Shown: in pieces, positions 1 to 64,000 of the stretch
Layout of the letters: each line of letters opens with the position of its first letter
How positions within the stretch are numbered: the first letter of the stretch is position 1
Virus record (IMG/VR): IMGVR_UViG_3300048571_000088
Location: 62,001-126,000 of that record
Length of the DNA stretch: 64,000 nt
Strand: one strand, 5' to 3'
Made by a program: the position numbers and the translations under genes
The notes under the pieces: generated by a model
The model's database searches: none
What the model was told of the DNA's origin: nothing
What the model saw: only the letters and a program-made list of their open reading frames with translations

Positions 1-73
1 GCAAACGGTATGGGATGAGGCATTGAATTGATTCCTATTTAGCCAGTTTTAAAAATAACTTGTTTTGTTATTT

Positions 74-298
74 TTACTTTTGAATTTTGTTTAAGAGATT
101 CTCATAAATTTGAACTATTGTTTTTAATTCATGATCGTACGCAGCAGAACTACAAGGACAACTAGACAGACGTGTATCGTCTATTTCCTTTTGAATATAA
201 GTCCTTAAGTTATCATTAGATTCCAATAAGGCAGTATACAAATCATATAGTTCTGTGTATTGTTGAGTTACAGTATCTGGAGAACAATTTAGAGACAT
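74..298 (-). CDS. hypothetical phage protein (helical/coiled-coil)
   Basis: 74-aa ORF, GGAG SD upstream, co-directional with neighbours. Confidence 0.6.
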   Translation of the reverse strand: MSLNCSPDTVTQQYTELYDLYTALLESNDNLRTYIQKEIDDTRLSSCPCSSAAYDHELKTIVQIYENLLNKIQK

Positions 299-311
299 TT
301 TTAATCTCCTA

Positions 312-554
312 TTAATCTTCCAATTCTTTTAGATCTGGAAGATTATTTTTGAAAATAATGTTGTTGTTATTTTCAAAGGTTTTAATTTGATTGAGGATGT
401 CTTGATGTGCGCAAAATTCTTTTATTTCTAAGGTATGATTTTGTGTGGCAGCAGTTAAATAGTCTTTTAAATTAGTAACAAACTCTTTTAACATGGTGTA
501 ATCAAAATAAAGTGTAGCAAAATCTGCTCGCAATTCTTTAGGGTAATCTGACAT
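312..554 (-). CDS. hypothetical phage protein, similar in size and helical pattern to 74..298
   Basis: 80-aa ORF with GAGG SD. Confidence 0.6.
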   Translation of the reverse strand: MSDYPKELRADFATLYFDYTMLKEFVTNLKDYLTAATQNHTLEIKEFCAHQDILNQIKTFENNNNIIFKNNLPDLKELED

Positions 555-594
555 TTATACCTCTGTATAATACATAATTAACTTCAAACCTTGT

Positions 595-669
595 GCACCA
601 GTTGCAAGAATCGAACTTGCTATCTCTTCACAATTTTCTTGTGAGTGCTCTACCTTGAGCTACCTGATG
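595..669 (-). tRNA. tRNA-like / degenerate tRNA with an aberrant anticodon arm
   Basis: Minus strand shows a canonical D-arm (TAGCTCAAGGTAGAGC) and T-arm (GCAAG-TTCGATT-CTTGC). The anticodon arm TCACAA-GAAAA-TTGTGA is non-canonical, the acceptor stem is imperfect and there is no CCA. Confidence 0.55.
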
Positions 670-698
670 ACTTATTTAGGTTTGAAAACTTTGAATGA

Positions 699-1424
699 TT
701 AAGATAATTTTGACTTAATCAGTAATTTAATTGAATCTAAAAGAAATGGACAACCAAACCACTCTGTGCCAAGTTTTTTGTTAAATTGTAAAACTTCTCC
801 ATTATTAAAATGAAAATACATATTTTCAAAAAACTCGGTATCTTTATTACTATTAACTAGAGAATAGTCTAATAAAGATAATTGAGTAGTATGTACTTTA
901 CTAGGATACCAATAACCATCTAAGCAAGCTTTAATAGTCTCTGTGTACCCTGTAAGAAGTTCTTTACAATCTCTAGGAGGATCTTCATAGAAATGAATAG
1001 AACGTCTTTTTATAACAATTGGTTTAGTAAGGATTGGTAAAATTGTACACTCATGTATCATTGATTGATAACAAAAATAATAACCTTTATATTGATAAAT
1101 AACGGAAGCATCTATAATATCTTTCTTATAGAACTTCTTTACTTGCCAATTTTTTAAAATTACAGCTTCTGTTGAAGAATGTAAAAAACTATGAAAAGCA
1201 CTAGAAAATCTATAAGAAATTTTCTCTTTTGTTTGATACAATTTAACAAAATAATCAAATTGTTCTTTTGTTAAAGAATTAATTTGTTTTGTTAGCCGCT
1301 TTTTTTGATGTTCAGGTAATATTAAATTATCAAAATGCTCTTTTTCCCAGTAATCGTCCGGTAAAGAATCAAAATGAGTTTCGATTAATCCTAGAGAAAT
1401 TTCTTCAGGAGTTTTACTCATCAC
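699..1424 (-). CDS. hypothetical protein
   Basis: 241-aa ORF overlapping the stop of the upstream gene. Confidence 0.7.
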   Translation of the reverse strand: MMSKTPEEISLGLIETHFDSLPDDYWEKEHFDNLILPEHQKKRLTKQINSLTKEQFDYFVKLYQTKEKISYRFSSAFHSFLHSSTEAVILKNWQVKKFYKKDIIDASVIYQYKGYYFCYQSMIHECTILPILTKPIVIKRRSIHFYEDPPRDCKELLTGYTETIKACLDGYWYPSKVHTTQLSLLDYSLVNSNKDTEFFENMYFHFNNGEVLQFNKKLGTEWFGCPFLLDSIKLLIKSKLS

Positions 1425-1845
1425 GTGTACCTCTGGTTATTAGTGAATGATAATCATCAAAAATATCATCTAATAAAGTTTCAGTAAGAAATTCTAAAAC
1501 TTCTTTAAAAGATTCTTTACTTTGCCAATAGTAATCAAAATATGAAGTCAAACCTTTATGTTCTTCTTCAAGATATTTATAATGAGAAACACCGATACAT
1601 TTACCTTTTAAGATAATTGCATAAGCTAAGTCTCCGTCAAAGTTTTCACACCATTGACTTTCAGAAGAATATTGAGTTGTATCTAATATTTCTAAAGCAT
1701 AGAGATGTTGTAAAATTTTAGTTTTACTTGTATCCCAATAGTAATTTAAGTTAAATATTTCATGAGGTATAGCATTTTTATATTTTAATAATTCTTGATT
1801 TGTGGAAGCTTCGATACCTTTTTGAAATAACTCTTGAATATTCAT
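1414..1845 (-). CDS. hypothetical protein
   Basis: 143-aa ORF, GGAG SD. Confidence 0.7.
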   Translation of the reverse strand: MNIQELFQKGIEASTNQELLKYKNAIPHEIFNLNYYWDTSKTKILQHLYALEILDTTQYSSESQWCENFDGDLAYAIILKGKCIGVSHYKYLEEEHKGLTSYFDYYWQSKESFKEVLEFLTETLLDDIFDDYHSLITRGTRDE

Positions 1846-1884
1846 TGAATTAGCTCCAAAGTTTCTTGTTGTTTACGTTCTTTT

Positions 1885-2133
1885 TTAAAAATATCCTTTA
1901 GTTTTGATAAGTTTAAATTGTGCTATTGTTATAGACTCTTCTGTTTCTTCTAGTTCATATTCTGTAGCATATAAGATCACATCTGGAAAGTTTTTATGAA
2001 AATTCCAAATTTCTTTAGGGTTTGTAGGAAGAGTTTCTAGAGTAAATACTCCTAGATTTTTTTCTGTACTGCACAGAGTTTCAAAAGCTGTAGTTGTATT
2101 AGAAACATAAACAACAATATATACATCTCTCAT
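1885..2133 (-). CDS. hypothetical protein
   Basis: 82-aa ORF in a tightly packed operon. Confidence 0.6.
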   Translation of the reverse strand: MRDVYIVVYVSNTTTAFETLCSTEKNLGVFTLETLPTNPKEIWNFHKNFPDVILYATEYELEETEESITIAQFKLIKTKGYF

Positions 2134-2135
2134 TT

Positions 2136-2345
2136 TTAAAGTTCTGTAATTTGATTATAAGTAAGATAGGTTTGAATTTGATCAATACATTTTTGATGAT
2201 CAGGCTGGTAGAATAATTTTTTTAGATTTGGATCATTATTAATACTTTCATTGTATTTTGGACAATAAGTGTTGATAAACCACTGACCAAATCTTTCTGG
2301 AGTTTGTTTAATTTTCCACTGGTTTAATAGTTTGTTGATCAGCAT
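2136..2345 (-). CDS. hypothetical protein
   Basis: 69-aa ORF in operon. Confidence 0.55.
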   Translation of the reverse strand: MLINKLLNQWKIKQTPERFGQWFINTYCPKYNESINNDPNLKKLFYQPDHQKCIDQIQTYLTYNQITEL

Positions 2346-2490
2346 TTTTTAATCCTTGTTTAAAAAATTTGTTTAGATTGGTTGTTAGTGTAATTGTTGG
2401 ATTTTTATTTTTACCAACCAGATTAATACCTACAGTGCCTTTAAAAGCACCAATATTAAATGTTAGTTTTTTACGAACTTGAACTTTCAC
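2308..2490 (-). CDS. small basic hypothetical protein
   Basis: 60-aa ORF, AAGGA SD. Confidence 0.5.
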   Translation of the reverse strand: MKVQVRKKLTFNIGAFKGTVGINLVGKNKNPTITLTTNLNKFFKQGLKNADQQTIKPVEN

Positions 2491-2535
2491 AAGAGATCCT
2501 TTTTAAAAAGGGGAAAGAACTTCCCTCCAAATTAA

Positions 2536-2727
2536 TCAACCAATACTATAAGTAGCACCACGCTTATTAACACCAAGTCGCTCCAATTCTTGTTGAATTA
2601 CAGAATATGGGACAACTGTAGTACCATTAACAGGATCAGTGCAAAGACCTTGTACAAAACATTGTGTCTTACGACCATTTGCTTTAATAGTAACAGCAGT
2701 AAGTTTTAAACGAGGATTGGTGTTCAT
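2536..2727 (-). CDS. hypothetical protein (likely start MNTNPRL at 2727)
   Basis: AAGGA SD before ATG 2727; the start in the ORF track overlaps the upstream gene. Confidence 0.55.
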   Translation of the reverse strand: MNTNPRLKLTAVTIKANGRKTQCFVQGLCTDPVNGTTVVPYSVIQQELERLGVNKRGATYSIG

Positions 2728-2744
2728 AACAATTTCCTTAGTGA

Positions 2745-3173
2745 TTAAGGTGCAGTGAAGGATAAAAGAGCTTTTGCATGTGCAATTGCATCTTCTTTGG
2801 TGGCGTGACAAATACCTTTTTCGATATAATGATTAGTCAGTGTTGGATTACGTCGATATGAAAGCTGAAAACACAAATCATCTGAAATGAGAGTTACAAT
2901 ATAATACTTATCTTGACAGTGTGAGAAAGAAGTTAATGGTTTTTTAATTTTATGACCATTAATTTCAATGTACACTGGTTCAGAAGGAGAAGTTTCTCCA
3001 ATATAATATTCTGTAGTAATATCCCAACATGGCTGGTATGGCTTTTTAAGTTTAATCCACAATTGATTATCCGGATAAAATGACTTATACCAGACAGTCG
3101 TGCCTTCTGGATTAATAGCCCATTTCATAATTAAGTCGTAGTGGGGATGTTTTGTGTTCATATTATTTTCCAT
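2745..3173 (-). CDS. phage protein of the 'I.G..VP.PL...G.CH.T.E.A..HA.AL' family
   Basis: C-terminal motif shared with 12964..13587, 25235..25651, 25656..26078 and 36179..36625. Confidence 0.7.
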   Translation of the reverse strand: MENNMNTKHPHYDLIMKWAINPEGTTVWYKSFYPDNQLWIKLKKPYQPCWDITTEYYIGETSPSEPVYIEINGHKIKKPLTSFSHCQDKYYIVTLISDDLCFQLSYRRNPTLTNHYIEKGICHATKEDAIAHAKALLSFTAP

Positions 3174-3384
3174 AGAGTTTAAAATACCTGTAAGTATCTT
3201 TAGTTAAAACAACTTTCATTTGTTTTGCTTCTTTTCTTAATCTAGTCATTTGATATTTTCTACATAGAAAAGAAGAAATGTTTTTAAACTTGTTTGGAAA
3301 ATAAGCACTACTTACACCAATAAATGCAATGGAGATAGAAATTAAAAGCAGGATGCTTAGTTGTGTTACGCTTGGATCAGTCAT
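3163..3384 (-). CDS. small membrane-anchored protein
   Basis: N-terminal hydrophobic helix. Confidence 0.55.
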   Translation of the reverse strand: MTDPSVTQLSILLLISISIAFIGVSSAYFPNKFKNISSFLCRKYQMTRLRKEAKQMKVVLTKDTYRYFKLYGK

Positions 3385-3622
3385 TAAGGTATCTTTTTAA
3401 ACCAGTAAGGGTTTGAATTGGTATTGCAACTTTATGAGAGTAGCCATCAAGATCAATAAACCCAAGTTTTTTATTATATTCAGAAATAATAAAAAACCCT
3501 TCACTACCTCCTAAACGATGATCTTTACAATCTAAATAGCAATCACAAAGAATAAAATTTTCTTTTTTAAGGGAGCATTTTAATTTTTTGTGTTGTTTTT
3601 TAACTTCATCTTTTAAACTCAT
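3377..3622 (-). CDS. hypothetical protein
   Basis: 81-aa ORF in operon. Confidence 0.55.
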   Translation of the reverse strand: MSLKDEVKKQHKKLKCSLKKENFILCDCYLDCKDHRLGGSEGFFIISEYNKKLGFIDLDGYSHKVAIPIQTLTGLKRYLND

Positions 3623-3625
3623 ATT

Positions 3626-3874
3626 TTAAATCTCCATTAATAAATACTGATAAGCGTTTACTAAATCTTCAGCATCCTGCTCAGAAAAAAAGGGATAGGA
3701 ATATTTATATTCTTCCCGCGAGTTTAAGACTACAAAGTAAACATAGTTTTCAGTGTGCCTTCCTACTGATTCGACATGTTTTAAAGTGGGATGTAATAAG
3801 TAAGCATAGCCTGCTTTTTCATGGATGTCTACAATACTAGCGTAAGCTGCTTCACGACTTTTGAAACTCATCAT
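3626..3874 (-). CDS. hypothetical protein
   Basis: 82-aa ORF in operon. Confidence 0.6.
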   Translation of the reverse strand: MMSFKSREAAYASIVDIHEKAGYAYLLHPTLKHVESVGRHTENYVYFVVLNSREEYKYSYPFFSEQDAEDLVNAYQYLLMEI

Positions 3875-3887
3875 AATTTATACTCTT

Positions 3888-4073
3888 TTACCTAGTATTT
3901 AAAAACTCTTCTAGACTGTTAAGCCAATCTTTAAAATCTTGTTTATCAAGGAATTCTGAAGGCTCGTCTGGCCATGAAGTACTAATGTCTTTATCAACAT
4001 AAGCTTCAAAAGACTCCAATTCATCCAAAAGTTGTTTTTTAAACTTTCCGAAAGACATATTTGATTTACTCAT
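3888..4073 (-). CDS. hypothetical acidic protein
   Basis: 61-aa ORF with ATGA-type coupling. Confidence 0.55.
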   Translation of the reverse strand: MSKSNMSFGKFKKQLLDELESFEAYVDKDISTSWPDEPSEFLDKQDFKDWLNSLEEFLNTR

Positions 4074-4456
4074 ACTTTTAACTCATTTGGTTCGAAACAA
4101 ATTCCATCTTCAATTGGAAAAACAATTTCTGCACGATGTAAAGTTTCAAAGTAACCTACATAAGGAAGCTCGTAGGTTGTATCTTTAAAAATAAAATAAT
4201 GTTGTGTTGCATAAGTTTTTGTCTTATCAAACCAAGGTTCATTATAGTATTTATCTTTAATTTGCTGCGGTGTAGCTTTTGGATGACTTTTAAAAAGTAT
4301 CGAATCTAGTTCTTGTACAAAGCAATAATGTGCTTTAAGAGTACGAAGAAATTCTTTAGCTTCTTCTAGAGTAGGAAAAGTTGCAAAATTATCTTCAGTT
4401 TTAGAATAAGAAGAACAGTCAGTACCTGTTTGATATTGAATTGTAATTGAATACAT
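4070..4456 (-). CDS. conserved-looking large-phage hypothetical protein (Y.TG...EAK...HY...GYFE.L..AEI)
   Basis: 128-aa ORF; motif recalled from large-phage hypotheticals. Confidence 0.65.
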   Translation of the reverse strand: MYSITIQYQTGTDCSSYSKTEDNFATFPTLEEAKEFLRTLKAHYCFVQELDSILFKSHPKATPQQIKDKYYNEPWFDKTKTYATQHYFIFKDTTYELPYVGYFETLHRAEIVFPIEDGICFEPNELKV

Positions 4457-4457
4457 A

Positions 4458-4718
4458 TTATTTAAATTCTGGATTTTGTTGGTAGCCTAAAAGTATACAC
4501 TCTACTGTACCAATAACATAAGAAAATGATTCAACTTTAGGACGAGTAGGAAAAACAAGAGAACAAAATGTAGAGCGACCTTCTACAGGTAGAATTTGTA
4601 CACCGTATGTTTCTTGTAGTTGAATTACATCATTACCATTAAAAATATTAATTTTACGTGTCAAGAATTTATTTAATTCGTCTTGAAGGTTTAACATTTT
4701 TTGTTCAATTTGTTGCAC
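4458..4718 (-). CDS. hypothetical protein
   Basis: 86-aa ORF. Confidence 0.6.
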   Translation of the reverse strand: MQQIEQKMLNLQDELNKFLTRKINIFNGNDVIQLQETYGVQILPVEGRSTFCSLVFPTRPKVESFSYVIGTVECILLGYQQNPEFK

Positions 4719-4740
4719 AGTAATTACTCTTTAAATATGA

Positions 4741-4774
4741 ATGAGAGAGTTATAGTCAAGTATAACTCTCTCAT
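4741..4774. terminator. 14-bp-stem hairpin, probable terminator or processing site
   Basis: ATGAGAGAGTTATA-gtcaag-TATAACTCTCTCAT between genes. Confidence 0.6.
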
Positions 4775-4783
4775 GTATTAGAT

Positions 4784-5731
4784 TTAATCTTCAATAGTAG
4801 TGATTAGATCATCAGGTACTGATGTAATTAGATTACTTACAAATTTAGGAATCTGTAAAGTACCAATTGCTTTTGAATACCCTACAACAAGAACTGCTTT
4901 TGAAATTGCAATAGCTTTCTTGTCTGTAGGTTTTACAGCGGTAAGAATTACAGCAATACCTGAAGCGACTACAAGATCAGCTAAAGCATGATCAATAAAC
5001 ATAGCAGCAATTGGAGGTAGATGTGGTTTAACCATTTCTTTTGTTGCTTGGATAGCAATCTTACCTACTTCTTGCAGTGAAGCTTGAATTACTGCATCTT
5101 TGTGTAGGTTTGGTTGCGAAGCAATGCTAGTGGTTGCAGTATTAAGCAGAGTGTTCATTTTGTTTGTTTCCTGTTTGTTTGAGGTTGGTAAAACAGAGGG
5201 TTGTTTGAGATTTTTAGATATAAAATCTAAAATAATATTAGTATCGATTTTGTCGTGTTCTGGGAAATCATACCTAGAGCTAGTCTCCCAAAGGAGCTTT
5301 TCATTTGTTGGAAAATATGTTTCTTTAAGTGTATTTAAAAGAAATTTTTCGGATGTGTATATACCACTATTTCTACAATGTTTTTTAATAATTGTTAAAA
5401 TAATTTCTAGTGTGTTTAAATCAAAAGGATCTTTAATATGAAAAAAGAAATCTTTTCCTATCTTTCTGCCTAGTTGGTCATACGTACTTAAATAGTTGCT
5501 TAAACTTAGTATTATACTGTTTGTTGACTTTACGCCTGAGGGTGTACAGGATGTATGACCTAAAACAAACAAACTTAAAAGTTCTTGTTGGAAACTTAAG
5601 TTACTTTTGCCTTCTAAAGCAAAATAAAAAGGTTCCTCAGTCGCGAGATAATACTTGTTAAAAGCTTTAAAAGTCTCTACTGAAAAACAATCAAGCTCAA
5701 ATTCTTTAAACAGTGTTAGTAAAGTTGGCAT
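4784..5731 (-). CDS. hypothetical protein with a hydrophobic C-terminal module; possible internal in-frame start (MNTLLNT)
   Basis: 315-aa ORF; internal CAGGA-N9-ATG. Confidence 0.7.
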   Translation of the reverse strand: MPTLLTLFKEFELDCFSVETFKAFNKYYLATEEPFYFALEGKSNLSFQQELLSLFVLGHTSCTPSGVKSTNSIILSLSNYLSTYDQLGRKIGKDFFFHIKDPFDLNTLEIILTIIKKHCRNSGIYTSEKFLLNTLKETYFPTNEKLLWETSSRYDFPEHDKIDTNIILDFISKNLKQPSVLPTSNKQETNKMNTLLNTATTSIASQPNLHKDAVIQASLQEVGKIAIQATKEMVKPHLPPIAAMFIDHALADLVVASGIAVILTAVKPTDKKAIAISKAVLVVGYSKAIGTLQIPKFVSNLITSVPDDLITTIED

Positions 5732-5733
5732 GC

Positions 5734-6162
5734 TTACACTCCTAAATAAGCTTTAATTTCTGCATAAAGCTCTGTGTTGTATTCCCAAAATTCAGAATGA
5801 GTTTCAGTCAGAAGATAGGAGTAGTGAAGGAACTGAAGATAAGTTCCTTCAGGGGTTAAAGTTTTATTTTCAGGGAATAAACACTCTGTACCTACTGGAA
5901 GAACATAAGCATCGACTAAAATAGGATTATCAATAGCTGAATAATCCATAATAGAGAATTTAAGTTCAGTTGGAATACTACTGATGTCTACTCCAGTTTC
6001 TTCTAAGACTTCACGATTTAAAGCTGCGCGTGAATTTGAGTCTGTTTCATCAATCTTTCCTCCCACAAGTCCAAAATTGAATTCATTACCTTTACGAGTA
6101 ATACTAAGAATTTCTCCTTTAGCATTAGTAATAAAGAGTACGACAGCAGACGGTTTGATCAT
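5734..6162 (-). CDS. Nudix hydrolase
   Basis: Nudix box GGKIDETDSNSRAALNREVLEETGV. Confidence 0.9.
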   Translation of the reverse strand: MIKPSAVVLFITNAKGEILSITRKGNEFNFGLVGGKIDETDSNSRAALNREVLEETGVDISSIPTELKFSIMDYSAIDNPILVDAYVLPVGTECLFPENKTLTPEGTYLQFLHYSYLLTETHSEFWEYNTELYAEIKAYLGV

Positions 6163-6174
6163 TGGGTTTCTCTT

Positions 6175-6465
6175 TTATGTGTTACTTTTGTGGTGTTTTA
6201 AAAATTCCATAATATTAGAAAACACATCTTTATGGTTTGAAGGTAGTTTGTGCTTATTAGGCTGTGACTTGCATGTATTAGTGCGATAAATAGCAAGGCC
6301 AGCACAACGACTACCAGAATGAACGTGGCATTCAACAATTGCATCGGAATGACAAATACGCGAATAGTGCTCTGGTGTAGAACCACCTAACCAACCTTTA
6401 AGTGAATCGCGGCGCATTGGGCAATCACTACAAGGGCTGGTTAATTGTTTACTGGCTGCTGACAA
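6175..6465 (-). CDS. Cys/His-rich putative Zn-binding phage protein (PCxxCPxR...CH...CAG)
   Basis: Motif pattern; start uncertain (an SD-positioned ATT lies about 27 nt upstream). Confidence 0.65.
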   Translation of the reverse strand: MSAASKQLTSPCSDCPMRRDSLKGWLGGSTPEHYSRICHSDAIVECHVHSGSRCAGLAIYRTNTCKSQPNKHKLPSNHKDVFSNIMEFLKHHKSNT

Positions 6466-6603
6466 AGTACCAGAGATAATTAACTTATTAATTTTAAACT
6501 TCCTTTTTTTGCTTTAAGAATTTGAAATGCTTACACTCAATATAGTTACCGTCAGATATTTGAATAAAAGCACGAGAATCAATACTAATCCACATTCTTT
6601 GTA

Positions 6604-6729
6604 TTACACCGATTTGTCTACGTTACCTTCGTTTGCGTTATAATCAGCGACGGGTTTCTCGGTGTTTTTATAGCGCTTTAACAGCCAACTAATATATTTA
6701 GCACTGCCGTCAATGTTTTTTGGTTTCAC
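6604..6729 (-). pseudogene. 41-codon remnant of a lytic transglycosylase (SLT) C-terminus
   Basis: Manual translation VKPKNIDGSAKYISWLLKRYKNTEKPVADYNANEGNVDKSV matches the SLT NI.G..YL..LL..Y....A.YNAGEG pattern. Confidence 0.55.
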
Positions 6730-6730
6730 T

Positions 6731-7144
6731 TTACGCTCCTTCAATGTCACGGATAATACCCACCTTGCGGTGGACTCCTACATACCATGAATGATCATTG
6801 CCAGTACGACAGTACACACCGCCATCAAAATTCACTAGCAGACTTTCTTTTCCTACATACCGCACAATACCTGTAGCGCCAATCTCATACCAATTAGTTG
6901 GTTTGCTTAACGTCACAATACGGTCACCAACCTCTGGCTTTTCATCTGACAGCTTGATTGATGTTGGTTTTAGTTGAACATTACCTTTAAAAAAACCATC
7001 ATAACCATCAATCTTGATCAGCACCCTGCCACACCCCCTCAAACTATTGGACATCACCGTACCATACTTATCTCGATGCATCTTACTGTCACAACATTGT
7101 TTAACCTTTATACGCAAACCTTTACGCAGATGAGTTACTTTCAT
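6731..7144 (-). CDS. hypothetical protein, two small beta-barrel (SH3/KOW-like) modules
   Basis: MKVTHLRKGLRIKVK and KPEVGDRIV starts; paralog array. Confidence 0.65.
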   Translation of the reverse strand: MKVTHLRKGLRIKVKQCCDSKMHRDKYGTVMSNSLRGCGRVLIKIDGYDGFFKGNVQLKPTSIKLSDEKPEVGDRIVTLSKPTNWYEIGATGIVRYVGKESLLVNFDGGVYCRTGNDHSWYVGVHRKVGIIRDIEGA

Positions 7145-7353
7145 ACAACATCCTCTTTAATAAGTTTCAAATCTGTATGATGGCCGCAATCTGACTCACC
7201 ATCACCGAAACACACACCCACATTCACTAAATAAGTGTTTGATGTAACCCATTTAACAACTCCAATTTTACCTCGATTGTGAGGATAGAATCTACTATCC
7301 TCTTTATCCTTCACTAACACCTTCATCCCGATTTTTACATTCTTCAACTTCAT
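7141..7353 (-). CDS. small SH3/KOW-like protein
   Basis: MKLKNVKIGMKVLVK...GKIGVV. Confidence 0.65.
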   Translation of the reverse strand: MKLKNVKIGMKVLVKDKEDSRFYPHNRGKIGVVKWVTSNTYLVNVGVCFGDGESDCGHHTDLKLIKEDVV

Positions 7354-7787
7354 TCGTCATTCTTCTTTAAGAATTTACATTCCTTGTAATGTGCCCAACC
7401 ACAGGTGTTAGTAGCTTGTTGGTGCTTAGCAATATGACCACCATTGTGTCCGATGAATCCATCACCATAATCAACCAATAAATATAAGTCAGTCAATTTG
7501 CTACCTGTGGAGACAACAAACCCTCGACCAAGTGTAGTGATGACTTCTTTACCTAAATGCTTCTGCATTGGGTGGGTATATTGAATAGGTACTTGTTCAA
7601 TATCTTTGTGATGGATATCCCACTTCCTGCCACTATCATTCAGAAAGGTTACCGTATTACCCCCCGAACCAGATAAGCCATCTACGGTATGGATATCACC
7701 AATCTTAAAAGGTGCTAATCCAACATAGCTATGCTCTAAACTCTTGATGATATATTGCTCATTGACCTTTACATTCTTTAGCTTCAT
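7350..7787 (-). CDS. hypothetical protein, SH3-like modules
   Basis: MKLKNVKVNEQY start shared with neighbour. Confidence 0.65.
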   Translation of the reverse strand: MKLKNVKVNEQYIIKSLEHSYVGLAPFKIGDIHTVDGLSGSGGNTVTFLNDSGRKWDIHHKDIEQVPIQYTHPMQKHLGKEVITTLGRGFVVSTGSKLTDLYLLVDYGDGFIGHNGGHIAKHQQATNTCGWAHYKECKFLKKNDE

Positions 7788-8263
7788 TTCGAACCCTCCA
7801 AGATTCTGTCAAGTGAATATTTAATCTTATTCACTTCGTATTCCGGTGTATTGCCTTCTTTTCCACCACCACATTTGATTTCATATAAACGCTTCAAACT
7901 CGTGAAGGCATTCCCGAAGTCAAAATCATTACCAAACCCGTGGGTAATGATATCTTGTGTCTCTAGTTTTTCAGTTGAGACAACCTTGTCCACCAGAACC
8001 TTAGGGAAGGTGTAATAACCACTACTACCACCATCACTCTTGATTACTGCTGATTGGTCTTTAATGTCCACTTCGAGGATGTCCCATCTTGTATCCCCGT
8101 CAACATCACGACCATTTGCAAAGACGGCCAAGCCACTACCCCAATCATCCGTAACTCGATATTTACCATCCCCAATATCCAAAACCCACCCAACCACCAC
8201 CCAACCTTCTTTTGTAGACCGGTAGCGATCACCTTTTTTCAGCTTACTTACATCAATGCTCAT
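7784..8263 (-). CDS. protein with a C-terminal DUF3310/T7 gp1.7-like domain
   Basis: KSDGGSSGYY...DFGNAF...GKEGN..EYEVNKI motif. Confidence 0.6.
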   Translation of the reverse strand: MSIDVSKLKKGDRYRSTKEGWVVVGWVLDIGDGKYRVTDDWGSGLAVFANGRDVDGDTRWDILEVDIKDQSAVIKSDGGSSGYYTFPKVLVDKVVSTEKLETQDIITHGFGNDFDFGNAFTSLKRLYEIKCGGGKEGNTPEYEVNKIKYSLDRILEGSK

Positions 8264-8495
8264 AATTATGTTCCTTTTTTGCGGTAGCGATTAAAGTGTC
8301 AATCGAGTGTGTATTGACTTCACCACCGTTCATTTCGTAAGCCCATACCCATTCTCGAGTTATTATTAATGCTGCCAACAACTCTGCATTCTACTGTTTG
8401 AGTTGAGATATCTTATTTGTTTGTATGCAAGCCTCTTGCTCAAATTTTATAACTGTATCTATTGTGTTTATTTTCAGCCAACCCCATAGTGACAT
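8253..8495 (-). pseudogene. 80-codon ORF interrupted by an in-frame TAG at 8391-8393
   Basis: Reads ...KISQLKQ*NAELLAAL...; compare KKLKAQNSELLAAF in 9711..9977. Confidence 0.6.
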
Positions 8496-8504
8496 TTTTA
8501 TGCT

Positions 8505-8708
8505 TTATGGTTTAAGTTTCTTTAGCTCAGAGATGTGAGCAATCACAGACCGCTTGTGAGGTTCAAACTGGACGAAAACAAATGCTACCTTTTCACCTGA
8601 CCCTAACGATTCGATTTCCCCATGTTGCCCCACATAATGCGATAGTGCTTGTGTGGCATTTCGCTTAACTTGCACGGGTAATCCTACCTTAATATTCTCA
8701 GCTTTCAT
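8505..8708 (-). CDS. small SH3/KOW-like protein (likely start MKAENIKVG at 8708)
   Basis: Paralogous to 8868..9062. Confidence 0.65.
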   Translation of the reverse strand: MKAENIKVGLPVQVKRNATQALSHYVGQHGEIESLGSGEKVAFVFVQFEPHKRSVIAHISELKKLKP

Positions 8709-8867
8709 ACCAAGGTTTCCTTCTGGGGTTTTTTTCGTTGTATTCATCCATTTGTTCATCCCACGACTGTTGCTTTGAGGTGGGTTTGTCAGACAGCTTA
8801 GCATTAGCTTCACTAAGAGCTTCTGATCCACCAGCCCAACCATCTTCAGTATCCCAATCACATCTAT

Positions 8868-9062
8868 TCATATCTTCACCTTTTTGATTTCATAGTGCAT
8901 ACATAGAATGGATGTGTTATCTTTTCCTACTACTACATAGCAAGCTTTTGGACTATCCACTTTTACAATCTCACCTTTCTGACCGATAAAATCAGCAGCA
9001 TTGCCTAATGCGTTAGGTTTGATGATTACCTCCAAACCGACCTTCATGTTTTTAGCTTTCAT
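8868..9062 (-). CDS. small SH3/KOW-like protein
   Basis: MKAKNMKVGLEVIIK...GQKGEIV. Confidence 0.65.
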   Translation of the reverse strand: MKAKNMKVGLEVIIKPNALGNAADFIGQKGEIVKVDSPKACYVVVGKDNTSILCMHYEIKKVKI

Positions 9063-9472
9063 ACCACAACCTCTTTATTATACGATTGACAAATGAAATA
9101 CCAAATCCCCGTTCTTTCCCCAACACCAGAAACACTGTGTGCCGATGTGTGATCAAACAAAAATACATCACCACTTCTGACTCTCATAAAGTCAGCTCCA
9201 ACACAAAAATTAAGTGGGAGATTGACTTTTGGAAACCACAGAAGTGTCAAGTCTGAACCTTCGTCATCAACGTGCTGTCTAACATGCCTACTCATTCGAC
9301 CACCAATGATGAGGTCTTCATGTTTAACTTCCACCAGGCCATCCTTAGCCTGTAACTTCTGAATTTCAATAGGCCATTCAACATTCAATACATCAGTGAA
9401 GCACCTGTCATCATTGTTTACAGCCAGTTGCTTCAGAAAACCTTTTACTGGCTTTACATTACCAATTTTCAT
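9059..9472 (-). CDS. putative 2OG-Fe(II) dioxygenase / cupin-fold protein
   Basis: HxD (QHVD) and distal H (LFDHTSAHSV) facial-triad pattern. Confidence 0.6.
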   Translation of the reverse strand: MKIGNVKPVKGFLKQLAVNNDDRCFTDVLNVEWPIEIQKLQAKDGLVEVKHEDLIIGGRMSRHVRQHVDDEGSDLTLLWFPKVNLPLNFCVGADFMRVRSGDVFLFDHTSAHSVSGVGERTGIWYFICQSYNKEVVV

Positions 9473-9501
9473 AATTCTCTCCGTTGTTATAGACCTACTG
9501 A

Positions 9502-9660
9502 CTATTCTGAATCATCATATTCATTCACTAAATCCTGAATAGTCTGGTTAGCTTGAGTAAGCTCCTCATTCAACTCTGTAAGGTAGTAAACAGCTTCAGA
9601 GATTTCTTGATCACTATCTGCACCATCAGTAAGCATACGAATTACAGTGTTGATGCTCAT
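9502..9660 (-). CDS. 52-aa acidic helical protein (not in ORF track)
   Basis: Manual translation MSINTVIRMLTDGADSDQEISEAVYYLTELNEEL... Confidence 0.5.
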   Translation of the reverse strand: MSINTVIRMLTDGADSDQEISEAVYYLTELNEELTQANQTIQDLVNEYDDSE

Positions 9661-9977
9661 GATTCACCCTGTGCCTTTACGGTTGCTTTCGGTGTTGGTG
9701 GAAGTGGCTGTCAGAATTTTGGGCGCCAAACTCCCTCCGGTGTGTTTGAATGAGTTTTCCAATGACCACCAATCTTTCTGGACGCAACAGCCTGATTCAC
9801 GCCGAATTCGTCAATAATAAGCACGCGCTTATCGGGTGGCGCGCTCTCAATTGGCCGCCAAAAAAACGCAGCCAACAACTCTGAATTCTGCGCCTTGAGC
9901 TTCTTGATTTCGGCTTGCGCTAAAGCAAGCATCAAAATAAAAACCAATACAAGAGTATACGTAAAGAATGTTAACAT
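9657..9977 (-). pseudogene. TM-anchored DUF551-like protein with TGA at 9711-9713 where Trp is expected
   Basis: WRPIESAP N-motif; reading through the stop gives PKF*QPLPPTP, the W[QM]PLP terminal motif. Confidence 0.65.
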
Positions 9978-10165
9978 GCTGTTTTTCCTTTTGAGTCGGC
10001 GACTGTTGCTTTCAACTCAGCATTTTCAGCTTCTAATCGGTCGATTTTGTGTAACAGGTTAACGACATTTGCAGATGTGATTTGCTGTGTAAACCACCGC
10101 TTTATGTCTTTGTCTTTAAATTCGCACTGCTTGTGCAACTGCCATGCTTCCATTAGTTCTGTCAT
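9971..10165 (-). CDS. hypothetical coiled-coil protein
   Basis: 64-aa ORF. Confidence 0.6.
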   Translation of the reverse strand: MTELMEAWQLHKQCEFKDKDIKRWFTQQITSANVVNLLHKIDRLEAENAELKATVADSKGKTAC

Positions 10166-10461
10166 GTTTTACCTTGTGCTTTGGCAATTACTGTTTTGCA
10201 CTGTGCATCTAGCTTACAGTTTTTGCAGAAAGCGTGATTGCAGCCGCAAAAACCCTGAAATGCCATAGCTTCAAGTGCAGCTAACAACTCAGGAGCAGCA
10301 GCAATTAAATAACCATTAAGATCTTGAATTGCTTCGCCATTTGGTTGGTATTGCAACCATCCCCAGCCGCGAACATCAGCAATTGGTTGATGCTCTTTGG
10401 CAGTGCGTACCGTTTGTCGTTTTGGGCAATACACCCAGGGTGCTGGTGTGTGCTGGCTCAT
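10162..10461 (-). CDS. phage protein of the 'HTPGPW...LIAAAPELLAAL' family
   Basis: Motif; start MSQHT at 10461. Confidence 0.75.
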   Translation of the reverse strand: MSQHTPAPWVYCPKRQTVRTAKEHQPIADVRGWGWLQYQPNGEAIQDLNGYLIAAAPELLAALEAMAFQGFCGCNHAFCKNCKLDAQCKTVIAKAQGKT

Positions 10462-10844
10462 GCTTGCACCCCACACAACTCATCCGGCACATCTACATCA
10501 ACACCTAGCTGCATCTGCACGACGCCGCGGGCAACGGCTTGTTCGGGCGTGTCACCGTATTCATCCCATTCACTATCACCGGGCGTAGCGCTCCACAGCG
10601 ACGTTATGTTCCAGTATGCCAGCGCTATCTTGTGTTCTTTAATCAACTCCATGCACGTTGCGGGGTCGGTGTAGAAAAACCCGCACTTATGGTGTCTCGG
10701 GTAACCATTTGGTAAAGGTAGCGCCAATACAGCAATTGAGCTGTCATAGGGGTTTGGGCGACTCATTTCAGGTTCTAGCTTCAAAGCATCAGCCAACGCC
10801 CAATCAAGCGCCAATCCGGTCAGTTCTGCGGCTTGGATTTTCAT
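10458..10844 (-). CDS. DUF2591/NinX-like phage protein
   Basis: ELTGLALDWALA...GDTPEQAVARGVV motif. Confidence 0.75.
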   Translation of the reverse strand: MKIQAAELTGLALDWALADALKLEPEMSRPNPYDSSIAVLALPLPNGYPRHHKCGFFYTDPATCMELIKEHKIALAYWNITSLWSATPGDSEWDEYGDTPEQAVARGVVQMQLGVDVDVPDELCGVQA

Positions 10845-11116
10845 CCCACAGCCTCCAATTGCAGCTTACGTAACCGTTTACGGGTTTTAACAGAAGGTAG
10901 TACTACAGGAGCTACATTGGTTCGAGTGTACCGACAGGCAAATGCATGTGGGTAGTTCTGGATCCACACTTCAGTATCTCCAAACTTAACTGTATACATG
11001 TCAACAACAACTAATGGGTGCGTATCCATTAGTGTATTAAGAACTGTATCCCACTCTTTTGAAGTTGGGTAGTTCTGGAACCAATAATCAGGGTATAACC
11101 GATACCAATCAATCAT
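10841..11116 (-). CDS. conserved-looking phage hypothetical protein (start MIDWY at 11116)
   Basis: VWIQNYP...LPSVKTR motif; SD before 11116. Confidence 0.6.
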   Translation of the reverse strand: MIDWYRLYPDYWFQNYPTSKEWDTVLNTLMDTHPLVVVDMYTVKFGDTEVWIQNYPHAFACRYTRTNVAPVVLPSVKTRKRLRKLQLEAVG

Positions 11117-11558
11117 TTTGAATCTCTCCAGTGTAAGGGACTGCATACTTCCAATTACAACCTGCAATACATACAAACCAGTTGCAGTCATTTTTGTAGT
11201 TTACAATGAGACGGACGCTACTAGAAGCAAGTGCTGCTCTATCTGAAGCATCACTGCAATAACAGAGAATTGGTTTTTTAGAGTCTGTTAGCTTCTGTTG
11301 AGTTAAAGCACTTCCAACTAAAGGTAAGCCTTCAAACGCAAAACCATATAAAGTTTCTAATGCAGCTTTGTTCTCGGGTGTTGCAAGGAACAATGAAGGT
11401 AAGCTACTGGTTACTACATTCTTACCTCCCAGAGTAAAGCATCTGATCGAATTAACTAAAGATAATGGGTAGTTGTTTGAAGGATGTTTAGTGACTGTAT
11501 AAATCTCTGTTCCACGAACAGGACAGTAAACCAAATCACCTACTTTGAATGGAGCCAT
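11109..11558 (-). CDS. phage protein (FKVGDLVY...ATPEN...LYG.EFE family)
   Basis: Paralog of the C-terminal part of 11705..12385. Confidence 0.75.
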   Translation of the reverse strand: MAPFKVGDLVYCPVRGTEIYTVTKHPSNNYPLSLVNSIRCFTLGGKNVVTSSLPSLFLATPENKAALETLYGFAFEGLPLVGSALTQQKLTDSKKPILCYCSDASDRAALASSSVRLIVNYKNDCNWFVCIAGCNWKYAVPYTGEIQND

Positions 11559-11704
11559 GTTAGTTACCCTCTTGGTGTATTGGTTTGAATTTGGTGCGCC
11601 TAACTGGATTCAAATTAGTGACCATCCACGTATATTGTGATTCAATCTTTGGTGGCATTGTTTCAGTGTATCCATGATCTTCTTGATTAAAGAGACGAAT
11701 CAAT

Positions 11705-12385
11705 TCAGAGCATGTGTGCATTATTTTCCCATCCTTTCACAGTTTGTACTTGACCAACATAAGGTGTTGCATAATTCCATTCTTGGTCATGGTAATCAAC
11801 AAAGTAGCCACCTTCCACTCGTACAACCAATCGAAGATAGCTACTATTAATCCCCACCAACCCATCTCTCATATTAGTTACATGGCATAAGATTGGCGTA
11901 TCACACTCCGTGAACATCTTACGCGTTAAATCACTACCTGACAGCTCTACAGGTGGCGATTCAAACTCCACGCCATATAGTTGATCTAGTAGTTTTTGGT
12001 TTTCTTGTGTTGCATGGAACAGCGCAGGTAGGGTATCAATTTTATTGCACTTGCCATCTACAGTGAAGCAGGTGTTACGGTCAGCTATTGACAAGGGATA
12101 GCTTTGTGAATTGTAATCAACGGTCGAAAATACACTTGTTCCATAATTAGGCCAGTAAACCAAGTCACCAGCTTTGAATTCATTCTGTTTCATTACAACA
12201 CTCTCTTTAGGTCTTTCAACAATGTACATGCCTTCCATTACCTCAACCATGTGATCATTAACAATGACCCATTGTCCACCGATGAACCACTCCCATGCGC
12301 CATCATGGATTTTGACACACCATTCAGGCTTCACCACAAAGTGCGTTGTACCTTGAGGAAGGGAATCCCAATCAATTTTCTTCAT
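11705..12385 (-). CDS. two-module phage protein (IDW..P.G.TH N-module plus FKAGDLVY module)
   Basis: Shares modules with 11109..11558 and 12964..13587. Confidence 0.75.
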   Translation of the reverse strand: MKKIDWDSLPQGTTHFVVKPEWCVKIHDGAWEWFIGGQWVIVNDHMVEVMEGMYIVERPKESVVMKQNEFKAGDLVYWPNYGTSVFSTVDYNSQSYPLSIADRNTCFTVDGKCNKIDTLPALFHATQENQKLLDQLYGVEFESPPVELSGSDLTRKMFTECDTPILCHVTNMRDGLVGINSSYLRLVVRVEGGYFVDYHDQEWNYATPYVGQVQTVKGWENNAHML

Positions 12386-12963
12386 TACACACCCTCCAGT
12401 TGAAATGTGGCTGAGTTGATACCGTACCTAATCACTGGCGGAGCGCCCGCGCAATAATTGCATAGCCAGTCAACAAAAACAATACAATACACACGACTTG
12501 TGTAAACACATCGAAAAAATCCATTACAACACCTTTCTGAAAAACGTCACAGCTATAATCATAAATCCAAGTAAGCTAGGTAGCACACCCAAACTGCTAC
12601 AAGGAGGACAAACCCTAAAACGCACAAGCAAAATGCCATCATCATTTCTACAAATCTCCTGAATACGAACGGGCAGAGAGTATAAAACCTCCGATAATAC
12701 AACCCAACAACAACAGAGGAAAACCCACAAGGAATACTTTCATCACACCATCACGAGCAGATTGAAAGTGAGAACACGCCACAGTTTTACACTGTCAAGC
12801 TCTATTTCAGGAATGAGCAGTAAAGACGCTGTACACGACAACAGCACCCCAACAGTGATTGCCAACCCATTGAAGCGAGTAGGTCTTTTGCCTTGTGAAA
12901 CTCTTCCTCGTTTTTAACATGAATAAACACGTTTTCTGTCATTTCAATTCTCTTTACTGTTGT

Positions 12964-13587
12964 TTAGTTTACTGTTTCACTGAGACTTCTCAATGCTTTG
13001 GAGTGTAAAATTGCATCTTCACGGTTAGTGTGTAGGTTCTTGTATGCGTCTTTATTTGACTCGCTTAAAGACACACATTTGCTATTTATATTATTATTTA
13101 GGTGTACGATTGGATAGTAATATAATTTACCTAATTGCAACTCACTAGATGTTAGTGGTTTTGGTACGTTGTACCTACCGATACAAATTGTTTCTCGTGG
13201 TGGGAACTCTCCAATGTAGTATTCAAATTGATCAGACCACACATTAATAAACGATATTGCAGTTAACCAAGATCTGTCGAGGTTAGGTCGTCGGTACCAT
13301 ATTGTTTGGGAGGGATCTAAAGCCCACTTTACTATTGAATCGTGATGTACATGTTTTTTGCTTGGTTCTTTGGTTTCTTGTTGGTTAGGGCGTTCGATGA
13401 ATGTATGTTTGCTGCTAATACTTAATTTTTCTTTCATATTGTATATAGACGGCAACCAAACAGAGTTATCGTCATCGAAAAACCTTATAGTTGGCTCGTT
13501 TTTATTTCCTGGCTTGTAGTAACTTTTCACTTGCGTACAATAGTGTGTAGCTCCTTCTGGTGCATTTTTCCAATCAATTTCACTCAT
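12964..13587 (-). CDS. modular phage protein (IDWKNAPEGATHY N-module plus VPKPL family C-module)
   Basis: Motifs shared with 2745..3173. Confidence 0.75.
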   Translation of the reverse strand: MSEIDWKNAPEGATHYCTQVKSYYKPGNKNEPTIRFFDDDNSVWLPSIYNMKEKLSISSKHTFIERPNQQETKEPSKKHVHHDSIVKWALDPSQTIWYRRPNLDRSWLTAISFINVWSDQFEYYIGEFPPRETICIGRYNVPKPLTSSELQLGKLYYYPIVHLNNNINSKCVSLSESNKDAYKNLHTNREDAILHSKALRSLSETVN

Positions 13588-13659
13588 TTTGACTCTCTTT
13601 GTTTTGTTATTAGTATTAAACTAGCCTTAAAAAGAACTGGCCGTCAGTGTTAAAAAAAT

Positions 13660-13687
13660 ATGAGTGGAGAATTAATTCTCCACTCAT
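13660..13687 (-). terminator. perfect 28-bp palindrome followed by a U-tract on the minus strand; terminator of the RNAP1 operon
   Basis: ATGAGTGGAGAATTAATTCTCCACTCAT next to AAAAAAAT. Confidence 0.75.
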
Positions 13688-13695
13688 GGGTTAGA

Positions 13696-14994
13696 TCAAG
13701 CTAGTAACTGATTAAAGCTGTCTGACAAACTTTTCAGTTTAGCAGTAGCTTCTTCTTTACTCGCCTGTTTGTTTGTTTCGGCAATACGGCTGATTTGATA
13801 GATTGGTTCTACCAGTTCACCAAAGAATGAATTCTCTTGGATGAAGTTTTCATGTTGCTTGTAGTTGACTAGTTTGTCACCTACTGGGAAAACTCCTTTA
13901 TTATGGACGCGAAGAAAATCACTACAAGCTTGAAGAATACCTGTTGTGTTTGCCCAATTAATAATTGAGAACATCATTGCAACTTGATCAGGACTTAATT
14001 CTAAATCTTTAGAAAGAATTCGACTGATCTCTTTTTGGTGTTGTGGTTTTGCCATGTTTCGTAAGTACAGTAATTCGAAACTGGAAGAACCTCCTGCGGT
14101 ATGTTTAACACTATCCATTACAAAGTCTTGAAGACCTCGAATATAGATAAATGTTAGTGTTTGATACATTTTATCGGTCAGGCGTAACATTGGAAACTCT
14201 AACTTATCTTGCTTAAAGTTTCCTTTACATTTGATTGCAGTTTTCTGGTACATTTCTGCACACATTGCAAAAACCCAACCATTATTTGTTGCTGGTCCGA
14301 TAGCTGCCTTAGCGTCGCGAGCGTTTAACAGACAATCCATGTAGGAGAGTTTGTATGAACGCTCCTTGAGGTTTAATTCTCTTGCATAAGGCATTTCATG
14401 TAATTGATATACCATTTCTTTGTCGAATAAAGAATCTGCTTCGTATTCGCCTTCTAGGAAGTTTTTATTCCAGTTTAATTCTTCTTGGCAAGGGATCATT
14501 TTAATGTAATCTGGACGATCATCTGCTTGTTTGAAGCAGTAAATGGGCGCTAAATCGCCATCACTATCCGCATGCGAAAAATAGACAATAGATTCTTTGT
14601 CTATTAATATGATATCTTTATTTTTCTCTGTGTCTAGGTAGTTATCAATCAGAATCTTGTGATTATTTGCTAAGTGGTTAGCAAAATCATCTCGACTCCA
14701 GACTCGTAACTCACGGAACATACTCATCCATAGACAAGGGTGTCGCATGAAGTTAAGCTTGAAACCACGAGTTAATTCTGTATACTCTGGTGATTCACAT
14801 TCAGAGAAACAGTATTTATATAACTTTTGATATAATTTACTATCAAAGATTACACATGTGTCTGGCGGAATCAACGCATCTGTTGATTGTTTCTTACTAA
14901 ATCCCATTACTTGTGGGGTTAGCAATGCGTATGTTCCGGTCAAAATCATTCTCCTTGGTTTTGAAAGATGAGTGGAGACATCATAAATCTCCAC
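13696..14994 (-). CDS. two-barrel RNA polymerase, beta'-like catalytic portion (RNAP1 C-half)
   Basis: FMRHPCLW (NRxP-like) and HADSDGD (DxDGD Mg triad, about 14554-14574); in frame with the upstream ORF. Confidence 0.8.
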   Translation of the reverse strand: MEIYDVSTHLSKPRRMILTGTYALLTPQVMGFSKKQSTDALIPPDTCVIFDSKLYQKLYKYCFSECESPEYTELTRGFKLNFMRHPCLWMSMFRELRVWSRDDFANHLANNHKILIDNYLDTEKNKDIILIDKESIVYFSHADSDGDLAPIYCFKQADDRPDYIKMIPCQEELNWNKNFLEGEYEADSLFDKEMVYQLHEMPYARELNLKERSYKLSYMDCLLNARDAKAAIGPATNNGWVFAMCAEMYQKTAIKCKGNFKQDKLEFPMLRLTDKMYQTLTFIYIRGLQDFVMDSVKHTAGGSSSFELLYLRNMAKPQHQKEISRILSKDLELSPDQVAMMFSIINWANTTGILQACSDFLRVHNKGVFPVGDKLVNYKQHENFIQENSFFGELVEPIYQISRIAETNKQASKEEATAKLKSLSDSFNQLLA

Positions 14995-15003
14995 TCTGTT
15001 GGA

Positions 15004-17184
15004 TTACAGTTCTGCACCTTGGTACAGTAACTTGTTAACTTCGTTCAAGTAAGCATTTAACTCTGTGTAACGCTTTTTACTTGGGTCTTGTTCAAACACA
15101 AATAAATAACGTGGAGTACCCATGCAATACTTTAAGATGTTAGAGATACGGATAATAACTTGATGGTAAGTCCAAGTTTTATCAGGGAGTTGGTTTACAA
15201 ACATGTTCAGTGTCTGAGCAGATGGTACTCGGATAACTGGTGCATTGTTGTAATTCATACCTTTAAACGATAACAAGAAGCCGTTTGGATTCCATTCAGG
15301 ATCGAGTAGTTTTGATGTACTCTTGAATGTACTGATTGCTGTTTCAATAAGGTCTTGTTGGGAGAAAACAGAACCTTTTGTTACTGATTTAGCAGAGTAC
15401 ATAGGAAGTTTATCCGTAGGGAACAAACTACCAGTGAGATCAGTTTTGATTTTCATCAATTCATCTACACACTTTTTGTCTGTTTCTGAGACGTACTTAT
15501 CCCAAATGTGCTTCTGTAGAGCTTTGTTACCGTTCTGCGCTAGAAAACGTCCTGTTTCAAACATGAAAGACATTGGTTTTGCTTTACCATAAGTCTGAGC
15601 TAACTCTGTGAAACGAGTATAGACTAGGCCGATGAAGACTTCCGTTTCGAGACCAAATTCGTCAACATAACGAAACTTTGGCAAAGATTTGAAAGCAGCG
15701 TTAACCATCTCCACATTGTTAGCATCAAGAATTCCCCATTTGTTTTTGGGTTTGTAAGTACCCATTTTGACAGCCAATGTAGCTCCAGCCAGTACAATTG
15801 TATTGACTTTAGCTTTGATTGCATTAGCACCTACAGCAAGATCAGGAGTAAGAGAAGGATATGAGCCTTCAAGGAACTCAATGAAACCTAGATTAGGTTT
15901 ACATTTTGTTACTCCCTTTAAACCTGTGTTAGAGTCTATACGTGCATTTCCTGCTGTTTTAGTGAGCAGAAGACGTAGCTTTCTTGCACCTAGGGTACCA
16001 GAATGAGTGAGAGACTCTAACTTGATTTCATTGATATTTTTGACCTCGATTGGTTTATCTTGGACATCAACACCAACAACAAATTTACCTGAAGGACAAT
16101 GGACAGACTCTCCAATCTTCAAGTTGATTTCATTGAACATGTCAGTAATACTAACAGACTGCATAATCTGTTGAGAGACATATTTAGGTGAAGCTTCAAT
16201 TTCACCAGCTAAGAATCGGCCATGACTGGACATACGACAGAATACAACAACAGATTCAGAAAGACAATCATCTCGAGAGACATAAGAATCTGTTGTTGGA
16301 TCGTATAGACAATCTTGAGCGATTACTGAAGTTGCTGGATTTCTTAAAGCAATTGCATCTGAGATTAAATGAGTTTTTAAGCGAGCTACAATGTTCTGAG
16401 CAGGAGGAAAGATTGAAAAGAAACTCTTTCCAGTCTCTTTATATCCTGGCGAACGATATAATGGATTTGATGGGTTATAAGGATGTACGACAAGTTTACC
16501 AGTCATAGAGAAAGAAGACTCTGATGAGGGATGGACTGGTAAGTCTTTAATGACCATTCGACAGGTTTCTGAAGAAGGTTTATAAGCATTTTGTCGTAGA
16601 ATTTCACCTAGTAACCGTAGAGGATGAGTATCTAAGAGTACAGGTTTGAGTTGAGTTGAGTTTAGTCGATCCCAAGGAGACAGGATGACGAAAGTATTTG
16701 ATACTTTCTTGAAGGCATTATAAGCTTTAGGAGTATTGTAATCCATGAAGGCTTGTAAAGCTCCAATGTCACCAGAGAGAAGATAACCGAAAGCTTTTTG
16801 ATCACTTTTGGCGTACTCTGAAAACATGTAAAGACGATGCTGTAATAGCATGTATAGAAGTTGATTCTGGTTAAGAATGCAATTTGAGTTTGTTGAAAAA
16901 TAATCAATCTTTTTGGATGATTTGAAAGATGAAATTTCAAAGAGGAATTTGGGAAATTGGGTTTTTGAAGCTTTTGGATTGTAAATTGAAGCTGAAATTT
17001 CGATTTCAGTGTTTTCTTGATCTGAATTGAAAAGACTCAAAACAAGAAATGTCTGCATTTTTAATTCCCATTTGAATAAAGATTCAAATCCTTTTGGGAT
17101 TAAAAGATCAATTTCAGAAGCATCAAGATTTTCTGGAATAAACGGAACTTCAGAAAAATCGATTGGGCGATTTGTGATTGCCAT
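15004..17184 (-). CDS. two-barrel RNA polymerase, beta-like portion (RNAP1 N-part)
   Basis: GNARIDSNTGLKGV (GDK..HGxKG-like), PDLAVGANAIK and VFIGLVYTRFTE (GxxYxxKL-like). Confidence 0.75.
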   Translation of the reverse strand: MAITNRPIDFSEVPFIPENLDASEIDLLIPKGFESLFKWELKMQTFLVLSLFNSDQENTEIEISASIYNPKASKTQFPKFLFEISSFKSSKKIDYFSTNSNCILNQNQLLYMLLQHRLYMFSEYAKSDQKAFGYLLSGDIGALQAFMDYNTPKAYNAFKKVSNTFVILSPWDRLNSTQLKPVLLDTHPLRLLGEILRQNAYKPSSETCRMVIKDLPVHPSSESSFSMTGKLVVHPYNPSNPLYRSPGYKETGKSFFSIFPPAQNIVARLKTHLISDAIALRNPATSVIAQDCLYDPTTDSYVSRDDCLSESVVVFCRMSSHGRFLAGEIEASPKYVSQQIMQSVSITDMFNEINLKIGESVHCPSGKFVVGVDVQDKPIEVKNINEIKLESLTHSGTLGARKLRLLLTKTAGNARIDSNTGLKGVTKCKPNLGFIEFLEGSYPSLTPDLAVGANAIKAKVNTIVLAGATLAVKMGTYKPKNKWGILDANNVEMVNAAFKSLPKFRYVDEFGLETEVFIGLVYTRFTELAQTYGKAKPMSFMFETGRFLAQNGNKALQKHIWDKYVSETDKKCVDELMKIKTDLTGSLFPTDKLPMYSAKSVTKGSVFSQQDLIETAISTFKSTSKLLDPEWNPNGFLLSFKGMNYNNAPVIRVPSAQTLNMFVNQLPDKTWTYHQVIIRISNILKYCMGTPRYLFVFEQDPSKKRYTELNAYLNEVNKLLYQGAEL

Positions 17185-17229
17185 TTTTACAACTCCTAGA
17201 GAATTTGGAAAGATTTGAAACTCCGATTT

Positions 17230-17373
17230 TTAAGATCGGAATTTGTTCCAGAGGAATTTTACACCTAAAAACAATCCGTAAATGGAAATTGCATCAAGAA
17301 TTCCGATTATAATTGCTGCAGCTATCGGAGAAAATCCTGTAACGCCAAGAATTGTATACCAAAATTCGATCAT
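17230..17373 (-). CDS. 47-aa single-TM microprotein
   Basis: MIEFWYTILGVTGFSPIAAAIIIGIL...; paralog of 17378..17518. Confidence 0.6.
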   Translation of the reverse strand: MIEFWYTILGVTGFSPIAAAIIIGILDAISIYGLFLGVKFLWNKFRS

Positions 17374-17377
17374 GCTT

Positions 17378-17518
17378 TTACACCTTAAGTGAGAGAAGAT
17401 AAAAGAATACGGCAACGGAAATTACTACAAGAATTCCGATCAGAATTGTTGCAGTCATCGGAGAAAATCCTGTTGCAGAAATTGCAACAGTAAGAATTGT
17501 ATTCCAAAATTCTATCAT
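17378..17518 (-). CDS. 46-aa TM microprotein (not in ORF track)
   Basis: Manual translation MIEFWNTILTVAISATGFSPMTATILIGILVVISVAVFFYLLSLKV. Confidence 0.6.
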   Translation of the reverse strand: MIEFWNTILTVAISATGFSPMTATILIGILVVISVAVFFYLLSLKV

Positions 17519-17688
17519 GCTGGTACACCTTGAGTGAGAATCAATGTTACTACTAATAAAGGCAAATAAGCAACAATTGAGAGAAAAGAATACAATACAA
17601 AATGTATTGTTCCGGCTGAAGAGAAAATATACAATCCGAGAATCAATAAACAGAATGCATAAATTGCTATTTGCTTGGTTGAGAACAT
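17515..17688 (-). CDS. 57-aa two-TM microprotein (not in ORF track)
   Basis: MFSTKQIAIYAFCLLILGLYIFSSAG...; ATGA overlap with the next ORF. Confidence 0.55.
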   Translation of the reverse strand: MFSTKQIAIYAFCLLILGLYIFSSAGTIHFVLYSFLSIVAYLPLLVVTLILTQGVPA

Positions 17689-17792
17689 TTTCGGAATCCT
17701 ATTTCTGCAAGAACAATTGACAAAAGGATTCCATAAAATCCTGTCCAGATTGAAATCAATGCTACGCCAATAATTGCAGCATACAATTTCAA
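17667..17792 (-). CDS. 41-aa TM microprotein (TTG start, not in ORF track)
   Basis: MKLYAAIIGVALISIWTGFYGILLSIVLAEIGFRKCSQPSK. Confidence 0.45.
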   Translation of the reverse strand: MKLYAAIIGVALISIWTGFYGILLSIVLAEIGFRKCSQPSK

Positions 17793-17793
17793 T

Positions 17794-18126
17794 CTAAAAG
17801 TTAAATCGAACATTTTTCAAGTCTCCTAGTTTCCATTCAGGTTCGAAAGTTTGCCATTTTCCTTTTACTTTCTTTCTGTATCCGAACAGTTTTGCTGTTA
17901 CGAAAAGACAAAGAGAAAACATTACACCGGAAAAAGCAGAAATTATGATGCCAGAAATTGTTCCTGTTAAAGCCATATAAGCTGTAATTCCGAAACCAAA
18001 AAAGGCATCGAGATATGCTTTATAGCCTAAAGCTGTTAGAAACAATTTCTTATCCATGCTGTACAGAATATAGAAAAACTCGACAGCAGTGATAATTCCA
18101 ACGAGTAATAATGTTGATAAAGACAT
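17794..18126 (-). CDS. multi-pass membrane protein (likely start MSLSTLL at 18126)
   Basis: About three hydrophobic segments, basic C-terminus, AAGGAG SD. Confidence 0.75.
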   Translation of the reverse strand: MSLSTLLLVGIITAVEFFYILYSMDKKLFLTALGYKAYLDAFFGFGITAYMALTGTISGIIISAFSGVMFSLCLFVTAKLFGYRKKVKGKWQTFEPEWKLGDLKNVRFNF

Positions 18127-18187
18127 TATAATCTCCTTTTGGGATTGAAGTGTGAACTTTTGATCATTCACACTTCAAGAAAGAATC

Positions 18188-19426
18188 TTAAATGATTTCT
18201 GCTGAATTGTAATTTTCTGATTCAACAGTTTCATCAAGAATTGTTTGTTCGTTGATTGATTCTTCATTCAAACTTGCAAGCATGGCTTCCAATGAATCTG
18301 GAATTGAATCAATTGCATTGGAATGCAAAGATAAACCGTTACTTGGATTTGCATTCTGAGTGTAAGAATTGATTCGAACGCCAACAAAAGAATGTCCATT
18401 TCGAGCACTGTTGTTTCCAACTGTTGCAACGAATGTTTGAACTTGACCTTGAACGAACATTTCTGTTGGTGTTTCTGTCACTTCTTCAAAGACCATTGAA
18501 CGAGTTCGAGCATCTTCTTTGCCAGTATTGAATGCTGTATCCATTACTGTTGCAATGATTGCTGTTTGATGTCCTTGGGAATCTTGAGCAGTTGCCATTG
18601 TTGAAGTTGCGTGCATTCCTTTTTCAGTGTTGGTTAAAGAATTGCGACCAATATTCAATCCTGTTTCATCTGGAGCAGAAGAAGTATTGGTAACAATGAA
18701 TCCATTTACACTGTTTACTGTTGGACAGTAAGTAAACTTGAATCGTTCTGCTAGACCTTTTAGATCACCCCAAGGATTTGTTGCACTTTGAGATGCTGGT
18801 GATAAAGCGTAAACAGGAACGATATTTTCAGTCAGGAAAACTTGTGAACGACGAAGTAAACCTTTTGCAATCACTTTCTTACGGATTTCTTGATATTGCT
18901 CAAATGCTTGTTTGGTTGCATCTTTAGCCAATTCTTCATCAGTGATTGTTGCTTCAATTTCACTGATCGCTTTCATCAAGATTTCGTAAGCTTGAGTTGT
19001 TACTGTGTTTGGTACATCTAGAGCTGGTAAATGTACATCACGGAATTGACAGTCTGAAGCTAATAAAGCATTGAATGAGTTTGCTTTACCATCAATCTTA
19101 AGAGACTGAAACATATCAAACACACCTTTTGCTGTGTTACGATATACTGATTCACCTTTATTCGTAATGCTTAATTCAGCTCGTCCGTTAACTGCTACCC
19201 AAATTGTACGAGTTGCATTGAGTCCACTAGAGTATGGTTCAATGATGTACATTGGAATGCAATGATAGGTTGTTACTTTACCTTTACTATTAAGTAATGG
19301 GATATTTTCTACGATTCGTGAGGAATGACGAAAAGCCAATACTGTTGCTAGTAGTTGGCAAGGAGTCGACCGTTGATTGGTTTGGACTTTTGCTTGTGTT
19401 GCTTGAGAGAGGTCTAGAGAAGACAT
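18188..19426 (-). CDS. 412-aa beta-rich protein with an acidic tail; possible OB-fold ssDNA-binding protein
   Basis: C-terminal FVQGQVQT...VGVRI resembles SSB strands, followed by an acidic tail; function is inference. Confidence 0.7.
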   Translation of the reverse strand: MSSLDLSQATQAKVQTNQRSTPCQLLATVLAFRHSSRIVENIPLLNSKGKVTTYHCIPMYIIEPYSSGLNATRTIWVAVNGRAELSITNKGESVYRNTAKGVFDMFQSLKIDGKANSFNALLASDCQFRDVHLPALDVPNTVTTQAYEILMKAISEIEATITDEELAKDATKQAFEQYQEIRKKVIAKGLLRRSQVFLTENIVPVYALSPASQSATNPWGDLKGLAERFKFTYCPTVNSVNGFIVTNTSSAPDETGLNIGRNSLTNTEKGMHATSTMATAQDSQGHQTAIIATVMDTAFNTGKEDARTRSMVFEEVTETPTEMFVQGQVQTFVATVGNNSARNGHSFVGVRINSYTQNANPSNGLSLHSNAIDSIPDSLEAMLASLNEESINEQTILDETVESENYNSAEII

Positions 19427-19462
19427 GGTTTAGATCCTGTAGTGGATGGATGGGTTTTGTAA

Positions 19463-19641
19463 CAGTGCTATCAAGGAGTAGAGAGCACTGGTATAAGATT
19501 TTGTTTGTGTTTAATCTTATACCAGTGATATCTTTTACTGTGTATATTAATATGAAAAGACAGCTTTTGGTTTGTTTTAAAACAATAAGTATTGAGAGTG
19601 TAAAAGAGGTGTTTATCGAGTTGAAGCGAGATAAACACCTC
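19463..19641 (-). promoter_or_regulatory. structured leader of the RNAP1 operon (overlapping hairpins)
   Basis: 15-bp stem 19486-19527, 12-bp stem 19606-19641 and a competing 7-bp stem 19463-19490. Confidence 0.55.
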
Positions 19642-19792
19642 ATAAGTTCATTGGATGGTTTGTTGTGTTGCTTATATATTATATATTGCTATATCTGTTG
19701 TTAGTATTTATAGCTTTAGCTTCTGTATTCTAAGATTTGGGTACAGTAAGGAAGAAAAGTTAAGGTCTGTGGTTAGCAGATTAAGTAGCCAT

Positions 19793-20377
19793 TTATACCT
19801 GATTTGACTGTTTTAGTTTTATCTCTAAAGTCATGTACATCTTATTCGAGCAAAAACTATTTGGTGCCCTGTGGAAATCTGACACACTATAGAGAAAACT
19901 ATCATGATTTTTTAATTCATTGTCTTCACAACTTACTAATAAACTAATACTGTTAGTATTATATTTTGAAAAGTCACATCCTGCATATGTAGCACCCATT
20001 ATTATAATACTGTCTTCGTATGTGTAACTATCATGTAATATTTCACTCGTTAAGAGTTTAATGTATTCATTTTCTTTAATGACTTTTTGAATGTTTTCTG
20101 ATTTATGTTGTTCATAATTAGCCGCAGGGTCATCAAGATAAATATTTTTAATTCTTAAATTATTTCTAAGATTGTTTAAACTTAGTGCTAGATCTATACT
20201 TAGTTGTTCCGAGCTTGGTAATATAATTACACTATTAGGTTTTAAATGGAAAAGACCTTCTTTATTTGTTTTATTAATAACTTGTATAATTACTGATAAA
20301 ATATTCTCTGCGTATTCGATTGAAGTTGTTTTTTCTATTTCTGATTCAAATTTATTAAGTAACATATTATTAAACAT
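19793..20377 (-). CDS. hypothetical protein
   Basis: 194-aa ORF coupled to the upstream gene. Confidence 0.65.
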   Translation of the reverse strand: MFNNMLLNKFESEIEKTTSIEYAENILSVIIQVINKTNKEGLFHLKPNSVIILPSSEQLSIDLALSLNNLRNNLRIKNIYLDDPAANYEQHKSENIQKVIKENEYIKLLTSEILHDSYTYEDSIIIMGATYAGCDFSKYNTNSISLLVSCEDNELKNHDSFLYSVSDFHRAPNSFCSNKMYMTLEIKLKQSNQV

Positions 20378-20783
20378 TAGTTTCTTCTTTAGTTAAAGTT
20401 ATGGTTAATACAAAAGTTGTTGTTAATAACTCAAAAAAGTTATTACGAATTTTTGAAGGAATTTCTTCTGAATCTAGTATCAGTGTGATAGCGTCTTCTT
20501 CACCTAATTCATCTTTTAAATAATCTAAATTTAATGTATCTAATTTATTTATATCTATTACAGTGAGTCTTGATTTATTTATGCTTAATTTTTCGGAGTA
20601 ACGTTGTTTTTCAGAACCTTCTAAATATTGTTCTGGATTATTCGTAAGTATGAATGTACTTACATTTTTCATTTTAAGCATTTGAATATATTTTCGTATA
20701 TAAGTAATAAAATCTTTTTCTGCTGGTTTAATGTTTAAGTTACTTTTAATAAATTGTATATTTTTGTATGTATATCGATACAT
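20370..20783 (-). CDS. hypothetical protein
   Basis: 137-aa ORF with AAGGA SD. Confidence 0.65.
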   Translation of the reverse strand: MYRYTYKNIQFIKSNLNIKPAEKDFITYIRKYIQMLKMKNVSTFILTNNPEQYLEGSEKQRYSEKLSINKSRLTVIDINKLDTLNLDYLKDELGEEDAITLILDSEEIPSKIRNNFFELLTTTFVLTITLTKEETNV

Positions 20784-20803
20784 GTTATTTATCCTTTATG
20801 TTA

Positions 20804-22121
20804 TTATTTAGATATTTCGTATTTATCTTCTAGCCAATTTTTTAAAAAGGTTCTCATTCTTTTGGAAGGTATATACAGATTAATCTCTTCATTGTTTCTT
20901 ATTGCTGATCTCCAAATAAACTGTACCATCTCAGATATAGCATATACATCTTCTTTAACACTAAAGCCCCTAGCTGATGAGGCTTTAACTAATTCAGGAT
21001 TAGGGTAAAGATTAAGAAGGTAAGCTACTGTATGTCGATCTCCATAGTTATTAGTAGCTTTAGTATTCATTGGTAACCATTCATTTGAATAATTGTTGAC
21101 ACCGTTCTTCTGTACTCTTGTTTTACAATCTTTAAAACAAGTCCAGAGTAAATCTGATTTTTTACATTTGGCTTTATTTCTAATGTAATTGTCTAAGTTA
21201 GCAGAAAGTGTGTCTTTGACTGCTGTTTGTTTGCAGTTAGTAGAAGATAAAGCAGATTCTTTACTGCCTGTTTCATTTAATTTCCCTCTTAAAGTGTCTT
21301 CGTAGACATTAATTAGATGTTTTATTTCTGAAGGTTTTTTACCAAATCTGATAACTTCATAATCTAAGCCATGAGCTTTTAAGTAAGTAGCCATGATATT
21401 ATCTTCGAACATGTATGTGGCAATCCATACTTCTTTAAAAGCTTTTAAAGCATTAATTGCAAGTTCCCATATCACTACTTTTCCGTCTATCAGCATTAAC
21501 TGCCCTAAGTCACACAAAGTAGCAAATGTTTCGTAATAAGTATCTTTAGTAGTATCTCTTCCGTTAGAAGTGTCTCCATAATTTTCTCTGTGAAATTTAA
21601 GAGTAATCCCGTCTGTTTCTTCTAGTGTGATCCAACCATTATCAAACATAGCTTTTATTTCTTTCTCATTGTAGACATCATAGATCTCATACACACTTAA
21701 CATCTCATCAATTACTAAGATATAATCTCTAGCCTGCTTAAGTATTTCTGGTGTTAAGTTAACAAAGAGTTGATGAGTACTTACTATGTTATCATTATTC
21801 TTTAATAACTGAGGAAGAGATTCAGCCTTACCTCCTTTATTCGAGAAATAAGGATGTTTGAACACTCTATCTTTAAGAGGAGTTTCTTCTGCTTCGTTAT
21901 ATTGGTACAGTAAAGAAGAATCATCACTCTCTACAATGATCGGCCTTTTATATAAGTCTTCAGGATCATACACTGTTCCTGCAATTCTGTGACACTCTGT
22001 GAGTAGTGGTGTTATAAATATGTACTTTTGAGACATGTCAGAGTTTTTAATATTTTCAATAACCTTAGTTGTTTTGCCTGACCCGCATCATTGCATCGTA
22101 CACTTTAATGTTTGTTTTCAT
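20804..22121 (-). pseudogene. SF2 helicase-like / origin-binding protein, +1 frameshift at 22085 inside Walker A
   Basis: ATG 22121 with SD gives MKTNIKVYDAMM-(extra C)-GSGKTT, then LVIDE (Walker B) and EMVQFIWRSAIR; paralog of 23251..24576. Confidence 0.8.
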
Positions 22122-22183
22122 AGTTGTAATTCCTTAGTTAGTGGGTTGATGCACACAAGAGAGGTACACACCATTACCTCTCT

Positions 22184-22212
22184 ATTATAACAAGTTAGAG
22201 TTAACTTGTCAA
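22184..22212 (-). promoter_or_regulatory. perfect consensus sigma70 promoter
   Basis: Minus strand TTGACA-17 nt-TATAAT. Confidence 0.85.
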
Positions 22213-23164
22213 CTCCCTCTCTAGCTAAATCGTATTGAGAGAAAAACCTCTCTAGCTAAATCAAAAAAACCCTATTTTTTAGCGCTCTAATTGAGATTAA
22301 CCTTAAGAAGAATAAGTTTAAAAATATAAAAGAGTAGTTCTAGTTTACTCGTACTCCCTTTCGGTCGTAGTCGTAAACTCCAAGATTCTTTCTTAGCTTC
22401 CTATCGTTTCCAGTCATATATCTGTGTACTTCGTACCCATCTATATTTCTTACCACTTATAGTTATTATTGTAGTAGTACTTAATCTTTAAAAGAAAGTA
22501 AGTAAAGAGAAGAAGGTACTAATACTTAATAATGTCTAGGAAAGATCTATGTAGTTTCTTATTTCTTATAGCTAGTATTTGTACATCCATCTTTTTTACT
22601 TATCTTTTCATAGGTATGTACTTTTCTTTGCTAAGTAAGTATTTTTATTAAATGTTTATTTCTTAAAAGGTACTAAGAAACTATAGGAAGGAAAGAGAAA
22701 ATTAAAGAATTTCTTGTTACCAGATTATTCTTACTCCTTCCAGTCGTACTCATAATCTTACAGATATTTATCAAATAGGTACCTAATCTGAAGAGAATAC
22801 TAGGAAACAAGAGGAGACCGAACCGGAGGTTTGGGGTACGAGTGTTTAGCTAGCTGGAAGCTAGACAATAAGATACCTTTCAAAGAGAACTTTAGTTTAC
22901 GAATGCGATGCGTCAGCGGAGCAAGAGTAAACAGAGAACTACTCTTTTAATGTAGGGCTTTAAAAAATAATTCTTTTAAAATTAAATACTTGGAAGCCAT
23001 TTTACTCAATTTCTAGGAGATTAGACCCCCCCCCCTTAGGGCTTTCCAGGGAAAGGTTCGTAAAATCAAATACTTGGAAGCCATTTTAGAGAATTTATAG
23101 GAACATATAAACATTGATGTTTATATGTATGCAGTTCTCTGTTTTATTCCTATGAATAAACTTA
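22213..23164. other. candidate replication origin (AT-rich non-coding region with direct repeats)
   Basis: About 1 kb without ORFs; 16-bp repeat at 22216/22247, 21-bp repeat at 22984/23068, C10 run at 23026-23035; flanked by divergent helicase-like genes. Confidence 0.55.
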
Positions 23165-23193
23165 TTGCATTTTCCTAGGACATATGTTATATT
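23165..23193 (+). promoter_or_regulatory. sigma70-like promoter
   Basis: TTGCAT-17 nt-TATATT upstream of 23251. Confidence 0.65.
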
Positions 23194-23250
23194 AAATAGT
23201 AAGCTACTAAAAATGTCTTTGGTAGCATATTAAGGAGAGCCACACAACAG

Positions 23251-24576
23251 ATGACTAAAATTACAGTAATAGATGCAATAATGGGAGCAGGAAAGAGTTC
23301 TTATATTACCCATCTTATTCATAAAGCACCACATGATCAATCTTTTCTTTACATCACTCCGTTACTAAGTGAATGTCACAGGGTAGCTTGTACTACTTCA
23401 ACAAGATCTAAAGGAGAACCACCAAAGAGAGATTCTAATAATAATATTATCTATACAGAAACTACTAATCCTAATGCAGTAGATATAAGATATAGAAAGT
23501 TTAAACACCCTGAAGTGAAGAGTAGTGGAGGTAAGATTGATAGTTTAAAATATCTAGTTGAGCATAAGCATAATATTACTTCTACCCACTCATTACTCCT
23601 AAGACTAGAAGCGCAAAAAACAGAGTTATTTAATCTTAAAGATTATATATTGATAGTAGATGAAGCTTTAAATGCTTACTCTGAATATGATCAACTCAGT
23701 GCTTATACTGTTAAGCAACAGATTAAGAATGGATTATTTAGTATAGATCCAGATGGGTTTACACTTTTATTTCATCCAGAAGTTATAGGTACAACAGGGA
23801 GTATAGAAGGTTTAACTCAGTTAGAAGAGTATGCTGAACTTTGTAACAGGAGAGTATTACTTTTTGTGGGAGGTAAGATTATAGTTTGGGAGTTAAGTCC
23901 TGATTTATTAAACTCATTTAAAGAGGTGTGGTTTTGCACGTACCAATATAAAGGTACAGTATTGGATACTTATTTAATATCCAATGGATTTCAAGTACAG
24001 ATTACAACAATACCTACTAATAAGAAACCTTCTGACTATAAGCCTCTTATTACTATTATTGAAGAAGATAAACTGAATGCTATAGGCGCAGAAAAATACT
24101 CTTTAAGCTACACTGCTATGGAAGAGGTAGAAACTTTAGAAGTACTCAGAAAGAATTTGATGAATTTTTTTATCACTAAATGCTGTAACGCTACAGCGAA
24201 AGATCGTATCTGGACTTCCTATAAAGAGAAAAGAGATGTTAATAATAGAATTATTATTGTTAATAAAGTTATAGCAGGCAAAAATTACTTTAAACAATGG
24301 TTACCATTTAATACTAAAGCAACTAATGAATATTCTAATTGTCACAACGTAGCTTACCTTTGTAATATATTTCTTAATGTAGATATTAAGACTGTTGCTA
24401 GTAAGAAAGGTCATCCAGTTGATGAAGACATGCATGCGTTAAACGAGATGATCCAGTTTATCTGGAGATCTGCAATTAGAAACCAAGAACCAATTAATTT
24501 ATATATACCTTCTGCAAGAATGAGAAATCTCTTCAAGAGTTGGTTAAATGATGAGTACGAAATTAAGGAACTCTAA
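23251..24576 (+). CDS. SF2 helicase-like / origin-binding protein
   Basis: DAIMGAGKS Walker A, LIVDE Walker B, EMIQFIWRSAIR motif VI-like. Confidence 0.85.
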   Translation: MTKITVIDAIMGAGKSSYITHLIHKAPHDQSFLYITPLLSECHRVACTTSTRSKGEPPKRDSNNNIIYTETTNPNAVDIRYRKFKHPEVKSSGGKIDSLKYLVEHKHNITSTHSLLLRLEAQKTELFNLKDYILIVDEALNAYSEYDQLSAYTVKQQIKNGLFSIDPDGFTLLFHPEVIGTTGSIEGLTQLEEYAELCNRRVLLFVGGKIIVWELSPDLLNSFKEVWFCTYQYKGTVLDTYLISNGFQVQITTIPTNKKPSDYKPLITIIEEDKLNAIGAEKYSLSYTAMEEVETLEVLRKNLMNFFITKCCNATAKDRIWTSYKEKRDVNNRIIIVNKVIAGKNYFKQWLPFNTKATNEYSNCHNVAYLCNIFLNVDIKTVASKKGHPVDEDMHALNEMIQFIWRSAIRNQEPINLYIPSARMRNLFKSWLNDEYEIKEL

Positions 24577-24583
24577 TCTAAAC

Positions 24584-24615
24584 AGAGAAGTTTGCAACTT
24601 ACTACAAACTTCTCT
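24584..24615. terminator. hairpin between convergent genes
   Basis: AGAGAAGTTTG...CAAACTTCTCT. Confidence 0.65.
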
Positions 24616-24622
24616 CAACAAC

Positions 24623-25168
24623 CTAGTTAAACTTTCTGAAGGTTAAAGAAATTCTTCCACCTTTATGTACCTTCTTTTCTATTCCATGTGTATAGAGTTT
24701 TTGACATCCAGCACCCATTACTAAGACATCTCCATCTTTAAGAGGAATACTTACAACTTCACAGTCTTTCTTATTCTTTAGTATGAAATCACAACTATCT
24801 CCTAAAGATACAGATACTACTACTGGATCTATACCTAACTCTCGTTCATCATCTGAGTGTTGAGAAATCCCTGCATTAGCACCATCTGGATAGTAGTTTA
24901 ATAAGCAAGCATTGAAACTCGTACCATTTTGCTCATTGATCACTCCCATCAATTGTAAGAGACGTTTATCCCAAGGTTGAGCTTTCATTACTAAACCACT
25001 GAAAGCATAATCTTTTCCCATGCTACAGACACCTCGACTAATCTGTCTTCCGTAGAAGGTAGGATATACCCAAGGTACTGTCTTTATGAGACGTTGTAAG
25101 TGGTGTTGAGTATTCTTAACTTTTAGCTCAGAAAAGAATACATCACACTTGGATACTAAGGAAGTCAT
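24623..25168 (-). CDS. alkB: AlkB-family 2OG-Fe(II) dioxygenase
   Basis: NACLLNYY, HSDDE (HxD), THGI and RISLTFR motifs; likely start MTSLV at 25168. Confidence 0.9.
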   Translation of the reverse strand: MTSLVSKCDVFFSELKVKNTQHHLQRLIKTVPWVYPTFYGRQISRGVCSMGKDYAFSGLVMKAQPWDKRLLQLMGVINEQNGTSFNACLLNYYPDGANAGISQHSDDERELGIDPVVVSVSLGDSCDFILKNKKDCEVVSIPLKDGDVLVMGAGCQKLYTHGIEKKVHKGGRISLTFRKFN

Positions 25169-25234
25169 ATTTCTCTCTCTGTTGTAAACACACATGTATG
25201 ATTTGATAATACAATCCAAATCATACAAGTTTAT

Positions 25235-25651
25235 TTACTCAGTTACACCTAGTAAAGAAAGAATATACATACCTTTGATAGTTGCAGCTTCTTTACTTTT
25301 GTAGATTAAACCAGCCAGACAAAGATGGGCTTTTGCTAAGCTACTACTGTTCCTTGTTTGAGCAATGGTTGGGTTAGTGATATCTACAATCCAAACGTCA
25401 CCGTAGACATCCTCAATATTTCTTATCGGTTTGACGTTAACTAGATTCCCTACGTATTCATACTCTGGGAGCCGTTCTTTCTTACATACTAGCACCTCAA
25501 CGTCATAAGGATCTACTGTGAGTGCAGAAAGGTCACCGAACGTAATCTCTTCAAAAGACAATTCATTCTTTTTACGAATGAAAATACCCTTTGAAGTATC
25601 CTTACAATGAATAATGATTGGATCGATGAAAGGATGGGTTTGTTGTGTCAT
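25235..25651 (-). CDS. hypothetical phage protein (dispersed paralog family)
   Basis: KPI...VWIVD...GLIYKSKEAA. Confidence 0.65.
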   Translation of the reverse strand: MTQQTHPFIDPIIIHCKDTSKGIFIRKKNELSFEEITFGDLSALTVDPYDVEVLVCKKERLPEYEYVGNLVNVKPIRNIEDVYGDVWIVDITNPTIAQTRNSSSLAKAHLCLAGLIYKSKEAATIKGMYILSLLGVTE

Positions 25652-25655
25652 TACA

Positions 25656-26078
25656 TTACTCCATTACAACAGGGCTGAGATTGATTTTGGAACGAAGGTG
25701 TAAAGCCACCCGTTGAGCTTCAATTTCGTCTATATACAACAAGCCTTCTTTTAGAAGACGTTGAATGTAAGTAGAGTGTTTATTCCATTTGATACGTGTC
25801 CATCCAGTTGCTGAGATGATAGATGGAGTAACTAGAACAGTTTTGGGATCTTCAGGTAATTCTTCAATACCTGAGAATAATGGAAGTTCATACTTATCCA
25901 TTACACCTACATAGAACTGATAACTTAGTACCCGATGTAAGTTATCAATACGTAGGGACATATTAACGAAAGGACGAAAACGATCATTTCCTTCCTTAGA
26001 TTCTCGATACCAGACCTTTGAGTCCCCTGCTACAGCTAACTCACAAGCTTCTTGAAAGCTAATGTACTTCATAAGCAT
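25656..26078 (-). CDS. hypothetical phage protein (dispersed paralog family)
   Basis: LLKEGLLY...EAQRVA. Confidence 0.65.
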   Translation of the reverse strand: MLMKYISFQEACELAVAGDSKVWYRESKEGNDRFRPFVNMSLRIDNLHRVLSYQFYVGVMDKYELPLFSGIEELPEDPKTVLVTPSIISATGWTRIKWNKHSTYIQRLLKEGLLYIDEIEAQRVALHLRSKINLSPVVME

Positions 26079-26091
26079 GGTGTTACTCCTG

Positions 26092-26277
26092 TTAGATTTT
26101 GTTGCTTAAGAGAAACAAAAAAGCTTCTTTAATAAATGGAGTTTCTAAAAATACTCCATTCCGATACATGCAGCGAAACATAATTTTACTACGATAAAAT
26201 ATACGAACGCTTGCATTCCCATTGGTAACTTTCATACGCATGTTGTTACTCCTGGTTAAACTTGAGGTTTTATCCAC
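26092..26277 (-). CDS. hypothetical protein
   Basis: 61-aa ORF. Confidence 0.45.
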   Translation of the reverse strand: MDKTSSLTRSNNMRMKVTNGNASVRIFYRSKIMFRCMYRNGVFLETPFIKEAFLFLLSNKI

Positions 26278-26465
26278 TTGTGGAAATCCATTTCAACTTG
26301 ACGGGATTGAGAAATCCACCCAAAAGCAGTTTCAATATCATAAAGAGTAACTGGAACATCTTTATGTCCAAGTTCACACATTTTGTTTGAAAGCTGAGGA
26401 TAATTTACAATGTCAGGATTTTCAGATAAAACCTGACACATTAATTCATAAGCAGGACTAGTCAC
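26256..26465 (-). CDS. hypothetical protein
   Basis: 69-aa ORF. Confidence 0.6.
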   Translation of the reverse strand: MTSPAYELMCQVLSENPDIVNYPQLSNKMCELGHKDVPVTLYDIETAFGWISQSRQVEMDFHKWIKPQV

Positions 26466-26476
26466 ATTAGGCGCCC

Positions 26477-26719
26477 CTAGAAAAAGGTTAGGTACACGAT
26501 GATATATGCTACATAAGCAAATGCCATACGTGAGGGATAATCAAGCTTCTCTTTAGTGCCTAGCAGAACAAGCAAAGCTGCTACAGTTGTGAGTGAAACA
26601 ACTAGTACTGAGTACCAAAAGAGGAACTGTAGTACCATTACAAGAAGGAGTGTAAGCATTTCAGTGATCTCCGTGGGGTTAATACAACAATCCAGTAAGT
26701 TCTGGATATAACGTTTCAA
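26477..26719 (-). CDS. small membrane protein
   Basis: Two hydrophobic segments. Confidence 0.6.
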   Translation of the reverse strand: MKRYIQNLLDCCINPTEITEMLTLLLVMVLQFLFWYSVLVVSLTTVAALLVLLGTKEKLDYPSRMAFAYVAYIIVYLTFF

Positions 26720-27128
26720 AAGGAATCTCTCTTACTACACGAGTATGTGCTTCAATACCAGATTCAGTAAATAACAGAACTTGTTTAGTAAGCTCTACAA
26801 CATCTTCATCTTTTATATCCAGTTCACTAAGAACACATTCATTAACGAACATATCAATGCAATCATCAACGTCAAACCAATCCTTAGCTTGCTGTCTACT
26901 AGAGAAAGCAAAATAAACTTGCTTTCCCGCGTCATGTCTGTTGCCGATAAAGGATTGAAATCTTTTTTCAGAGTCTCTACATGGTTTTGCTACGCTTTCA
27001 CGCGCAACTATCAGACGTGTTTCACTATCAACATCATGACCATCTTTCAATGCTAGTCGTGTGTGTTTGTCGGCTCTGTAGCAACCAACATCAAGCTTAC
27101 CTTTCTGATGAAATCGAAAAACTCTCAT
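26679..27128 (-). CDS. hypothetical protein, possibly ADP-ribosyltransferase-like fold (start MRVFRF at 27128)
   Basis: VFR...FAFSS..Q...WF...QVL pattern; weak. Confidence 0.6.
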   Translation of the reverse strand: MRVFRFHQKGKLDVGCYRADKHTRLALKDGHDVDSETRLIVARESVAKPCRDSEKRFQSFIGNRHDAGKQVYFAFSSRQQAKDWFDVDDCIDMFVNECVLSELDIKDEDVVELTKQVLLFTESGIEAHTRVVREIPFETLYPELTGLLY

Positions 27129-27192
27129 AACAATACCTCTCTTAGTGAAACCATACATATGAGTACTCAATTACGAATACTCATAAGTCTGA

Positions 27193-27720
27193 TTACAGTT
27201 CTTGATCAATACAGAAATGATCTTTCAACTCTTGAAGAGTGTCAACAGCATGGTACTTCAATTCCGTTGGTACGAAATCAAGACCTTTAACTTCTTTCAA
27301 AGCAGTAATAAAGTTAGTGATAGGACAGTAAGCATAAAGATAATACGAGTTACAACTCTCATCAGCTTCTATCCAACCTAAGATAGTATTAAAATGTTCT
27401 GTCTTTACAACAGCTATGTTCGTACCATCTTGAAAGATACCAATATACTGAACAGGTGTAGGAGCACCATTGAAAGCTAACTGTTTGGTAAGTTTCTCAA
27501 CCTTACCTTTTCGTCCTTTCTCAATAAGCTCTGCATTCAACATTCGACGTTCAATCATCATATCAATGATACCTAGTACCTGACCAATCTCCACATCTAC
27601 AGGATTGTTCTGCAGATGAATTGATTCAGTACCAAAACGAGCTAACTTGTGGAAACAAGTCGATACTTCAAGACATTCTTCACTCAAATTCATGAGCAAC
27701 ACTTGATAAAGATCTTTCAT
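27193..27720 (-). CDS. MazG-like all-alpha NTP pyrophosphohydrolase domain protein
   Basis: LSEECLEV...KLARFG...EIGQVLGII. Confidence 0.65.
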   Translation of the reverse strand: MKDLYQVLLMNLSEECLEVSTCFHKLARFGTESIHLQNNPVDVEIGQVLGIIDMMIERRMLNAELIEKGRKGKVEKLTKQLAFNGAPTPVQYIGIFQDGTNIAVVKTEHFNTILGWIEADESCNSYYLYAYCPITNFITALKEVKGLDFVPTELKYHAVDTLQELKDHFCIDQEL

Positions 27721-27750
27721 AACAATGTTCCTTACAGTGTGGAGTGATTA

Positions 27751-28311
27751 CTACTCTTGCTTCTCAATAACTACATAATCACCTTCTTGCGTGATCTTAT
27801 AGCCTTCTTTATACAACTGAGAAGTCTTCTTACCATCAATCTTTAAGTAAGCCAACTGATCTTGTATGGGCTGTTCTTGTACCTGAATTACATCAATTTC
27901 TTCAAGTATCACAGAACAGTATCCAACAGGCTTACTTGAGATAGCTAAAGCAATATCTACAGGATTACCAGTAAAGAACCCAATCAGCTCTTTACTTTCA
28001 CCTTCTGGTTTATAATGAGCAGCATAGACTGGAGAAGACAGAGTAGGGATCATCCACTCTGCAATCAATTTATCCTGTGCATCTTGTAGTGCCTCTACAA
28101 ACTCGTCTATGGTTTTGTATCCGCAGACACTCTCACCGAAGAGAGTACACTGGAGTAGATACATACTTTCTGTATCATACTTCCAAGCAACTGACTTACC
28201 CAATATGTGAGTAATTTCAACACTAGTGTACGGTTCAAGATCCACTCCTGTCAAAACACACGTTGACTTCTCATGGTTAGTCACCACAGCAATCACTGAC
28301 TTTGTTTTCAC
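27751..28311 (-). CDS. hypothetical protein
   Basis: 186-aa ORF. Confidence 0.65.
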   Translation of the reverse strand: MKTKSVIAVVTNHEKSTCVLTGVDLEPYTSVEITHILGKSVAWKYDTESMYLLQCTLFGESVCGYKTIDEFVEALQDAQDKLIAEWMIPTLSSPVYAAHYKPEGESKELIGFFTGNPVDIALAISSKPVGYCSVILEEIDVIQVQEQPIQDQLAYLKIDGKKTSQLYKEGYKITQEGDYVVIEKQE

Positions 28312-28327
28312 AGTCTATTACTCCTTA

Positions 28328-28711
28328 CTAAGAAATATCGTAATCGACATCAAAGTCGTATTCTTGTTCACACCATTCAAGATTCTGGATATGATCAATC
28401 AGAGACTGAACAATCGGTTCTTTCTCACAATACTTCAAGAACTGTTGAGCATGTTTCAGATTATGGAAATAACCTTCCAACCGATTGTATTCATTGCCAG
28501 CACAGAACTCACTGAGATAAACACAAGTCTTGAAACCAGCATAAGGAAGTTCACAACGAGCATCAACCGCAGAACTTTCGTAGCCTGTAGTTCTGAAAGT
28601 ACCTAAACATACAACCTTCATAATAGTCTCAGTGTAAGCATCAACATGATACATAACCTTACCATGATGAACGTCTTTAGCACGGATACGAATTTTCTTA
28701 AGTTTCGCCAT
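28328..28711 (-). CDS. hypothetical protein
   Basis: 127-aa ORF, GGAG SD. Confidence 0.65.
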   Translation of the reverse strand: MAKLKKIRIRAKDVHHGKVMYHVDAYTETIMKVVCLGTFRTTGYESSAVDARCELPYAGFKTCVYLSEFCAGNEYNRLEGYFHNLKHAQQFLKYCEKEPIVQSLIDHIQNLEWCEQEYDFDVDYDIS

Positions 28712-28713
28712 GA

Positions 28714-28965
28714 TTACTCTCCTTTACTTTTAGGACAATTTGATTCAATCTCAATCAAATCATCAGTGATTGCTTTCTGTACGTGAGGATCTGCTTCTAA
28801 GTCAGCTAAGAGTTTACAAACAGGGCTAGGTGTAACAACAACTTTAACTGGTTCTACCATAGTTGTCCTTAGTGGGTTGCAAAGAACAATAACGACGGTA
28901 GTAGCAAACAGTGCAGTAAGGACTACTGCTACAGCAAATGATTTCATATTACCTTTCCAAACCAA
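28714..28965 (-). CDS. signal-anchored small protein
   Basis: N-terminal hydrophobic helix, two Cys in the C-domain. Confidence 0.6.
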   Translation of the reverse strand: MVWKGNMKSFAVAVVLTALFATTVVIVLCNPLRTTMVEPVKVVVTPSPVCKLLADLEADPHVQKAITDDLIEIESNCPKSKGE

Positions 28966-29035
28966 TAAAGAATTTTAAAAGGATTCTTTGGAACCTTGAC
29001 AGATCTTGGACGGTCTTTTTAAAACTGATGACAAT

Positions 29036-29077
29036 AAAAAAGGTACTCAAAGAAATTAATCTAAGAGTACCTTTTTT
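29036..29077. terminator. bidirectional intrinsic terminator
   Basis: AAAAAAGGTACTC...GAGTACCTTTTTT. Confidence 0.8.
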
Positions 29078-29082
29078 TAGTT

Positions 29083-29595
29083 TTACAGCTTCGTACAGTA
29101 CTTAGAGAAGCTATGAATATCTTTCTTACGATGCCAACAGTCTACAAGAAACTCTAGATCTTGTAACTCTTCTGGAAGAGATGGATAATGTACAACAACA
29201 AAGAATACATCACCAAACATTATTGAATCATCATTGAGTTCGTTAACAACGTGAACTGAGATATTAGTAACCACTACAGTATCACATTGTTTCAAGAACT
29301 CAATGACAAAGTCAAGCAACTCCCAACGATTCCGTCCATATACAGTATCTTTATCCCACAAAGAATTTTCTCTTTCAGCATTATAATATGCGTTTAACTG
29401 GTAATTAGCGTGTTCACCTCGAACAGGATACGTAATATCACCTGAAAATTTAGGCCAGTTTTGAAATGCCAACGCAAGGATCTTCCTGCATGCGCCGGAG
29501 CGGACACTGCCACAAATCCCTTGTGTTTTTTGTGAAGGAGTGTCATTCTCTTTCAGTCTCACCAGAGTTCCAATTGTCTCTTCAAGAATACTCAT
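29083..29595 (-). CDS. conserved-looking phage hypothetical protein (GIC...W..FSG...YPV...YG..R.ELLD)
   Basis: Motif recalled from enterobacterial phage hypotheticals. Confidence 0.65.
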   Translation of the reverse strand: MSILEETIGTLVRLKENDTPSQKTQGICGSVRSGACRKILALAFQNWPKFSGDITYPVRGEHANYQLNAYYNAERENSLWDKDTVYGRNRWELLDFVIEFLKQCDTVVVTNISVHVVNELNDDSIMFGDVFFVVVHYPSLPEELQDLEFLVDCWHRKKDIHSFSKYCTKL

Positions 29596-29601
29596 GATAC
29601 A

Positions 29602-30294
29602 TTACTCCATGTTTGCTACGGTAAGCATAACGATTGTGTGACAGAAATGATCACTTCCTTTACAGTAGCAACCTAATACCTTTCCTTTCATACTCTTGAT
29701 CTCAGCCTTAAAAGCAGGATCAAATAGAGCATGAATGAAATCAAAGCGATGTTGAGCTACAGCTTCATCAACTGTATCAACTTTAACAGTTCTTGGAATA
29801 CCAGACAGATGAGTATAAGGATTACCATACTTAGATCCCCTTCCTCGGCCGCAGTATATATCACATTTCTCTTTCTTTCCTACGTTTGCCATCAAGTGAT
29901 AATACTTGTCCTGATTAGCTTGCATAAGACGAAGAGAGTCTTTAATCCAAATACGATAAACTTCTGTAGCTTGGCAAGCACTTCCTGTCTTGCCAAAGAT
30001 ATCAGAGAATCCTCGATACTTACGAATTGTCTTCAATAAGTCAGGATTCTCTTGGAAGTATAAATCCCACAGAGAAGAATACAGCTCTCGTACCTCTTCC
30101 TGATTTATAGCTTGTTTCCCTTTGGCTTGAGAAACACTTAGTCCTGTTGTACCATCAGAGAATACCTTTGCAGCTTGGTATATCTCTTCGATTGATTTTC
30201 CATTGTAAGCTTTAAGTCTTGCAAAAAACGCCGAGAAAAGCTTATTCCCTTTCGAACTGCATTCTAACATTGGCTTGAAACCATGTTGTAACAT
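29602..30294 (-). CDS. NADAR-like domain fused to a DUF4326 domain (start MLQHG at 30294)
   Basis: SIEEIYQAAKVF (NADAR EHYYQAxK-like); C-terminal YCGRG.GS.YGNP...KGKVLGCYC...CH. Confidence 0.7.
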   Translation of the reverse strand: MLQHGFKPMLECSSKGNKLFSAFFARLKAYNGKSIEEIYQAAKVFSDGTTGLSVSQAKGKQAINQEEVRELYSSLWDLYFQENPDLLKTIRKYRGFSDIFGKTGSACQATEVYRIWIKDSLRLMQANQDKYYHLMANVGKKEKCDIYCGRGRGSKYGNPYTHLSGIPRTVKVDTVDEAVAQHRFDFIHALFDPAFKAEIKSMKGKVLGCYCKGSDHFCHTIVMLTVANME

Positions 30295-30374
30295 GACACA
30301 TCTCCTAACGATGATTAACAACTCATATACATGATGGAACTCAATTAAGAATTCCATCAAGTCTATAAGCTTAC

Positions 30375-31091
30375 TTACGTTGTAACTGGTTTAGTCTCTT
30401 CGTCATCACCGAAGACTTTATTCCACCCTGCATACGCTTTATCAGATACCCAATTCCACAGAACACCACCTGCAGCAAGAATGTAACTAATGACAAACTT
30501 CAGCCAGTCTTTCCCTAAGTCCCAAGAAGAGTGAAACCAAGTTACCGTACCAGTCTTTTTATCAACTGTTCCGATCTCATTAGTTTCACGATCAATGATA
30601 GCTTCTGAACCATCATTAAACTTCACTGTTACTTGTTTATCTTCTGTATCTAACAGCATAGCAGCAGAAGTAGGTGATACATTCTCACCTTCAGGAGCAT
30701 CAGGTTGTACTTGCTTAGAGTCAATATACTCTTTAGCAGCATCAGTAACAGCATTGCAGTATGAGTAACGCTTTCTCATATTTTCTGAATGCCAAATAGA
30801 AGTACCAGAGAAGATTCCGCTAGGATCTTTCTGGAACCCACCCCCCTCTCCTTTCGTATTGAGAAGAATTCCAGCTTCGATATACTCCATCATACCGTGA
30901 ACTGAAGCTTTTAACTCTGCAGTTAGCTTGGCTCGACGCAAAGCAATAGGATCTTTCTTTGCTTTCTCAAGCTCAGTCAGCAATTCAGTAATCCGAGTTG
31001 TAGCTTTACCCAACGCAGAGAACGGATCAGTTTGAAGTTGAGTGGCTACACGCGCAGCCAATACTTCTTGATTACGAACATCAGTCTTCAT
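30375..31091 (-). CDS. hypothetical protein with a C-terminal membrane anchor (start MKTDV at 31091)
   Basis: GAGG SD; hydrophobic C-terminal helix. Confidence 0.7.
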   Translation of the reverse strand: MKTDVRNQEVLAARVATQLQTDPFSALGKATTRITELLTELEKAKKDPIALRRAKLTAELKASVHGMMEYIEAGILLNTKGEGGGFQKDPSGIFSGTSIWHSENMRKRYSYCNAVTDAAKEYIDSKQVQPDAPEGENVSPTSAAMLLDTEDKQVTVKFNDGSEAIIDRETNEIGTVDKKTGTVTWFHSSWDLGKDWLKFVISYILAAGGVLWNWVSDKAYAGWNKVFGDDEETKPVTT

Positions 31092-31105
31092 GATAAAACC
31101 TCTTG

Positions 31106-31402
31106 TTAAAGGAGTACATACCGTATTACAGGTACAAGACTCACAGGATTGTATAAAGGGATAAAGAGAGGAGAGGCAGATACAACACACCAGAGTCCAA
31201 TCTTCTCCATTAACCAAACATCAAACCATTGCAGTGGTACAGTATGATCTTCCTGATTAAACCATACAAGACCAGCACCATATACTAAGATAGCAATATA
31301 AATATCACCACCAAAACTAGACTGAGGGTCTAGAGGGAACAATACAAACACAAACAAGAACCAAGCAATATTCAATGTAAGTTGCTTACCATCAGCACTC
31401 AT
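31106..31402 (-). CDS. membrane protein
   Basis: Several hydrophobic segments. Confidence 0.55.
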   Translation of the reverse strand: MSADGKQLTLNIAWFLFVFVLFPLDPQSSFGGDIYIAILVYGAGLVWFNQEDHTVPLQWFDVWLMEKIGLWCVVSASPLFIPLYNPVSLVPVIRYVLL

Positions 31403-31880
31403 TTTTCAAATACTCCTTTAATCCTGTCTGATATTTCTCTTCAGTACAGAATACTTTCTGAGTAAAGAGATCTTTATAACGATTTAAGAATCCCTTGTCT
31501 GTACACAGAATGATTGTGCTAGGTACTACAGACTTATACCCATAAACTACAAAGACTAATGAAAGATTAGTATCTGTGATAGGAAGCTTATGTTTCTTTA
31601 GTTCTTCTTCAGCCCATTCGATAACTTCAACTGGAGGAGGATAAGCAACTGACTCACTTTCAATCTTCCAATCCTCAGCCCATGTTGTATCTGGTAGATA
31701 TAGAATCTTCCGTACATCAGGAATAGAATTGCCAACATACTTATTACCTCCAGTCATACAATTGGTACGAAGAATCCAACCAGCATTAGAGAATGTCTTG
31801 ACAAGTAATGACAATTCAATCTCTTTTTGCTTAGTTAGTGTCTTTGGGATCACTAGTCCAAGAATCTTAGGTTTACTCAT
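31392..31880 (-). CDS. degenerate SLOG/DprA-like protein
   Basis: AGWILRT...GG...ILYLP...VFVVYG...IILC is collinear with 32419..33018. Confidence 0.6.
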   Translation of the reverse strand: MSKPKILGLVIPKTLTKQKEIELSLLVKTFSNAGWILRTNCMTGGNKYVGNSIPDVRKILYLPDTTWAEDWKIESESVAYPPPVEVIEWAEEELKKHKLPITDTNLSLVFVVYGYKSVVPSTIILCTDKGFLNRYKDLFTQKVFCTEEKYQTGLKEYLKNEC

Positions 31881-31942
31881 AACAGGAATCCTAAATGGGT
31901 TAAAAGAGGGTACATATCTAGTACCCTCTTAGTTAATCTACA

Positions 31943-32413
31943 TCAGAATGGAAGATCATCGTCTTCGTCTGAGTAGACGCTAGGCGTAGGAGTAGGAGAC
32001 AACTTAGGGATAGGTGCAAATCCATCAGTTGTACTTGCACCTGTACGTTTCTTACGGGCTGCACCACCTGTATACATATCTTTGTTCGCATATTCTGGGT
32101 TACGCTGATCCAGAATATCAAAGCTTTTTACAGCGATGTGTGGCGATGCTTTCCAGTTTCCACTCTGATCTTGATAGTTACCAGTACGAGGAGTACCAGT
32201 AATGGTAATCAGGTTTCCAACATAGATACGATTGTGCATCATGTTGTACGCTTCTTCACTGCGAGGCCACAACTGGCATACCCAAGAATCAACAATTTCT
32301 TGATCTTGATACAATTCCTTGAACATCACTACAAACTTGAAGGGTTTACCTTCAACGTAACCTTGCGTCAGTACTTGAGCGATACGACCTGTGTTCTGAA
32401 TGATAGGTAACAT
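31943..32413 (-). CDS. ssb: single-stranded DNA-binding protein
   Basis: OB-fold G.LITITG..RT..YQDQ.G; acidic DDDLPF tail. Confidence 0.9.
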   Translation of the reverse strand: MLPIIQNTGRIAQVLTQGYVEGKPFKFVVMFKELYQDQEIVDSWVCQLWPRSEEAYNMMHNRIYVGNLITITGTPRTGNYQDQSGNWKASPHIAVKSFDILDQRNPEYANKDMYTGGAARKKRTGASTTDGFAPIPKLSPTPTPSVYSDEDDDLPF

Positions 32414-32418
32414 GTTTG

Positions 32419-33018
32419 TTACTCCTTGAAAATCTGTGGGTTATTACGGATGAAGTCACGAAACTCTTCCATCATCTCTGGACGACGAGAGTTAAACACT
32501 GGAATACTAAACTCAGATGCTAAGTTAATAGCTGTAGCAGTACCACCCGTCTTAATAGAGGTGTCTGCACTTGTCTGCGCACCATCTCGTGTATAACAGA
32601 TTACAAAGTCTACAGGAGTTTCTAAGTCCTGTCCTAGAATCTGAAATATATTACGAGTGTGGGCTTTCTTTGAGAAGCCGTACAGACGTTCAGGATGAGG
32701 ATGAACCATCTTAACGTACTCTTCAGCTTCCTTTTGTTTCTCTACTCCGTCGGTAACCAGATACGTACCATTCAGTAATCCAACACGTTTCATGTTGAAT
32801 CCCTCTTCTGGAAGATATATTTCCAGTTGAGTAGGTAATGCAACACCACCTTGAATTGCATGATGAGCACCAGATTGGCAGTAGAAATCACAGCCAGTAG
32901 CATTACCAGAGCGAAGCGTACCACCTTGAGTTACCAGTTTTTCACTGATAGACATCAAATGATGAAGATGCAACTCTGATACACCTTCACGGTTTCCAAT
33001 ACCTGCGAAACTGAACAT
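32419..33018 (-). CDS. SLOG-superfamily (DprA/Smf-like) protein
   Basis: FAGIGNR, LRSGNATGCD, RNIFQILG, VDFVICYT, GGTATAI. Confidence 0.85.
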   Translation of the reverse strand: MFSFAGIGNREGVSELHLHHLMSISEKLVTQGGTLRSGNATGCDFYCQSGAHHAIQGGVALPTQLEIYLPEEGFNMKRVGLLNGTYLVTDGVEKQKEAEEYVKMVHPHPERLYGFSKKAHTRNIFQILGQDLETPVDFVICYTRDGAQTSADTSIKTGGTATAINLASEFSIPVFNSRRPEMMEEFRDFIRNNPQIFKE

Positions 33019-33160
33019 TAGAAATCTCCTTGGATTGAGTCAAGTTCATCTAGATCTTCAATCCTTTGTTTATCTTTAGGTGTCATATCGGAATTAGACA
33101 CCTGTATGATGTTACTGCAAATCACAACAATAATGAAGATGACAGCAACGATTGTTCTCA

Positions 33161-33409
33161 TCACATCACCTTTACAATATCATGATTCTGTGTACCATAA
33201 TGATGAGTAAGCTTCTCAGTATAAGAACGCTTAGTACCATCTTCGAAACTCAGACTTACCGTATAAAACTGATTACTATGCTTTCCAACCGCTGCCACTT
33301 TCTTTTTCTTACCGTTACCAAACACAACGGTACTACCACGTTTAACTGCCATCATAATAGGCTCCTTGACAAACAATAAGAATGGTGGTGTGTGAGCATA
33401 AGTACTCAC
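33161..33409 (-). CDS. small basic protein
   Basis: Likely start MAVKRG. Confidence 0.55.
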   Translation of the reverse strand: MSTYAHTPPFLLFVKEPIMMAVKRGSTVVFGNGKKKKVAAVGKHSNQFYTVSLSFEDGTKRSYTEKLTHHYGTQNHDIVKVM

Positions 33410-33425
33410 ACACCATGTTACTTTT

Positions 33426-33803
33426 CTAGAAGAACCAACGCTTGACTAGTGCTTTCTGAATGCGAGTAGACAGCTTATTATAATGCGCGAAGCTGACCCA
33501 GGCATTGATAAAACTGCTAGCTGTCTTCTCGCAGCTCATCAGAAACTCTGAAATGAATAGATCGCTAATGAGGATCTCTGCTTCTGTTCCAGCACTACCA
33601 TCTACCAAAGTAACCGTCATTACTTTGTTTTCGAAGATCTTACCTTCTTCAACAAAGAATTCATAGATAGGAGGAAGTTCAGAGGGATTGAAAGGAGAAT
33701 CATTTGACTTGGTAGCCAACTCAGATGCATTGATCTCATCTGCCAGACGGCTAATAAGGGAGTGAACTGCTGCGACAGTCGAACGGGCGATTTGGATTTT
33801 CAT
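33426..33803 (-). CDS. hypothetical protein
   Basis: 125-aa ORF, AAGGA SD. Confidence 0.65.
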   Translation of the reverse strand: MKIQIARSTVAAVHSLISRLADEINASELATKSNDSPFNPSELPPIYEFFVEEGKIFENKVMTVTLVDGSAGTEAEILISDLFISEFLMSCEKTASSFINAWVSFAHYNKLSTRIQKALVKRWFF

Positions 33804-33814
33804 GATAACTTTCC

Positions 33815-34144
33815 TTACAGGGTGATGGTGTTTTGGTTGTTAAGGTCGCTGCATACAACATGAGCAACACAATAACAAACCAGTTCAGTGATGGTACGTT
33901 TCACAACATGACGAATCATCTTTTTCTGCTTGTACGCTTCGTAGGTCTTTACAGCTTCCAGACCGGTACTCAGCACAAATGCAGACTTATGCCATCCTTT
34001 CTGATGTAACATAATTCCAGAAAGTGTTGCAATTTTGTGATTCCCTGCTAATTGAGTCACAAGGAATAACCGGTTTGTTGTAACGCTTTTTTCAATAATG
34101 CTCATAACTTCACTCTTTTGAAAATAGTTCAGGTAGGGTAGCAC
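33815..34144 (-). CDS. hypothetical protein
   Basis: 109-aa ORF. Confidence 0.6.
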   Translation of the reverse strand: MLPYLNYFQKSEVMSIIEKSVTTNRLFLVTQLAGNHKIATLSGIMLHQKGWHKSAFVLSTGLEAVKTYEAYKQKKMIRHVVKRTITELVCYCVAHVVCSDLNNQNTITL

Positions 34145-34252
34145 CAGAACACAGTGTTTAAACGAAAATAACCAAAAAGAGCCTTGTAAGCATTTGATCC
34201 TAAAGAAGAATAAAACACTAATTTAACTCTTTCTGATCCTCTCACTAACTTT

Positions 34253-34639
34253 TTATACGACTGTCTTAAGTTTGTCTCGACAGTAACTCAATACCAAACA
34301 GGAGTGAGTATCAAGCTTGACATTAGAATCTTGAATCATACAAAGAGACTCTAATGCAGCTTCAACACACTCAATTGCATTCTTCTGCTTCATCAGCTTA
34401 CTACCTGAAGAAGAAAAGATTTCGTACACACCCTTCTGGATGATAGAAAGATGATACTTGAGGTCATTTAGTGACATTGTCTGGATATTGGTACGAACAT
34501 ACGTACCTGCACGATGCAGCATATTCAGGTTGGTGTACTCTTTGTTGTTCTTCTCAAGTTCAACCCAAGTTTCAAACAAAGATGCTAGACCTTCACTCCA
34601 GTCTAACTGAGTACCTTTTAGTTTCACTGTAGCATTCAT
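34253..34639 (-). CDS. hypothetical protein
   Basis: 128-aa ORF. Confidence 0.65.
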   Translation of the reverse strand: MNATVKLKGTQLDWSEGLASLFETWVELEKNNKEYTNLNMLHRAGTYVRTNIQTMSLNDLKYHLSIIQKGVYEIFSSSGSKLMKQKNAIECVEAALESLCMIQDSNVKLDTHSCLVLSYCRDKLKTVV

Positions 34640-34944
34640 GCTTTGTTCTCCTTGTTTACTTCAGCACGAGCAAAACCAGCATAGTGCCCGTACTTAAACT
34701 TCTTTTTGAATCGCCCTGTGTTCTGATTTGCTACACGCAGTTGCTCAACGTAGAAAGAATCATCGTGTGGCTTGAAAGGAAGCTCACTTTTACTTTTCTT
34801 TGCACCTGGATCAAATGGTTGATCATATGCGTACCGTTCTTTAGATTCTTCTTCCACATAACGAGGAACAGGTTCTGAAGGGTACAGTTCAACAGAGGAT
34901 TCAAGATCGTCTGCGATTTTGCGTGCTAAGTCTTTAATGTTCAT
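34636..34944 (-). CDS. hypothetical protein (start MNIKDL at 34944)
   Basis: Leader AGGAGTTGCATCATG. Confidence 0.65.
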   Translation of the reverse strand: MNIKDLARKIADDLESSVELYPSEPVPRYVEEESKERYAYDQPFDPGAKKSKSELPFKPHDDSFYVEQLRVANQNTGRFKKKFKYGHYAGFARAEVNKENKA

Positions 34945-35015
34945 GATGCAACTCCTAATGTGCATACTAAGGGAATGAAGGTTTTAGAAGAGATCCTTCA
35001 ACTCTTAAATCTAAA

Positions 35016-35573
35016 TCAGTACTGAGATAGCAGATTAGCAATCCGGTGATTTAACACCTGAATAACTTTCCGCTCAGTTACAGAAAACTGCATGGATACC
35101 AGCCATTCAGTTACAGCTTTCAATCCCATTTTCTGTACTGCATACATGTCAGCTTCCAATTCATTCTGGAAGTACAGACCTTTACCTGTCTTAATCTCGT
35201 CTTGACTAGGACGGAGTTGAGAATTCAGGTAATGCCGAGCATTGATATGACCCATTTCATGGAAGTATACAACCTTCTTGAAAGTTTCATTCCAATCTAA
35301 GAATGCCTGATTAATAACAATCGCAAAGACAGGCTCTTGTGTTGCTGGATTGTACAACGCTACCTGAAGTGCATTTGGAACACGAGGATGTAAACCAAGA
35401 GCACCTGTCACCAGAAAATCATTCTGATACACATTGACACCTTCGAACATCTCTACAACAGAAGACTCGCGAATAACACTAGTAAAGTCTTTCTGTTTGA
35501 GTTGCGCCATTGTCGTTTGAATTTCAATAGTATCTTTGAAATTCCGTACCAACTTGGTAATAAAGTTCATCAT
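35016..35573 (-). CDS. putative zinc metallopeptidase (M48-like)
   Basis: HEMGH (HExxH) and downstream ELEAD. Confidence 0.75.
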   Translation of the reverse strand: MMNFITKLVRNFKDTIEIQTTMAQLKQKDFTSVIRESSVVEMFEGVNVYQNDFLVTGALGLHPRVPNALQVALYNPATQEPVFAIVINQAFLDWNETFKKVVYFHEMGHINARHYLNSQLRPSQDEIKTGKGLYFQNELEADMYAVQKMGLKAVTEWLVSMQFSVTERKVIQVLNHRIANLLSQY

Positions 35574-35839
35574 GCTTCTCCTAATAGAGCAGTGATTGTG
35601 GCTTCAAGGTTTGTTATGCCACCAGAAATCCGTATATAACACTCATGTGAGCTATACAGATCTTCAGTGGCATGACGAGTAAACTTAGTACATGCAATGA
35701 TAGCACTGTAAGTACCAGTTCGTTTCTTACCTACAGCGTCTTGATCAGTAAGGAAAGTAAACCGACACATTCCTTTGTACTTCCTCATCAACTTATGAGT
35801 TAAAGCTGATCGTACACCTACTACAAGAATGTGTTTCAT
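35570..35839 (-). CDS. small Rossmann-fold protein, DUF2325-like (start MKHILVVG at 35839)
   Basis: ILVVG...AIIACTKFTRH...GGITNL pattern. Confidence 0.55.
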   Translation of the reverse strand: MKHILVVGVRSALTHKLMRKYKGMCRFTFLTDQDAVGKKRTGTYSAIIACTKFTRHATEDLYSSHECYIRISGGITNLEATITALLGEA

Positions 35840-35859
35840 TTGTCTTCCCTTCCTGTATC

Positions 35860-36111
35860 TTACATACCTAATAGGTAACGTAATAATGCTTCTTTGACAC
35901 ACTCTTGAAATAGAGTACGCCCCCAGTTTGTCTTACTTTCAGCTACACGAATCAAAATTTCTTTCAATTCAGTGTCTAAGTCCTCCCAGTAAGGATTCTT
36001 CAGTGTTTCCAAAGCTACAGTACGATTAAATGTCGCTCCACAACTTGCTACCTGTTCAAGAAACAACAAGTAGAACTCACGACGTGTTTCTTGAATCTCT
36101 TTCATACTCAT
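35860..36111 (-). CDS. hypothetical protein
   Basis: 83-aa ORF, leader AGGAGTTGTATCATG. Confidence 0.65.
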   Translation of the reverse strand: MSMKEIQETRREFYLLFLEQVASCGATFNRTVALETLKNPYWEDLDTELKEILIRVAESKTNWGRTLFQECVKEALLRYLLGM

Positions 36112-36178
36112 GATACAACTCCTAATAGAACATCACACACATATGTACCCCATAAGAGAGATACATAAGTTTGGGATG

Positions 36179-36625
36179 TTATTTAAGTTTCTTGTGCATT
36201 ACCTTAGCTACTTTCATAGCATCTTTGTAACGCAAGAACAACAAACCATTCTCTAATAAATGAGCATACACCGGATCACCCGGATTCACACAGACCTGAG
36301 TAAAGAAAGCATTCTGATCCCAAATCTCTTTGGTTGGTAGCTTAGGTGTGTAGACAAATACAATTGACTTACCTAGTACCGTATCCTTAGTGATTGGAGC
36401 GATGACAGTGCCACCGTCTCCAATGTAAGCTGTCTTAGGTTGTGTCTCGTAGCACACAAGATCACAACCATCTGAAATCTGAGCTAACAGACTCTCAATC
36501 GTCTTGACCTCTGTGTACTCCTTCTTCTTTGTAGGCCGAATCCACAGTTTAAACTCACTACTGGATAACCACAATGTGATCTGCTCTTTGTGTTTAGCAA
36601 AAAGCTCGCGTTTTGAAAGTGCCAT
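36179..36625 (-). CDS. hypothetical protein (dispersed paralog family)
   Basis: VIAPIT...LLENGLLFL...DAMKVA. Confidence 0.7.
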   Translation of the reverse strand: MALSKRELFAKHKEQITLWLSSSEFKLWIRPTKKKEYTEVKTIESLLAQISDGCDLVCYETQPKTAYIGDGGTVIAPITKDTVLGKSIVFVYTPKLPTKEIWDQNAFFTQVCVNPGDPVYAHLLENGLLFLRYKDAMKVAKVMHKKLK

Positions 36626-36697
36626 GATGCAACTCCTCTGAGAAATTCCTTTATTATTGATACCATTTCCTAAGAAGATAGTACCAATGTAAAAGAA

Positions 36698-36946
36698 CTA
36701 GGTTGTATGATCGTCGTTGATAATCTGGCGAAGAAGGTGCATAACTGTCTCACACTCTTCTCGTGTCAGTTTCCCAATGATCATCGGATTTGCCGGTACG
36801 GTAACCCGGCAAATATACATCCGAATGCTACCGTCACCACGTTCAGTAAGGCTCCAATCAATGATGTGATTGAAAGCATAATTGAATGGACGACCAAACT
36901 CTTTTTTCCAGAGTTCATTCAACTTACGAATCGATTCTTCACGCAT
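36698..36946 (-). CDS. hypothetical protein
   Basis: 82-aa ORF, AGGAG SD. Confidence 0.6.
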   Translation of the reverse strand: MREESIRKLNELWKKEFGRPFNYAFNHIIDWSLTERGDGSIRMYICRVTVPANPMIIGKLTREECETVMHLLRQIINDDHTT

Positions 36947-37021
36947 TATCGCTCTCCTTATTGAGCAGTAGAAAAACCTTTACTGTTGCTACCCTACTGT
37001 AAGAGTAGCAATATAAAGATT

Positions 37022-37471
37022 CTATTTACGGTGAATACGATCTTCATCGTACTGTCGCTGTACTACTTGCGCAATGTATTCAAGATCTACACTAGGAAGT
37101 AATTCAGAAACATGTATAACAACATCATTAACTGTTGCACGAGACATACAGTCAAACATGAAGTCAGCATATTCAAGTTGAATACTAACCTCAAGGATGC
37201 GATTCATACTCTGTTCTAGACTCAATGAAGTATCTACAACAATAGGTACTAACAGCCGATGTATGTGACGTTCGACTGCAATAATACCCATCCGGTTTTC
37301 AGCTACGTTCGAGATTCCTTTGTCGAACCATTTCAAACCAAACCAACCTTGTTTGGCAACCCAGCCTACAACATCAGTCGTTCCTTCGGCTTCATTGTAC
37401 CAGCTACCATTTGAGAATTTTTGTACTGGATTCTCAACCAGTTTCGTGTACAACTCAATCATTTTGTTCAT
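37022..37471 (-). CDS. hypothetical protein
   Basis: 149-aa ORF. Confidence 0.65.
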   Translation of the reverse strand: MNKMIELYTKLVENPVQKFSNGSWYNEAEGTTDVVGWVAKQGWFGLKWFDKGISNVAENRMGIIAVERHIHRLLVPIVVDTSLSLEQSMNRILEVSIQLEYADFMFDCMSRATVNDVVIHVSELLPSVDLEYIAQVVQRQYDEDRIHRK

Positions 37472-37730
37472 TGTTTCATCCCCTTACGGATATAAAGAAA
37501 TACAACCAGACTCACAGACATAACCACACAGGCTGTCATGAAAAAGCACAGGAATAGTCCAATACCAATCAACTCAAGAATCGTCATCTCTTAACTCCAA
37601 ATCAAAGTCGATAATGTAAAGCTCATCCCTAGTACAAACAGGATAGCCAGCCATAACACCACTTGAGAATGAAACGCAGACTCATAAAGTCTTTGTTCCT
37701 TCTCAAACTTATACAGTTCAATCAAATCCA

Positions 37731-38024
37731 TTAACGAATCACCGAATTAGCAATCAAGGTTGCCTTTTGGAACTTACTTTCATCGGCAACAGGAATGATG
37801 CTGAATACACGCACAAGTGTCCGCATTGATGTTTGTGCATGTACGAGGATACGATTTTCACCTTCTTGCATCCAAACGCAAGAGATGTTTTTTCCGTTGT
37901 TTCGCACCACTGTGAATGGATTATCTGTGTAGACCACTACTCCAGCCTTACAGGCATCATAAGTACCCTTTGCAGAGCTACAACCTGACAAGAGAATAAC
38001 ACAAAGAACTAATAAAGCTCGCAT
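37731..38024 (-). CDS. predicted lipoprotein
   Basis: Signal peptide with lipobox LSG-C (MRALLVLCVILLSGC). Confidence 0.75.
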   Translation of the reverse strand: MRALLVLCVILLSGCSSAKGTYDACKAGVVVYTDNPFTVVRNNGKNISCVWMQEGENRILVHAQTSMRTLVRVFSIIPVADESKFQKATLIANSVIR

Positions 38025-38110
38025 AACAAAACCTCACAAATAATAGAAAAGGAATTGAATAGTTTACTGACTTATTCAGGTCGTATAGTTCTGCGCTTAC
38101 GTTTCACACT

Positions 38111-38413
38111 TTACTCCTTAAGAGTACAAGGATAACCATAGTGAAGAATAGTCCTCAACATCTTATCAACTTCTTTCTCAACTGGCAGTCCATACTCGTC
38201 AATTTCAAGCATCCGTTGCATGAGGTACTTCTTACACAACCGCATCTGACGTGTAACCATAAGGTCTTCGCGTGCCTTCAGGATCGCAGTTGGTTCATCC
38301 AAGATGTCAGCATCGTGCAACTGATCTCCAATTGCACGAATACCTTCAGCGTTGAACTGAAGATCAAACAAGATCTCCTCGGATTTGTACTTTGCCATTA
38401 GATATCCTCCCAT
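38111..38413 (-). CDS. hypothetical protein
   Basis: Likely start MAKYK. Confidence 0.65.
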   Translation of the reverse strand: MGGYLMAKYKSEEILFDLQFNAEGIRAIGDQLHDADILDEPTAILKAREDLMVTRQMRLCKKYLMQRMLEIDEYGLPVEKEVDKMLRTILHYGYPCTLKE

Positions 38414-38733
38414 GTGTCAGCTTTCTTAGCCTGCCGTAGTACACGGTAATCAGAATAAGCCTCTTCGTTCTCTTGAACCCATTCTTTCAGATTCATCAGC
38501 TTACCTTCCAAACCACCACGGAATGTATCCGCAGTAATCTGAACTTGCAAACGTACATCTGGTTGAGTGTACTCTGCAAATGGATCACAGAGAAGAGATG
38601 CTACGTGATCAATCTCAGCTTGGTCTTTCTTTGTCAGACTCACCTTAACCTTCCGTCCGTTACTCAACAGTCTCATGGAACGGGTGACTTCAACAACATC
38701 ACCAACAGCTTGACGAGTATTCTTGAACAACAT
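38398..38733 (-). CDS. hypothetical protein, paralog of 40175..40513
   Basis: KNT...VGDVVE.T.SM.L..NGR...QIT.DTFRGGL.GKL.NLKEW. Confidence 0.75.
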   Translation of the reverse strand: MLFKNTRQAVGDVVEVTRSMRLLSNGRKVKVSLTKKDQAEIDHVASLLCDPFAEYTQPDVRLQVQITADTFRGGLEGKLMNLKEWVQENEEAYSDYRVLRQAKKADTWEDI

Positions 38734-38947
38734 GGTGATACTCCTGAGATTTTACAAGGGATCTCTTCATTAACCCTTTTTTGCTATTCCTATAAAATCC
38801 ATAAAGAATCTCATAGGAATATCAAAGCAGTTTATACTCTTACTAAGGAGTACCTAATTATGAATGAAAAAGGTACCTGTTTTTATGTACTAGAGACAGG
38901 ATTATGTGAACCTTTCAGTTCACAAACTCTAGATAAGTGGCATATAC

Positions 38948-39469
38948 TTATCTGATATATAAATGTATAAAGTTAGGTGAAAGTTTCTTGAACTGTGTCA
39001 AGAGGGATTCAATATGATCCCAAGCCTCTTCACTATAAGGCATTTCAGTATTTAGAATTACCTCGGAAGATTTACCTTCAAACAAGTGCATAATTAGCTT
39101 AATGTTACCTGACACCATTTGATACATATAATATTTTACAGTGAAGTACTCATTTTTATAAGTATTATTCATGATGGAGCCTGTACTCTTTTCGTACTTG
39201 TGGACTCCACCAGTTCTTTTACATATATTCTTTTTTCTTGGATACTTATCTCTGAATGTACGTTTAAACTCCCGTGTGGACAGGATCTCACCTGTTTCAC
39301 GAATGACAATGGTATGGAAGGTGCGATCTTTATAATCAGCAACTTCCGCCATTGCCGGAGTCATCTTGTACGCCTCTGCCGGTTTATTCCAGCGATTTGT
39401 AAAAGCTAACTCGTAAATGGCGCCAAGATCAACTGACAGTTGTCTTGAGTGTTGTGTGGTCATCGTCAT
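38948..39469 (-). CDS. hypothetical protein
   Basis: 173-aa ORF, AAGGAG SD. Confidence 0.7.
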   Translation of the reverse strand: MTMTTQHSRQLSVDLGAIYELAFTNRWNKPAEAYKMTPAMAEVADYKDRTFHTIVIRETGEILSTREFKRTFRDKYPRKKNICKRTGGVHKYEKSTGSIMNNTYKNEYFTVKYYMYQMVSGNIKLIMHLFEGKSSEVILNTEMPYSEEAWDHIESLLTQFKKLSPNFIHLYIR

Positions 39470-39796
39470 TATAGTCTCCTTATAGACTGACGGTGGGTGG
39501 GTACTATCTTTAAATCTATGAATACTAGAGAGATACTAATACCCATAGATTTAAAGGAGGGTAACTTAATACCCTCACATCTGATTTAGAATTCTAAATA
39601 ACCAAGAAAACTACTTTAAATACGTACAAGGTTACCAAATTCATCTTGTACGTAAGGGATACATAGAGTCTTAGTCCATGAGCTATTAGCCCAAGAACCA
39701 ACCCAGTATACACCATTGATATATTCCATAATAATACTCTACAGTCAACCTAAAGCTAATATTTAGAGAGGCTAGCTTATGAATCCTCTTTGGAGA

Positions 39797-40012
39797 CTAT
39801 TCGCCTGCGTACTCTGCTTCCTCAAGTACGAGGAAGACAATCTGGACGAGGCCTAGAGCCTTATCATGCTGCTCCAGACGATATTCCACATCCTCTGGGA
39901 TCTTCCCGAGGATGGTGTCATCCCCGATGTAGAAGCAATCAGAAGCAGGGATAACAACACCTGCTTCTGCCAGTTGGGTACGGATCGCTGCAGCATTGGT
40001 TTGCGCGTTCAT
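39797..40012 (-). CDS. hypothetical acidic early protein
   Basis: AGGAG SD, own leader. Confidence 0.65.
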   Translation of the reverse strand: MNAQTNAAAIRTQLAEAGVVIPASDCFYIGDDTILGKIPEDVEYRLEQHDKALGLVQIVFLVLEEAEYAGE

Positions 40013-40174
40013 GTATTTTCTCCTAATAGATGGGCATGACCCCAGGAAGGTTTGAGAGTTTCAACTGCTCTCACAGACTCTATATTATTTAGTGTGCATT
40101 AAGAGTTCGCACAGACTACAAGAGTTAGGTACACTCAATATCACGTACCTTCGTCCTGTAGGACTTTCTGTCTA

Positions 40175-40513
40175 TCAGCAGTTGTACTCAACCCAGGCTT
40201 GGCTGTACGCAGCTTGTCGTGCGTCGTGCCACTCTTTCAAGTTCACCAATTTCCCCGTCAAACCACCCCGGAAGGTGTCAGAGGTGATCTGAACTTCCAG
40301 TGGCGAATCCGCCGGTGTCTTGAATGTCACAAACCCACAGTTGTACATCTCGGACACCGAGTCCAGCAAGTCGCGGTCTGACTTGCTAACAGCTACGGTA
40401 ACGGGGCGGCCATTGAAGGCCAACTTCATTGAAGAAGTTATTTCGACCACGTCCCCAACTCTCTGAGTTGTATTCTTGTACATGATGTATTCTCCTTGAT
40501 TGATGGGCAGCAC
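40175..40513 (-). CDS. hypothetical protein, paralog of 38398..38733
   Basis: Shared motifs; likely start MYKNT. Confidence 0.75.
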   Translation of the reverse strand: MLPINQGEYIMYKNTTQRVGDVVEITSSMKLAFNGRPVTVAVSKSDRDLLDSVSEMYNCGFVTFKTPADSPLEVQITSDTFRGGLTGKLVNLKEWHDARQAAYSQAWVEYNC

Positions 40514-40595
40514 CCCAAGCTTAAAACTTCTTTACATATAAAACCCATAAGAGAGTCTCATATGTAAAGAAGGGGCGCAGGAGCACCCCAACTTT

Positions 40596-40808
40596 TTAAC
40601 ACACCTTCAATTCGTCCCCACAGTCAATACAAGCATAATACTCGTATTGATTTGTCATCCGGGAGAAGACACAGACGTGTCCGCAATGACAACGGAAGAA
40701 GTTACCCTCTTCGTTGATCTCTGCTACGGTCTGCACCTCTCCTTCGAGCTTTGCAGGTATTTTGGTGTACATGACGTTAGCCATATAGTAAAGTAACTCC
40801 ATTAACAA
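40596..40808 (-). CDS. small Zn-finger protein
   Basis: CHCGH...CIDCG. Confidence 0.6.
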   Translation of the reverse strand: MLMELLYYMANVMYTKIPAKLEGEVQTVAEINEEGNFFRCHCGHVCVFSRMTNQYEYYACIDCGDELKVC

Positions 40809-40840
40809 TGTGAGAAATTAAAAAGGTTTCTCACTTACCT

Positions 40841-41092
40841 TTAAACAATCTCAGTGAATGACTTTTCAGTCGTATCATAAGAGAATGTCTTAATACCTTG
40901 ATGACGGAGTGTCTGTAGTGCCTCATCAGCAGTACCAGCACTCATTACCACATTTTTCACCCCGAAGGATGAAATCTCTTCGGCGAACTTAATCGCTGCT
41001 TCAGAAGAATCAAGACGAACTTGATCCATCGAGACCACTTCCACCTCTACAGCAGAAGAAATTTCAACACCAAGAAAAACATAGATCTTCAT
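40841..41092 (-). CDS. hypothetical protein
   Basis: 83-aa ORF. Confidence 0.6.
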   Translation of the reverse strand: MKIYVFLGVEISSAVEVEVVSMDQVRLDSSEAAIKFAEEISSFGVKNVVMSAGTADEALQTLRHQGIKTFSYDTTEKSFTEIV

Positions 41093-41103
41093 AATGACCC
41101 CCC

Positions 41104-41460
41104 TTAGTACTGATAAGCAGTGAGTCGGAGCAGATCTTCAACCACTTCAGAATCAATTACATCTGAAGGGAGAAAACATACATCCCACCCTTGTACACCT
41201 ACAATCTCCCCGTACTTAATATGTAACAGGGAAACATAGGCTCCGTAATTACGAGCAAACTCTTTCTTCTCAGCTACAGAGAGGTCAGAGTAGTACTCAA
41301 AGGTCATAGCATGAAGCCATTGACCTTCTGCTACAGAATTACCTACTGTAGCATCTGGAGTCTTAGAGAAACGAACAACGTAAACATCGTTCAATTTCTC
41401 ACCAACACCCCAAGGATGTCCTATTGCGGAGTCCATCCAGTCATGGTCATGAGCGTACAT
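41104..41460 (-). CDS. hypothetical protein
   Basis: 118-aa ORF, GGAG SD. Confidence 0.65.
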   Translation of the reverse strand: MYAHDHDWMDSAIGHPWGVGEKLNDVYVVRFSKTPDATVGNSVAEGQWLHAMTFEYYSDLSVAEKKEFARNYGAYVSLLHIKYGEIVGVQGWDVCFLPSDVIDSEVVEDLLRLTAYQY

Positions 41461-41556
41461 AACAGTACTCCGACAAAAAGAATCAAACTTATAAGTACTA
41501 ACCAGGAATACTTATAAGTTTGATTGAGGGTTTCTTATAACCCTCAAAATACCAGC

Positions 41557-41808
41557 TTAGCTATGATTAGGGTGTATAGCGGTTGATCCGTCAGTGGCAG
41601 TCACTTGTACGTACCACGAGCGAGGACAATCCTCTGCATCTGCCATCACTTCGTAAGGCACGGCAATCGCCTCGCATGTGTCGACGAACATGGATTGATG
41701 AATGACGGCGGCATCCTTGTAGTCGCCGTCGAATCCCATGAAGTACTCATCATGGTACTTCTGCGCCTCTACTTCTATTTTCGAGACCAACTGCTCTGCC
41801 ATGTTCAT
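41557..41808 (-). CDS. hypothetical acidic protein
   Basis: 83-aa ORF, GGAG SD. Confidence 0.65.
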   Translation of the reverse strand: MNMAEQLVSKIEVEAQKYHDEYFMGFDGDYKDAAVIHQSMFVDTCEAIAVPYEVMADAEDCPRSWYVQVTATDGSTAIHPNHS

Positions 41809-42127
41809 ACTACATCTCCAAGACCAAAGAAAGGTGGTCAGCCTGTAATACTTCTTTATAGTTTATATCCATAGAAGAATACAATCTATAAAGAAACATG
41901 AGGTGAGAGAAACTGATCAAAAAGTAACCAGTTCTCTCACCTCCTCCTTAGATTCATCCTACCAACATCCAGTAGAACAAACCTAAAAATAATAAGAAAA
42001 TAATAAGAACAGATAACCATCCATTATTACTTTCTATCTTATCCTGATAATTCTTCATAAGAACACCTAAGATTAAGAAAGAGACTAATACATTTAATTA
42101 TACAGGCTGTATTCCCACCTGTAACCC

Positions 42128-42523
42128 TTACTTTACTGACATCAAGTACTCAATAACGTCAGCGAGGAGTTGTGGGTGCTCCTCAAGTTTGATCATACGG
42201 TGTCCGTACTCAACGAAGTCTTCCAACTTCAAAGATACGAGTGCAGCAGCACGCTCAACAATACCTTCATAGGAATTGCTGTCCACGACGTCTCCGTGGA
42301 AGTAGACTGCCATCGCAACGATAGCAAATTCTACTTCCATCTCTGCATGTACAGCAGAACTGCACCCATGTACCAGACGGTCAGACTGCACGTACACATT
42401 AAGCATACGTGCAGAAGTCCCAAATCCGTATACGAATTTATCATATACGGCAATTGGGGTATCCCCTACTACAGGGGCGTACGGGTCGTTGGTGACCCCA
42501 GCCATGTATCCCATATTGGACAC
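42128..42523 (-). CDS. hypothetical acidic protein
   Basis: 131-aa ORF, AAGGAG SD. Confidence 0.7.
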   Translation of the reverse strand: MSNMGYMAGVTNDPYAPVVGDTPIAVYDKFVYGFGTSARMLNVYVQSDRLVHGCSSAVHAEMEVEFAIVAMAVYFHGDVVDSNSYEGIVERAAALVSLKLEDFVEYGHRMIKLEEHPQLLADVIEYLMSVK

Positions 42524-42650
42524 TCCTTAACTCTGTGTGAGATTCAAAGGTTCTCACACTCTACCTTATTACATACTCTATATGTACTAAACACTAATAC
42601 ACATAAGTATATAAGATCAGTTTATACACTTGATCAGGTGTTGATCTGTT

Positions 42651-43331
42651 TCAGGAATGATCCCAAAACAGATCTGCGAACCACTCGGCAGTTGCTTGGA
42701 AGCTGCCATCTTCCTTACATCCGGCAATGTCTGCGCGGATGGCAGCTTCGGCTGCTTTGTTCCGGCCGACAACTCGCTGCCCTTTACGAGCAGCCATGTA
42801 GCTAGTGACAGCCGCAGGGACTGTCCATCCAGCTTTCTTATCTTCCCACTCGCACAGGAAGAGCTTGTAGCCTTCTTCGCGAGCAGCAGTTTCCACCCCC
42901 TCTGCTACTACAGGGGATGATGAAGGGATCACCACTTCTTGGTGATCTTTTCCTGCTGCCATTGCTTCGAATTTCTCGACAATGGCAAAGAATGCCTTCC
43001 GAGACACAGCAATTTCAGTCGTGTCATACTTGGACTCGCTAGTGCAAGCCCATAAGGTGAATCCGACTTTCCAGCCTGTGTCGGATTGATCACAAGGGAC
43101 ACTGATTTGCATCCCCTGTGCGAAGGTGAATGGTGCATTGTGATCAACAATGCGCACCTTGTTGCCCAGCATCTCTGCTGGCGTCAAGGCCATTACAGCC
43201 TCATTTGTTGCCAACACGGCAACAAGTTTGGCAGCTTTTTTGGCCGCCAGTTCGTCTTCGGTCGGCGGAGCAACATAGCTCTCATCCGCCACCCGACAAC
43301 CATAACGGTCATCGTACTGAAAATATGCCAT
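42651..43331 (-). CDS. hypothetical early protein
   Basis: 226-aa ORF, GGAGAATACATTATG leader. Confidence 0.7.
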   Translation of the reverse strand: MAYFQYDDRYGCRVADESYVAPPTEDELAAKKAAKLVAVLATNEAVMALTPAEMLGNKVRIVDHNAPFTFAQGMQISVPCDQSDTGWKVGFTLWACTSESKYDTTEIAVSRKAFFAIVEKFEAMAAGKDHQEVVIPSSSPVVAEGVETAAREEGYKLFLCEWEDKKAGWTVPAAVTSYMAARKGQRVVGRNKAAEAAIRADIAGCKEDGSFQATAEWFADLFWDHS

Positions 43332-43482
43332 AATGTATTCTCCAAAACTTGTGTGAGATTAATGAGGGTTCTCACACTTAACCCTAAACAAATATATAAA
43401 TACCAGTAAGTACCTGATACTCATATATTTATTAACTCTAATTAGAAGGATAGAGTTAATCCTTTGTTCAAGTGTACCGAGC

Positions 43483-43857
43483 TTATACAGCCCAGTACAT
43501 ACCAACGTGTTTAAAGACCGAAGTCTTACGCACACCTCCATTACCATCAGGCACGTCAACTGACACTCGGTCAGTGCAAGCGTACCCAACCCGATATCCA
43601 GCAGCTTGCAAAACTTCTTGCAGAACTGGCATGAAACTTGGCATGCCTCCGATCATAACGTGCCCACAGTCAATCCGCGCATCTTTCACAAGCCCAAGAA
43701 CCCGCTTAGCACGGGAGACAAGCTCCTCGTGGTCATAAATCGCAGGGAAGGTGATTGCCGCAACAAGCGCAGCTTTCAAATCACCTTGAAGATCGATGAC
43801 ACCAGACGCCAGTTGATCTTCAGTCGCGGCGTGTTGAGTCAGATTCAAAATGTTCAT
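43483..43857 (-). CDS. Csx20-like small Rossmann-fold protein, putative cyclic-oligoadenylate ring nuclease
   Basis: LNLTQH, ITFPAI, VMIGG, GY.V.YACTDR and KTSVFKH match the Csx20 pattern as recalled (N.TNH, PFP.V, V...GE, GI.V.AAC.ER, K...F.F). Confidence 0.6.
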   Translation of the reverse strand: MNILNLTQHAATEDQLASGVIDLQGDLKAALVAAITFPAIYDHEELVSRAKRVLGLVKDARIDCGHVMIGGMPSFMPVLQEVLQAAGYRVGYACTDRVSVDVPDGNGGVRKTSVFKHVGMYWAV

Positions 43858-43985
43858 AATGTATTCTCCATAATGACGGGCATCACCCCGAGTACTTTTA
43901 GATGAGGGAGTAATAAAACCCTCTAGGAATTATTCCACATATAGGTACTAGATTTCTCCAATACCTATAAATTGAATAATTAAGC

Positions 43986-44501
43986 TCATTGAGTAATAAA
44001 GGAGAGCTTTACACCTTCAGATGACGTCTCGCTTAAAGAAGATAAAGCATCAAAGCAAGCCTTAGCTTTACTCTTATACTTTAAAGCTTCTTTCTCAGGA
44101 TCAAGTCCAAGTATGGTACGAGTAAACTCAGCACCATACTCAGTAATCCGAGAATTATCAAGAGCATCATATGCTTTAACCAACAAAGCAATACGATTAC
44201 CACTTGATAACAAGCGATTCAATGCAGTCTCAGAAGTTTCACCTTCCATCTTAGTAACAAGACGTAAAGCTTCCTTCCCTTCATCTGTACTCAAGAACTT
44301 ATAACAGTCCTCAAATACATATGAAGTATCCTCGACTACATCATGAAGAACAGCTACAACTAGTGAATCACCAGTGTAACCATCCTTCCTCATCAGACCA
44401 TACACCCTAAGAGGATGATTGATGTATGGTTCTTCATCTCCTCTTCTCATCTGACCTTCATGTGCCAGACGAGAAAAAGAGATAACTTCTTGTATTCCCA
44501 T
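43986..44501 (-). CDS. HD-domain (p)ppGpp hydrolase-like protein (small alarmone hydrolase / Mesh1-like)
   Basis: AHEGQ.R...PYINHP...AVLHDVVEDT...LVKAYDALDN. Confidence 0.9.
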   Translation of the reverse strand: MGIQEVISFSRLAHEGQMRRGDEEPYINHPLRVYGLMRKDGYTGDSLVVAVLHDVVEDTSYVFEDCYKFLSTDEGKEALRLVTKMEGETSETALNRLLSSGNRIALLVKAYDALDNSRITEYGAEFTRTILGLDPEKEALKYKSKAKACFDALSSLSETSSEGVKLSFITQ

Positions 44502-44545
44502 AGTACCTCCAAGGGATAAACAAGAAACTCGAACATTTAATTACC

Positions 44546-44568
44546 CAGAGGCTGTTCAACCACCTCTG
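44546..44568 (-). terminator. hairpin between the SAS-like and SAH-like genes
   Basis: CAGAGG-11 nt-CCTCTG. Confidence 0.4.
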
Positions 44569-44584
44569 TCAGATTCAGACACTA

Positions 44585-45136
44585 CTAACTACGTTTCCAC
44601 GCATCAGTGTAAATCTGAATCTGACGACGAACAAGGCGTTCCATTGCCTTAAATTCGTCGGAGTCAAGCTCATCAGCATACAAATGAGCTTGAGCCACGA
44701 GGGAACGCTGTCCCTCGTACAACCGATGTCCATAATCCTTGGCCTGGATCATGGCAACGGTATTGATTTGCAGCTCGCAGATCATACCGTCAATCGTGAC
44801 ATATACCAAAATGTCACGGTACATCGGAGCAGGGACATTCACCCCTGCTCGGAGCCAGTTTCTCTTAACCGTAACTGGTAAAACGGTGGTGATTGCAGCC
44901 AGCACTTCCTGTGCTTCTGCCGCTGTGGTTACCACTAGGGTTCCACGAACAGCATCTTTCAGGCGACTGCAATCACCTTTGTAGTCCGCCAGAACCTTTT
45001 CCATGGCTCTGGCGTAGCTTTTGATCGGTGCCAACATAACATCAGCACCAATCTGCCCGGCAACCTTGGTGACCACGGAGTCAAACTCCGCTTTAACCTT
45101 AGCTGCCGAAGCTAGCAAATCAATCAGTTCTTGCAT
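44585..45136 (-). CDS. RelA/SpoT-type nucleotidyltransferase (small alarmone synthetase-like)
   Basis: PIKS..RA.EK, KDAVRG, YRD and CELQINT...GH.LYE correspond to the SYN motifs. Confidence 0.8.
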   Translation of the reverse strand: MQELIDLLASAAKVKAEFDSVVTKVAGQIGADVMLAPIKSYARAMEKVLADYKGDCSRLKDAVRGTLVVTTAAEAQEVLAAITTVLPVTVKRNWLRAGVNVPAPMYRDILVYVTIDGMICELQINTVAMIQAKDYGHRLYEGQRSLVAQAHLYADELDSDEFKAMERLVRRQIQIYTDAWKRS

Positions 45137-45209
45137 AGAACCTCCTGATCAATTGTATGTGAGATTTACAAAAGGTTCTCACACATAACCTAATTTCTTA
45201 CTTTTATAA

Positions 45210-45296
45210 TCACCCAAAAAGGATAAGTATAAAAGTAAGAAAAGACAGTTTACTGACATGTCTAGGTCGTATGGCTCTGCGTTTACGACGTTTCAT
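45210..45296 (-). CDS. 28-aa basic-then-hydrophobic micropeptide
   Basis: MKRRKRRAIRPRHVSKLSFLTFILILFG with AGGAG SD; degenerate copy at 38061-38107. Confidence 0.4.
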   Translation of the reverse strand: MKRRKRRAIRPRHVSKLSFLTFILILFG

Positions 45297-45549
45297 GAGA
45301 AACTCCTGCAGAGGGATAGAGTGTTTAATAAGGTACACTCTAATGAGACCTAATTACTTTAATATTTAATGAGGTAAAGTAAGAAAACCTCAAGAAATCA
45401 ATTCTGCTCTGCATCTAGCGCGGTGAGCACCAGAACATGAAGCAGAATTGAAATCAAAACATAAGCGAGAACGCCCATATTAAAAACTCCAAAACAACAA
45501 TAAGGTTCTCTACTTAAAAAGGTGAGAGAACACAACCTACGTCTCAAGC

Positions 45550-45753
45550 TTAACGACCAAGAATCTCGTTAAGCTTGAGACGGCAACGATTTGCCTTACG
45601 ATGAAGACGGTCACGATCTTCATCGTCTTCCTGGGAGTTGCAATCCCAAGAGTCTTCCCATCCGTGGGAAGAGGTAGTTTCGAGATCCTCGCGAACCTCG
45701 TGGATCTGTCTTACCAACAGATCCGAATACTCTAGGCGAGTCACGGAAGACAC
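45550..45753 (-). CDS. hypothetical acidic/basic small protein
   Basis: 67-aa ORF. Confidence 0.55.
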   Translation of the reverse strand: MSSVTRLEYSDLLVRQIHEVREDLETTSSHGWEDSWDCNSQEDDEDRDRLHRKANRCRLKLNEILGR

Positions 45754-46147
45754 TCCATAAGAAGGTAAGCGGAGATTATGGCTTCCGCTTGTAGCCGTCA
45801 GAGAGCATTTGACTCCAGTAGGTAAAAGAACCTACAAAGAGAAAATGCCTCCAAGAGGATAAACCTCAAAAGAACCATAAGGCTCTTTCGGAGTCAACCC
45901 TCAAGAAGGGCATGATGGTCGCGCCAAACCCAGACCACCCCAAGTGAGGAATCGGAGGCGCGACCGCGAGCGCACGAGCACAATATGACACTAAGCCATA
46001 AGACGGTCGAGGCACGGAGTCACCAGTCCACATTTGTCTGGTGTATAGCGAGTAGCGAGCGGAGTAAGTGTTTTCTTTAACTACAACCCAACTCAGTACT
46101 TGTTCTTTTGGCTGCCATCTTCAGTACTAGGGAACCACCACTAGTAG

Positions 46148-46167
46148 ACTGCCCCTCCCAGGGCAGT
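46148..46167 (-). terminator. GC hairpin after RNAP2
   Basis: ACTGCCC-ctccca-GGGCAGT. Confidence 0.5.
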
Positions 46168-46178
46168 TTCGGCTTGTA

Positions 46179-49100
46179 TTAAGGTTTAATTGCTACCGCT
46201 GCATTCAAGAGATACGCTTGAATGCTTTGGTTAACAACTACCTCAGGTCTTGACATCAGCTCAGTCACGTCACCGATCTTCGATACCTTATTCAGGTTAC
46301 CAAAGACCAGCTCCATGGCATCTACGTTGACTTTTGCATCATGCCCAACAGCAGCAAGTGCATGTACCATCAACGTAAGGATGATGATGTCCATCCCTTT
46401 GGCAGAAACGTTATACTCTTTCTGCAATTCCGCCGAGTAGAACATCTTCTCGAACGAAATCTGATAAGCTTCGCGCAAGCTTACAACTTCTGCTACCTTT
46501 TCAGATAACATTTTAGCTTGACGTTGCTTAATTACAGTGAGTAACGCTCCTGCATTATTGGCAAGGAGTTCCTCGGAATCCCATGCATACATTTGTACCC
46601 AAGCTTTCGCTTCAGCTTCAGTATACACAGGGGCGATACGGGCACAACTTTGGGGTGACATTACCTTCGCCAACATCTTGGCTGCCATCTCCCCAATTGC
46701 CCGTTTGATTCGATCCATCGAATCGCTTTGGGTTGCTCCACCCTGCAGATTTACCAGTGAGCGTACAACAGCCTTCACTAGTTTATCATACACATGTGCC
46801 ATACCAGCCACATTCTTACGGATACCTACCCGCATCAGCATAGTTGCTGGCAGATAGGAACCCGAAAGGAGCACCTCTTTTACAACTTTACGTGCCAAGT
46901 CCTCACGGCTCTGCGTCAATTGTTGCGCATGGGTGAAGAGTCCGACGTTACCACGTGCCAGACCAGCCTTTACAACAGCCTTGGTGATGTCTTCCCATGT
47001 ATGCAACACATGGGTAACCACTTTCGGCACCAATGGTGTCCACAAACCTTCCAATTCCGCTTTCACGAAATCAATGGTAGCTTGAGCCACTGGGTTGACA
47101 CTTTCGTCCAACGGTGCATCTTGTTGAACGACCTTACCAAGCCCATCCTTCAGAATAGACTTGTTTGGAACAAGGTAGACGCTACCTGTGTCCCCGTCAC
47201 CGTCATCCTGCCCATGCAATACGAACATTGCATTGTGCAGTTGTGCAGTACCCATCAAGATTGCATCTAAAGAAGACTGAACCTTGTTTCGCACTACCCA
47301 CACACGGCGAACAGCATTGGCCATGATGGTTGGAGGCTTGGCGAACACCGCACCAACACCTGAAGAGTAGCTCTTGCAGGCGCTGTGGTACTGCTCATCA
47401 AGCACAGGAGATGCAACTTCACCGTACCCGAGACTCCACGACGAGACGATCAGACCCGTCGACCCGTGGGCATGAACCTGCCCAAGTTGCTTGCCAAGAA
47501 CACTGTTCCGACATTCCAAGATACTCTCTTTCAAGATACCCCAGACTGTCTCTGTTCTTCCTGAAGCGTCGATAGTGGTAGTGTACCACACCGCCTCAAG
47601 TATGGCAGCAAGCAGACCTTGCGTTTTGATCAGAGTGCCTTTGTTGGACACACTGACCAGTTTTTCCAATACCTTGGTACCAGGGAAGATCATCTCAGTC
47701 CCGTCTGGGAACTGAAGATTTGCCCACTCGGCATCACCAAGTTGGAACAACTGCGCAATGACAATCTCGCCATGCAGGGTCATTCCATGGTCACGCTCCA
47801 ACCAGTTCTTTTCCTTACGAACTTCGTGAAGCGTGTTTACCATATCTTCCATATTAACATCGAAGATGTCTTTACGGTCGATGGTGCCCGGGTGTAGCAA
47901 CTTGAAAGCCAGTTGCAGTTGCTCAACATCAGCTCCTGCTTTCTCACCTTCAAGTACAGCATTTACAAATGCTTCAGCTTGGTCAGTACCATAGTTGGAG
48001 CTGATAGACTGAAGCATTTGTACGTTAGTTTTGACGCTAACGTTTTTACGACGGATTTCTCCGGCTCCAACTAACTCTAGCAGGCTTTCTGCTAGAGTTA
48101 TTCCTCTTTGCTGCGACAACGCAAAGGCTCGTTTTGTAACCGAACCCTTGTTTGCAAGGCCAGTGCAACGATGCACAGCAACTTGACAGAACGACTCAAA
48201 CCCTACCGATTCTTCTGGTACGAGTTCGAACACTGCGCAAGCTGCTGACTCAGTGATGCGGTAATCAGCATCACGTACTATCGCAACAGAGATAACATCT
48301 CCATTGGTCAGTGTTGCATCTTGCCACGGAAGGCTGGCTTTTGACGCAGCAGCTTTCACCGCTGTGTACGGCAGAATGACAATGTTAGTGTCACACTCCA
48401 TCGTCAACAACTCAGCCACCACATCAGCTTCGCGGATCAATGGATCAACCACATCTTCCACGTAGGCTAGACCAACCTTCTGACCCAGCACAGCAAACCC
48501 AACACAGCGAACTGCACCGAATTGATGCCAAGCGTGGGTGTTGAAGCCACCTGAGCCGATTGCACCACTAGCTTCAACCGCCTTGACGGTCTCTGCTTGG
48601 TACTGGCCTCGCTTGGTGCTATCTAAAGCGTACACCACCGTTGTAGCAGTGAACGGGATAGTACCATCATCCGTCGTGCCTTTCACTTGCTTCGATAGAC
48701 GAGCAATCAGTTTTTCAACCGACTCTGCCGAAACAATCCCATCTGCATCTGGTGCTGCGAATACGTTCGCTTTCCGGATATACGAATCCAGTTTTTGAAC
48801 GTACCCATGCTTTTCATGATTTTCAGCATGAAGGCTTGCACCGAAGCCTTTCTTACTGAGAGTCTCTGTTACAGCAGACTCTCCTTCATTCCAGATACCT
48901 TTCAGGACAGTTCCTGTTGGGCCATCTAGAACAACACACATGGCAGGATTAGCTCTTAATCCTGCCAGTTCCACACCGGCCTTATGCGCTAACAGAGCGT
49001 CAATAACGACTCCATTTTTGCTAGGCTGTGCGTTTTTGTCCAGCACAATGATCTGCTCTTTTTCAGCGATCAGGATAAGTTTGGTCATCTTTTCGACAGG

Positions 49101-49613
49101 CAAGATGACCCCAGCCTTCTTGCTATCCTTCCTTACGACCCGCAGATTGAATCCGTTAGGATGCCCGATGTGGAAGTCCCAGACAGACTTGTGTTGCTCA
49201 AGCCCTGCTTCTGGTTGGAGCAACTGCATAGCAGCAAGGAGGATCTGTGGCAACGCTGTTTCCAGCTCTAACGGCAACCCCAAAGCTAGCGACTCACCAG
49301 CTTTCACTGATTCCCATGCCTGTCTCAGAGGTGTCTTGATGTAACGTTTCTCTCCTTTTAGTCCAAGAGTTGTTGCACGATCTTGGAGCAGACTACGAAC
49401 CCGGATACGACAGGCATTCCGAAGCGATACAACTTGCTCCGATTGCGTACCCAGGTTCTGGGTGGTTGTGACCAACTCAGCCAGGTTATGGCAATGAGTG
49501 ATCAATGATACCAAAGCCCGGTTACGGTCTTCTGCCGCTGTATCGTGAGACGTTGTCTCATCGATGTAAGCGACCAGAGCCTCGAGGGTCTTGATGTTGG
49601 TGTTAGTAGTCAT
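46179..49613 (-). CDS. single-chain two-barrel RNA polymerase-like protein (RNAP2)
   Basis: Beta-like GQKVG / IVILPYTAVKA / DYRITE, then beta'-like FAKPP and HGQDDGDGD (DxDGD, about 47190-47216); collinear with 13696..17184. Confidence 0.75.
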   Translation of the reverse strand: MTTNTNIKTLEALVAYIDETTSHDTAAEDRNRALVSLITHCHNLAELVTTTQNLGTQSEQVVSLRNACRIRVRSLLQDRATTLGLKGEKRYIKTPLRQAWESVKAGESLALGLPLELETALPQILLAAMQLLQPEAGLEQHKSVWDFHIGHPNGFNLRVVRKDSKKAGVILPVEKMTKLILIAEKEQIIVLDKNAQPSKNGVVIDALLAHKAGVELAGLRANPAMCVVLDGPTGTVLKGIWNEGESAVTETLSKKGFGASLHAENHEKHGYVQKLDSYIRKANVFAAPDADGIVSAESVEKLIARLSKQVKGTTDDGTIPFTATTVVYALDSTKRGQYQAETVKAVEASGAIGSGGFNTHAWHQFGAVRCVGFAVLGQKVGLAYVEDVVDPLIREADVVAELLTMECDTNIVILPYTAVKAAASKASLPWQDATLTNGDVISVAIVRDADYRITESAACAVFELVPEESVGFESFCQVAVHRCTGLANKGSVTKRAFALSQQRGITLAESLLELVGAGEIRRKNVSVKTNVQMLQSISSNYGTDQAEAFVNAVLEGEKAGADVEQLQLAFKLLHPGTIDRKDIFDVNMEDMVNTLHEVRKEKNWLERDHGMTLHGEIVIAQLFQLGDAEWANLQFPDGTEMIFPGTKVLEKLVSVSNKGTLIKTQGLLAAILEAVWYTTTIDASGRTETVWGILKESILECRNSVLGKQLGQVHAHGSTGLIVSSWSLGYGEVASPVLDEQYHSACKSYSSGVGAVFAKPPTIMANAVRRVWVVRNKVQSSLDAILMGTAQLHNAMFVLHGQDDGDGDTGSVYLVPNKSILKDGLGKVVQQDAPLDESVNPVAQATIDFVKAELEGLWTPLVPKVVTHVLHTWEDITKAVVKAGLARGNVGLFTHAQQLTQSREDLARKVVKEVLLSGSYLPATMLMRVGIRKNVAGMAHVYDKLVKAVVRSLVNLQGGATQSDSMDRIKRAIGEMAAKMLAKVMSPQSCARIAPVYTEAEAKAWVQMYAWDSEELLANNAGALLTVIKQRQAKMLSEKVAEVVSLREAYQISFEKMFYSAELQKEYNVSAKGMDIIILTLMVHALAAVGHDAKVNVDAMELVFGNLNKVSKIGDVTELMSRPEVVVNQSIQAYLLNAAVAIKP

Positions 49614-49656
49614 ATTGATATAACTAATTCTAACTGGTTTCTAACTACGACCAAGC

Positions 49657-50124
49657 TTACGCTTGAGCCGTCGCAACCAGTTTTGCTGCTTTGCGAGCAG
49701 CGTGACGTGCACGGCGATCCGCTACACGAGCGGTCTTCCCTGTTACACGGACAACTGCTGTTGCAGGGAGGGTTGCAGCAGGAGCGGTCTTTGGAGCAGC
49801 TTTCGCCACTCCTTTCCCGGCCAGGAGCATCAGCCGCAGGGATGTTCTCCCTGCGACATAACTAGCCTGAACATTGGCACGACGGCGTGCCTCTTTGGCT
49901 AGCCGACCTTGCCGAGCTGTTTCCAGCTCTTGTTTCGTGGCAAGGTGAGCACGAAGCTCTGCTTTGGCCTCGGCCAAAGCCAACGCGTTGGAGGCACGGG
50001 TTTCAACCCAACGGCTCACGCCGTAGCCAGGCTTCACGTTCAAGGAGGCAACGCGTGCCTCCAGGGTCGAGATTTGTGTCTCACGGCTTACGCCGTGAGC
50101 TGGCCGTGATTTGATTGCCTTCAT
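49657..50124 (-). CDS. Ala/Arg/Lys-rich basic protein (histone-like, putative nucleic-acid binding)
   Basis: Composition; AGGAG SD; directly upstream of RNAP2. Confidence 0.7.
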   Translation of the reverse strand: MKAIKSRPAHGVSRETQISTLEARVASLNVKPGYGVSRWVETRASNALALAEAKAELRAHLATKQELETARQGRLAKEARRRANVQASYVAGRTSLRLMLLAGKGVAKAAPKTAPAATLPATAVVRVTGKTARVADRRARHAARKAAKLVATAQA

Positions 50125-50144
50125 GATTTATCTCCTGTATGGAT

Positions 50145-50683
50145 AGGCTCATTACACCTACTCTGCCTAGTACAGAGAAAAGAGGGAATAACTAGAATGT
50201 ACAGCAGGGTACTTAAACCCATGTAGACCTGTGCTACATACACACCTTTCTTTTATTAAATAGTGAGTAAAGGATCTCACTAGCTGTTTCGTCCTTTTGG
50301 ACTCATCAGTGTTACCTCACAGTAACAGACAGCAGCACACTATATTTTATATCCTGTGTGCTATAGGATAAGACAATGGAACGCTCAGCTCTTACAGAAC
50401 GTTCCACATACGCCGCAACTGCACCACCATGTTGAACTCAACCTGGCTCAAGCCTGGGAAAGTTGCACCGTCGCCCAGGCGTACAACTTCCACGACGGTG
50501 CAACCACATGGCACGAATGCCATGTCTGCGACTTCCAGGACAACGAACCCTTGCTTATCCAGCATATTCATACGATCCATGATATTCTCCTTAAAGACAG
50601 GCTCATTACACCTGTTGGTATATGTACAAGGGCTAACCTATATACATATACCATTACTGCCTAGTACAGTAGATAATAACTAG
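50145..50683 (-). promoter_or_regulatory. duplicated upstream element before the two terminal minus-strand genes
   Basis: AGGCTCATTACACCT at 50145 and 50599; CTGCCTAGTACAG at 50163 and 50657; AATAACTAG at 50187 and 50675. Confidence 0.65.
50392..50580 (-). CDS. hypothetical small protein
   Basis: AAGGAG SD; preceded by the duplicated element. Confidence 0.55.
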   Translation of the reverse strand: MDRMNMLDKQGFVVLEVADMAFVPCGCTVVEVVRLGDGATFPGLSQVEFNMVVQLRRMWNVL

Positions 50684-50777
50684 GATGACTACCTTGTATA
50701 TACGTCCTACTGATAGGGTGGAGGGTGCTTAGATGCCACCCCATACCATAACCATATAGTACTCTTATATACATCTA

Positions 50778-50928
50778 GTCAGCTTGATAGGAATGAATAA
50801 AAAAGTCAGCTTGATAGGAATGAATAAAAAAGTCAGCTTGATAGGAATGAATAAAAAAGTCAGCTTGATAGGAATGAATAAAAAAGTCAGCTTGATAGGA
50901 ATGAATAAAAAAGTCAGCTTGATAGGAA
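50778..50928. repeat. perfect 27-bp tandem repeat, 5 full units plus 16 bp
   Basis: GTCAGCTTGATAGGAATGAATAAAAAA at 50778, 50805, 50832, 50859, 50886, partial at 50913. Confidence 0.95.
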
Positions 50929-50944
50929 CTTACTACCATTACCT

Positions 50945-50956
50945 ACCCCCGGGGGT
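50945..50956. other. 12-bp palindrome ACCCCCGGGGGT; candidate terminus/packaging site
   Basis: GC palindrome in an AT-rich strand-switch region. Confidence 0.4.
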
Positions 50957-51018
50957 GCGCAAACAACACTATCAATAAAATATAGACACACTTCCAAAAA
51001 TTAAAAATATATATTTTA

Positions 51019-51048
51019 TGGACTAATAGCATCATTTTATGTTATAAT
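51019..51048 (+). promoter_or_regulatory. sigma70-like promoter with extended -10
   Basis: TGGACT-18 nt-TATAAT with TG immediately upstream of the -10. Confidence 0.55.
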
Positions 51049-51120
51049 AGAGTGTGCATGATTGAGGCATATTATTATTCTTTATCATGTATTAATTTAT
51101 ATTATATAAGAGTAAGAGAT

Positions 51121-51424
51121 ATGAGTATATTTACAGATGCTGCTGTTGTAGGAACAATTGTTGGTGGTAGTACTTTATTAGGTGTTACTACCGAAGCTGT
51201 ATTACATCCTACTAATGGTGATGATAAAGATTTTAGTAATACTATAGAATCTTCTGCTGAAGTTGGATTAGGATTAGGGCTTGCGTACCTTGGTATTAAG
51301 TATCGGAAAATTAGGTGCGAAAAAGTTTAATGCTGCTATGGAAAGTAGAGGTATGTCTAGTGCTGAGAGGTTCACTCAAGGTGCTACTACAGGCACTCCT
51401 ACTAGAGTCACACCTTATCCTTAG
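51121..51424 (+). pseudogene. Gly-rich small protein, probable +1 frameshift at 51304
   Basis: Removing C51304 extends ...GIKY-GKLGAKKFNAAMESRG... to a stop at 51424. Confidence 0.45.
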
Positions 51425-51494
51425 ATTATTTCTTATCTTATGTGTATAGATTTTCAAATATCGTTTACATTTATAAGAGGTTTTAAGATTACAT

Positions 51495-51812
51495 ATGAAT
51501 ATAAATAAAGACGAACCGGACACTAGTGTTAAGTTTAAGTTAGGCTCTTCTATTCCTTTTGGTACTTTAATAACTATTATTATTCAGACTATTATTATTA
51601 TTGCTACTACTGTTGGTGTATTTAGTACGTATATGGGTAAGATAGATAAGTTAGCTGATGACCAAGAGATTATAAGAAAAGAACTACAAATAATGAGAAC
51701 TGAAGTTATTACTAGAAATGAAGCTTCTGTTCAGTTTACTTTTATTAATGATCAGTTACGTAGACAAGATGGTGAAATTAGAGATTTACAATCTCAGGTC
51801 TATACTAAGTAA
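51495..51812 (+). CDS. TM plus coiled-coil protein (holin/spanin-like candidate)
   Basis: Hydrophobic helix followed by heptads. Confidence 0.7.
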   Translation: MNINKDEPDTSVKFKLGSSIPFGTLITIIIQTIIIIATTVGVFSTYMGKIDKLADDQEIIRKELQIMRTEVITRNEASVQFTFINDQLRRQDGEIRDLQSQVYTK

Positions 51813-51823
51813 GGAGAGATGGT

Positions 51824-51961
51824 GTGGGTGGAAAAGACTTATATACACCTAAAAATATATTTACAGTATTATTAACTATTGTCAGTATATTTTTACTTTC
51901 TTTTGGTATTATAGATGAAAAAGTATTTAAAGATATTATTATCTTTATCTACACAAATTAA
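51824..51961 (+). CDS. 45-aa TM peptide (not in ORF track)
   Basis: AAGGAG SD, GTG start, MGGKDLYTPKNIFTVLLTIVSIFLLSFGII... Confidence 0.5.
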   Translation: MGGKDLYTPKNIFTVLLTIVSIFLLSFGIIDEKVFKDIIIFIYTN

Positions 51962-51985
51962 ATTTATTTAAAAGGAAATAATATT

Positions 51986-52471
51986 ATGAATTTATTTACA
52001 GGTGCAAGTAAAGAAGCTCTTACGGCAGTAAAGAGCCTAGGAGGTGGACGAACAGGATTGGACGAAGCGGCTTTAAAAACCTACGATAAATCTTCGTTCT
52101 CAGATACTGCAGGACTATATGCTCACAACGCTATGGCAAATATTGCTTCTTCTAGTTGGAGCAAATCGATTGGCGCGGGCGCTGGTATCGGAGCAGTATG
52201 GGGAGGTGGTAGTGGGTACTTGGATGGTCAAGGAGTTCTTGGTTCTGCTGCAGCAGGTGCTTTCACTGGAGGTATGATGGGTGCTGGTGTACGCTTTGGT
52301 GCTGGTGCTTATGCAAAAAATGCTGCTTCTTTAGGAGCAGACAATGGATTTATGCATCAGTATGCAGACACAGTAGGAGGAAAGTCAGTAAAGAGATATG
52401 CAACTTCTCTTCAAGCAAATTCAGAACCAGGTGTAAACCCATTCAGTTGGGATAACTTCTTCGGAGCTTAA
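51986..52471 (+). CDS. Gly/Ala-rich probable virion protein
   Basis: GAGAGIGAVWGG glycine-zipper-like segments; AAGGA SD. Confidence 0.7.
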   Translation: MNLFTGASKEALTAVKSLGGGRTGLDEAALKTYDKSSFSDTAGLYAHNAMANIASSSWSKSIGAGAGIGAVWGGGSGYLDGQGVLGSAAAGAFTGGMMGAGVRFGAGAYAKNAASLGADNGFMHQYADTVGGKSVKRYATSLQANSEPGVNPFSWDNFFGA

Positions 52472-52474
52472 ATA

Positions 52475-52765
52475 TTGATCACTATTGCAACTCTTAAGAA
52501 CGCTTGGTACTTTGTTGGATCTGTTTCTGTACCTCCAAATACTCTTGTCACTTGTGATGAAGTTCTATTTACAGTTTCACAACTAGAGCAATTACTTCAT
52601 AGTTTAAATAGTGACATCATAGCACTCACTTATACACATACTCAACAAGTTAAGAATACCCTTTTAACAAAGAAAGGGTATTTAAGTGAAAACAATTTTA
52701 GAAATATAAATGGAACTTCTGTGCTAGGCTACGGGTCTGTTTCACAATTAGGAGATGTTTCTTAG
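52475..52765 (+). CDS. small virion/tail protein carrying the shared MITI... N-terminal module
   Basis: N-terminus homologous to 52765 and 55254. Confidence 0.7.
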   Translation: MITIATLKNAWYFVGSVSVPPNTLVTCDEVLFTVSQLEQLLHSLNSDIIALTYTHTQQVKNTLLTKKGYLSENNFRNINGTSVLGYGSVSQLGDVS

Positions 52766-54015
52766 TGATCACAATAAGAACAATTAACAAATCTTGGTAC
52801 TTTATTAACACTACAATGATCCGTCCAGATACTTCTGTTGTGTATGACGAGACATTACTAACTAGTATTCAAGCTAGAGATATAATTATTTCAGTAGAAT
52901 CTAATCGTCTTTTTGTAACTCCTACTGATCTTATTAAACTAGAAGTAATAAGAAATGGAGGTACTTCTTCAGGTGGGAATACAGGAGGGTCAGGTTCTGT
53001 TGCAGGTGTAAGTTTTGTAAACGGAAGACAAGGTAATGTAATCCTAGGGAAAACAGACGTAGGATTGTCATTTGTAGATAATACTTCAGACTTGAATAAA
53101 CCAATATCATCTTCCACTCAGAGTGCACTTAATTTAAAACAGGATGCTCTTACTTTAAAGACGATTAATTCTTTGTCTATTTTAGGTGCAGGTAATATTG
53201 ATATCTCTGGTACTCCTGCTTCTGTCACTCCATTAGTTTCTAGTGGTTCTGGCGTAACAGGAACTTCAAGTAAGTTTGCAAGAGAAGATCATAAGCATCC
53301 AATTACACCAATCTCATCAGATCTTACTAACTTACTATCATACGGTACTGATGGACTGTATAGAATGCTCCCTGAGATATATCTTAGTAATGGACCTATT
53401 ACTGGTTCTGCAGCTTCTAATTATAAGATCGGGCTTGACACTTTAAATCAAACCTTATACTACAAGAATTCAGGTAATTGGGCGAAAGCACCTATTAGTG
53501 TTGATATTTCTTTTACAGTCTCCGATCACTCTGCAAGTCTGCCTGGTGTGCTGCCTCTTAGTGCTCCAGTCACACCTTCAGTAGGAGATGTGCATCTTGA
53601 GATATATTCTACAAACTTGATATATTGGATTAGGGGTGCTACCTCTTGGGTTCAGGGTCCTGTATTACTTACTAATCCAAATGGCGCTGTGACAGTCTCA
53701 CCTGCCTCTACAAATACAGTAGGTTCAGTAGGTATTTCTAACTTATACGCCAGACAAGATCATAAACATCCTGCCCAAGGAATATCTTCAGATAATCTCA
53801 ATGAAATTACTGTAGGTTCGGATGGACTACATTACTTTAAGGCAAAGACGTATGTATACGAATATGCAGACTTAGGTACATTACAAGCAACGCCGTCACA
53901 ATATAAAAAGTATGGTGTGATTTACATTACAACTGATACTGACACTATTTATCGTTGGGATGGAACTAATTTTAAACAACTAACTAAAAATATAATTGAT
54001 GGAGGGGGTGCTTAA
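52765..54015 (+). CDS. tail fibre / tail accessory protein
   Basis: VSFVNGRQGNV, VDNTSDLNKPISSSTQSAL and two AREDHKHP repeats. Confidence 0.8.
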   Translation: MITIRTINKSWYFINTTMIRPDTSVVYDETLLTSIQARDIIISVESNRLFVTPTDLIKLEVIRNGGTSSGGNTGGSGSVAGVSFVNGRQGNVILGKTDVGLSFVDNTSDLNKPISSSTQSALNLKQDALTLKTINSLSILGAGNIDISGTPASVTPLVSSGSGVTGTSSKFAREDHKHPITPISSDLTNLLSYGTDGLYRMLPEIYLSNGPITGSAASNYKIGLDTLNQTLYYKNSGNWAKAPISVDISFTVSDHSASLPGVLPLSAPVTPSVGDVHLEIYSTNLIYWIRGATSWVQGPVLLTNPNGAVTVSPASTNTVGSVGISNLYARQDHKHPAQGISSDNLNEITVGSDGLHYFKAKTYVYEYADLGTLQATPSQYKKYGVIYITTDTDTIYRWDGTNFKQLTKNIIDGGGA

Positions 54016-55232
54016 TGGCCGATGTAATTCAAATAAGAAGAGACTATCCAGGCGCTTGGAGTACAATCAATCCGACTCTTCGTTCTGGAGAACTGGGAGT
54101 AGAGTTAACAACCTTACGTCTTAAAATTGGAGACGGAAGTACCAATTGGAATATTCTTCCTTATGTCGGAGGAGGTGCTTCAATAAGCAACCTTACCGAT
54201 TTAACAGATGTTCAGGTATCTTCTGAAGCAATAGAAGATATTCTTAGTTTCAACGGAACTTCCTGGGAAAACACACCTTTCAATCAACTAGAATCACGTT
54301 GTGTACTAACCTACAACTCAGGCACTAGAGTTTTCACTTATACAAACGAGTCAGGAATTACTGAAATCTTTAATCTAGGTCTTGCTAATATTAATAATAC
54401 ATCTGACATTAACAAGCCTATATCTACGGCTACTCAAACAGCTTTAGACGGGAAGCAAACTACTTTAGTCTCAACTAGTAATATTAAAAGTTTAAATAGT
54501 ATTAGTCTCCTAGGGTCAGGAAATATTGAAGTAGCATCTGTTATCAGAGGTACTAATTTAGCTGCACTTAATTCTCTTCCTGCAGGAAGTAAAAGTATTG
54601 CAAATATCTATATCACACTAGATACAAACTATACTTACAGATGGGATACAACTACTAGTACATTTATACAAACAAGTCCTAGTACAGGAGTGCCTACAGG
54701 TACAATCTTACAAGGTGTTTGGGGTATTGCATCTATAGGTAATCTATCAGTACCTTCTGGCTATTGGCCTTTAGACGGAACTGTAGTTAATAGTGCAGGT
54801 AGTCCGTTACATGGTATTACCATGCCAGATACAAGAGGAAAAGTACTAGCAAATGCTAAAGTAAGTGGAGGGGCAGCAGGTACTTCATCAGGTAGTGAAA
54901 CAACTACACTATCTCAATCTAATCTACCTAATGTTGTTATTAGTCCTACAGCTACTTATACCCCTACAGGTTCAATTACTATTAATTCTACTAACGTAGA
55001 TGATACTTATCCTGCTGCGGCACCATTCAACTTTGATGGTACAGGTTCAAGCTCGAATATTGGAAGAACTGGTAATCAACTAGATAAAACCAGAAGTCAC
55101 TCACACACAGGTAGCTTTACAGGTACTTCAACTACAATTACATCTTCTTTCAATTTGAATAACAATGTTACTCAGACTACTATAGACAACAGACAATTAA
55201 CTTACTACATAACTCAAATTATTAAGTTATAA
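54015..55232 (+). CDS. tail fibre protein with Mtd_N-like N-terminus and collar-like C-terminus
   Basis: IQIRRD...NPTL..GELGVE...KIGDG..W..LPY; PTGTI...W.LDG...MPDTRG. Confidence 0.85.
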   Translation: MADVIQIRRDYPGAWSTINPTLRSGELGVELTTLRLKIGDGSTNWNILPYVGGGASISNLTDLTDVQVSSEAIEDILSFNGTSWENTPFNQLESRCVLTYNSGTRVFTYTNESGITEIFNLGLANINNTSDINKPISTATQTALDGKQTTLVSTSNIKSLNSISLLGSGNIEVASVIRGTNLAALNSLPAGSKSIANIYITLDTNYTYRWDTTTSTFIQTSPSTGVPTGTILQGVWGIASIGNLSVPSGYWPLDGTVVNSAGSPLHGITMPDTRGKVLANAKVSGGAAGTSSGSETTTLSQSNLPNVVISPTATYTPTGSITINSTNVDDTYPAAAPFNFDGTGSSSNIGRTGNQLDKTRSHSHTGSFTGTSTTITSSFNLNNNVTQTTIDNRQLTYYITQIIKL

Positions 55233-55253
55233 CGTAAAGGAGTAAGTCAACTT

Positions 55254-58200
55254 ATGATTACAATTACAACAATAAATAAATCCTATTATTTTATTAATAA
55301 TACTGTGATACAACCTGATTCATCTTTACAAGTAGATGAATCAGTTCTTTCTTACAGAAAATTAAGAGATCTTAAAAAAGCGGAAGAAAGTAAAAGAATC
55401 TCTTTATCTGCTGGAGATAAGATTCTAGTAGAGAACGGAATAGCTAGCAAAGATAATAATTTAAGTCCTTCAGAATTTAAGACTGTATTTGGCGAATCTA
55501 TAGTCGGATCAGGAAATATTGAAGGCGGCACTGTATCTGAAGAAGATACAAGTCTTTCAGATCTTGGCTCGTCTGTTCATATTTCCGGTGGAAATATCAC
55601 ACCTACAGGTGGAGTAAGTTTTACAGTAAGTTCTGGAGTAGGCTATGCAAGAGACTCAACAGATAAGTTAATTAAGATTATTTGGGATGATTTATCAGGC
55701 AGTGCGCTATATAGTGAAGATAACTATATCTCTATAGATTACACTGGAAGTTTAGTACTCAACAACTCTGCAGCTACTAGCACAGGCGTACCGATAGGTT
55801 ACATATATACAGGAAGCTCTAATACTATTATTCTTGGTTACGCTAACTCTAGGCTTACCGGTAAGAATAGTCTTGCACGTATTGCTGATCTATTTAGAGG
55901 TACTCTAGGCTCTCTAGTAGAAAGCGGATGTTCTACCGCTATGAAACCATCTCCTGACGGATTAGAGTTAATTATTTCAGAAGGTAAGGTATGGAGTTTA
56001 CTAAATAAGTATAATCTCCCAGAGAAATCTACATTTTATAAACTGTACAAGAATAGTGTAAGCTTTGCATTTGACGACTCAGTACCTAATAAGGTAAATA
56101 ACACTCAATGGAATAACACTTCACTCTCAGGTTCTTCAGCTCTAGTAACAATGACTTCTGGTTACTACAAGAAAGATATGATAGCTATTACTCCTACAGG
56201 TACTGCTTACTATTTATTTGGTACTACTGAAGTCGCTACTCTAGAAGAAGCAAGAGAGATTCCTTTACCTTTAGTTCCAGAGAACATTAAGACTTCTGTT
56301 ATTAGAAGCGCTGCTTTGATTATTCAAAAAGATGCTTTAGAAGTCTCAACAGTACTTGACATAAGACCTGTATTTCAAAGAATATTTGAAACGGGGGCTG
56401 CCGCTAGTAATGCCACTGTAATTAGCCACAATGACCTAGTAGATTTGTCGGACGATACCCATCAACAATACTTAAACGAAACAAGAGCGGACATACGTTT
56501 CTACAAGAAAGCTGACATTGATAATTTACTACTGTTGAAATCTAATAGTGATCATACACATCCACTAGTTACTACTAGTGCAGACGGATTACTCAGTTCT
56601 TCAGATAAAGTTAAACTTAATTCCGTACAAAACAATGCAACTCAGAACTCAACAGATGCTCATTTGCTGAGCCGTACTAACCACACAGGTACCCAAACTG
56701 TAAGTACAATTAGTGATTTTACATCTTCTGTTGTAAGCCAAATAAGTAACAGAATACAAGATCAGATCCAAGACGGGAACACTCTAAACGCTCCGTCACA
56801 AAATGCTGTATTTGATGCTTTAGCAACCAAAGCAGGAACTACTCATACACATTCTATTGCAGACACTCCAGGACTTCAATCTACACTTGACGGAAAAGCA
56901 CCTACAAGTCATTTGCACACTGCTTCTCAAGTCAGTGATTTTTCAGCAGCAGCAAGAACTGCCGTAGTTGTAGATAGTGTAGTAGATGGAGTGACAGATA
57001 GGTCTCCATCTCAGAATGCAGTCTTTGACGCACTCACTACAAAAGCTGAAACTATTCATTCTCATACTAGTGCAAGCATTACAGACTTTACATCATCAGT
57101 TGACAGTAGAATTACAACTAAAATTGCTTCAACTGTGCTTGACGATTTATCAGATGTTAATACAACAGGCAAGGCAAATGGACAAGTTCTGACTTACTCT
57201 TCTGCTAGTGGTTTGTTTACTCCTGTAACACCTGCAACTCACGGCGATATGTATAAAACTACATACGATACAAACAATACAGGTGTCGTAGACGACAGTG
57301 AGAAACTAGGTAATAATTTACCTACTTACTTTACTAACAGAAGTAATCATACTGGTACTCAAGATGTAAGTACAATTACAGGACTATCTAAAACAACTAT
57401 AGGTCTTGGTAACGTCGATAATACATCTGATGTTTCTAAGCCGATCTCGACAGCTACTCAAACAGCACTAAACACTAAAGAGAATACGCTGCCTGTAGGT
57501 AGTAGTACAGACTACTTGGCCGGTGATAAAACACTAAAGCAACTAGTAACAAACAATGTTACTGAAAGTACTGATAAGAGATATTTAACTGATGCTCAAA
57601 AAGCAGTTGTAGTAGGAATTTCTGGTACTAATACAGGAGACGAAACAACCTCAAGCATTAAGACTAAGCTTGGTGTCGCTAGTACTACAGTAGATGGTTA
57701 CTTAAGTTCTTCAGCTTATAATACTTTTAATAGTAAAGAGCCAGCCTTACCGACAGGTACAGGAACTCAATATATTAAAGGAGATAAAACATTAGGTACA
57801 CTAGATAAAGCAGCAGTAGGGCTTGAAAACGTAGCTAACACTGATACTTCTAATGCGGCAAACATTACAACTGGTTTATTACCTATTGAAAGACTAAGTA
57901 CAAATCTACAAGAATTGAATGTGTACACTCCTCTTCCAGGCAGTTTTCCATATTTTGACGGGTCTAACTATGTAGCGAAATCATTTATTAGTCCTTACGA
58001 GACTATCGGTTTAGTTCATAATGGAGGAAATCTAGAGTTAGATGTTCGACGCCCTATGCACCCTACAAGCCCGTACTTTAGTTTTCTAGAGAATTTTGTT
58101 GGTGTCACTAGCACAGCAGTATCACCATACCTTAACAGAACAGTTACAGGCGGGGCTACAAGCGCCGTGTTACCTAACTTAGGTGATTTCAGGCACGGAG

Positions 58201-58745
58201 TTGTCAGTTTAAATACAGGTACTACTACAACAGGTAGTGCAACTCTAAGTACAGTATTGATGCAAGTGTTAAATTTCGCTAACGTACCTGTTGGTGGGTA
58301 TTGTGAGGTTGGTTGCTCATTCCTTCTGCCTATTGTATACGATGCTACTAACGCTTACAGCCTATACTTAGGATTTGGCGATCAAACACTGGCCTTACCC
58401 ACCGATGGCGCTTATTTCTGCTACACAGGTGGCGCTGTAACTGCAAGAGTAGTAAACAACAGTACTGTAACTTCTACTACTTTCCCTGGCCTTGCAAATT
58501 TAGTTGCAAATACTCAGTATAATTTAAGAATAAAAGTTACACGAATAACATCCACAACATACTCTGCTGTGTTTACTATTAACGGAGGATTTTCAACAAC
58601 AGTCACTACTGGCTTTCCTGTAGTCTTAGGCAGAGAGACTGCTTTACAGTTTACTATTCTCAAAGCAGCAGGAACGGTAGCAAGAACAATAGAGATGGAT
58701 TGGGTATACTATGAACACTACTACCCAAGAACTGTATTATATTAA
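55254..58745 (+). CDS. long tail fibre protein
   Basis: HTH/NHTGTQ and VDNTSD..KPISTATQTAL repeats; lectin-like beta-rich C-terminus. Confidence 0.85.
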   Translation: MITITTINKSYYFINNTVIQPDSSLQVDESVLSYRKLRDLKKAEESKRISLSAGDKILVENGIASKDNNLSPSEFKTVFGESIVGSGNIEGGTVSEEDTSLSDLGSSVHISGGNITPTGGVSFTVSSGVGYARDSTDKLIKIIWDDLSGSALYSEDNYISIDYTGSLVLNNSAATSTGVPIGYIYTGSSNTIILGYANSRLTGKNSLARIADLFRGTLGSLVESGCSTAMKPSPDGLELIISEGKVWSLLNKYNLPEKSTFYKLYKNSVSFAFDDSVPNKVNNTQWNNTSLSGSSALVTMTSGYYKKDMIAITPTGTAYYLFGTTEVATLEEAREIPLPLVPENIKTSVIRSAALIIQKDALEVSTVLDIRPVFQRIFETGAAASNATVISHNDLVDLSDDTHQQYLNETRADIRFYKKADIDNLLLLKSNSDHTHPLVTTSADGLLSSSDKVKLNSVQNNATQNSTDAHLLSRTNHTGTQTVSTISDFTSSVVSQISNRIQDQIQDGNTLNAPSQNAVFDALATKAGTTHTHSIADTPGLQSTLDGKAPTSHLHTASQVSDFSAAARTAVVVDSVVDGVTDRSPSQNAVFDALTTKAETIHSHTSASITDFTSSVDSRITTKIASTVLDDLSDVNTTGKANGQVLTYSSASGLFTPVTPATHGDMYKTTYDTNNTGVVDDSEKLGNNLPTYFTNRSNHTGTQDVSTITGLSKTTIGLGNVDNTSDVSKPISTATQTALNTKENTLPVGSSTDYLAGDKTLKQLVTNNVTESTDKRYLTDAQKAVVVGISGTNTGDETTSSIKTKLGVASTTVDGYLSSSAYNTFNSKEPALPTGTGTQYIKGDKTLGTLDKAAVGLENVANTDTSNAANITTGLLPIERLSTNLQELNVYTPLPGSFPYFDGSNYVAKSFISPYETIGLVHNGGNLELDVRRPMHPTSPYFSFLENFVGVTSTAVSPYLNRTVTGGATSAVLPNLGDFRHGVVSLNTGTTTTGSATLSTVLMQVLNFANVPVGGYCEVGCSFLLPIVYDATNAYSLYLGFGDQTLALPTDGAYFCYTGGAVTARVVNNSTVTSTTFPGLANLVANTQYNLRIKVTRITSTTYSAVFTINGGFSTTVTTGFPVVLGRETALQFTILKAAGTVARTIEMDWVYYEHYYPRTVLY

Positions 58746-58761
58746 TTAAGAGGATTCAAAA

Positions 58762-59601
58762 ATGGTATATGTTGACATTCTAACATACAAATACGTAGAC
58801 AATGCTGCCAATCTCCCAGAAGATTGGCCTGCTCAACTATCTTATGTCTATGACAATAAAGAACCGGTCGAAAAAGACTGGATACGACTAGAAGAAGTGG
58901 ATTACTTACTTTACATACAAGAAGAAGAGCGAATAGCAAGATACGAAGCTGCGCTTTTAAAATATGAAAACAGCAAGACACTTAAGATCACTGATATCAT
59001 AGATGATAATTTTAGTCACTTACCTCCAGACAAAATAGACTTTAGGCGCCATTTAAAAAATAATGTCTACTTGAACAAAACCATTACCATGTTAAAAAAT
59101 GGTCGACCAGATGTGTGTGAATACACTTACAACGGAGAAATATATGCTAAAGTTAGATTTGAGTTTTTGACTAATCATTTCAATCTAGTATATAATAAAA
59201 AGACATTGTTAGGATATCTAAATAAAAATGGAGAAATCCTGCATGAGTACTTATTGACTGCAGAAGACACAGATTTAGGAAGTCCTTACGGATTGCAGAA
59301 GGGAGTACAAGAGCGATTCCAAGCTCGATCTTATATCTTTGACGAGATTAAATCTTATGTGAATGCAGTGATTCTTCAGGTATACATGGGTAAAGGTCTC
59401 TCATACGAGGAGGTACTAGCTGATGGTGGTAATTTCTGGAAAGATTATTCCGCTGAGATTAGTTCTTGGTGTAATATTGGCGGTATGGCTGTTATCAGCG
59501 ATAAGCTACTCTCTGATACAAAATACTCATTTCTTAATTTACCGTCAGGAGTCAAGTCACTCACAATCAGAGAATGGATTCTCGACAGGATCACCTACTA
59601 A
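58762..59601 (+). CDS. hypothetical late (tail-associated) protein
   Basis: 279-aa ORF, GAGGA SD, directly after the tail fibre. Confidence 0.7.
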   Translation: MVYVDILTYKYVDNAANLPEDWPAQLSYVYDNKEPVEKDWIRLEEVDYLLYIQEEERIARYEAALLKYENSKTLKITDIIDDNFSHLPPDKIDFRRHLKNNVYLNKTITMLKNGRPDVCEYTYNGEIYAKVRFEFLTNHFNLVYNKKTLLGYLNKNGEILHEYLLTAEDTDLGSPYGLQKGVQERFQARSYIFDEIKSYVNAVILQVYMGKGLSYEEVLADGGNFWKDYSAEISSWCNIGGMAVISDKLLSDTKYSFLNLPSGVKSLTIREWILDRITY

Positions 59602-59602
59602 T

Positions 59603-59911
59603 ATGTCAACTGAAGAAAAATCCGTAAATGGTGTAGGGCCTTCTTGGTTCTCTCCGTCTCTTAGGAGAAAGTTAACCACTTTCTCCAAAGTGTTCTTTGA
59701 TGAGCAGTGCTGGGTTTCTCATGATATACAGTACACTACAGGTGGAACACAAAAAGATAAAGAAAGAATTGATAAAGAATTCCTTCGAGATATGATTGCT
59801 TCTGTCAACAAACGAAGCATCCACAAACGAATTGTTGGGTACCCATTAGCTACTTTTTATTATATTAATGTTGCTTTATTTGGACACCCTTCATTCAACT
59901 TTAATACTTAA
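59603..59911 (+). CDS. small protein with a phospholipase-A2-like C..HD..Y motif (true start 59603)
   Basis: QCWVSHDIQY...RIDKEF...YY..V..FG. Confidence 0.55.
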   Translation: MSTEEKSVNGVGPSWFSPSLRRKLTTFSKVFFDEQCWVSHDIQYTTGGTQKDKERIDKEFLRDMIASVNKRSIHKRIVGYPLATFYYINVALFGHPSFNFNT

Positions 59912-59931
59912 TAAATTAAAAGGTAATCAAA

Positions 59932-60465
59932 ATGATTTTAAATACAAAATATACATTCTTAACTAAAGAAAAAGGGCCAAAAGTAATTCTCAATGCTGTA
60001 CAATTATACGGTGTAAAAGAGATTGCAGGTAATTTACACAACCAGCAGATATTAGATTGGGCTAAGGAAATTAATGTCTCTAGGCTCTACACAAAAGATG
60101 AAATTCCTTGGTGTGGTCTGTTTGTAGGTGTCTGTGTTAAACGCTCAGGCTATCCCATAGTTGATAATCCTTTATGGGCTAGAAGCTGGGCTTCCTTTGG
60201 TAAAAAACAGGAAGTAGCTATGTTAGGTGATATACTTGTATTTAAAAGAGGAGTTGGAGGTCACGTAGGTTTTTATGTCGCTGAAGATAACTTGTGCTAT
60301 CACGTACTAGGCGGGAATCAAAACAATGAGGTAACAGTGATGCGAATAGAAAAGGATCGTTGTATTTCTATCAACAGGTGTGATTGGAAAATAGGCCAAC
60401 CTGATAACGTAAGACAAATTAAAGTTAAATACAATAACGGAGTTATCTCTAAAGATGAATCATGA
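59932..60465 (+). CDS. TIGR02594-family (NlpC/P60/CHAP-like) peptidoglycan peptidase
   Basis: EIPWCGLFV, ARSW, GGHVGF, LGGNQ. Confidence 0.9.
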   Translation: MILNTKYTFLTKEKGPKVILNAVQLYGVKEIAGNLHNQQILDWAKEINVSRLYTKDEIPWCGLFVGVCVKRSGYPIVDNPLWARSWASFGKKQEVAMLGDILVFKRGVGGHVGFYVAEDNLCYHVLGGNQNNEVTVMRIEKDRCISINRCDWKIGQPDNVRQIKVKYNNGVISKDES

Positions 60466-60901
60466 ACTAAGTACAATAGAGTTCATAAAATCCACTCGAG
60501 AGTATGTTACTACCCCCTTACCAAACGTAAGGGGTGATTTAGTTTTAGGCTGGCAGCATAAGTTATCACCTTCGGAAATAAATAGTGAATTGCTTACGTG
60601 GTCAAGTGAATACTCAGATTATGTACTTGTAAACGATTTGATAAAAATAGACAAAGCATTAAAGAAGTTAATAACTACAGATTTAACTCAAAGCAGATAT
60701 AATGCGATTGTATCTCTAGTCTATGATATAGGTATACTTAGATTTAAATTGTCAGGAATTGTAGAACTACTGAATAAAGTAGACCATCTAAGTGTAGAAT
60801 CACAATTTAAAAGATGGGGTGGATACTTAAAAAATAAAAATTATACGTTAGTGAAACTAAGAAAACTCGAAGCTGAACTGTACGTCAAAGGTAATAAATA
60901 A
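60455..60901 (+). CDS. GH24 lysozyme homolog with a degenerate catalytic motif
   Basis: LTQSRYNAIVSLVYDIG, FKRW, LVKLRKLEAELY; EG/D/T triad region reads STRE...NVRG..VLGWQH. Confidence 0.7.
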   Translation: MNHELSTIEFIKSTREYVTTPLPNVRGDLVLGWQHKLSPSEINSELLTWSSEYSDYVLVNDLIKIDKALKKLITTDLTQSRYNAIVSLVYDIGILRFKLSGIVELLNKVDHLSVESQFKRWGGYLKNKNYTLVKLRKLEAELYVKGNK

Positions 60902-62170
60902 ATGGACAAGAATACACAGATTCAAGATATATTTAAAAAAGCTGAATTACTAGCTGGTAAGAAAGTAGAAACAAAAGAAGAGACGTTACCAGACCCCAAG
61001 AAGATTCAGTTACCTAGTGAGTATGTAACTCTTTCAGGGATTATGTTAGATTCTAAAGATGTAATGACAAATACAAACTTCCTATCGAAGCTGACACTAA
61101 ACGATCAGAACTACAAAGACATGACGTTTACACCAGAACAAGCTAAAAAGATTCAAAGAGAACTTACTAAATCTACAGCAGGCGTTATAAGTGCAACACC
61201 ATTAACATGCTTAGGTCCTAATTGTACTTTTGCTTCTACTTGTATTGCAAAAGGTACTGAAGTCTTGACATACACTAGCAAAAATGGTGTTAAACATATT
61301 GAAGATTTAGTTGCTGGAGATATTATATATTCCTTTAACTCTAAAACTAAAGAAATAGAGCACGATCCAGTAGTCGCAGTAAAATTCATGGGTAGTAAAG
61401 AAGTATATAATGTCGTTACCACGACTGGCTTATCTTTACTTTGTACTATAGATCATCTAGTACTTACAGAGAGGAATGATGACCTTGTTTACCTAACTAT
61501 TCAAGACGGTTTACAAGTAGGGGATAAATTATTCTTGGCAGACACTGAAGACTACTTAGAGAATATTTATGAATCTTATGGAGATCTATTAGTAGACACT
61601 ATAGAATCAATACAAAAACAAGACGTAACTGATGTCTATGATATAGAAGTAAGAAAGAATCATAACTTCTTTGCTAATAACATATGTGTACATAATTGTG
61701 TATTTCAGCAAGAAGGTAAGGCACCAATCGGACAAGACTGTATCATTGAAACGAACCAAATTAAATATTGGATGGAAAGGTATATCCAAGAGTTTGAAGT
61801 TGATGGTTCTTCATTAACTGATCTGCACATGATTGCTAGATTATGTGAGTATGATGTCCTAGAGATGAGGGCTACTAAATATCTTAAACTTAATGATCAG
61901 AATTTACTTACGGATTTTATTTCATCTTTTGACGAGAATGGCAACCCAATAACAAATAAAGTTCTATCTCCTGCATTCGAACTAAAAGAAAGAGTAGACA
62001 GGATGCGTTCTAAGACATTAAAAGAATTAATGGCTACAAGAGAAGCTAAAGCTAAGATCCTTACTGCTAATGGAAAAACAAGTACACTCCACTTAAGCGA
62101 TCTAAAAGAACAATTAGATGCGATAATTAAAAACAAATCTAAAATAATTGATGTCACACCAGTAGAGTAA
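60902..62170 (+). CDS. intein-containing protein of unknown function (possibly terminase-small-subunit-like)
   Basis: 422-aa ORF; exteins rebuild a Cys cluster. Confidence 0.75.
   Translation: MDKNTQIQDIFKKAELLAGKKVETKEETLPDPKKIQLPSEYVTLSGIMLDSKDVMTNTNFLSKLTLNDQNYKDMTFTPEQAKKIQRELTKSTAGVISATPLTCLGPNCTFASTCIAKGTEVLTYTSKNGVKHIEDLVAGDIIYSFNSKTKEIEHDPVVAVKFMGSKEVYNVVTTTGLSLLCTIDHLVLTERNDDLVYLTIQDGLQVGDKLFLADTEDYLENIYESYGDLLVDTIESIQKQDVTDVYDIEVRKNHNFFANNICVHNCVFQQEGKAPIGQDCIIETNQIKYWMERYIQEFEVDGSSLTDLHMIARLCEYDVLEMRATKYLKLNDQNLLTDFISSFDENGNPITNKVLSPAFELKERVDRMRSKTLKELMATREAKAKILTANGKTSTLHLSDLKEQLDAIIKNKSKIIDVTPVE
61241..61696 (+). mobile_element. 152-aa mini-intein (Hint domain, no homing endonuclease)
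   Basis: N-terminal CIAKGT, block B T.DHLVLT, C-terminal VYDIEV..NHNFFAN...VHN followed by Cys. Confidence 0.9.
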
Positions 62171-62176
62171 CAAGAC

Positions 62177-62698
62177 ATGTTAAGAAAGCCTATCCAGTCT
62201 CAAGAAGAACGAATTCTTGTAAACTCACTAAAGAAGAAAAGCAAAAAAGTTAATGTTTATTTTAATAAGAAAACGAAAGGAAAATCTAAGTACTTGATCG
62301 GTGATTTCTATAGTAAGAAGAATGACGAGACTTTTAAATATCGTTCTTCTTATGAGTTGGCTTTCTTTCATCAACTCGAAGCGGATAGTAATGTCGTAAA
62401 CTATATGTACGAACCTTTTGAAGTCGCATATATTGACTTCCACAAACAAGAAAGAAACTATAGACCAGACTTACTAATTCTTAATGCAGATGGTAGTGTT
62501 ATCGTTGCTGAAATTAAACCTAGTGCTATGCTAGGAGATTTTGATGTGCAAGCTAAGGCAACTGCCGCCAGGAAATACATTCAAAACAATTATAAAGACT
62601 ACAGAATAGAATATAAATTTATTACAGAGAAGCACATATTTAGCAATAATACTGAATATGTTAAGTTCGTAGCAGAAACTAAAAACAGACAATTTTAA
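62177..62698 (+). CDS. TnsA-N / T4 gp4-like PD-(D/E)xK nuclease (head completion-like)
   Basis: YRSSYEL, YEPF.V.Y, YRPDLL, AEIKP. Confidence 0.8.
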   Translation: MLRKPIQSQEERILVNSLKKKSKKVNVYFNKKTKGKSKYLIGDFYSKKNDETFKYRSSYELAFFHQLEADSNVVNYMYEPFEVAYIDFHKQERNYRPDLLILNADGSVIVAEIKPSAMLGDFDVQAKATAARKYIQNNYKDYRIEYKFITEKHIFSNNTEYVKFVAETKNRQF

Positions 62699-62731
62699 TG
62701 TAACCACGCGCAAAAATAGGAGATATACTCT

Positions 62732-64000
62732 ATGATTGGAAAACCAAATATACATGCTACATGGGATAATATTTTCTCGATCATAGAGCATCATAAATCG
62801 ACTAGCAAAAATGATTTTCCTTTGTTATCGCCAGACCAAGAAATTGTACAGCCTAGTCTGAGTGCAGGATCAATAGCCACTGTAAGTCCGCTCAGTACAT
62901 CTTCAGTATCAATACCAAACATAAAGAAGAAAGTATCTTCTATCGCGGGCGCCACCATATTAGCAGCCTCTGGGTTACTAGGTTTTGCCTCTCATTCTAA
63001 TATAGGGTTACTTAGTGCTGCAAGAGAAGCACCTGTCGTACTTCCAGTAGTCACTAAAATAAGTGACACTGTAAAAACTGGAAAAATAACTACTCCGACT
63101 ACTAGTAAAGCTTCGATTGTGAATCTAAGTGCCACAGAAGCCACGAAGAATGCTCCTTCTGTTCGATACGAAAACAGACTTATAGGTACCCCAGAGCAAA
63201 TTAATAATCTAGGTGCAAAAGGGATTCTAGACCTCTTTCAGACGTCAGGTAACTACCAAAATAATCTAGGTATACACTTAATGAGTCCAAAAGGAATAGA
63301 TAGTCAAGTAATAAAAGACTTAGCTGACCAGACCTCACAACAAGTAAGATACTACGATGATGACCAATTGCAAGTTTGGTTTAACCCTCAAGGGGAAGGA
63401 GGTGTATTTAAGTACTCAGAGAAAGATAAAAAGAATCACAGGGTAAACAGTACTATATATACATCTGATAAGTACAAACCTTTGACGCAGCGACCTTTGA
63501 CTACAACAACACAAACGCCTTGGATGGAGCATGTGGAGAAACTAGTCAATCAAGTATCCGAGTCAGGAATGGCCTCACTTGAAGAAGGAACAAACAATAG
63601 TCTCGAGATTTCCGATATGCTGAAGACCGTACATCTTAAATCAGGAAATGAGTGGTGCGGCGCAACAATTGGGTACGGTTTTTCTAGAGCTGGGATAACT
63701 CCTCACAAATCAGGTGCTATTAGTTTAGCATGGAGAGGATTCGGAACAAAACTAGATCGTCCAGCCATCGGTGCAATTGCAACATACCCACATGGAAAAG
63801 GAAAAGGCCACGCTGGATTTGTAAAAGGCTTTGTAAAAGGATCTACAAGTAAGCTTGTACTTGTAGGTGGAAATCAACTTGACACAGTCAACTACATGGT
63901 AAAAGATATTGCAGACTTAAAATTCAATTACCCCTCAGGTTATAAACCAGAATACAATCTTCCGTCTTACTCGGTACCTAACGACACCAATACATTTATG
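62732..64000 (+). CDS. partial ORF (runs off the window) with a C-terminal TIGR02594-like peptidase domain; probable baseplate/tail hydrolase
   Basis: Manual translation is open for 423 codons; EWCGA, SLAWRGFG, GHAGFV, VGGNQ; AGGAG SD. Confidence 0.8.
   Translation, partial: MIGKPNIHATWDNIFSIIEHHKSTSKNDFPLLSPDQEIVQPSLSAGSIATVSPLSTSSVSIPNIKKKVSSIAGATILAASGLLGFASHSNIGLLSAAREAPVVLPVVTKISDTVKTGKITTPTTSKASIVNLSATEATKNAPSVRYENRLIGTPEQINNLGAKGILDLFQTSGNYQNNLGIHLMSPKGIDSQVIKDLADQTSQQVRYYDDDQLQVWFNPQGEGGVFKYSEKDKKNHRVNSTIYTSDKYKPLTQRPLTTTTQTPWMEHVEKLVNQVSESGMASLEEGTNNSLEISDMLKTVHLKSGNEWCGATIGYGFSRAGITPHKSGAISLAWRGFGTKLDRPAIGAIATYPHGKGKGHAGFVKGFVKGSTSKLVLVGGNQLDTVNYMVKDIADLKFNYPSGYKPEYNLPSYSVPNDTNTFM

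What the first reader, a model, noticed from the sequence alone, without database searches (positions are those of the whole stretch)
13696..49613. Two highly divergent single-chain two-barrel RNA polymerases in one phage
Both 46179..49613 (1144 aa) and the in-frame pair 17184->13696 (about 1160 codons if read through) carry beta-type then beta'-type double-psi-barrel motifs in the same order. The paired motifs are GLKG/GQKVG, AIKA/AVKA, TRFTE/YRITE, RHP/KPP and HADSDGD/GQDDGDGD. Cellular-type or phiKZ-type enzymes use separate subunits with NADFDGD; known single-chain examples such as SPbeta YonO or crAss-type enzymes are, as far as I recall, single-copy. RNAP2 is the first large gene beside the putative genome end in a GC-richer region, while RNAP1 sits mid-arm in its own operon. 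This suggests a two-stage phage transcription system built from two paralogous single-subunit enzymes with unusual catalytic loops.
Basis: partly seen in the sequence, partly recalled or inferred. Interest (0 to 1): 0.9.

Follow-up and report, generated by a model that had tools for sequence, protein, structure and literature searches.

The report
Two divergent phage two-barrel RNA polymerases
A roughly 243-kb jumbo phage, distantly related to Acinetobacter phage ME3, encodes two very different and so far unannotated RNA polymerases of the cellular "two-barrel" type, one of them split into two subunit genes, so it probably runs much of its own transcription.

Summary
Both loci exist as described and all ten motifs are present. 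Each locus belongs to a protein family that keeps a beta-type lysine pair, an (R/K)xP motif and an invariant DxDGD loop.

High-confidence AlphaFold models were searched with Foldseek. RNAP1 was modelled through a fused 1147-aa relative, and its listed hits are RNA polymerase chains, mainly second-largest subunits (E from 6.5e-7). RNAP2 was modelled directly. Its hits are beta' chains, plant RDR2, an AR9 subunit and crAss-like phage proteins, but with weaker statistics.

The interpretation needs three corrections:
- **RNAP1 here is not one chain.** The stop is a conserved gene split into a beta-like gene (726 aa) and a beta'-like gene (at most 432 aa). In three of four sequenced relatives the second gene lies in another frame. 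More distant relatives are fused.
- **Two divergent two-barrel enzymes in one phage already has a precedent**, Thermus phage P23-45.
- **The two are barely related.** hhalign gives E 1e-5, only over the beta' barrel, so recent paralogy is not shown.

The temporal roles are inferred, not shown. Extras: hammerhead ribozymes bracket the RNAP2 unit, and relatives carry group I introns in the RNAP1 DxDGD codons. Both families lack Pfam, PHROG and PDB sequence hits.

The parts
15004..17184 (-). RNAP1 beta-like subunit gene (726 aa). It holds the beta-type barrel lysines K423 (GLKG) and K457 (AIKA) and ends in TAA at 15006-15004.
   Evidence: It has 51 homologues. The fused homologue P0011 was modelled at pLDDT 89.7, and its top Foldseek hits are Rpb2/beta chains.
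13696..14994 (-). RNAP1 beta'-like subunit gene (432 aa from GTG 14994, or 417 aa from ATG 14949). RHP lies at 14737-14745 and the catalytic DSDGD at 14554-14568.
   Evidence: It matches profile positions 721-1139 of the fused family, with no intron.
13660..13687 (-). Terminator-like hairpin (12-bp stem followed by a T run), 9 nt after the stop of the RNAP1 beta'-like gene.
46179..49613 (-). RNAP2, a single-chain two-barrel polymerase-like protein (1144 aa). K379 and K420 form the beta-type pair, AKPP the (R/K)xP motif, and DGDGD lies at 47190-47204.
46106..46174 (-). Hammerhead ribozyme type II, 5 nt after the RNAP2 stop codon.
   Evidence: Rfam RF02276, 56.2 bits (gathering score 37), E 6.6e-9. 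The core CUGANGA, GAAA and GUC elements are present.
50281..50335 (-). Hammerhead ribozyme type III-like, in the leader of the ORF155-RNAP2 unit.
   Evidence: Rfam RF00008, 43.8 bits (below the gathering score of 48.5), E 2.9e-6. Similar elements lie upstream of RNAP2 homologues in L005 and L024.
49657..50124 (-). 155-aa ORF directly upstream of RNAP2, GC 0.59, function unknown.
   Evidence: no family hit, and no similarity to the genes that precede RNAP2 homologues.
50392..50580 (-). 62-aa GC-rich ORF with a Shine-Dalgarno sequence, upstream of the type III hammerhead. It is the first ORF of the leftward arm.
50777..50928 (.). 5.6 perfect copies of a 27-bp tandem repeat, at the point where leftward (non-structural) and rightward (tail and head) genes diverge.
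40810..45182 (-). Four copies of a GTGAGA...TCTCAC hairpin (40810-40834, 42537-42557, 43353-43375, 45159-45182). Each lies about 15-30 nt upstream of an early-arm start codon, downstream of RNAP2.
   Evidence: 4 found against 0.05 expected.

Best explanation
The window comes from a roughly 243-kb jumbo myophage distantly related to Acinetobacter phage ME3. It encodes two different polymerases of the two-barrel (double-psi beta-barrel) superfamily.

RNAP1 is made from two adjacent genes, a 726-aa beta-like subunit and a beta'-like subunit of at most 432 aa. The two products must assemble so that the lysines of the first barrel face the DxDGD magnesium loop of the second. Relatives carry the same enzyme as one fused chain of about 1150 aa.

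RNAP2 is a single 1144-aa chain with both barrels.

Inferred, not shown: RNAP2 lies at the head of the leftward non-structural arm, in a GC-rich block, and its message is trimmed by hammerhead ribozymes on both sides. It would therefore be made first and would transcribe the small early genes downstream. RNAP1 lies about 33 kb further along, followed directly by a terminator-like hairpin. It would act later, on middle or late genes. Together they would give the phage a largely host-independent transcription cascade.
For: Family conservation of the catalytic motifs.

AlphaFold models:
- RNAP1 family, fused relative P0011 (44% identical to the 726-aa gene product; 46% and 37% to the two pieces in the alignment): pLDDT 89.7, pTM 0.86.
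- RNAP2 of the window itself: pLDDT 83.5, pTM 0.83.

Foldseek:
- RNAP1 model: 77 PDB hits at E<=1e-3. Of the 50 listed, 49 are second-largest RNAP subunits and one is a bacterial beta' chain, with a best E of 6.5e-7.
- RNAP2 model against PDB: the top 50 hits are all bacterial beta' chains, maize RDR2 or the AR9 nvRNAP subunit 7s01_d (prob 0.99).
- RNAP2 model against BFVD: best E 1.6e-5. The hits include crAss-like phage proteins, ME3 gp036, P23-45, nudivirus and giant-virus RNAP subunits.

The two family profiles align over (R/K)xP ... DxDGD ... AKxN(I/V)G (E 1e-5).

The split is real. The same linker break occurs in five relatives, in a different frame in three of the four read as DNA. ME3 gp152 runs straight across that position.

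Gene position and strand layout. RNAP2 homologues also sit at the head of strings of small genes. Hammerheads. Terminator-like hairpin. Precedent for an early-gene RNAP starting a cascade: P23-45 gp64 (PMC10770324).
Against: - No activity, expression-timing or virion data exist.
- The RNAP2 Foldseek E-values against PDB are weak (2e-3 to 4e-2, none at or below 1e-3).
- The RNAP1 structural evidence rests on a relative, not on the window's own two chains.
- No shared promoter motif was found that would assign genes to either enzyme.
- I could not test whether the two families occur together in other phages. ME3 lacks the RNAP2 family, and the contigs carrying RNAP2 homologues are short.
- Most of the 242.6-kb contig lies outside the window, so further polymerase genes cannot be excluded.
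Confidence: 0.6

Rival explanations
1. RNAP2 is a virion polymerase. It would be packaged and injected with the DNA to transcribe the first genes, as in N4, crAss-like phages and P23-45 gp96, and RNAP1 would be the non-virion enzyme.
For: The RNAP2 model hits fragments of crAss-like phage giant proteins and the C-terminal half of ME3 gp036, a tail-module protein. Hairpins upstream of the early genes recall N4 early promoters (the N4 comparison rests on my own knowledge).
Against: The gene lies at the head of the non-structural arm, not in the structural module. It is not fused to a large virion protein. Its homologues sit in the same early-type context. Virion polymerase genes are usually expressed late.
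Confidence: 0.2
2. The RNAP1 stop is read through or suppressed, or is an assembly error, so that a single chain of about 1160 aa is made.
For: The two ORFs are in frame here and in L011. The 15 codons after the stop still resemble the ME3 linker. Fused relatives exist.
Against: Five relatives stop at slightly different codons of the same linker. In L021, L022 and L023 the second ORF is in another frame, 45-110 nt away. No suppressor tRNA was found in the window. TAA is a poor read-through codon (my own knowledge).
Confidence: 0.08
3. One of the two, more likely RNAP2, is a two-barrel enzyme with a different job. It could be an RNA-dependent RNA polymerase of the QDE-1/RDR type, a primase-like enzyme or a PolD-like DNA polymerase, rather than a transcriptase.
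For: Maize RDR2 is among the PDB hits of RNAP2 (ranks 13 and 23). Nothing in the sequence fixes the template or product type.
Against: Most hits are DNA-dependent RNAP beta' chains and phage or virus RNAPs. The position at the head of an early arm fits a transcriptase. Phage relatives of QDE-1 that have been tested (YonO, crAss gp66) are DNA-dependent (PMC5467207, PMC10770324).
Confidence: 0.1
4. The motif matches are coincidental and one or both proteins are not polymerases.
For: There is no Pfam, PHROG or PDB sequence hit. The RNAP2 PDB E-values are weak.
Against: The motifs are invariant across families of 19-22 diverged sequences. The models are confident. Every top structural hit is a two-barrel polymerase. 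The two families cross-match at exactly the catalytic barrel.
Confidence: 0.03

Closest known systems
Thermus phage P23-45 gp96 (tape-measure-fused virion RNAP) plus gp64 (non-virion RNAP) (PMC10770324)
   Same: One phage carries two highly divergent two-barrel RNAPs. One of them is encoded by a very early gene and starts a cascade.
   Different: Both P23-45 enzymes are single chains, and one is fused to the tape measure protein. Here one enzyme is split into two genes and neither is fused to a tail protein. There is no sequence-level similarity: the PDB profile searches found nothing, and the BFVD hit to a P23-45 protein has only E 0.048. The host and the genome size class also differ.
Acinetobacter phage vB_AbaM_ME3 gp152 + gp154 (annotated 'hypothetical protein')
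   Same: These are true homologues of RNAP1: 35% and 33% identity, E 1e-100 and 5e-60. They lie in the same arm of a syntenic jumbo genome.
   Different: The ME3 gene is continuous across the window's split point. It is interrupted instead at the RxP motif by an insert carrying an endonuclease gene, gp153. ME3 has no RNAP2-family gene. I found no paper that calls these ME3 proteins a polymerase.
[quoted passage not shown]
   Same: A protein of about 100 kDa with both barrels, beta-type first, lacking most of the accessory domains of cellular RNAP.
   Different: Neither family profile shows similarity to YonO (hhalign prob below 1%). RNAP1 here is two chains.
crAss-like phage phi14:2 gp66 virion RNAP (PDB 6VR4) and related crAss proteins
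   Same: Fold-level resemblance for RNAP2: BFVD hits to fragments of crAss-like giant proteins, E 6.5e-4 to 2e-2.
   Different: RNAP2 is a free-standing 1144-aa protein in an early-type context and is not part of a giant virion protein. There is no sequence hit to 6VR4.
phiKZ/AR9-type multisubunit phage RNAPs (PMC7598289)
   Same: Jumbo phages with their own beta/beta'-derived enzymes, in two sets. The beta and beta' modules are on separate polypeptides, as in the window's RNAP1. An AR9 nvRNAP subunit is a Foldseek hit of RNAP2 (7s01_d, prob 0.99).
   Different: The phiKZ/AR9 enzymes have four or five polypeptides that are recognisable by sequence as beta/beta' fragments. Here there are one or two polypeptides with no Pfam RNAP domain hit.

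Membership tests
Two-barrel (double-psi beta-barrel) RNA polymerase superfamily | A beta'-type barrel carrying the DxDxD (DxDGD) metal-binding loop. | tested here: met
   DSDGD in RNAP1 and DGDGD in RNAP2. The loop is invariant in 19 and 22 family members respectively. The two families align at this barrel.
Two-barrel (double-psi beta-barrel) RNA polymerase superfamily | A beta-type barrel supplying two conserved basic residues. | tested here: met
   In RNAP1, K423 and K457 correspond to the invariant K419 and K452 of the fused family. In RNAP2, K379 is invariant and K420 is conserved in at least 90% of sequences. The in-register alignment of the two pairs is only marginal.
Two-barrel (double-psi beta-barrel) RNA polymerase superfamily | Overall fold similar to solved RNAP large subunits. 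| tested here: met
   RNAP1 family model: 77 PDB hits at E<=1e-3, and the 50 listed are all RNAP chains (49 second-largest subunits, one beta'). RNAP2 model: the top 50 PDB hits are all two-barrel polymerases, but with E 2e-3 to 4e-2. The best BFVD hit has E 1.6e-5. The evidence for RNAP2 is therefore weaker.
Two-barrel (double-psi beta-barrel) RNA polymerase superfamily | The two barrels face each other so that the lysines and aspartates form one active site. | not testable with these tools
   Model coordinates are not exposed. No complex prediction of the two RNAP1 chains was possible.
Two-barrel (double-psi beta-barrel) RNA polymerase superfamily | Template-dependent RNA synthesis. | not testable with these tools
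   This needs biochemistry.
YonO-like single-chain RNAPs | Detectable sequence homology to SPbeta YonO. | tested here: not met
   hhalign of each family profile against YonO gave prob 0.06% and 0.13%. tblastn against 50,697 phage records found only ME3 and PBAB25 for RNAP1 and nothing for RNAP2.
phiKZ/AR9-type multisubunit phage RNAPs | Sequence-recognisable beta/beta' fragments (Pfam RNA_pol_Rpb1/Rpb2 domains) on four or five polypeptides. | tested here: not met
   No Pfam RNAP domain was found in any piece or in any of the 22 RNAP2-family members. The enzymes have one or two polypeptides only.
crAss-like gp66-type virion RNAPs | An RNAP module embedded in a giant virion protein of the structural block. 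| tested here: not met
   RNAP2 is a free-standing 1144-aa ORF at the head of the non-structural arm. The fold-level hits to crAss-like proteins show resemblance only.
P23-45-type two-RNAP cascade | An injected virion RNAP transcribes the gene of a second, non-virion RNAP. | not testable with these tools
   No virion proteome or transcriptome is available. A candidate tail-module RNAP exists in ME3 (gp036). It was not found on the window's contig with the patterns used.

The most novel reading that the evidence does not exclude
ME3-like jumbo phages may run a host-independent transcription programme on up to three unrelated, so far unannotated lineages of two-barrel RNA polymerase:
- the RNAP1 family, which exists in nature both as one fused chain and as a beta-like/beta'-like pair, and is repeatedly invaded by group I introns at its catalytic codons;
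- the RNAP2 family, whose message is cut out of a longer transcript by flanking hammerhead ribozymes;
- a gp036-type enzyme in the tail module.

In this reading RNAP2 would recognise the hairpin elements upstream of the early genes.
Probability: 0.25. Interest if true: 0.85.

Novelty: new variant of a known kind. Interest (0 to 1): 0.62.

Why it matters
**Two new dark families.** Phage two-barrel RNA polymerases are the smallest relatives of the cellular transcription enzyme. They are used to ask how the multisubunit enzyme arose and what its minimal core is. This locus adds two families that sequence-based annotation misses completely.

**A natural fusion/fission series.** Within the RNAP1 family the beta-like and beta'-like modules occur fused in some phages and as two genes in others. 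That is a natural experiment on the single-chain to multisubunit transition.

**Reannotation of ME3-type phages.** ME3-type jumbo phages have so far been described without any RNA polymerase of their own. These findings suggest that they do carry one.

**RNA elements.** The hammerheads around RNAP2 and the introns inside the DxDGD codons of relatives are testable examples of RNA-level control of a polymerase gene.

Tried and rejected
**Searches that found nothing**
- Pfam and PHROGs on all three ORFs, and Pfam on all 22 RNAP2-family members.
- PDB sequence-profile searches with both families.
- BLASTP between RNAP2 and the RNAP1 pieces, and hhalign of the RNAP1 profile against the single RNAP2 sequence. 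Only profile against profile gave a signal.
- The word-indexed search of 5.8 billion proteins for RNAP2. The exhaustive HMMER search then found 24 relatives.
- hhalign of the gp036 family against either window family, and of ME3 gp187 against the RNAP2 family.

**Co-occurrence of the two families**
- ME3 has no RNAP2-family gene.
- IMG/VR holds RNAP2 only on the window's own contig.
- The contigs carrying RNAP2 homologues are too short to tell, and none has RNAP1 within 10 kb.

**Other tests**
- A k-mer search of 40 intergenic regions found no shared promoter motif. Only the hairpin family emerged.
- Sigma-70-like promoter counts equal the shuffled expectation.
- No conserved partner gene lies upstream of RNAP2.
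- Pseudogene and read-through readings of the RNAP1 stop were rejected on the relatives' frames and on the retained invariant residues.
Full report
**1. What is in the sequence**

The finding covers two loci on the minus strand. ORF 46179..49613 encodes 1144 aa. ORF 15004..17184 encodes 726 aa and ends in TAA. Three codons later, in the same frame, ORF 13696..14994 begins. It is 432 aa from a GTG, and an ATG lies 15 codons further in at 14949. The GC rise around RNAP2 is real, 0.49-0.51 against about 0.38. It is part of a gradient: GC3 is about 0.5-0.65 at the head of the leftward arm, about 0.3-0.4 in mid-arm, and about 0.2 in the structural genes.

**2. Which phage this is**

The window belongs to a 242,588-bp IMG/VR contig, with RNAP2 at about 108-112 kb. 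The only cultured relative is the jumbo myophage Acinetobacter phage vB_AbaM_ME3 (234.9 kb). Window 13.7-19.4 kb matches ME3 222-233 kb, and window 60.4-62.7 kb matches ME3 3.8-5.9 kb. The window therefore spans the place where the ME3 record begins and ends. It holds about 35 kb that ME3 lacks, including the whole RNAP2 block. Genes to the right of 50.9 kb encode tail fibres, a lysozyme-like baseplate piece and a head-closure protein. Genes to the left are small and mostly of unknown function.

**3. The RNAP1 family**

The 726-aa product has 51 homologues in metagenomes. About 19 of them are single chains of 1130-1250 aa that continue through the whole beta'-like part.

A fused member, P0011, stood in for the window's RNAP1. 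It is 44% identical to the 726-aa product by BLASTP, and 46% and 37% identical to the two pieces in the alignment. Modelled with a 52-sequence alignment, it reached pLDDT 89.7 and pTM 0.86. Foldseek against the PDB gave 77 hits at E<=1e-3. Of the 50 listed, 49 are second-largest RNAP subunits (Rpb2, RPC2, beta, poxvirus and ASFV homologues) from E 6.5e-7, and one is a bacterial beta' chain, 4xln_D. The window's two pieces keep 100 of the 106 residues that are invariant in the fused proteins, including both lysines, the P of RHP and DxDGD.

**4. The RNAP1 stop codon is a gene split**

- The five closest relatives all end in the same linker, at slightly different codons.
- In L011 the next ORF starts with an ATG 3 nt after the stop and is in frame.
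- In L021, L022 and L023 the next ORF is 45-110 nt downstream and in a different frame.
- ME3 gp152 runs straight through this position.

The split is therefore an old, selected feature of this clade. The enzyme here is a beta-like plus beta'-like pair, while more distant relatives are fused. A 12-bp terminator-like hairpin followed by a T run lies 9 nt after the second gene.

**5. Introns in relatives of RNAP1**

Other family members break exactly at conserved motifs: RxP, DxDGD, AKxxIG and KH. In L011, L021, L022 and L023 the break at DxDGD is a group I intron (Rfam RF00028, 71-92 bits against a gathering score of 50). ME3 carries an endonuclease gene, gp153, in its break at RxP. The window's copy has no intron.

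**6. The RNAP2 family**

Neither the word-indexed search nor tblastn against phages found anything. The exhaustive HMMER search found 24 relatives, mostly 1145-1360 aa and at most 35% identical. In the 22-sequence alignment K379, T454, K759, P761 and D804-x-D806-G807-D808 are invariant.

The window's own protein was modelled at pLDDT 83.5 and pTM 0.83. Its top 50 PDB hits are all bacterial beta' chains, maize RDR2 or the AR9 non-virion RNAP subunit 7s01_d (prob 0.99). The E-values are only 2e-3 to 4e-2. Against BFVD the best hit has E 1.6e-5 over 1066 columns. Other hits include crAss-like phage proteins, the second half of an ME3 protein, a P23-45 protein, and nudivirus and giant-virus RNAP subunits. 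I read this as good, but not overwhelming, evidence for a two-barrel polymerase.

**7. How the two families relate**

Profile against profile, they align only over the beta' barrel: (R/K)xP, DxDGD and AKxN(I/V)G, with prob 82% and E 1e-5. A restricted comparison of the beta barrels puts GLKG on GQK and AIKA on the S-x-K-S column in register, but only at E 1e-3 and prob 21%. TRFTE and YRITE did not align. Structurally, RNAP1 is closest to multisubunit-type beta subunits, and RNAP2 to phage single-chain types and RDR. The two share the superfamily, but a recent duplication is not shown. Neither profile matches YonO.

**8. Context of RNAP2**

Reading leftwards on the minus strand, the order is:
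1. a perfect 27-bp x 5.6 tandem repeat (50777-50928);
2. a 62-aa ORF (50392-50580);
3. a type III-like hammerhead (50281-50335; 43.8 bits, below the gathering score; E 2.9e-6);
4. a 155-aa ORF (49657-50124);
5. RNAP2 (46179-49613);
6. five nucleotides after its stop, a type II hammerhead (46106-46174; 56.2 bits against a gathering score of 37).

Type III-like hammerheads also lie upstream of the RNAP2 homologues in L005 and L024. RNAP2 homologues always head a run of small genes on the same strand. Four intergenic regions downstream of RNAP2 carry a GTGAGA...TCTCAC hairpin, against 0.05 expected by chance.

**9. Literature**

Thermus phage P23-45 already shows two divergent single-chain two-barrel RNAPs in one phage: a tape-measure-fused virion enzyme and an early-gene non-virion enzyme (PMC10770324). 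The arrangement as such is therefore not unprecedented. A survey of 224 jumbo phages reports barrel-type RNAPs only in its group 1 and in two group 3 phages. It places ME3 in group 2.2 (PMC7824862). The held text of the P23-45 paper's supplementary files contains neither 'Acinetobacter' nor 'ME3'. Papers on ME3 mention no polymerase. As far as I could find, both families are unannotated.

**10. Proposed mechanism, and its limits**

Shown:
- the conserved motifs;
- confident models with RNAP-type fold hits;
- the gene split;
- the gene order;
- the ribozyme and terminator predictions.

Inferred:
- RNAP2 is made first and reads the early genes.
- The RNAP1 pair assembles and acts later.
- Hammerhead cleavage frees the RNAP2 message.

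The alternative, that RNAP2 is a virion enzyme, cannot be excluded. I could not examine model coordinates, fold the window's own RNAP1 pair, or see the rest of the contig.

Noticed in passing
window 46106-46174 (-) and 50281-50335 (-); L005 495-549 and 1097-1151; L024 1033-1087: Hammerhead ribozymes bracket the ORF155-RNAP2 unit. A type II hammerhead lies 5 nt after the RNAP2 stop (56.2 bits), and a type III-like one lies in the leader (43.8 bits, below the gathering score). Type III-like hammerheads also lie upstream of RNAP2 homologues on two other contigs.
   Followed up: partly
L011 8604-8973, L021 7620-8012, L022 7831-8201, L023 6839-7213; ME3 (L001) 8117-9453: In four relatives, group I introns (Rfam RF00028, 71-92 bits) interrupt the RNAP1 beta'-like gene exactly at the DxDGD codons. 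Other relatives break at RxP, AKxxIG and KH, and ME3 carries an endonuclease gene in its RxP break. The window's copy has no intron.
   Followed up: partly
ME3 gp036, L006 33172-37983 (+); L016 8001-13163: ME3 gp036 is a 1603-aa protein in the tail module, between a tape-measure-like protein and the baseplate hub. BFVD fragment A0A172Q021_2 (802 residues, which I take to be the second half of gp036 from its length) is a Foldseek hit of the RNAP2 model (E 2.8e-4). The gp036 family keeps TREPAQG and GDxDQD invariant, which makes it a candidate virion two-barrel RNAP. It co-occurs with a fused RNAP1 on IMGVR_UViG_3300008122_000001. It was not found on the window's contig with the patterns used.
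   Followed up: partly
window 40810-40834, 42537-42557, 43353-43375, 45159-45182: A conserved hairpin (GTGAGA, 9-13 nt, TCTCAC) lies about 15-30 nt upstream of four early-arm start codons. Four copies were found against 0.05 expected. Other intergenic regions nearby hold different GC-rich hairpins. These could be promoters, processing sites or translational elements.
   Followed up: partly
window 50777-50928; 50146-50175 and 50600-50669: A 27-bp unit is repeated 5.6 times without a mismatch at the divergence point of the two arms. A two-part motif (CTGTACTAGGCAG ... GGTGTAATGAGCC) is repeated upstream of the first two ORFs of the leftward arm.
   Followed up: no
window 39500-50700 compared with the rest: GC3 is graded along the leftward arm: about 0.5-0.65 in the first 11 kb, about 0.3-0.4 in mid-arm and 0.12-0.25 at the far end and in the structural genes. 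RNAP2 homologues elsewhere are also somewhat GC-richer than the DNA downstream of them.
   Followed up: partly
window 595-668 (-): ARAGORN calls a tRNA-Phe with anticodon AAA, which is unusual, since GAA is the norm.
   Followed up: no
window 20804-22036 (-) and 23251-24576 (+): Two divergently oriented paralogues of about 410-440 aa both match phrog_2467 (function unknown; E 4e-80 and 2.5e-68), with about 1.2 kb of mostly non-coding DNA between them.
   Followed up: no
window 17230-17530 (-): Two tandem small hydrophobic ORFs, both starting MIEFW, lie directly upstream of the RNAP1 beta-like gene.
   Followed up: no

What the first reader, a model, noticed from the sequence alone, without database searches (positions are those of the whole stretch)
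17230..19426. RNAP1 is co-operonic with five membrane (micro)proteins and an OB-fold-like protein
The operon runs 412-aa acidic-tailed protein, then a multi-TM protein, then four overlapping 41-57 aa TM peptides (three missed by the ORF track; two are MIEFW.TIL...GFSP paralogs), then RNAP1, ending at a 28-bp palindrome terminator. An RNA polymerase packaged with a set of membrane microproteins is unusual. It could indicate membrane-tethered or compartmentalised phage transcription. The 412-aa protein could be an SSB-type transcription cofactor, by analogy with SSB use by N4 polymerases.
Basis: partly seen in the sequence, partly recalled or inferred. Interest (0 to 1): 0.7.

Follow-up and report, generated by a model that had tools for sequence, protein, structure and literature searches.

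The report
Phage SSB, membrane-microprotein and RNA-polymerase gene cluster
A freshwater jumbo phage carries a conserved run of genes for a two-domain single-stranded-DNA-binding protein, five tiny membrane proteins and a split, non-canonical RNA polymerase; comparison with relatives suggests the membrane proteins belong with the DNA-binding protein rather than with the polymerase.

Summary
On the minus strand lie a 412-aa protein, a 110-aa multi-TM protein (not 125 aa; start ATG 18126) and four hydrophobic micro-ORFs of 48, 57, 46 and 47 aa. After them come a 726-aa and a 432-aa gene and a 28-bp palindromic terminator.

Structure prediction shows the 412-aa protein is a tandem two-OB-fold SSB with an acidic tail. 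The 726-aa protein has the beta/Rpb2 fold. The 432-aa protein carries an invariant DxDGD motif and is fused to the 726-aa part in relatives, so "RNAP1" is a split two-barrel RNA polymerase.

The micro-ORFs are real genes. They fall into HMM-defined families conserved in related metagenomic jumbo phages. Each has a Shine-Dalgarno site, and they fill the region (0 of 1000 shuffles match).

The order SSB, membrane proteins, RNAP recurs in 12 of 13 relatives that carry the membrane family. Three other facts point away from the polymerase:
- The SSB and the 110-aa protein are adjacent in 13 of 13.
- In one phage the SSB-membrane module lies 31 kb from the RNAP gene.
- Phage ME3 has the RNAP without the 110-aa protein.

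A complex prediction of the RNAP with the 110-aa protein gave no answer. Membrane-tethered transcription is therefore unproven. A membrane complex that works with the SSB is the better-supported reading. Function remains untested.

The parts
19606..19641 (-). 12-bp stem-loop followed by TTTTAC, lying between the upstream 194-aa gene and the SSB gene. It is a candidate terminator of the upstream unit.
19486..19527 (-). 15-bp perfect stem-loop (21-nt arms at 90%) in the 367-nt leader, 60-100 nt upstream of the SSB start codon. Its role is unknown.
18188..19426 (-). 412-aa tandem two-OB-fold SSB-like protein. OB1 spans about residues 26-134, a helical hairpin 141-187 and OB2 191-357. Residues 358-412 form a disordered acidic tail that ends in a hydrophobic tip (EII).
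   Evidence: a small family of 26 representatives; pieces appear in two metatranscriptome runs
18145..18178 (-). 12-bp stem-loop between the SSB stop codon and the start of the 110-aa gene, without a U-tract. A stem-loop occupies this position in 5 of 8 related loci folded (L003, L004, L005, L011, L013).
17794..18126 (-). T4 family: a 110-aa integral membrane protein with 2-4 hydrophobic segments, a GTISG...G glycine motif and a conserved basic/aromatic C-terminal tail. It is the most conserved gene of the cluster (61-73% identity to its closest relatives).
17667..17813 (-). Family A micro-protein, 48 aa, hydrophobic core. It overlaps the 110-aa gene by 20 nt.
17515..17688 (-). Family B micro-protein, 57 aa, with two hydrophobic segments. 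It overlaps A by 22 nt.
   Evidence: RNA-library contig 17614-17764 spans the A/B overlap
17378..17518 (-). Family C micro-protein, copy 1, 46 aa (MIEFW...TGFSP followed by a TM segment). Its start overlaps the end of B (ATGA).
17230..17373 (-). Family C micro-protein, copy 2, 47 aa, with a basic C-terminal tip (KFLWNKFRS). A tandem duplicate of this family also occurs in relative L012.
17222..17240 (-). Short (8-10 bp) stem-loop overlapping the stop codon of C2, upstream of the RNAP gene. A stem-loop is present at this position in all 8 related loci folded.
15004..17184 (-). 726-aa RNA polymerase beta/Rpb2-like subunit, with the invariant motif GNARIDSNTGLKGVTK.
14970..14996 (-). 9-bp stem-loop (GAGTGGAGA..TCTCCACTC) between the beta-like stop codon and the likely beta'-like start. 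It shares its core with the terminator at 13660-13687.
13696..14994 (-). Beta'-like subunit: 432 aa as a mechanical ORF. The likely start is TTG 14943 or ATG 14949, after an AAGGAG site. It carries the invariant catalytic motif D143-x-D145-G-D147 and is fused to the beta-like part in homologs of 1140-1250 aa.
13660..13687 (-). 28-bp perfect palindrome followed by ATTTTTTT, an intrinsic-terminator-like site that ends the run.

Best explanation
Shown:
- The stretch is a conserved gene neighbourhood of a lineage of mostly freshwater jumbo phages, distantly related to Acinetobacter phage ME3.
- It has three blocks separated by stem-loops.
- Block 1 is a tandem two-OB-fold SSB with an acidic tail that ends in a hydrophobic tip.
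- Block 2 is a tightly packed, overlapping cassette of five small integral membrane proteins: T4 (110 aa), A, B, C1 and C2.
- Block 3 is a split two-barrel RNA polymerase: a 726-aa beta-like subunit and a beta'-like subunit of about 415-432 aa with a DxDGD motif.

Inferred:
- The five membrane proteins insert into the host inner membrane and assemble into one hetero-oligomeric complex.
- Their functional partner is the SSB rather than the polymerase.
- The most likely job is to hold or organise SSB-coated phage DNA (replication or recombination intermediates) at the membrane. This would resemble the way phage phi29's early membrane proteins p1 and p16.7 organise membrane-associated replication.
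- The RNAP genes lie next door because they belong to the same early/middle, DNA-metabolism expression block.
For: Protein identities:
- SSB fold. Acidic tail with a hydrophobic tip in 26 of 27 family members.
- RNAP fold and motifs.

The membrane genes are real:
- Families T4, A, B and C are recovered by HMM in 5-13 related loci, and in the window's own genome occur only in this cluster.
- T4 is 61-73% identical to relatives whose RNAP is 48-55% and whose SSB is 37-41% identical.
- Every start has an SD site, and ORF packing beats 1000 of 1000 shuffles.

Linkage to the SSB:
- The SSB and T4 are immediate neighbours in 13 of 13 genomes that have T4. This includes L016, where their order is swapped.
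- In G001 the module SSB-T4-D-A-C lies 31 kb from the RNAP gene.
- ME3 has the RNAP and the SSB but no T4.

Context and expression:
- The neighbours are DNA-metabolism genes: a DprA-like protein, a classical SSB, NTP pyrophosphohydrolase and alkylation repair.
- Two metatranscriptome libraries hold pieces of the SSB gene. One holds a contig across the A/B overlap.
Against: - No experiment or interaction prediction links the SSB to the membrane proteins. That pair was not folded.
- All three families are confined to one phage lineage. The neighbourhood evidence therefore rests on few independent events: one order swap, one translocation and one loss.
- The SSB-membrane module is also within 4 kb of the RNAP gene in 12 of 13 genomes, so a link to the polymerase is not excluded.
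- The genome has a second, classical SSB-like gene (window 31943-32413). The 412-aa protein may therefore have a specialised role, possibly in transcription.
- TM prediction used hydropathy windows only.
- The phi29 analogy is from memory and rests on no sequence similarity.
Confidence: 0.35

Rival explanations
1. The membrane cassette acts on its own and is only a syntenic neighbour of the SSB and RNAP genes. It would be an early or middle membrane function such as superinfection exclusion, host-membrane takeover or control of lysis timing (holin- or antiholin-like small proteins).
For: - Small proteins with 1-4 TM segments and basic C-termini are typical of phage exclusion and holin proteins (general knowledge).
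- The content between T4 and the RNAP gene is highly variable: 2-7 small genes, families appear and disappear, and there are tandem duplications. Such turnover is typical of accessory or conflict genes.
- Stem-loops flank the cassette on both sides.
- ME3 does without T4.
Against: - T4 is the most conserved gene of the region, which is unusual for an arms-race accessory gene.
- SSB-T4 adjacency survives an order swap and a translocation.
- No endolysin or lysis-category hit was found among the neighbours searched.
- No PADLOC, Pfam or NCBIfam hit was found.
Confidence: 0.3
2. The membrane microproteins tether or compartmentalise the phage RNA polymerase at the membrane, and the two-OB SSB is its cofactor, as SSBs are for the phage N4 polymerases.
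For: - The order SSB, membrane genes, RNAP holds in 12 of 13 T4-bearing relatives, including those with a fused RNAP at only 33-37% identity.
- The genes are on the same strand and tightly spaced, and the only terminator with a U-tract comes after the beta' gene.
- A second, classical SSB exists in the genome, which would leave the 412-aa protein free for another role.
Against: - The complex prediction of the beta-like subunit with T4 gave ipSAE 0.01. The tool states this is neither support nor evidence against.
- ME3 keeps the RNAP without T4.
- G001 separates the RNAP gene from the module by 31 kb.
- The cytoplasmic parts of A, B, C1 and C2 are only a few residues long.
- The RNA-library contigs cover the SSB gene and the A/B junction but not the RNAP genes.
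Confidence: 0.12
3. The micro-ORFs are chance open frames in an AT-rich spacer and are not translated.
For: They are short, gene callers missed them in several contigs, and there are no proteomic data.
Against: - 0 of 1000 shuffles reach the observed same-strand ORF coverage.
- Every start has an SD site.
- Families A, B and C are recovered by HMM in 5-11 diverged loci in the same order, with TM character preserved.
Confidence: 0.02

Closest known systems
Two-OB-fold SSBs of Deinococcus and Thermus (PDB 1se8, 3udg, 2ihe, 2fxq) and SPbeta prophage YorF
   Same: Two OB folds in one chain, followed by a flexible acidic C-terminal tail. Foldseek E-values are 5e-7 to 1e-6 against PDB, 2e-8 against D. 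radiodurans SSB and 1e-6 against YorF in AFDB/Swiss-Prot.
   Different: - There is no detectable sequence similarity: no Pfam PF00436 hit and no PDB sequence hit, and identity in the structural alignments is only 6-9%.
- A 45-residue helical hairpin is inserted between the OB folds.
- The protein is larger (412 aa against 260-300 aa).
- ssDNA binding has not been tested.
Non-canonical two-barrel phage RNA polymerases: the phiKZ and AR9 split multisubunit RNAPs, YonO of SPbeta and the P23-45 RNAPs (PMC7598289, PMC5467207, bioRxiv 10.1101/2022.12.01.518664)
   Same: A beta/Rpb2-like fold, and a DxDGD catalytic loop on a separate or fused beta'-like part. No other RNAP subunit gene was recognised next to the pair.
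   Different: - It has no sequence-level match to any Pfam, PHROG, NCBIfam or PDB entry.
- It has only two pieces (726 aa and about 430 aa) or a single chain of about 1150 aa, which is much smaller than the phiKZ or AR9 sets.
- The ME3 orthologs are annotated as hypothetical.
- A 2021 survey did not list double-barrel RNAPs for ME3's group of jumbo phages (PMC7824862).
- Activity and promoters are unknown.
Phage phi29 early membrane proteins p1 and p16.7, which organise membrane-associated DNA replication (recalled from the literature, not tested here)
   Same: Small early membrane proteins encoded alongside the phage SSB and replication genes. The proposed role is to anchor replicating DNA at the membrane.
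   Different: No sequence or fold comparison was made. p16.7 has its own DNA-binding domain, and none is visible in T4, A, B or C. The host and the phage type are different.
Phage N4 transcription, in which SSB acts as a polymerase cofactor
   Same: A phage-encoded RNAP lies near an SSB-type gene.
   Different: The N4 polymerases are T7-like single-subunit enzymes, not two-barrel enzymes. No hairpin-promoter motif was found here. Cofactor activity has not been tested.
Holins, and the small coat proteins of filamentous phages (a resemblance in shape only)
   Same: Length is 46-110 aa, with 1-4 TM segments and a basic C-terminal tip. Family C has an amphipathic N-terminus, a TM segment and a K/R tail, like inovirus major coat proteins.
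   Different: There are no Pfam or PHROG matches to holin, spanin or coat families above noise. No endolysin is adjacent, and this is a tailed jumbo phage.

Membership tests
Bacterial/phage OB-fold SSB | OB-fold domain(s) of the SSB type | tested here: met
   AF2 model with pLDDT 80. Foldseek top hits are the two-OB SSBs 1se8, 3udg and 2ihe (E 5e-7 to 1e-6, probability 1.0). Many single-OB SSBs align to residues 238-412.
Bacterial/phage OB-fold SSB | Match to the SSB sequence profile (Pfam PF00436 / TIGR00621) | tested here: not met
   The 412-aa protein has no Pfam, NCBIfam or PHROG hit. The profile does detect a different gene in the window, at 31943-32413.
Bacterial/phage OB-fold SSB | Disordered acidic C-terminal tail ending in hydrophobic residues | tested here: met
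   Residues 358-412 have pLDDT below 50, with 11 D+E and 0 K+R, and end in EII. 26 of 27 family members have acidic tails; 25 end in a hydrophobic residue.
Bacterial/phage OB-fold SSB | Binds single-stranded DNA | not testable with these tools
   Needs an EMSA or fluorescence titration with purified protein.
Two-barrel (multisubunit-type) RNA polymerase | Beta/Rpb2-like subunit fold with a conserved basic-residue loop | tested here: met
   AF2 model with pLDDT 88. 415 PDB hits have E below 1e-3, and all 50 listed are chain B (second-largest subunit) of cellular and viral RNAPs. G412-N-A-R-I-D-S-N-T-G-L-K-G-V-T-K is invariant or nearly so in 32 sequences.
Two-barrel (multisubunit-type) RNA polymerase | DxDGD metal-binding triad on the beta'-like part | tested here: met
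   D143, D145, G146 and D147 are invariant in 19 sequences. The 432-aa protein aligns with the C-terminal half of the fused homolog P0020 (34% identity, E 9e-74). The fold of the 432-aa protein itself was not modelled.
Two-barrel (multisubunit-type) RNA polymerase | DNA-dependent RNA synthesis | not testable with these tools
   Needs an in vitro transcription assay.
Single operon (one transcript from the SSB gene to the beta' gene) | Same strand, short or overlapping gaps, and an SD site at each start | tested here: met
Single operon (one transcript from the SSB gene to the beta' gene) | No internal terminator, one promoter, and transcripts that span the junctions | tested here: inconclusive
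   - Stem-loops without U-tracts lie at the SSB/T4, C2/beta and beta/beta' junctions, and relatives have them at the first two.
- No promoter was identified.
- RNA-library contigs cover only the SSB gene and the A/B junction.
Holin / lysis cassette | Match to holin or spanin families and adjacency to an endolysin gene | tested here: not met
   The only lysis-category hit is noise: E 0.14 to an Rz-like spanin for one ortholog. No lysis gene was found among the neighbours scanned.
Integral membrane proteins | At least one hydrophobic segment of about 19 or more residues | tested here: met
   Kyte-Doolittle 19-residue windows of 1.6 or more occur in all five products and in their orthologs. No dedicated TM or topology predictor was available.

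The most novel reading that the evidence does not exclude
In this lineage of jumbo phages that lack a phage nucleus, the five small membrane proteins build an inner-membrane platform. The platform recruits the two-OB SSB through its acidic tail and, with it, the split two-barrel RNA polymerase. The result would be a membrane-attached replication-transcription factory encoded as one conserved supermodule.
Probability: 0.12. Interest if true: 0.8.

Novelty: new variant of a known kind. Interest (0 to 1): 0.55.

Why it matters
- It defines a conserved module of unknown function that current gene callers and annotations largely miss. The module comprises four families of 46-130-aa membrane proteins, always next to an unusual two-OB SSB, in an under-studied lineage of environmental jumbo phages.
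- It shows that this lineage, including the cultured Acinetobacter phage ME3, encodes an unannotated minimal two-barrel RNA polymerase that occurs both split and fused.
- If the membrane proteins organise SSB-coated DNA or the polymerase at the membrane, this would be a way to compartmentalise a large phage genome without a protein nucleus.
- ME3 is cultured and lacks the 110-aa protein, which makes a natural comparison experimentally accessible.

Tried and rejected
1. Pfam, PHROG, NCBIfam, PADLOC and PDB sequence searches of the 412-aa, 726-aa and 432-aa proteins and the micro-proteins found nothing significant. The 110-aa protein gave only weak hits to PHROGs of unknown function.
2. DNA and protein searches of the phage collection found only ME3 and PBAB25. 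Single-sequence scans of viral contigs found nothing.
3. A search for a phage-specific promoter motif found none. I tried k-mers of the SSB leader across the genome, k-mers shared between intergenic regions of each relative, and 8-mer enrichment in 119 upstream regions. The recurrent AGAAGCTAAAG turned out to be coding (EAKE).
4. The sigma-70 scan found no good site upstream of the SSB, T4 or RNAP genes. The only perfect site nearby is at 22212-22184.
5. Complex prediction of the beta-like subunit with the 110-aa protein gave ipSAE 0.01, which counts neither for nor against binding. The SSB+T4 and RNAP+SSB-tail pairs could not be run because the cap is one job.
6. Population variants from eight metagenome runs were too few for a dN/dS test: one synonymous change in C2 and a handful in A and B.
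7. Rfam found no RNA family in 12500-23500.
8. I first treated the stem-loops as evidence for separate transcription units. I dropped this because the same kind of stem-loop also sits between the beta and beta' genes, which must be co-expressed, and the genome has 69 such perfect hairpins.
Full report
**Context**

The window is bases 62001-126000 of a single 242,588-bp viral contig. DNA runs that hold it are freshwater metagenomes. Nearly all genes from about 50 kb down to 0.7 kb of the window lie on the minus strand. The only relatives in the phage collection are Acinetobacter jumbo phage vB_AbaM_ME3 (Metrivirus, 234.9 kb) and a fragment of PBAB25, at 33-35% protein identity.

**Observation**

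The described ORFs are all present:
- 412 aa at 19426..18188
- a '125-aa' ORF at 18171..17794
- micro-ORFs of 48 aa (17813..17667), 57 aa (17688..17515), 46 aa (17518..17378) and 47 aa (17373..17230)
- 726 aa at 17184..15004
- 432 aa at 14994..13696
- a 28-bp perfect palindrome with a T-run at 13687-13660

Reading the sequence gives three corrections:
- The multi-TM gene starts at ATG 18126, which gives 110 aa. This start has an AAGGAG site and matches the MSL.TLLLVG N-terminus shared by all orthologs.
- The terminator follows the 432-aa gene, not the 726-aa gene.
- The beta'-like gene probably starts at TTG 14943 or ATG 14949, after an AAGGAG site.

Several results support the micro-ORFs as coding:
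- All five small products contain hydrophobic segments (Kyte-Doolittle).
- Every start has a Shine-Dalgarno-like site, and three junctions overlap.
- Same-strand ORFs of at least 45 aa cover 100% of 17230-18126. Dinucleotide shuffles give a mean of 32% and a maximum of 87% (0 of 1000).
- The two MIEFW peptides are 59% identical.

**What the large proteins are**

None has a sequence-level match in Pfam, PHROGs, NCBIfam or the PDB.

The 412-aa protein:
- It belongs to a small family of 26 representatives among 1.84 billion proteins.
- An AF2 model built on that family has pLDDT 80. It shows two OB folds (about 26-134 and 191-357), a helical hairpin (141-187) and a disordered tail (358-412).
- Foldseek places it with the two-OB SSBs of Deinococcus and Thermus in the PDB (E 5e-7 to 1e-6).
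- In AFDB/Swiss-Prot it matches D. radiodurans SSB and SPbeta YorF. In BFVD it matches ME3 gp139 (E 1e-28).
- Its tail has 11 acidic and no basic residues. An acidic tail recurs in 26 of 27 family members, and 25 of 27 end in a hydrophobic residue such as EII, SMI, TPF or DMI. This is the hallmark of SSB interaction tails (general knowledge).

The 726-aa protein:
- It has 51 metagenomic homolog clusters.
- Its AF2 model has pLDDT 88. It matches chain B (Rpb2/beta) of Pol I, II and III and of archaeal, ASFV and vaccinia polymerases, with 415 hits at E below 1e-3.
- It carries an invariant GNARIDSNTGLKGVTK loop.

The 432-aa protein:
- Homologs of 1140-1250 aa are fusions of the 726-aa and 432-aa proteins. 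P0020 aligns to the 432-aa protein at 34% identity (E 9e-74).
- The 432-aa part has an invariant D-x-D-G-D motif in 19 sequences.

'RNAP1' is therefore a minimal two-barrel RNA polymerase that is split in this phage. The ME3 orthologs, gp152 and gp154, are annotated as hypothetical. A 2021 survey of jumbo phages did not list double-barrel RNAPs for ME3's group (PMC7824862).

**Conservation of the cluster**

I fetched the contigs that encode RNAP homologs and, later, those that encode homologs of the 110-aa protein. I then built HMMs of each family.

The families:
- **T4**: the multi-TM protein of 110-130 aa.
- **A**: 48-69 aa.
- **B**: 57-78 aa, two hydrophobic segments.
- **C**: 46-94 aa, with a pattern of FW..L.G...TG.S, a TM segment and a basic tip. 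It is tandemly duplicated in the window and in L012.
- **D**: 62-67 aa, not membrane, absent from the window.

Gene order in relatives:
- The window's order SSB-T4-A-B-C-RNAP recurs in L002, L003, L004 and L011 (RNAP 48-55% identical).
- L012, L005 and L013 have SSB-T4-D-(A/TM)-C-RNAP.
- L007, L009 and L015 (RNAP 33-37% identical, split or fused) have the SSB, T4 and four to six further small genes before the RNAP gene. Most of these small genes are hydrophobic.
- Several micro-ORFs had not been called by the source annotations.
- In the window's own genome each family occurs only here.
- T4 is the best-conserved gene of the region. It is 61-73% identical where the RNAP is 48-55% and the SSB 37-41% identical.

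**Which neighbour do the membrane genes belong to?**

Three natural rearrangements bear on this:
- In L016 the order is TM-T4-SSB. Four non-membrane genes follow before the fused RNAP gene.
- In the 183.7-kb viral contig G001 the module SSB-T4-D-A-C lies at about 110.5-113.5 kb, and the fused RNAP gene lies at about 143.5 kb, 31 kb away.
- ME3 has the SSB ortholog 4.8 kb upstream of the RNAP gene but no T4 homolog anywhere in its genome.

SSB-T4 adjacency therefore holds in 13 of 13 genomes with T4. T4 lies within 4 kb of the RNAP gene in 12 of 13, and the RNAP can exist without T4. All three families are confined to one phage lineage, so these counts reflect few independent events and are suggestive only.

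**Transcription-unit structure**

- No sigma-70-like site of quality lies upstream of the SSB, T4 or RNAP genes. The nearest perfect one is at 22212-22184.
- No phage-specific promoter motif emerged.
- A 367-nt leader upstream of the SSB gene contains a 12-bp hairpin with a T-run (19641-19606) and a 15-bp hairpin (19527-19486).
- Stable stem-loops without U-tracts lie between the SSB and T4 genes (18178-18145) and after the last micro-ORF. Relatives show them at the equivalent positions: in 5 of 8 loci after the SSB gene and in all 8 before the RNAP gene.
- A similar stem-loop lies between the beta and beta' genes (14996-14970). It shares its core, GAGTGGAGA/TCTCCACTC, with the terminator.
- The genome holds 69 perfect hairpins of at least 10 bp.
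- For these last two reasons the hairpins do not prove separate units. They may be processing or stability elements.

In two metatranscriptome libraries, the contigs that lie on this 5.9-kb stretch cover only parts of the SSB gene (both libraries) and 17614-17764 across the A/B overlap (one library). None covers the RNAP genes. This fits an abundant SSB message and transcription of the cassette. It is weak evidence because the data are assembled contigs and DNA carry-over is possible.

A complex prediction of the beta-like subunit with T4, using both family alignments, scored ipSAE 0.00-0.01. The tool's verdict is 'no answer', which is neither support nor evidence against binding. The cytoplasmic parts of A, B, C1 and C2 are only a few residues long. 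T4 has a conserved tail of about 30 residues (GYRK..W..EP.W.L) that could be an interaction site.

**Interpretation**

- My best reading (confidence about 0.35) is that the five membrane proteins form one inner-membrane complex that works with the two-OB SSB. It might hold SSB-coated replication or recombination intermediates at the membrane, as recalled for phi29 p1 and p16.7. The RNAP genes would be neighbours because they share the same temporal and functional block. DprA-like, classical SSB, NTP pyrophosphohydrolase and repair genes flank the region.
- Nearly as likely (0.3) is an autonomous membrane function such as exclusion, takeover or lysis timing.
- Non-coding micro-ORFs are essentially excluded.

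**Novelty**

The components belong to known kinds: an OB-fold SSB, a two-barrel RNAP and small phage membrane proteins. The families themselves are unannotated. I found no description of the conserved SSB-membrane-RNAP arrangement in the searched literature.

Noticed in passing
window 46179-49613 (-): A 1144-aa ORF lies in a patch of much higher G+C (48-51%, against 35-40% around it). It contains a DDGDGD motif. A protein-language-model search places it nearest to clusters carrying PF05183 (RdRP; the YonO/QDE-1 kind of two-barrel polymerase). It is probably a second, unrelated two-barrel RNA polymerase in the same phage. It shows no BLAST similarity to the 726-aa and 432-aa pair.
   Followed up: partly
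L002 8743-9112; L003 10620-11012; L011 9752-10122 (relatives): In three relatives a group I intron (Rfam RF00028, 72-92 bits) interrupts the beta'-like gene. In L002 the insertion is exactly inside the catalytic DxDGD motif (…SHADGD|…|GDLAP…). ME3 has an endonuclease gene (gp153) between its RNAP genes. The window's copy has no intron.
   Followed up: yes
window 14970-14996 and 13660-13687: The same stem core (GAGTGGAGA / TCTCCACTC) forms the hairpin between the beta-like and beta'-like genes and also the terminator after the beta' gene. It occurs nowhere else in the genome. The split of an ancestrally fused RNAP gene may have involved duplication or insertion of this hairpin.
   Followed up: partly
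window 22184-22275 (-): One of only two perfect sigma-70 consensus promoters in the 242-kb genome (TTGACA, 17 nt, TGtTATAAT) lies here. It is preceded by two direct repeats of GATTTAGCTAGAGAGG and followed by a 9-bp hairpin. It sits upstream of the 410-aa P-loop gene and looks like a regulated early promoter.
   Followed up: partly
window 20804-22036 (-) and 23251-24576 (+): Two divergently oriented paralogs of 410 and 441 aa have a Walker-A motif (GAGKS). Both match phrog_2467 (unknown function, E 4e-80 and 2.5e-68).
   Followed up: no
window 31943-32413 (-) and 32419-33018 (-): A second, classical single-OB SSB-like gene (PF00436 22.5 bits, TIGR00621 29.9 bits, phrog_44) lies directly next to a DprA-like recombination-mediator gene (phrog_768, E 2e-42). 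The phage therefore encodes two SSB-type proteins.
   Followed up: partly
window 595-668 (-): ARAGORN reports a tRNA-Phe with the unusual anticodon AAA.
   Followed up: no
window 60902-62170 (+): A 422-aa ORF has an intein splicing domain (PF14890, E 9e-16) at residues 128-265.
   Followed up: no
window 54015-55232 (+) and 55254-58745 (+): A 405-aa protein has an N-terminal Mtd_N (major tropism determinant) domain. The 1163-aa protein next to it has a phage-tail repeat and an SO2946-like C-terminal domain. This is probably the tail-fibre or receptor-binding region.
   Followed up: no
window 29602-30360 (-): A 252-aa protein combines a DarT1-associated NADAR domain with DUF4326. Equivalent genes lie a few kb upstream of the SSB gene in relatives L003, L004 and L013, which shows that synteny extends beyond the cluster.
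   Followed up: no

Follow-up and report, generated by a model that had tools for sequence, protein, structure and literature searches.

We propose that a 243-kb phage (242,588 bp; IMG/VR record IMGVR_UViG_3300048571_000088) carries two deeply diverged YonV-family helicase-like genes pointing outwards from a shared 1.13-kb spacer, that this spacer is a divergent promoter region, and that the left gene is read through a programmed +1 frameshift; taken as a whole, this reading of the sequence seems to us rather probable. Coordinates refer to the window, the 64,000-nt stretch that was analysed (positions 62,001 to 126,000 of the record). Both open reading frames of the preliminary description are present, at 20804-22036 on the minus strand and 23251-24576 on the plus strand, and the paralogy proposed for them is confirmed by identity at 160 of 418 positions (38%; E 5e-95) and by the common motifs that had been quoted. 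The coordinates of the left open reading frame are correct, but the true start of the gene is placed at 22121 and not at 22036. The spacer between the genes (22122-23250) is the largest ORF-free gap in the genome, and 23251-24576 is, essentially as had been described, the sole plus-strand gene of any substance within the left 50 kb; the remaining ORFs of at least 150 aa on that strand (38473-38955, 42170-42805, and 46794-47270) have a TTG start or overlap longer minus-strand ORFs. On its far side the right YonV gene converges with an AlkB-like gene (24623-25228, minus strand), and a hairpin with a 14-bp stem between them (24584..24615) is likely a two-way terminator.

The left gene, on the minus strand, is divided by a 1-nt break. 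Its frame-0 leader (22086..22121) consists of the ATG at 22121 and 11 codons (MKTNIKVYDAMM) downstream of an RBS-like AAGGA, and these 12 codons agree with the family N-terminal consensus ..IKVYDAMMGSGKT and with the intact relatives L178 and L176. The break (22083..22085) directly follows the leader and sits just before the Walker A codons, where C22085 is extra relative to L178 and L176 and the frame-0 codon becomes CGG, the rarest sense codon of the phage (49 of 53,387 codons, or 0.92 per 1000). When C22085 is skipped, the reading GGG-TCA-GGC-AAA-ACA restores GSGKT, and the main part of the gene continues in the +1 frame (20804..22084; 426 codons plus stop), which is open from 22087. The ORF at 20804-22036 is thus a part of this gene read from an internal ATG, and it is without the P-loop. 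The main part matches phrog_2467 (E 4e-80), is 84% and 81% identical to the intact proteins P0021 and P0013, and keeps 56 of 60 family-conserved residues, with two more (V and D) in the leader; all conserved residues 3' of the break are intact, and there is no second lesion in 1281 nt. The extra-C allele is identical in contigs of three further samples (X2, X3, and X4), giving four samples in total; a search of RNA sequencing runs gave none that contains this region. In the proposed mechanism, translation would initiate at 22121 and the ribosome would skip C22085 at CGG to yield the P-loop and the remaining 426 residues, while non-shifting ribosomes would terminate at the frame-0 TAA (22065-22067), six codons past CGG; such a "corrective" +1 shift may serve to limit the yield of full-length left protein.

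A comparable arrangement occurs in the relatives L214, L024, and L182, which read GGY-TCT-C-GGN-AAA, with the equivalent C before the next Gly codon, two codons later than in the window. These three are 73-90% identical to one another (dS 0.57-1.29), their dN/dS after the break is 0.10-0.16, which indicates purifying selection, and the differences between their leaders are mostly synonymous in frame 0. No start codon precedes GKT in the +1 frame of L214 and L024, where the frame-0 stop directly follows CGG. These two form with L182 a single clade (100/99), and the left copy of the window falls elsewhere in the tree (100/99) with unshifted sisters; as the two shifted groups are separated in this way, the C insertion arose twice. 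Programmed +1 frameshifting is the likeliest explanation for the left gene, because C22085 is found in four samples, because it creates the rarest codon, and because the equivalent C is conserved in a separate clade.

The right YonV gene (23251..24576, plus strand; 441 aa) is intact, has the P-loop GAGKS, matches phrog_2467 at E 2.5e-68, shares 91% and 89% identity with P0003 and P0004, and has a dN/dS of 0.06-0.07 against L003 and L004. Both copies belong to the YonV family (PF27199 YonV_C, phrog_2467; PF27199 is a precomputed assignment for the window's protein and for every homolog), which is confirmed in 529 viral-contig stretches and 209 genome-contig stretches. K15, D137, and E138 of Walker A/B are invariant in 58 sequences, and Q402, R406, and R410 of motif VI are family-invariant. 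The SF2-like nature claimed for the pair is borne out by an AlphaFold2 model (pLDDT 88.8) that matches XPD, DinG, and CasDinG best (Foldseek E 1e-6; VIA Z 14-16 across 320-360 residues) and other SF2 ATPases as well, and that has a second RecA-like domain and, near residues 47-94 and 140-215, insertions in RecA1. At Z of at least 8 it matches more than 150 SF2 chains. The model suggests that YonV is a two-RecA SF2 ATPase nearest to XPD/DinG (VIA Z 16.0 to CasDinG 8e2w and 14.8 to XPD 2vl7), a sub-family assignment that is soft since the scores of Snf2/INO80 and FANCM (Z 13) are almost as high. No four-Cys Fe-S set is conserved in YonV, C198 alone being conserved at 90% or more, but this does not exclude kinship with XPD/DinG as some DinG and CasDinG enzymes also lack the cluster. 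YonV has varied neighbours: the most frequent, seen in 29 of about 150 loci, is a YonO-type RNA polymerase gene, and in L182 and L214 the genes immediately upstream are SbcCD-like. No function for YonV is published in the literature searched; from the fold and the neighbours we favour a DNA helicase or translocase that helps to replicate, recombine, or maintain phage DNA.

A divergent promoter region, and not a demonstrated origin, is the best reading of the spacer. Each gene had been assigned its own sigma70 promoter, and for the left gene this is confirmed: its promoter (22184..22212, minus strand; TTGACA-17-TGnTATAAT) scores 12 of 12 matches, is one of only two perfect sigma-70 consensus matches in the genome, is conserved in L176, and has a promoter-like counterpart in L004. 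The candidate for the right gene (23165..23193, plus strand; TTGCAT-17-TGnTATATT, with an extended -10) is weaker and was read from the sequence after a scan had left it unflagged, but its position is kept in L003 and L004, where it aligns with TTGACA..TATACT and TTGCAA..TATAAT, respectively. The 16-bp direct repeat noted previously is exact (22216-22231 and 22247-22262), and inside each copy lies the 8-mer CCTCTCTA, which recurs at the left transcription start (22177-22184); these three occurrences (22177..22262), which bracket the promoter and the transcription start, are the only ones on the shown strand in 242 kb. L176 has TAGATAA-type motifs at the same three places, the motif having changed in step at all three. 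In sequence terms the CCTCTCTA copies behave like operator-like sites flanking a promoter rather than like iterons, and a dedicated DNA-binding regulator would be expected to use them. A putative hairpin with a 9-bp stem, recognised by eye, stands at the start of the left transcript (22158..22183, minus strand), and a different hairpin-forming sequence takes its place in L176.

On the right side of the spacer, the 21-bp repeats that had been reported are real, but they are the core of a longer 42-nt repeat (88% identity) present as two units 84 nt apart (22953..23105, plus strand), each consisting of TAGGGCTTT, about 15 nt, and then TAAAATyAAATACTTGGAAGCCATTTTA. The units are conserved at about 75-85% identity in L003 (two units) and L004 (three units, period 114). 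The reported C10 run is likewise real (23026-23035): it falls between the two units, is the only C or G run of at least 7 in the 242,588-bp genome, and varies in length, being C9 in samples X3 and X4. Upstream of the right promoter there is a perfect 12-nt palindrome with a 2-nt spacer (23103..23128), which neither L003 nor L004 has. The central part of the spacer (22325..22943, about 620 nt) is lineage-specific, homologous to L003, L004, or L176 only in a short block; it occurs once in the genome, has no ORF longer than 58 aa, includes a stretch of about 160 nt with 22% GC (22560-22720), and in sample X4 carries 8 SNPs in 489 nt, more than the genes on either side. It is bounded by an imperfect inverted repeat, the arms of which (22327..22379 and 22894..22949) match at 45 of 56 positions, and the right arm abuts the start (22944) of the region shared with L003 and L004. 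The spacer of L004 has a similar two-promoter architecture, with a left-pointing consensus-type promoter (82% over 39 nt), an unrelated middle, and C-tract units and a promoter on the right, and it serves a single YonV gene. Both YonV genes of the window would be transcribed outwards from one control region, made up of the left promoter with its CCTCTCTA triplet, the fast-evolving middle of about 620 nt, and the C-tract units and promoter on the right.

There are other ways to account for parts of this locus. The left copy could be a recently inactivated pseudogene in which the extra C is an ordinary mutation, so that only the right copy works and the left gives at most a P-loop-less protein from the ATG at 22036. 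A single lineage is known to carry the window's site (AUG-CGG-G), and the relatives nearest to it, L178 and L176, have no shift; by eye the site has neither a slippery P-site codon nor a Shine-Dalgarno-like stimulator; the second, intact paralog could relax selection on the left copy; and broken homologs do exist, such as a copy split into two ORFs in NZ_CP063960.1. We nevertheless regard inactivation as possible but doubtful, given the freedom of the left copy from further lesions and its retention of conserved residues, the sameness of the allele in four samples, and the creation of the rarest codon immediately before a Gly codon, which is the signature of the selected L214/L024/L182 site. 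A different proposal concerns the middle of the spacer, where the ORF-free segment at about 22270-22970 might specify a structured non-coding RNA of large size, with the long-range inverted repeat closing it. The fold of 22260-22980 is well below shuffled sequences in energy on both strands (z -5.3 on the plus and -6.2 on the minus strand), and the upstream region of L176 also holds several long inverted repeats. Equal stability on both strands, however, points to an inverted repeat at the DNA level, and the Rfam 15 covariance models give no match at E up to 1 on either strand of 20000-25500. The segment is also not conserved in relatives, has no promoter assigned to it, and shows more polymorphism than any other part of the locus, with six of the eight X4 SNPs at unpaired positions and none compensatory, all of which makes such an RNA very unlikely. 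It is just as improbable that YonV is an accessory factor of YonO-type single-subunit RNA polymerases, acting in transcription and not in replication. In the 29 loci mentioned above, the YonO-like gene (Pfam RdRP PF05183, E 2.6e-16) lies 1-3 genes downstream on the same strand, and in SPbeta yonO and yonV are within 5 kb, but a YonO profile built from YonV-neighbour genes, which recovers SPbeta YonO at E 4.6e-79, has no match in the window's phage, the Acinetobacter phage-plasmids, the Macrococcoides plasmids, L003, L004, L008, or L176, and the association is therefore lineage-restricted.

The preliminary description went further and saw in the spacer a replication origin, with the two YonV proteins as its initiator helicases, perhaps one per direction. 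What speaks for an origin is the helicase-like fold, the unmatched length of the spacer and its several repeats, and, at the family level, a set of Acinetobacter plasmids and phage-plasmids that, together with L009, have a YonV homolog behind about 1 kb of non-coding DNA and beside parA/parB. This upstream stretch includes a perfect DnaA box, which in the Acinetobacter elements lies about 180 nt ahead of the start codon, and repeated palindromes (one present three times in these elements) or TTTAGACAA arrays, and one of the elements, the 37.8-kb phage-plasmid p23TQ-37k, has no annotated Rep, although it also has a weak AAA-like candidate of 424 aa. The DnaA box, the repeated palindromes, and the adjacent parAB constitute a family-level lead towards replication. 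At the window, however, a DnaA box is missing from the spacer (TTATCCACA is not matched there even with one mismatch allowed), and the spacer is not AT-rich as had been claimed, its GC content of 0.326 being that of the two flanking genes (0.325 and 0.315) and of the genome (0.333) in spite of the one GC-poor stretch. The suggested GC-skew check places the cumulative minimum near 50.5 kb in the window, with no turn at 22-23 kb; since phage GC skew mostly tracks transcription, this is weak evidence on the position of an origin. The PolA-like and Toprim primase-like genes are about 110-120 kb away. Of 160 related loci, 158 have a single YonV copy, and both exceptions are tandem; L004 has one YonV gene beside its similar spacer; some close relatives have hardly any upstream gap (20 nt in L182 and 43 nt after SbcC in L214), the family-wide median being 150 nt; the left copy needs recoding to gain its P-loop; and the model has no separate sequence-specific DNA-binding domain. 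An origin in the spacer is on these grounds unlikely, and the arrangement with two initiators, one per direction, is without support at this locus. Bolder, and to be considered quite unlikely, is the suggestion that YonV represents a new class of origin-associated initiator helicase in phage-plasmids, Rep-less Acinetobacter elements, and some phages, with the origin upstream of the gene. The window would then contain two non-interchangeable initiator-plus-site cassettes back to back, one throttled by the P-loop frameshift, and the C10/G10 tract would be an R-loop- or G-quadruplex-prone element for a DinG-like enzyme.

The proposed recoding of the left YonV gene is of interest since +1 frameshifting is naturally uncommon among bacteria and phages, and here a one-base insertion before a P-loop Gly codon has arisen twice in one helicase family, with one clade keeping it under purifying selection. 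The recoding signal, X-CGG-N, is compact and open to testing, and it may tie the expression of a phage helicase to how much of a rare tRNA-Arg is available. There is also a consequence for annotation, as the automatic call of a 410-aa ORF hides the real structure of the left gene, and several database clusters that start just after the P-loop are likely mis-called in the same way. YonV is a widespread and uncharacterised family, and the Acinetobacter YonV proteins, encoded beside parAB, a DnaA box, and palindromes, are concrete candidates for the replication of elements that have no annotated Rep.

In comparison with known systems, YonV shares with the XPD/Rad3/DinG branch (8e2w, 2vl7, 3crv, and the S. 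aureus DinG 9ii8) two RecA domains with insertions in the first, as well as Walker A, the DE pair (D137 and E138), and the Q/R residues of motif VI, but the sequence identity is only 10-14% and YonV is much smaller (about 440 aa). YonV of Bacillus phage SPbeta belongs to the same family by HMM and DNA match, is of the same length class (410 aa), and has the N-terminal VIDSIMGSGKT; it is about 25-30% identical to the window copies, and its gene is a single stand-alone one between stem-loops. As in an iteron-type plasmid oriV with its rep gene, a helicase-like gene of the window adjoins a long repeat-bearing non-coding region, whereas each repeat there is present in two copies and the region has neither a DnaA box nor an AT-rich unwinding element. 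The herpesvirus UL9 protein is an SF2 origin-binding helicase, and it differs in having a DNA-binding domain where the YonV model has no separate one. The closest parallels to the left gene are systems in which the full-length product needs a +1 shift, namely yeast Ty3, E. coli prfB, and the CGG_(A)/UGG_(A) sites of glass-sponge mitochondria. The window's site has no visible Shine-Dalgarno stimulator of the prfB kind and, unlike all of these systems, the genes concerned are those of phages of bacteria, the shift falls within the P-loop coding segment of a helicase-like gene, and it is known here from sequence. In glass-sponge mitochondria, +1 shifting takes place at the rare CGG_(A), a C or T being inserted just 5' of a GGA codon (PMC5009743). 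With the recoding precedents the window's site has in common an additional base on the 5' side of a Gly GGN codon, a frame-0 CGG codon of very low frequency, and a frame-0 stop soon after.

The preliminary description of the locus is largely right. The two genes lie where it placed them, at 20804-22036 on the minus strand (the left copy) and 23251-24576 on the plus strand (the right copy), and its view of them as SF2-like paralogs stands, the proteins being identical at 38% of 418 residues (E 5e-95). A local copy of Pfam-A gives only a weak ResIII hint for the two proteins, both match phrog_2467 (function not known; E 4e-80 and 2.5e-68), and all homologs carry PF27199 (YonV_C), a newer Pfam model named after YonV of Bacillus phage SPbeta, whose yonV gene was also matched in a DNA search. 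In viral contigs a single-protein search recovers no relatives and a profile search is needed to find YonV homologs. PDB sequence searches, single-sequence and profile, gave nothing meaningful, PADLOC and NCBIfam gave no match for the YonV proteins, and no published function for any YonV member, including functional data on yonV, was found in the literature. With 58 homologs as input, AlphaFold2 confidently predicts the right protein (pLDDT 88.8, pTM 0.85) to be a two-RecA SF2 ATPase. The best solved structural matches of this model are CasDinG, XPD, and DinG (Foldseek E 1e-6); VIA-align scores CasDinG at Z 16.0 (360 residues aligned, rmsd 5.4) and XPD at Z 14.8, ahead of INO80/Snf2 and FANCM with Z about 13, and every viral structural neighbor is uncharacterised. 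The P-loop lysine, a DE pair, and Q/R/R of motif VI are among the family-invariant residues, and since the family lacks four conserved cysteines, there is no support for an Fe-S cluster of the XPD type. One sub-clade (proteins P0112, P0114, P0115, P0117, P0119, and P0120; loci L032, L033, and L101) has GNSKT or GNNKT instead of GSGKT, and hence the second P-loop glycine is not invariant. The homolog on a 208-kb Clostridium botulinum plasmid (L185, NZ_CP063960.1, 5821-7079) is broken, its annotation being split between two ORFs, 5821-6066 and 6198-7079. The role of the family most likely lies in DNA replication, recombination, or maintenance.

Counted from the true start of the left gene at 22121, the non-coding spacer between the two copies comprises 1129 nt (22122-23250) and is the largest gap in the whole genome when ORFs of at least 80 aa are considered. 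It had been described as AT-rich, but its GC content of 0.326 is that of the flanking genes (0.325 and 0.315), with one stretch of ~160 nt at 22% GC, and GTAC/GGTAC is enriched about 3-fold only. The spacer is made up of three parts. The left part (22122-22324) is ~74-75% identical to the DNA upstream of the left-type gene in the related loci L176 and L177 and contains the expected sigma70-type promoter, a perfect TTGACA-17-TGnTATAAT, with the 16-bp direct repeats as two exact copies just upstream of the -35 element. The repeat core, CCTCTCTA, has a third copy at the transcription start, and these are its only three occurrences on that strand in 242 kb. In L176 the three corresponding positions carry another motif (TAGATAA-type), and the transcript begins with another hairpin. 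Judging from these sequences, the CCTCTCTA sites read as putative operators of a co-evolving regulator.

The right part (22944-23250) is homologous to the DNA upstream of the right-type gene in loci L003 and L004. The reported 21-bp repeats are present here, although they prove to be part of larger units, two in number and spaced 84 nt apart. Between these units lies the C10 run, the only run of seven or more C or G in the genome; it is conserved in relatives and is C9 in X3 and X4, two other samples with the same phage. A perfect 12-nt palindrome and then a conserved extended -10 promoter follow the units, and a search of viral contigs for the C-tract motif gave no matches. The middle part (22325-22943) is lineage-specific, single-copy in the genome, and more polymorphic than the rest of the locus. 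It has no ORF longer than 58 aa and is closed by an imperfect inverted repeat (45 of 56 positions), which explains its strong predicted fold on both strands. Rfam gave no match at E up to 1 on either strand of 20000-25500, the spacer SNPs of sample X4 include no compensatory pairs, and there is no evidence for the middle part as an RNA gene. The spacer as a multi-copy mobile element was rejected, as it is single-copy in the genome. Logan contigs of other samples repeatedly end inside it (at 22332, 22400, 22680-22780, and 22886-22998) and are continuous through the left gene; these ends fit micro-diversity or the inverted repeat.

L003 and L004 carry a right-type gene only, 89-91% identical to the right copy, and the 1.6-kb region upstream of that of L004 is organised similarly to the spacer, in the order left-pointing promoter, unrelated middle, three C-tract units, and right-pointing promoter. 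The left-pointing promoter of L004 (TTGACA-17-TATAAG) shares 82% identity with the left promoter of the window across 39 nt. The genes encoding 137 and 194 aa downstream of the left copy have homologs (84% nucleotide identity) downstream of the single right-type gene of L004, and the AlkB-like gene is on the other side. From this gene order we infer an inversion of the spacer and right-gene block between the window phage and L004, with the left copy in the place taken by a 97-aa gene in L004. A very long branch lies between the two paralogs, and their duplication is not recent. Two YonV copies are found in 2 of 160 loci from the viral and genome collections, both tandem and from one lineage; in these only other two-copy loci (L084 and L088) the genes, at 6001-7200 and 7251-8456, are adjacent rather than head to head. 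Metagenome contigs searched for the conserved left-type block gave no matches and then 28 chance matches without a YonV gene.

The proposal that the spacer is an origin served by two initiators is not supported for the window. The spacer has no DnaA box and no AT excess, cumulative GC skew has no turning point there (its minimum within the window falls near 50.5 kb), and the replisome genes are far away, the YonV locus lying at genome 82.8-86.6 kb and the PolA-like (193 kb) and Toprim primase-like (203 kb) genes 110-120 kb from it. Across the family, long upstream gaps are enriched, yet not universal: gaps of at least 800 nt occur at 13.5% of YonV loci versus 4.9% for the other gaps there, the median upstream gap measures 150 nt, and in close relatives of the left copy 20-43 nt separate the gene from SbcCD-like genes upstream. 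The yonV-like gene of Acinetobacter plasmids, phage-plasmids, and related contigs is preceded by ~1 kb of non-coding DNA, in which a perfect DnaA box, TTATCCACA, lies some 180 nt before the start codon and AAGACAAGGTTTTGTCTT occurs three times; parA and parB adjoin the gene and no Rep is annotated. In L009 the 1-kb gap (4403-5447) contains a pair of DnaA boxes as well as TTTAGACAA arrays in both orientations. Being related to one another, these loci count as one or two observations, and their sequences offer a family-level lead towards a possible origin role. One such A. baumannii record is classed as a circularised genomic island in the supplement to PMC9927589. Across its gap, L009 also has a type IV CRISPR-Cas module directly upstream of the yonV-like gene (608-4403; DinG-like helicase, Csf3, and RAMP). 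Two small Macrococcoides plasmids with no annotated Rep, pMiCAN82c (L014, 10.5 kb) and p19Msa0936-1 (L184, 11.9 kb), have in common a yonV-like gene that comes first in an operon of about six small genes, together with MerR-type and 280-aa wHTH proteins. When the Macrococcoides plasmids and the complete phage-plasmid p23TQ-37k were searched for a hidden Rep, only wHTH and MerR matches and, in p23TQ-37k, a weak AAA-like candidate came up. The GC-skew extremes of p23TQ-37k (17.1 kb and about 36.9 kb) are not at the YonV upstream region and are uninformative.

The commonest neighbor family-wide is the gene for a YonO-type single-subunit RNA polymerase (Pfam RdRP), found one to three genes downstream of the yonV-like gene in 29 of ~150 loci, mostly of Bacillota phages and prophages (for example, L143:4760-7480 and L007:11583-14111). 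It is absent from the window phage and from the Acinetobacter and Macrococcoides elements. The source record is a 242,588-bp virus genome from a freshwater metagenome, of which the window is bases 62001-126000; its two ends overlap, indicating a complete, circularly permuted assembly of 33% GC with six tRNA genes, none within the YonV locus. Two tRNA-Met(CAT) genes outside the window are unusually long (86 and 89 nt; genome 29813-29898 and 44461-44549; anticodon position 37), and a tRNA-Phe at window 595-668 on the minus strand has its anticodon AAA at the unusual position 32 (all by ARAGORN). Pfam searches with ten neighboring window proteins gave only a DUF4326/NADAR match (29602-30360, minus strand). 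A gene of this type near the locus is common to the window phage, L003 (141-845), L004 (2061-2759), and L176 (2753-3448), and in the relatives it is accompanied by PcfJ-, DprA-, AlkB-, and SSB-like genes. A GC-rich island at about 40000-50000 (GC 0.44-0.51, versus a genome mean of 0.33) stands in strong compositional contrast to the genome; it includes a 1144-aa ORF without a PHROG match (46179-49613, minus strand). Three large plus-strand ORFs (416, 405, and 1163 aa; 52765-58745) with tail-fibre and minor-tail PHROG matches mark the point, near 50-52 kb, at which transcription turns rightward; the cumulative GC-skew minimum of the window falls there too.

The most interesting result concerns the left gene, whose reading frame breaks at a CGG codon within the part that encodes the P-loop. 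Upstream of the ATG at 22036, the same frame is open to 22087 and encodes GSGKTT without a start codon. In a second frame, AAGGA precedes an ATG at 22121, from which MKTNIKVYDAMM is read before a stop after seven further codons. Leader and main frame fit the family N-terminal consensus, ..IKVYDAMMGSGKTT, exactly if one base is skipped. That base is a single extra C at 22085: the window has ATG-ATG-C-GGG-TCA and the intact L178 and L176, the nearest intact relatives of the left protein (84 and 81% identical), have ATG-ATG-GGT-TCA. Contigs of three further samples are identical across the break, so it is not an assembly error. The extra C makes the frame-0 codon CGG, the rarest sense codon in the long ORFs of the phage (49 of 53,387; 0.92 per 1000). 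Two AUG codons directly precede the shift site, and we draw no link to the long tRNA-Met genes.

The same type of lesion occurs two codons further on in L214-216, L024, and L182, as GGY-TCT-C-GGN-AAA. These proteins are 73-90% identical to one another at a synonymous divergence of 0.57-1.29, the ORFs after the break have dN/dS of 0.10-0.16, leader differences are mostly synonymous in frame 0, and the +1 frame of L214 and L024 lacks a start codon before the invariant GKT, a pattern that a dead gene would not keep. In the maximum-likelihood tree they form one clade (100/99), and the left copy of the window falls in another (100/99) with unshifted sisters, so the C insertion arose at least twice. 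Within the family, the break at CGG in the P-loop coding segment has been gained twice, and one clade maintains it under selection. The window's own break is known from one lineage, and that the left copy is a recent pseudogene, disabled by its single extra base, seems to us rather unlikely. After the break it keeps 56 of 60 family-conserved positions, with two more in the leader; no quadruplet-decoding tRNA is found among the six tRNAs of the phage. By analogy with the L214-type site, we lean modestly towards programmed +1 frameshifting at the window's own site. A signature search of viral contigs gave no match to the window's site and only the contig of L024 for the other, and protein clusters P0049, P0080, and P0081, which start just after the P-loop, may be further frame-break cases; cluster P0156 likewise starts there. 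The YonV break bears the same signature as glass-sponge mitochondrial sites, for which +1 shifting is described at extremely rare CGG_(A) codons with a C or T insertion immediately 5' of GGA (PMC5009743).
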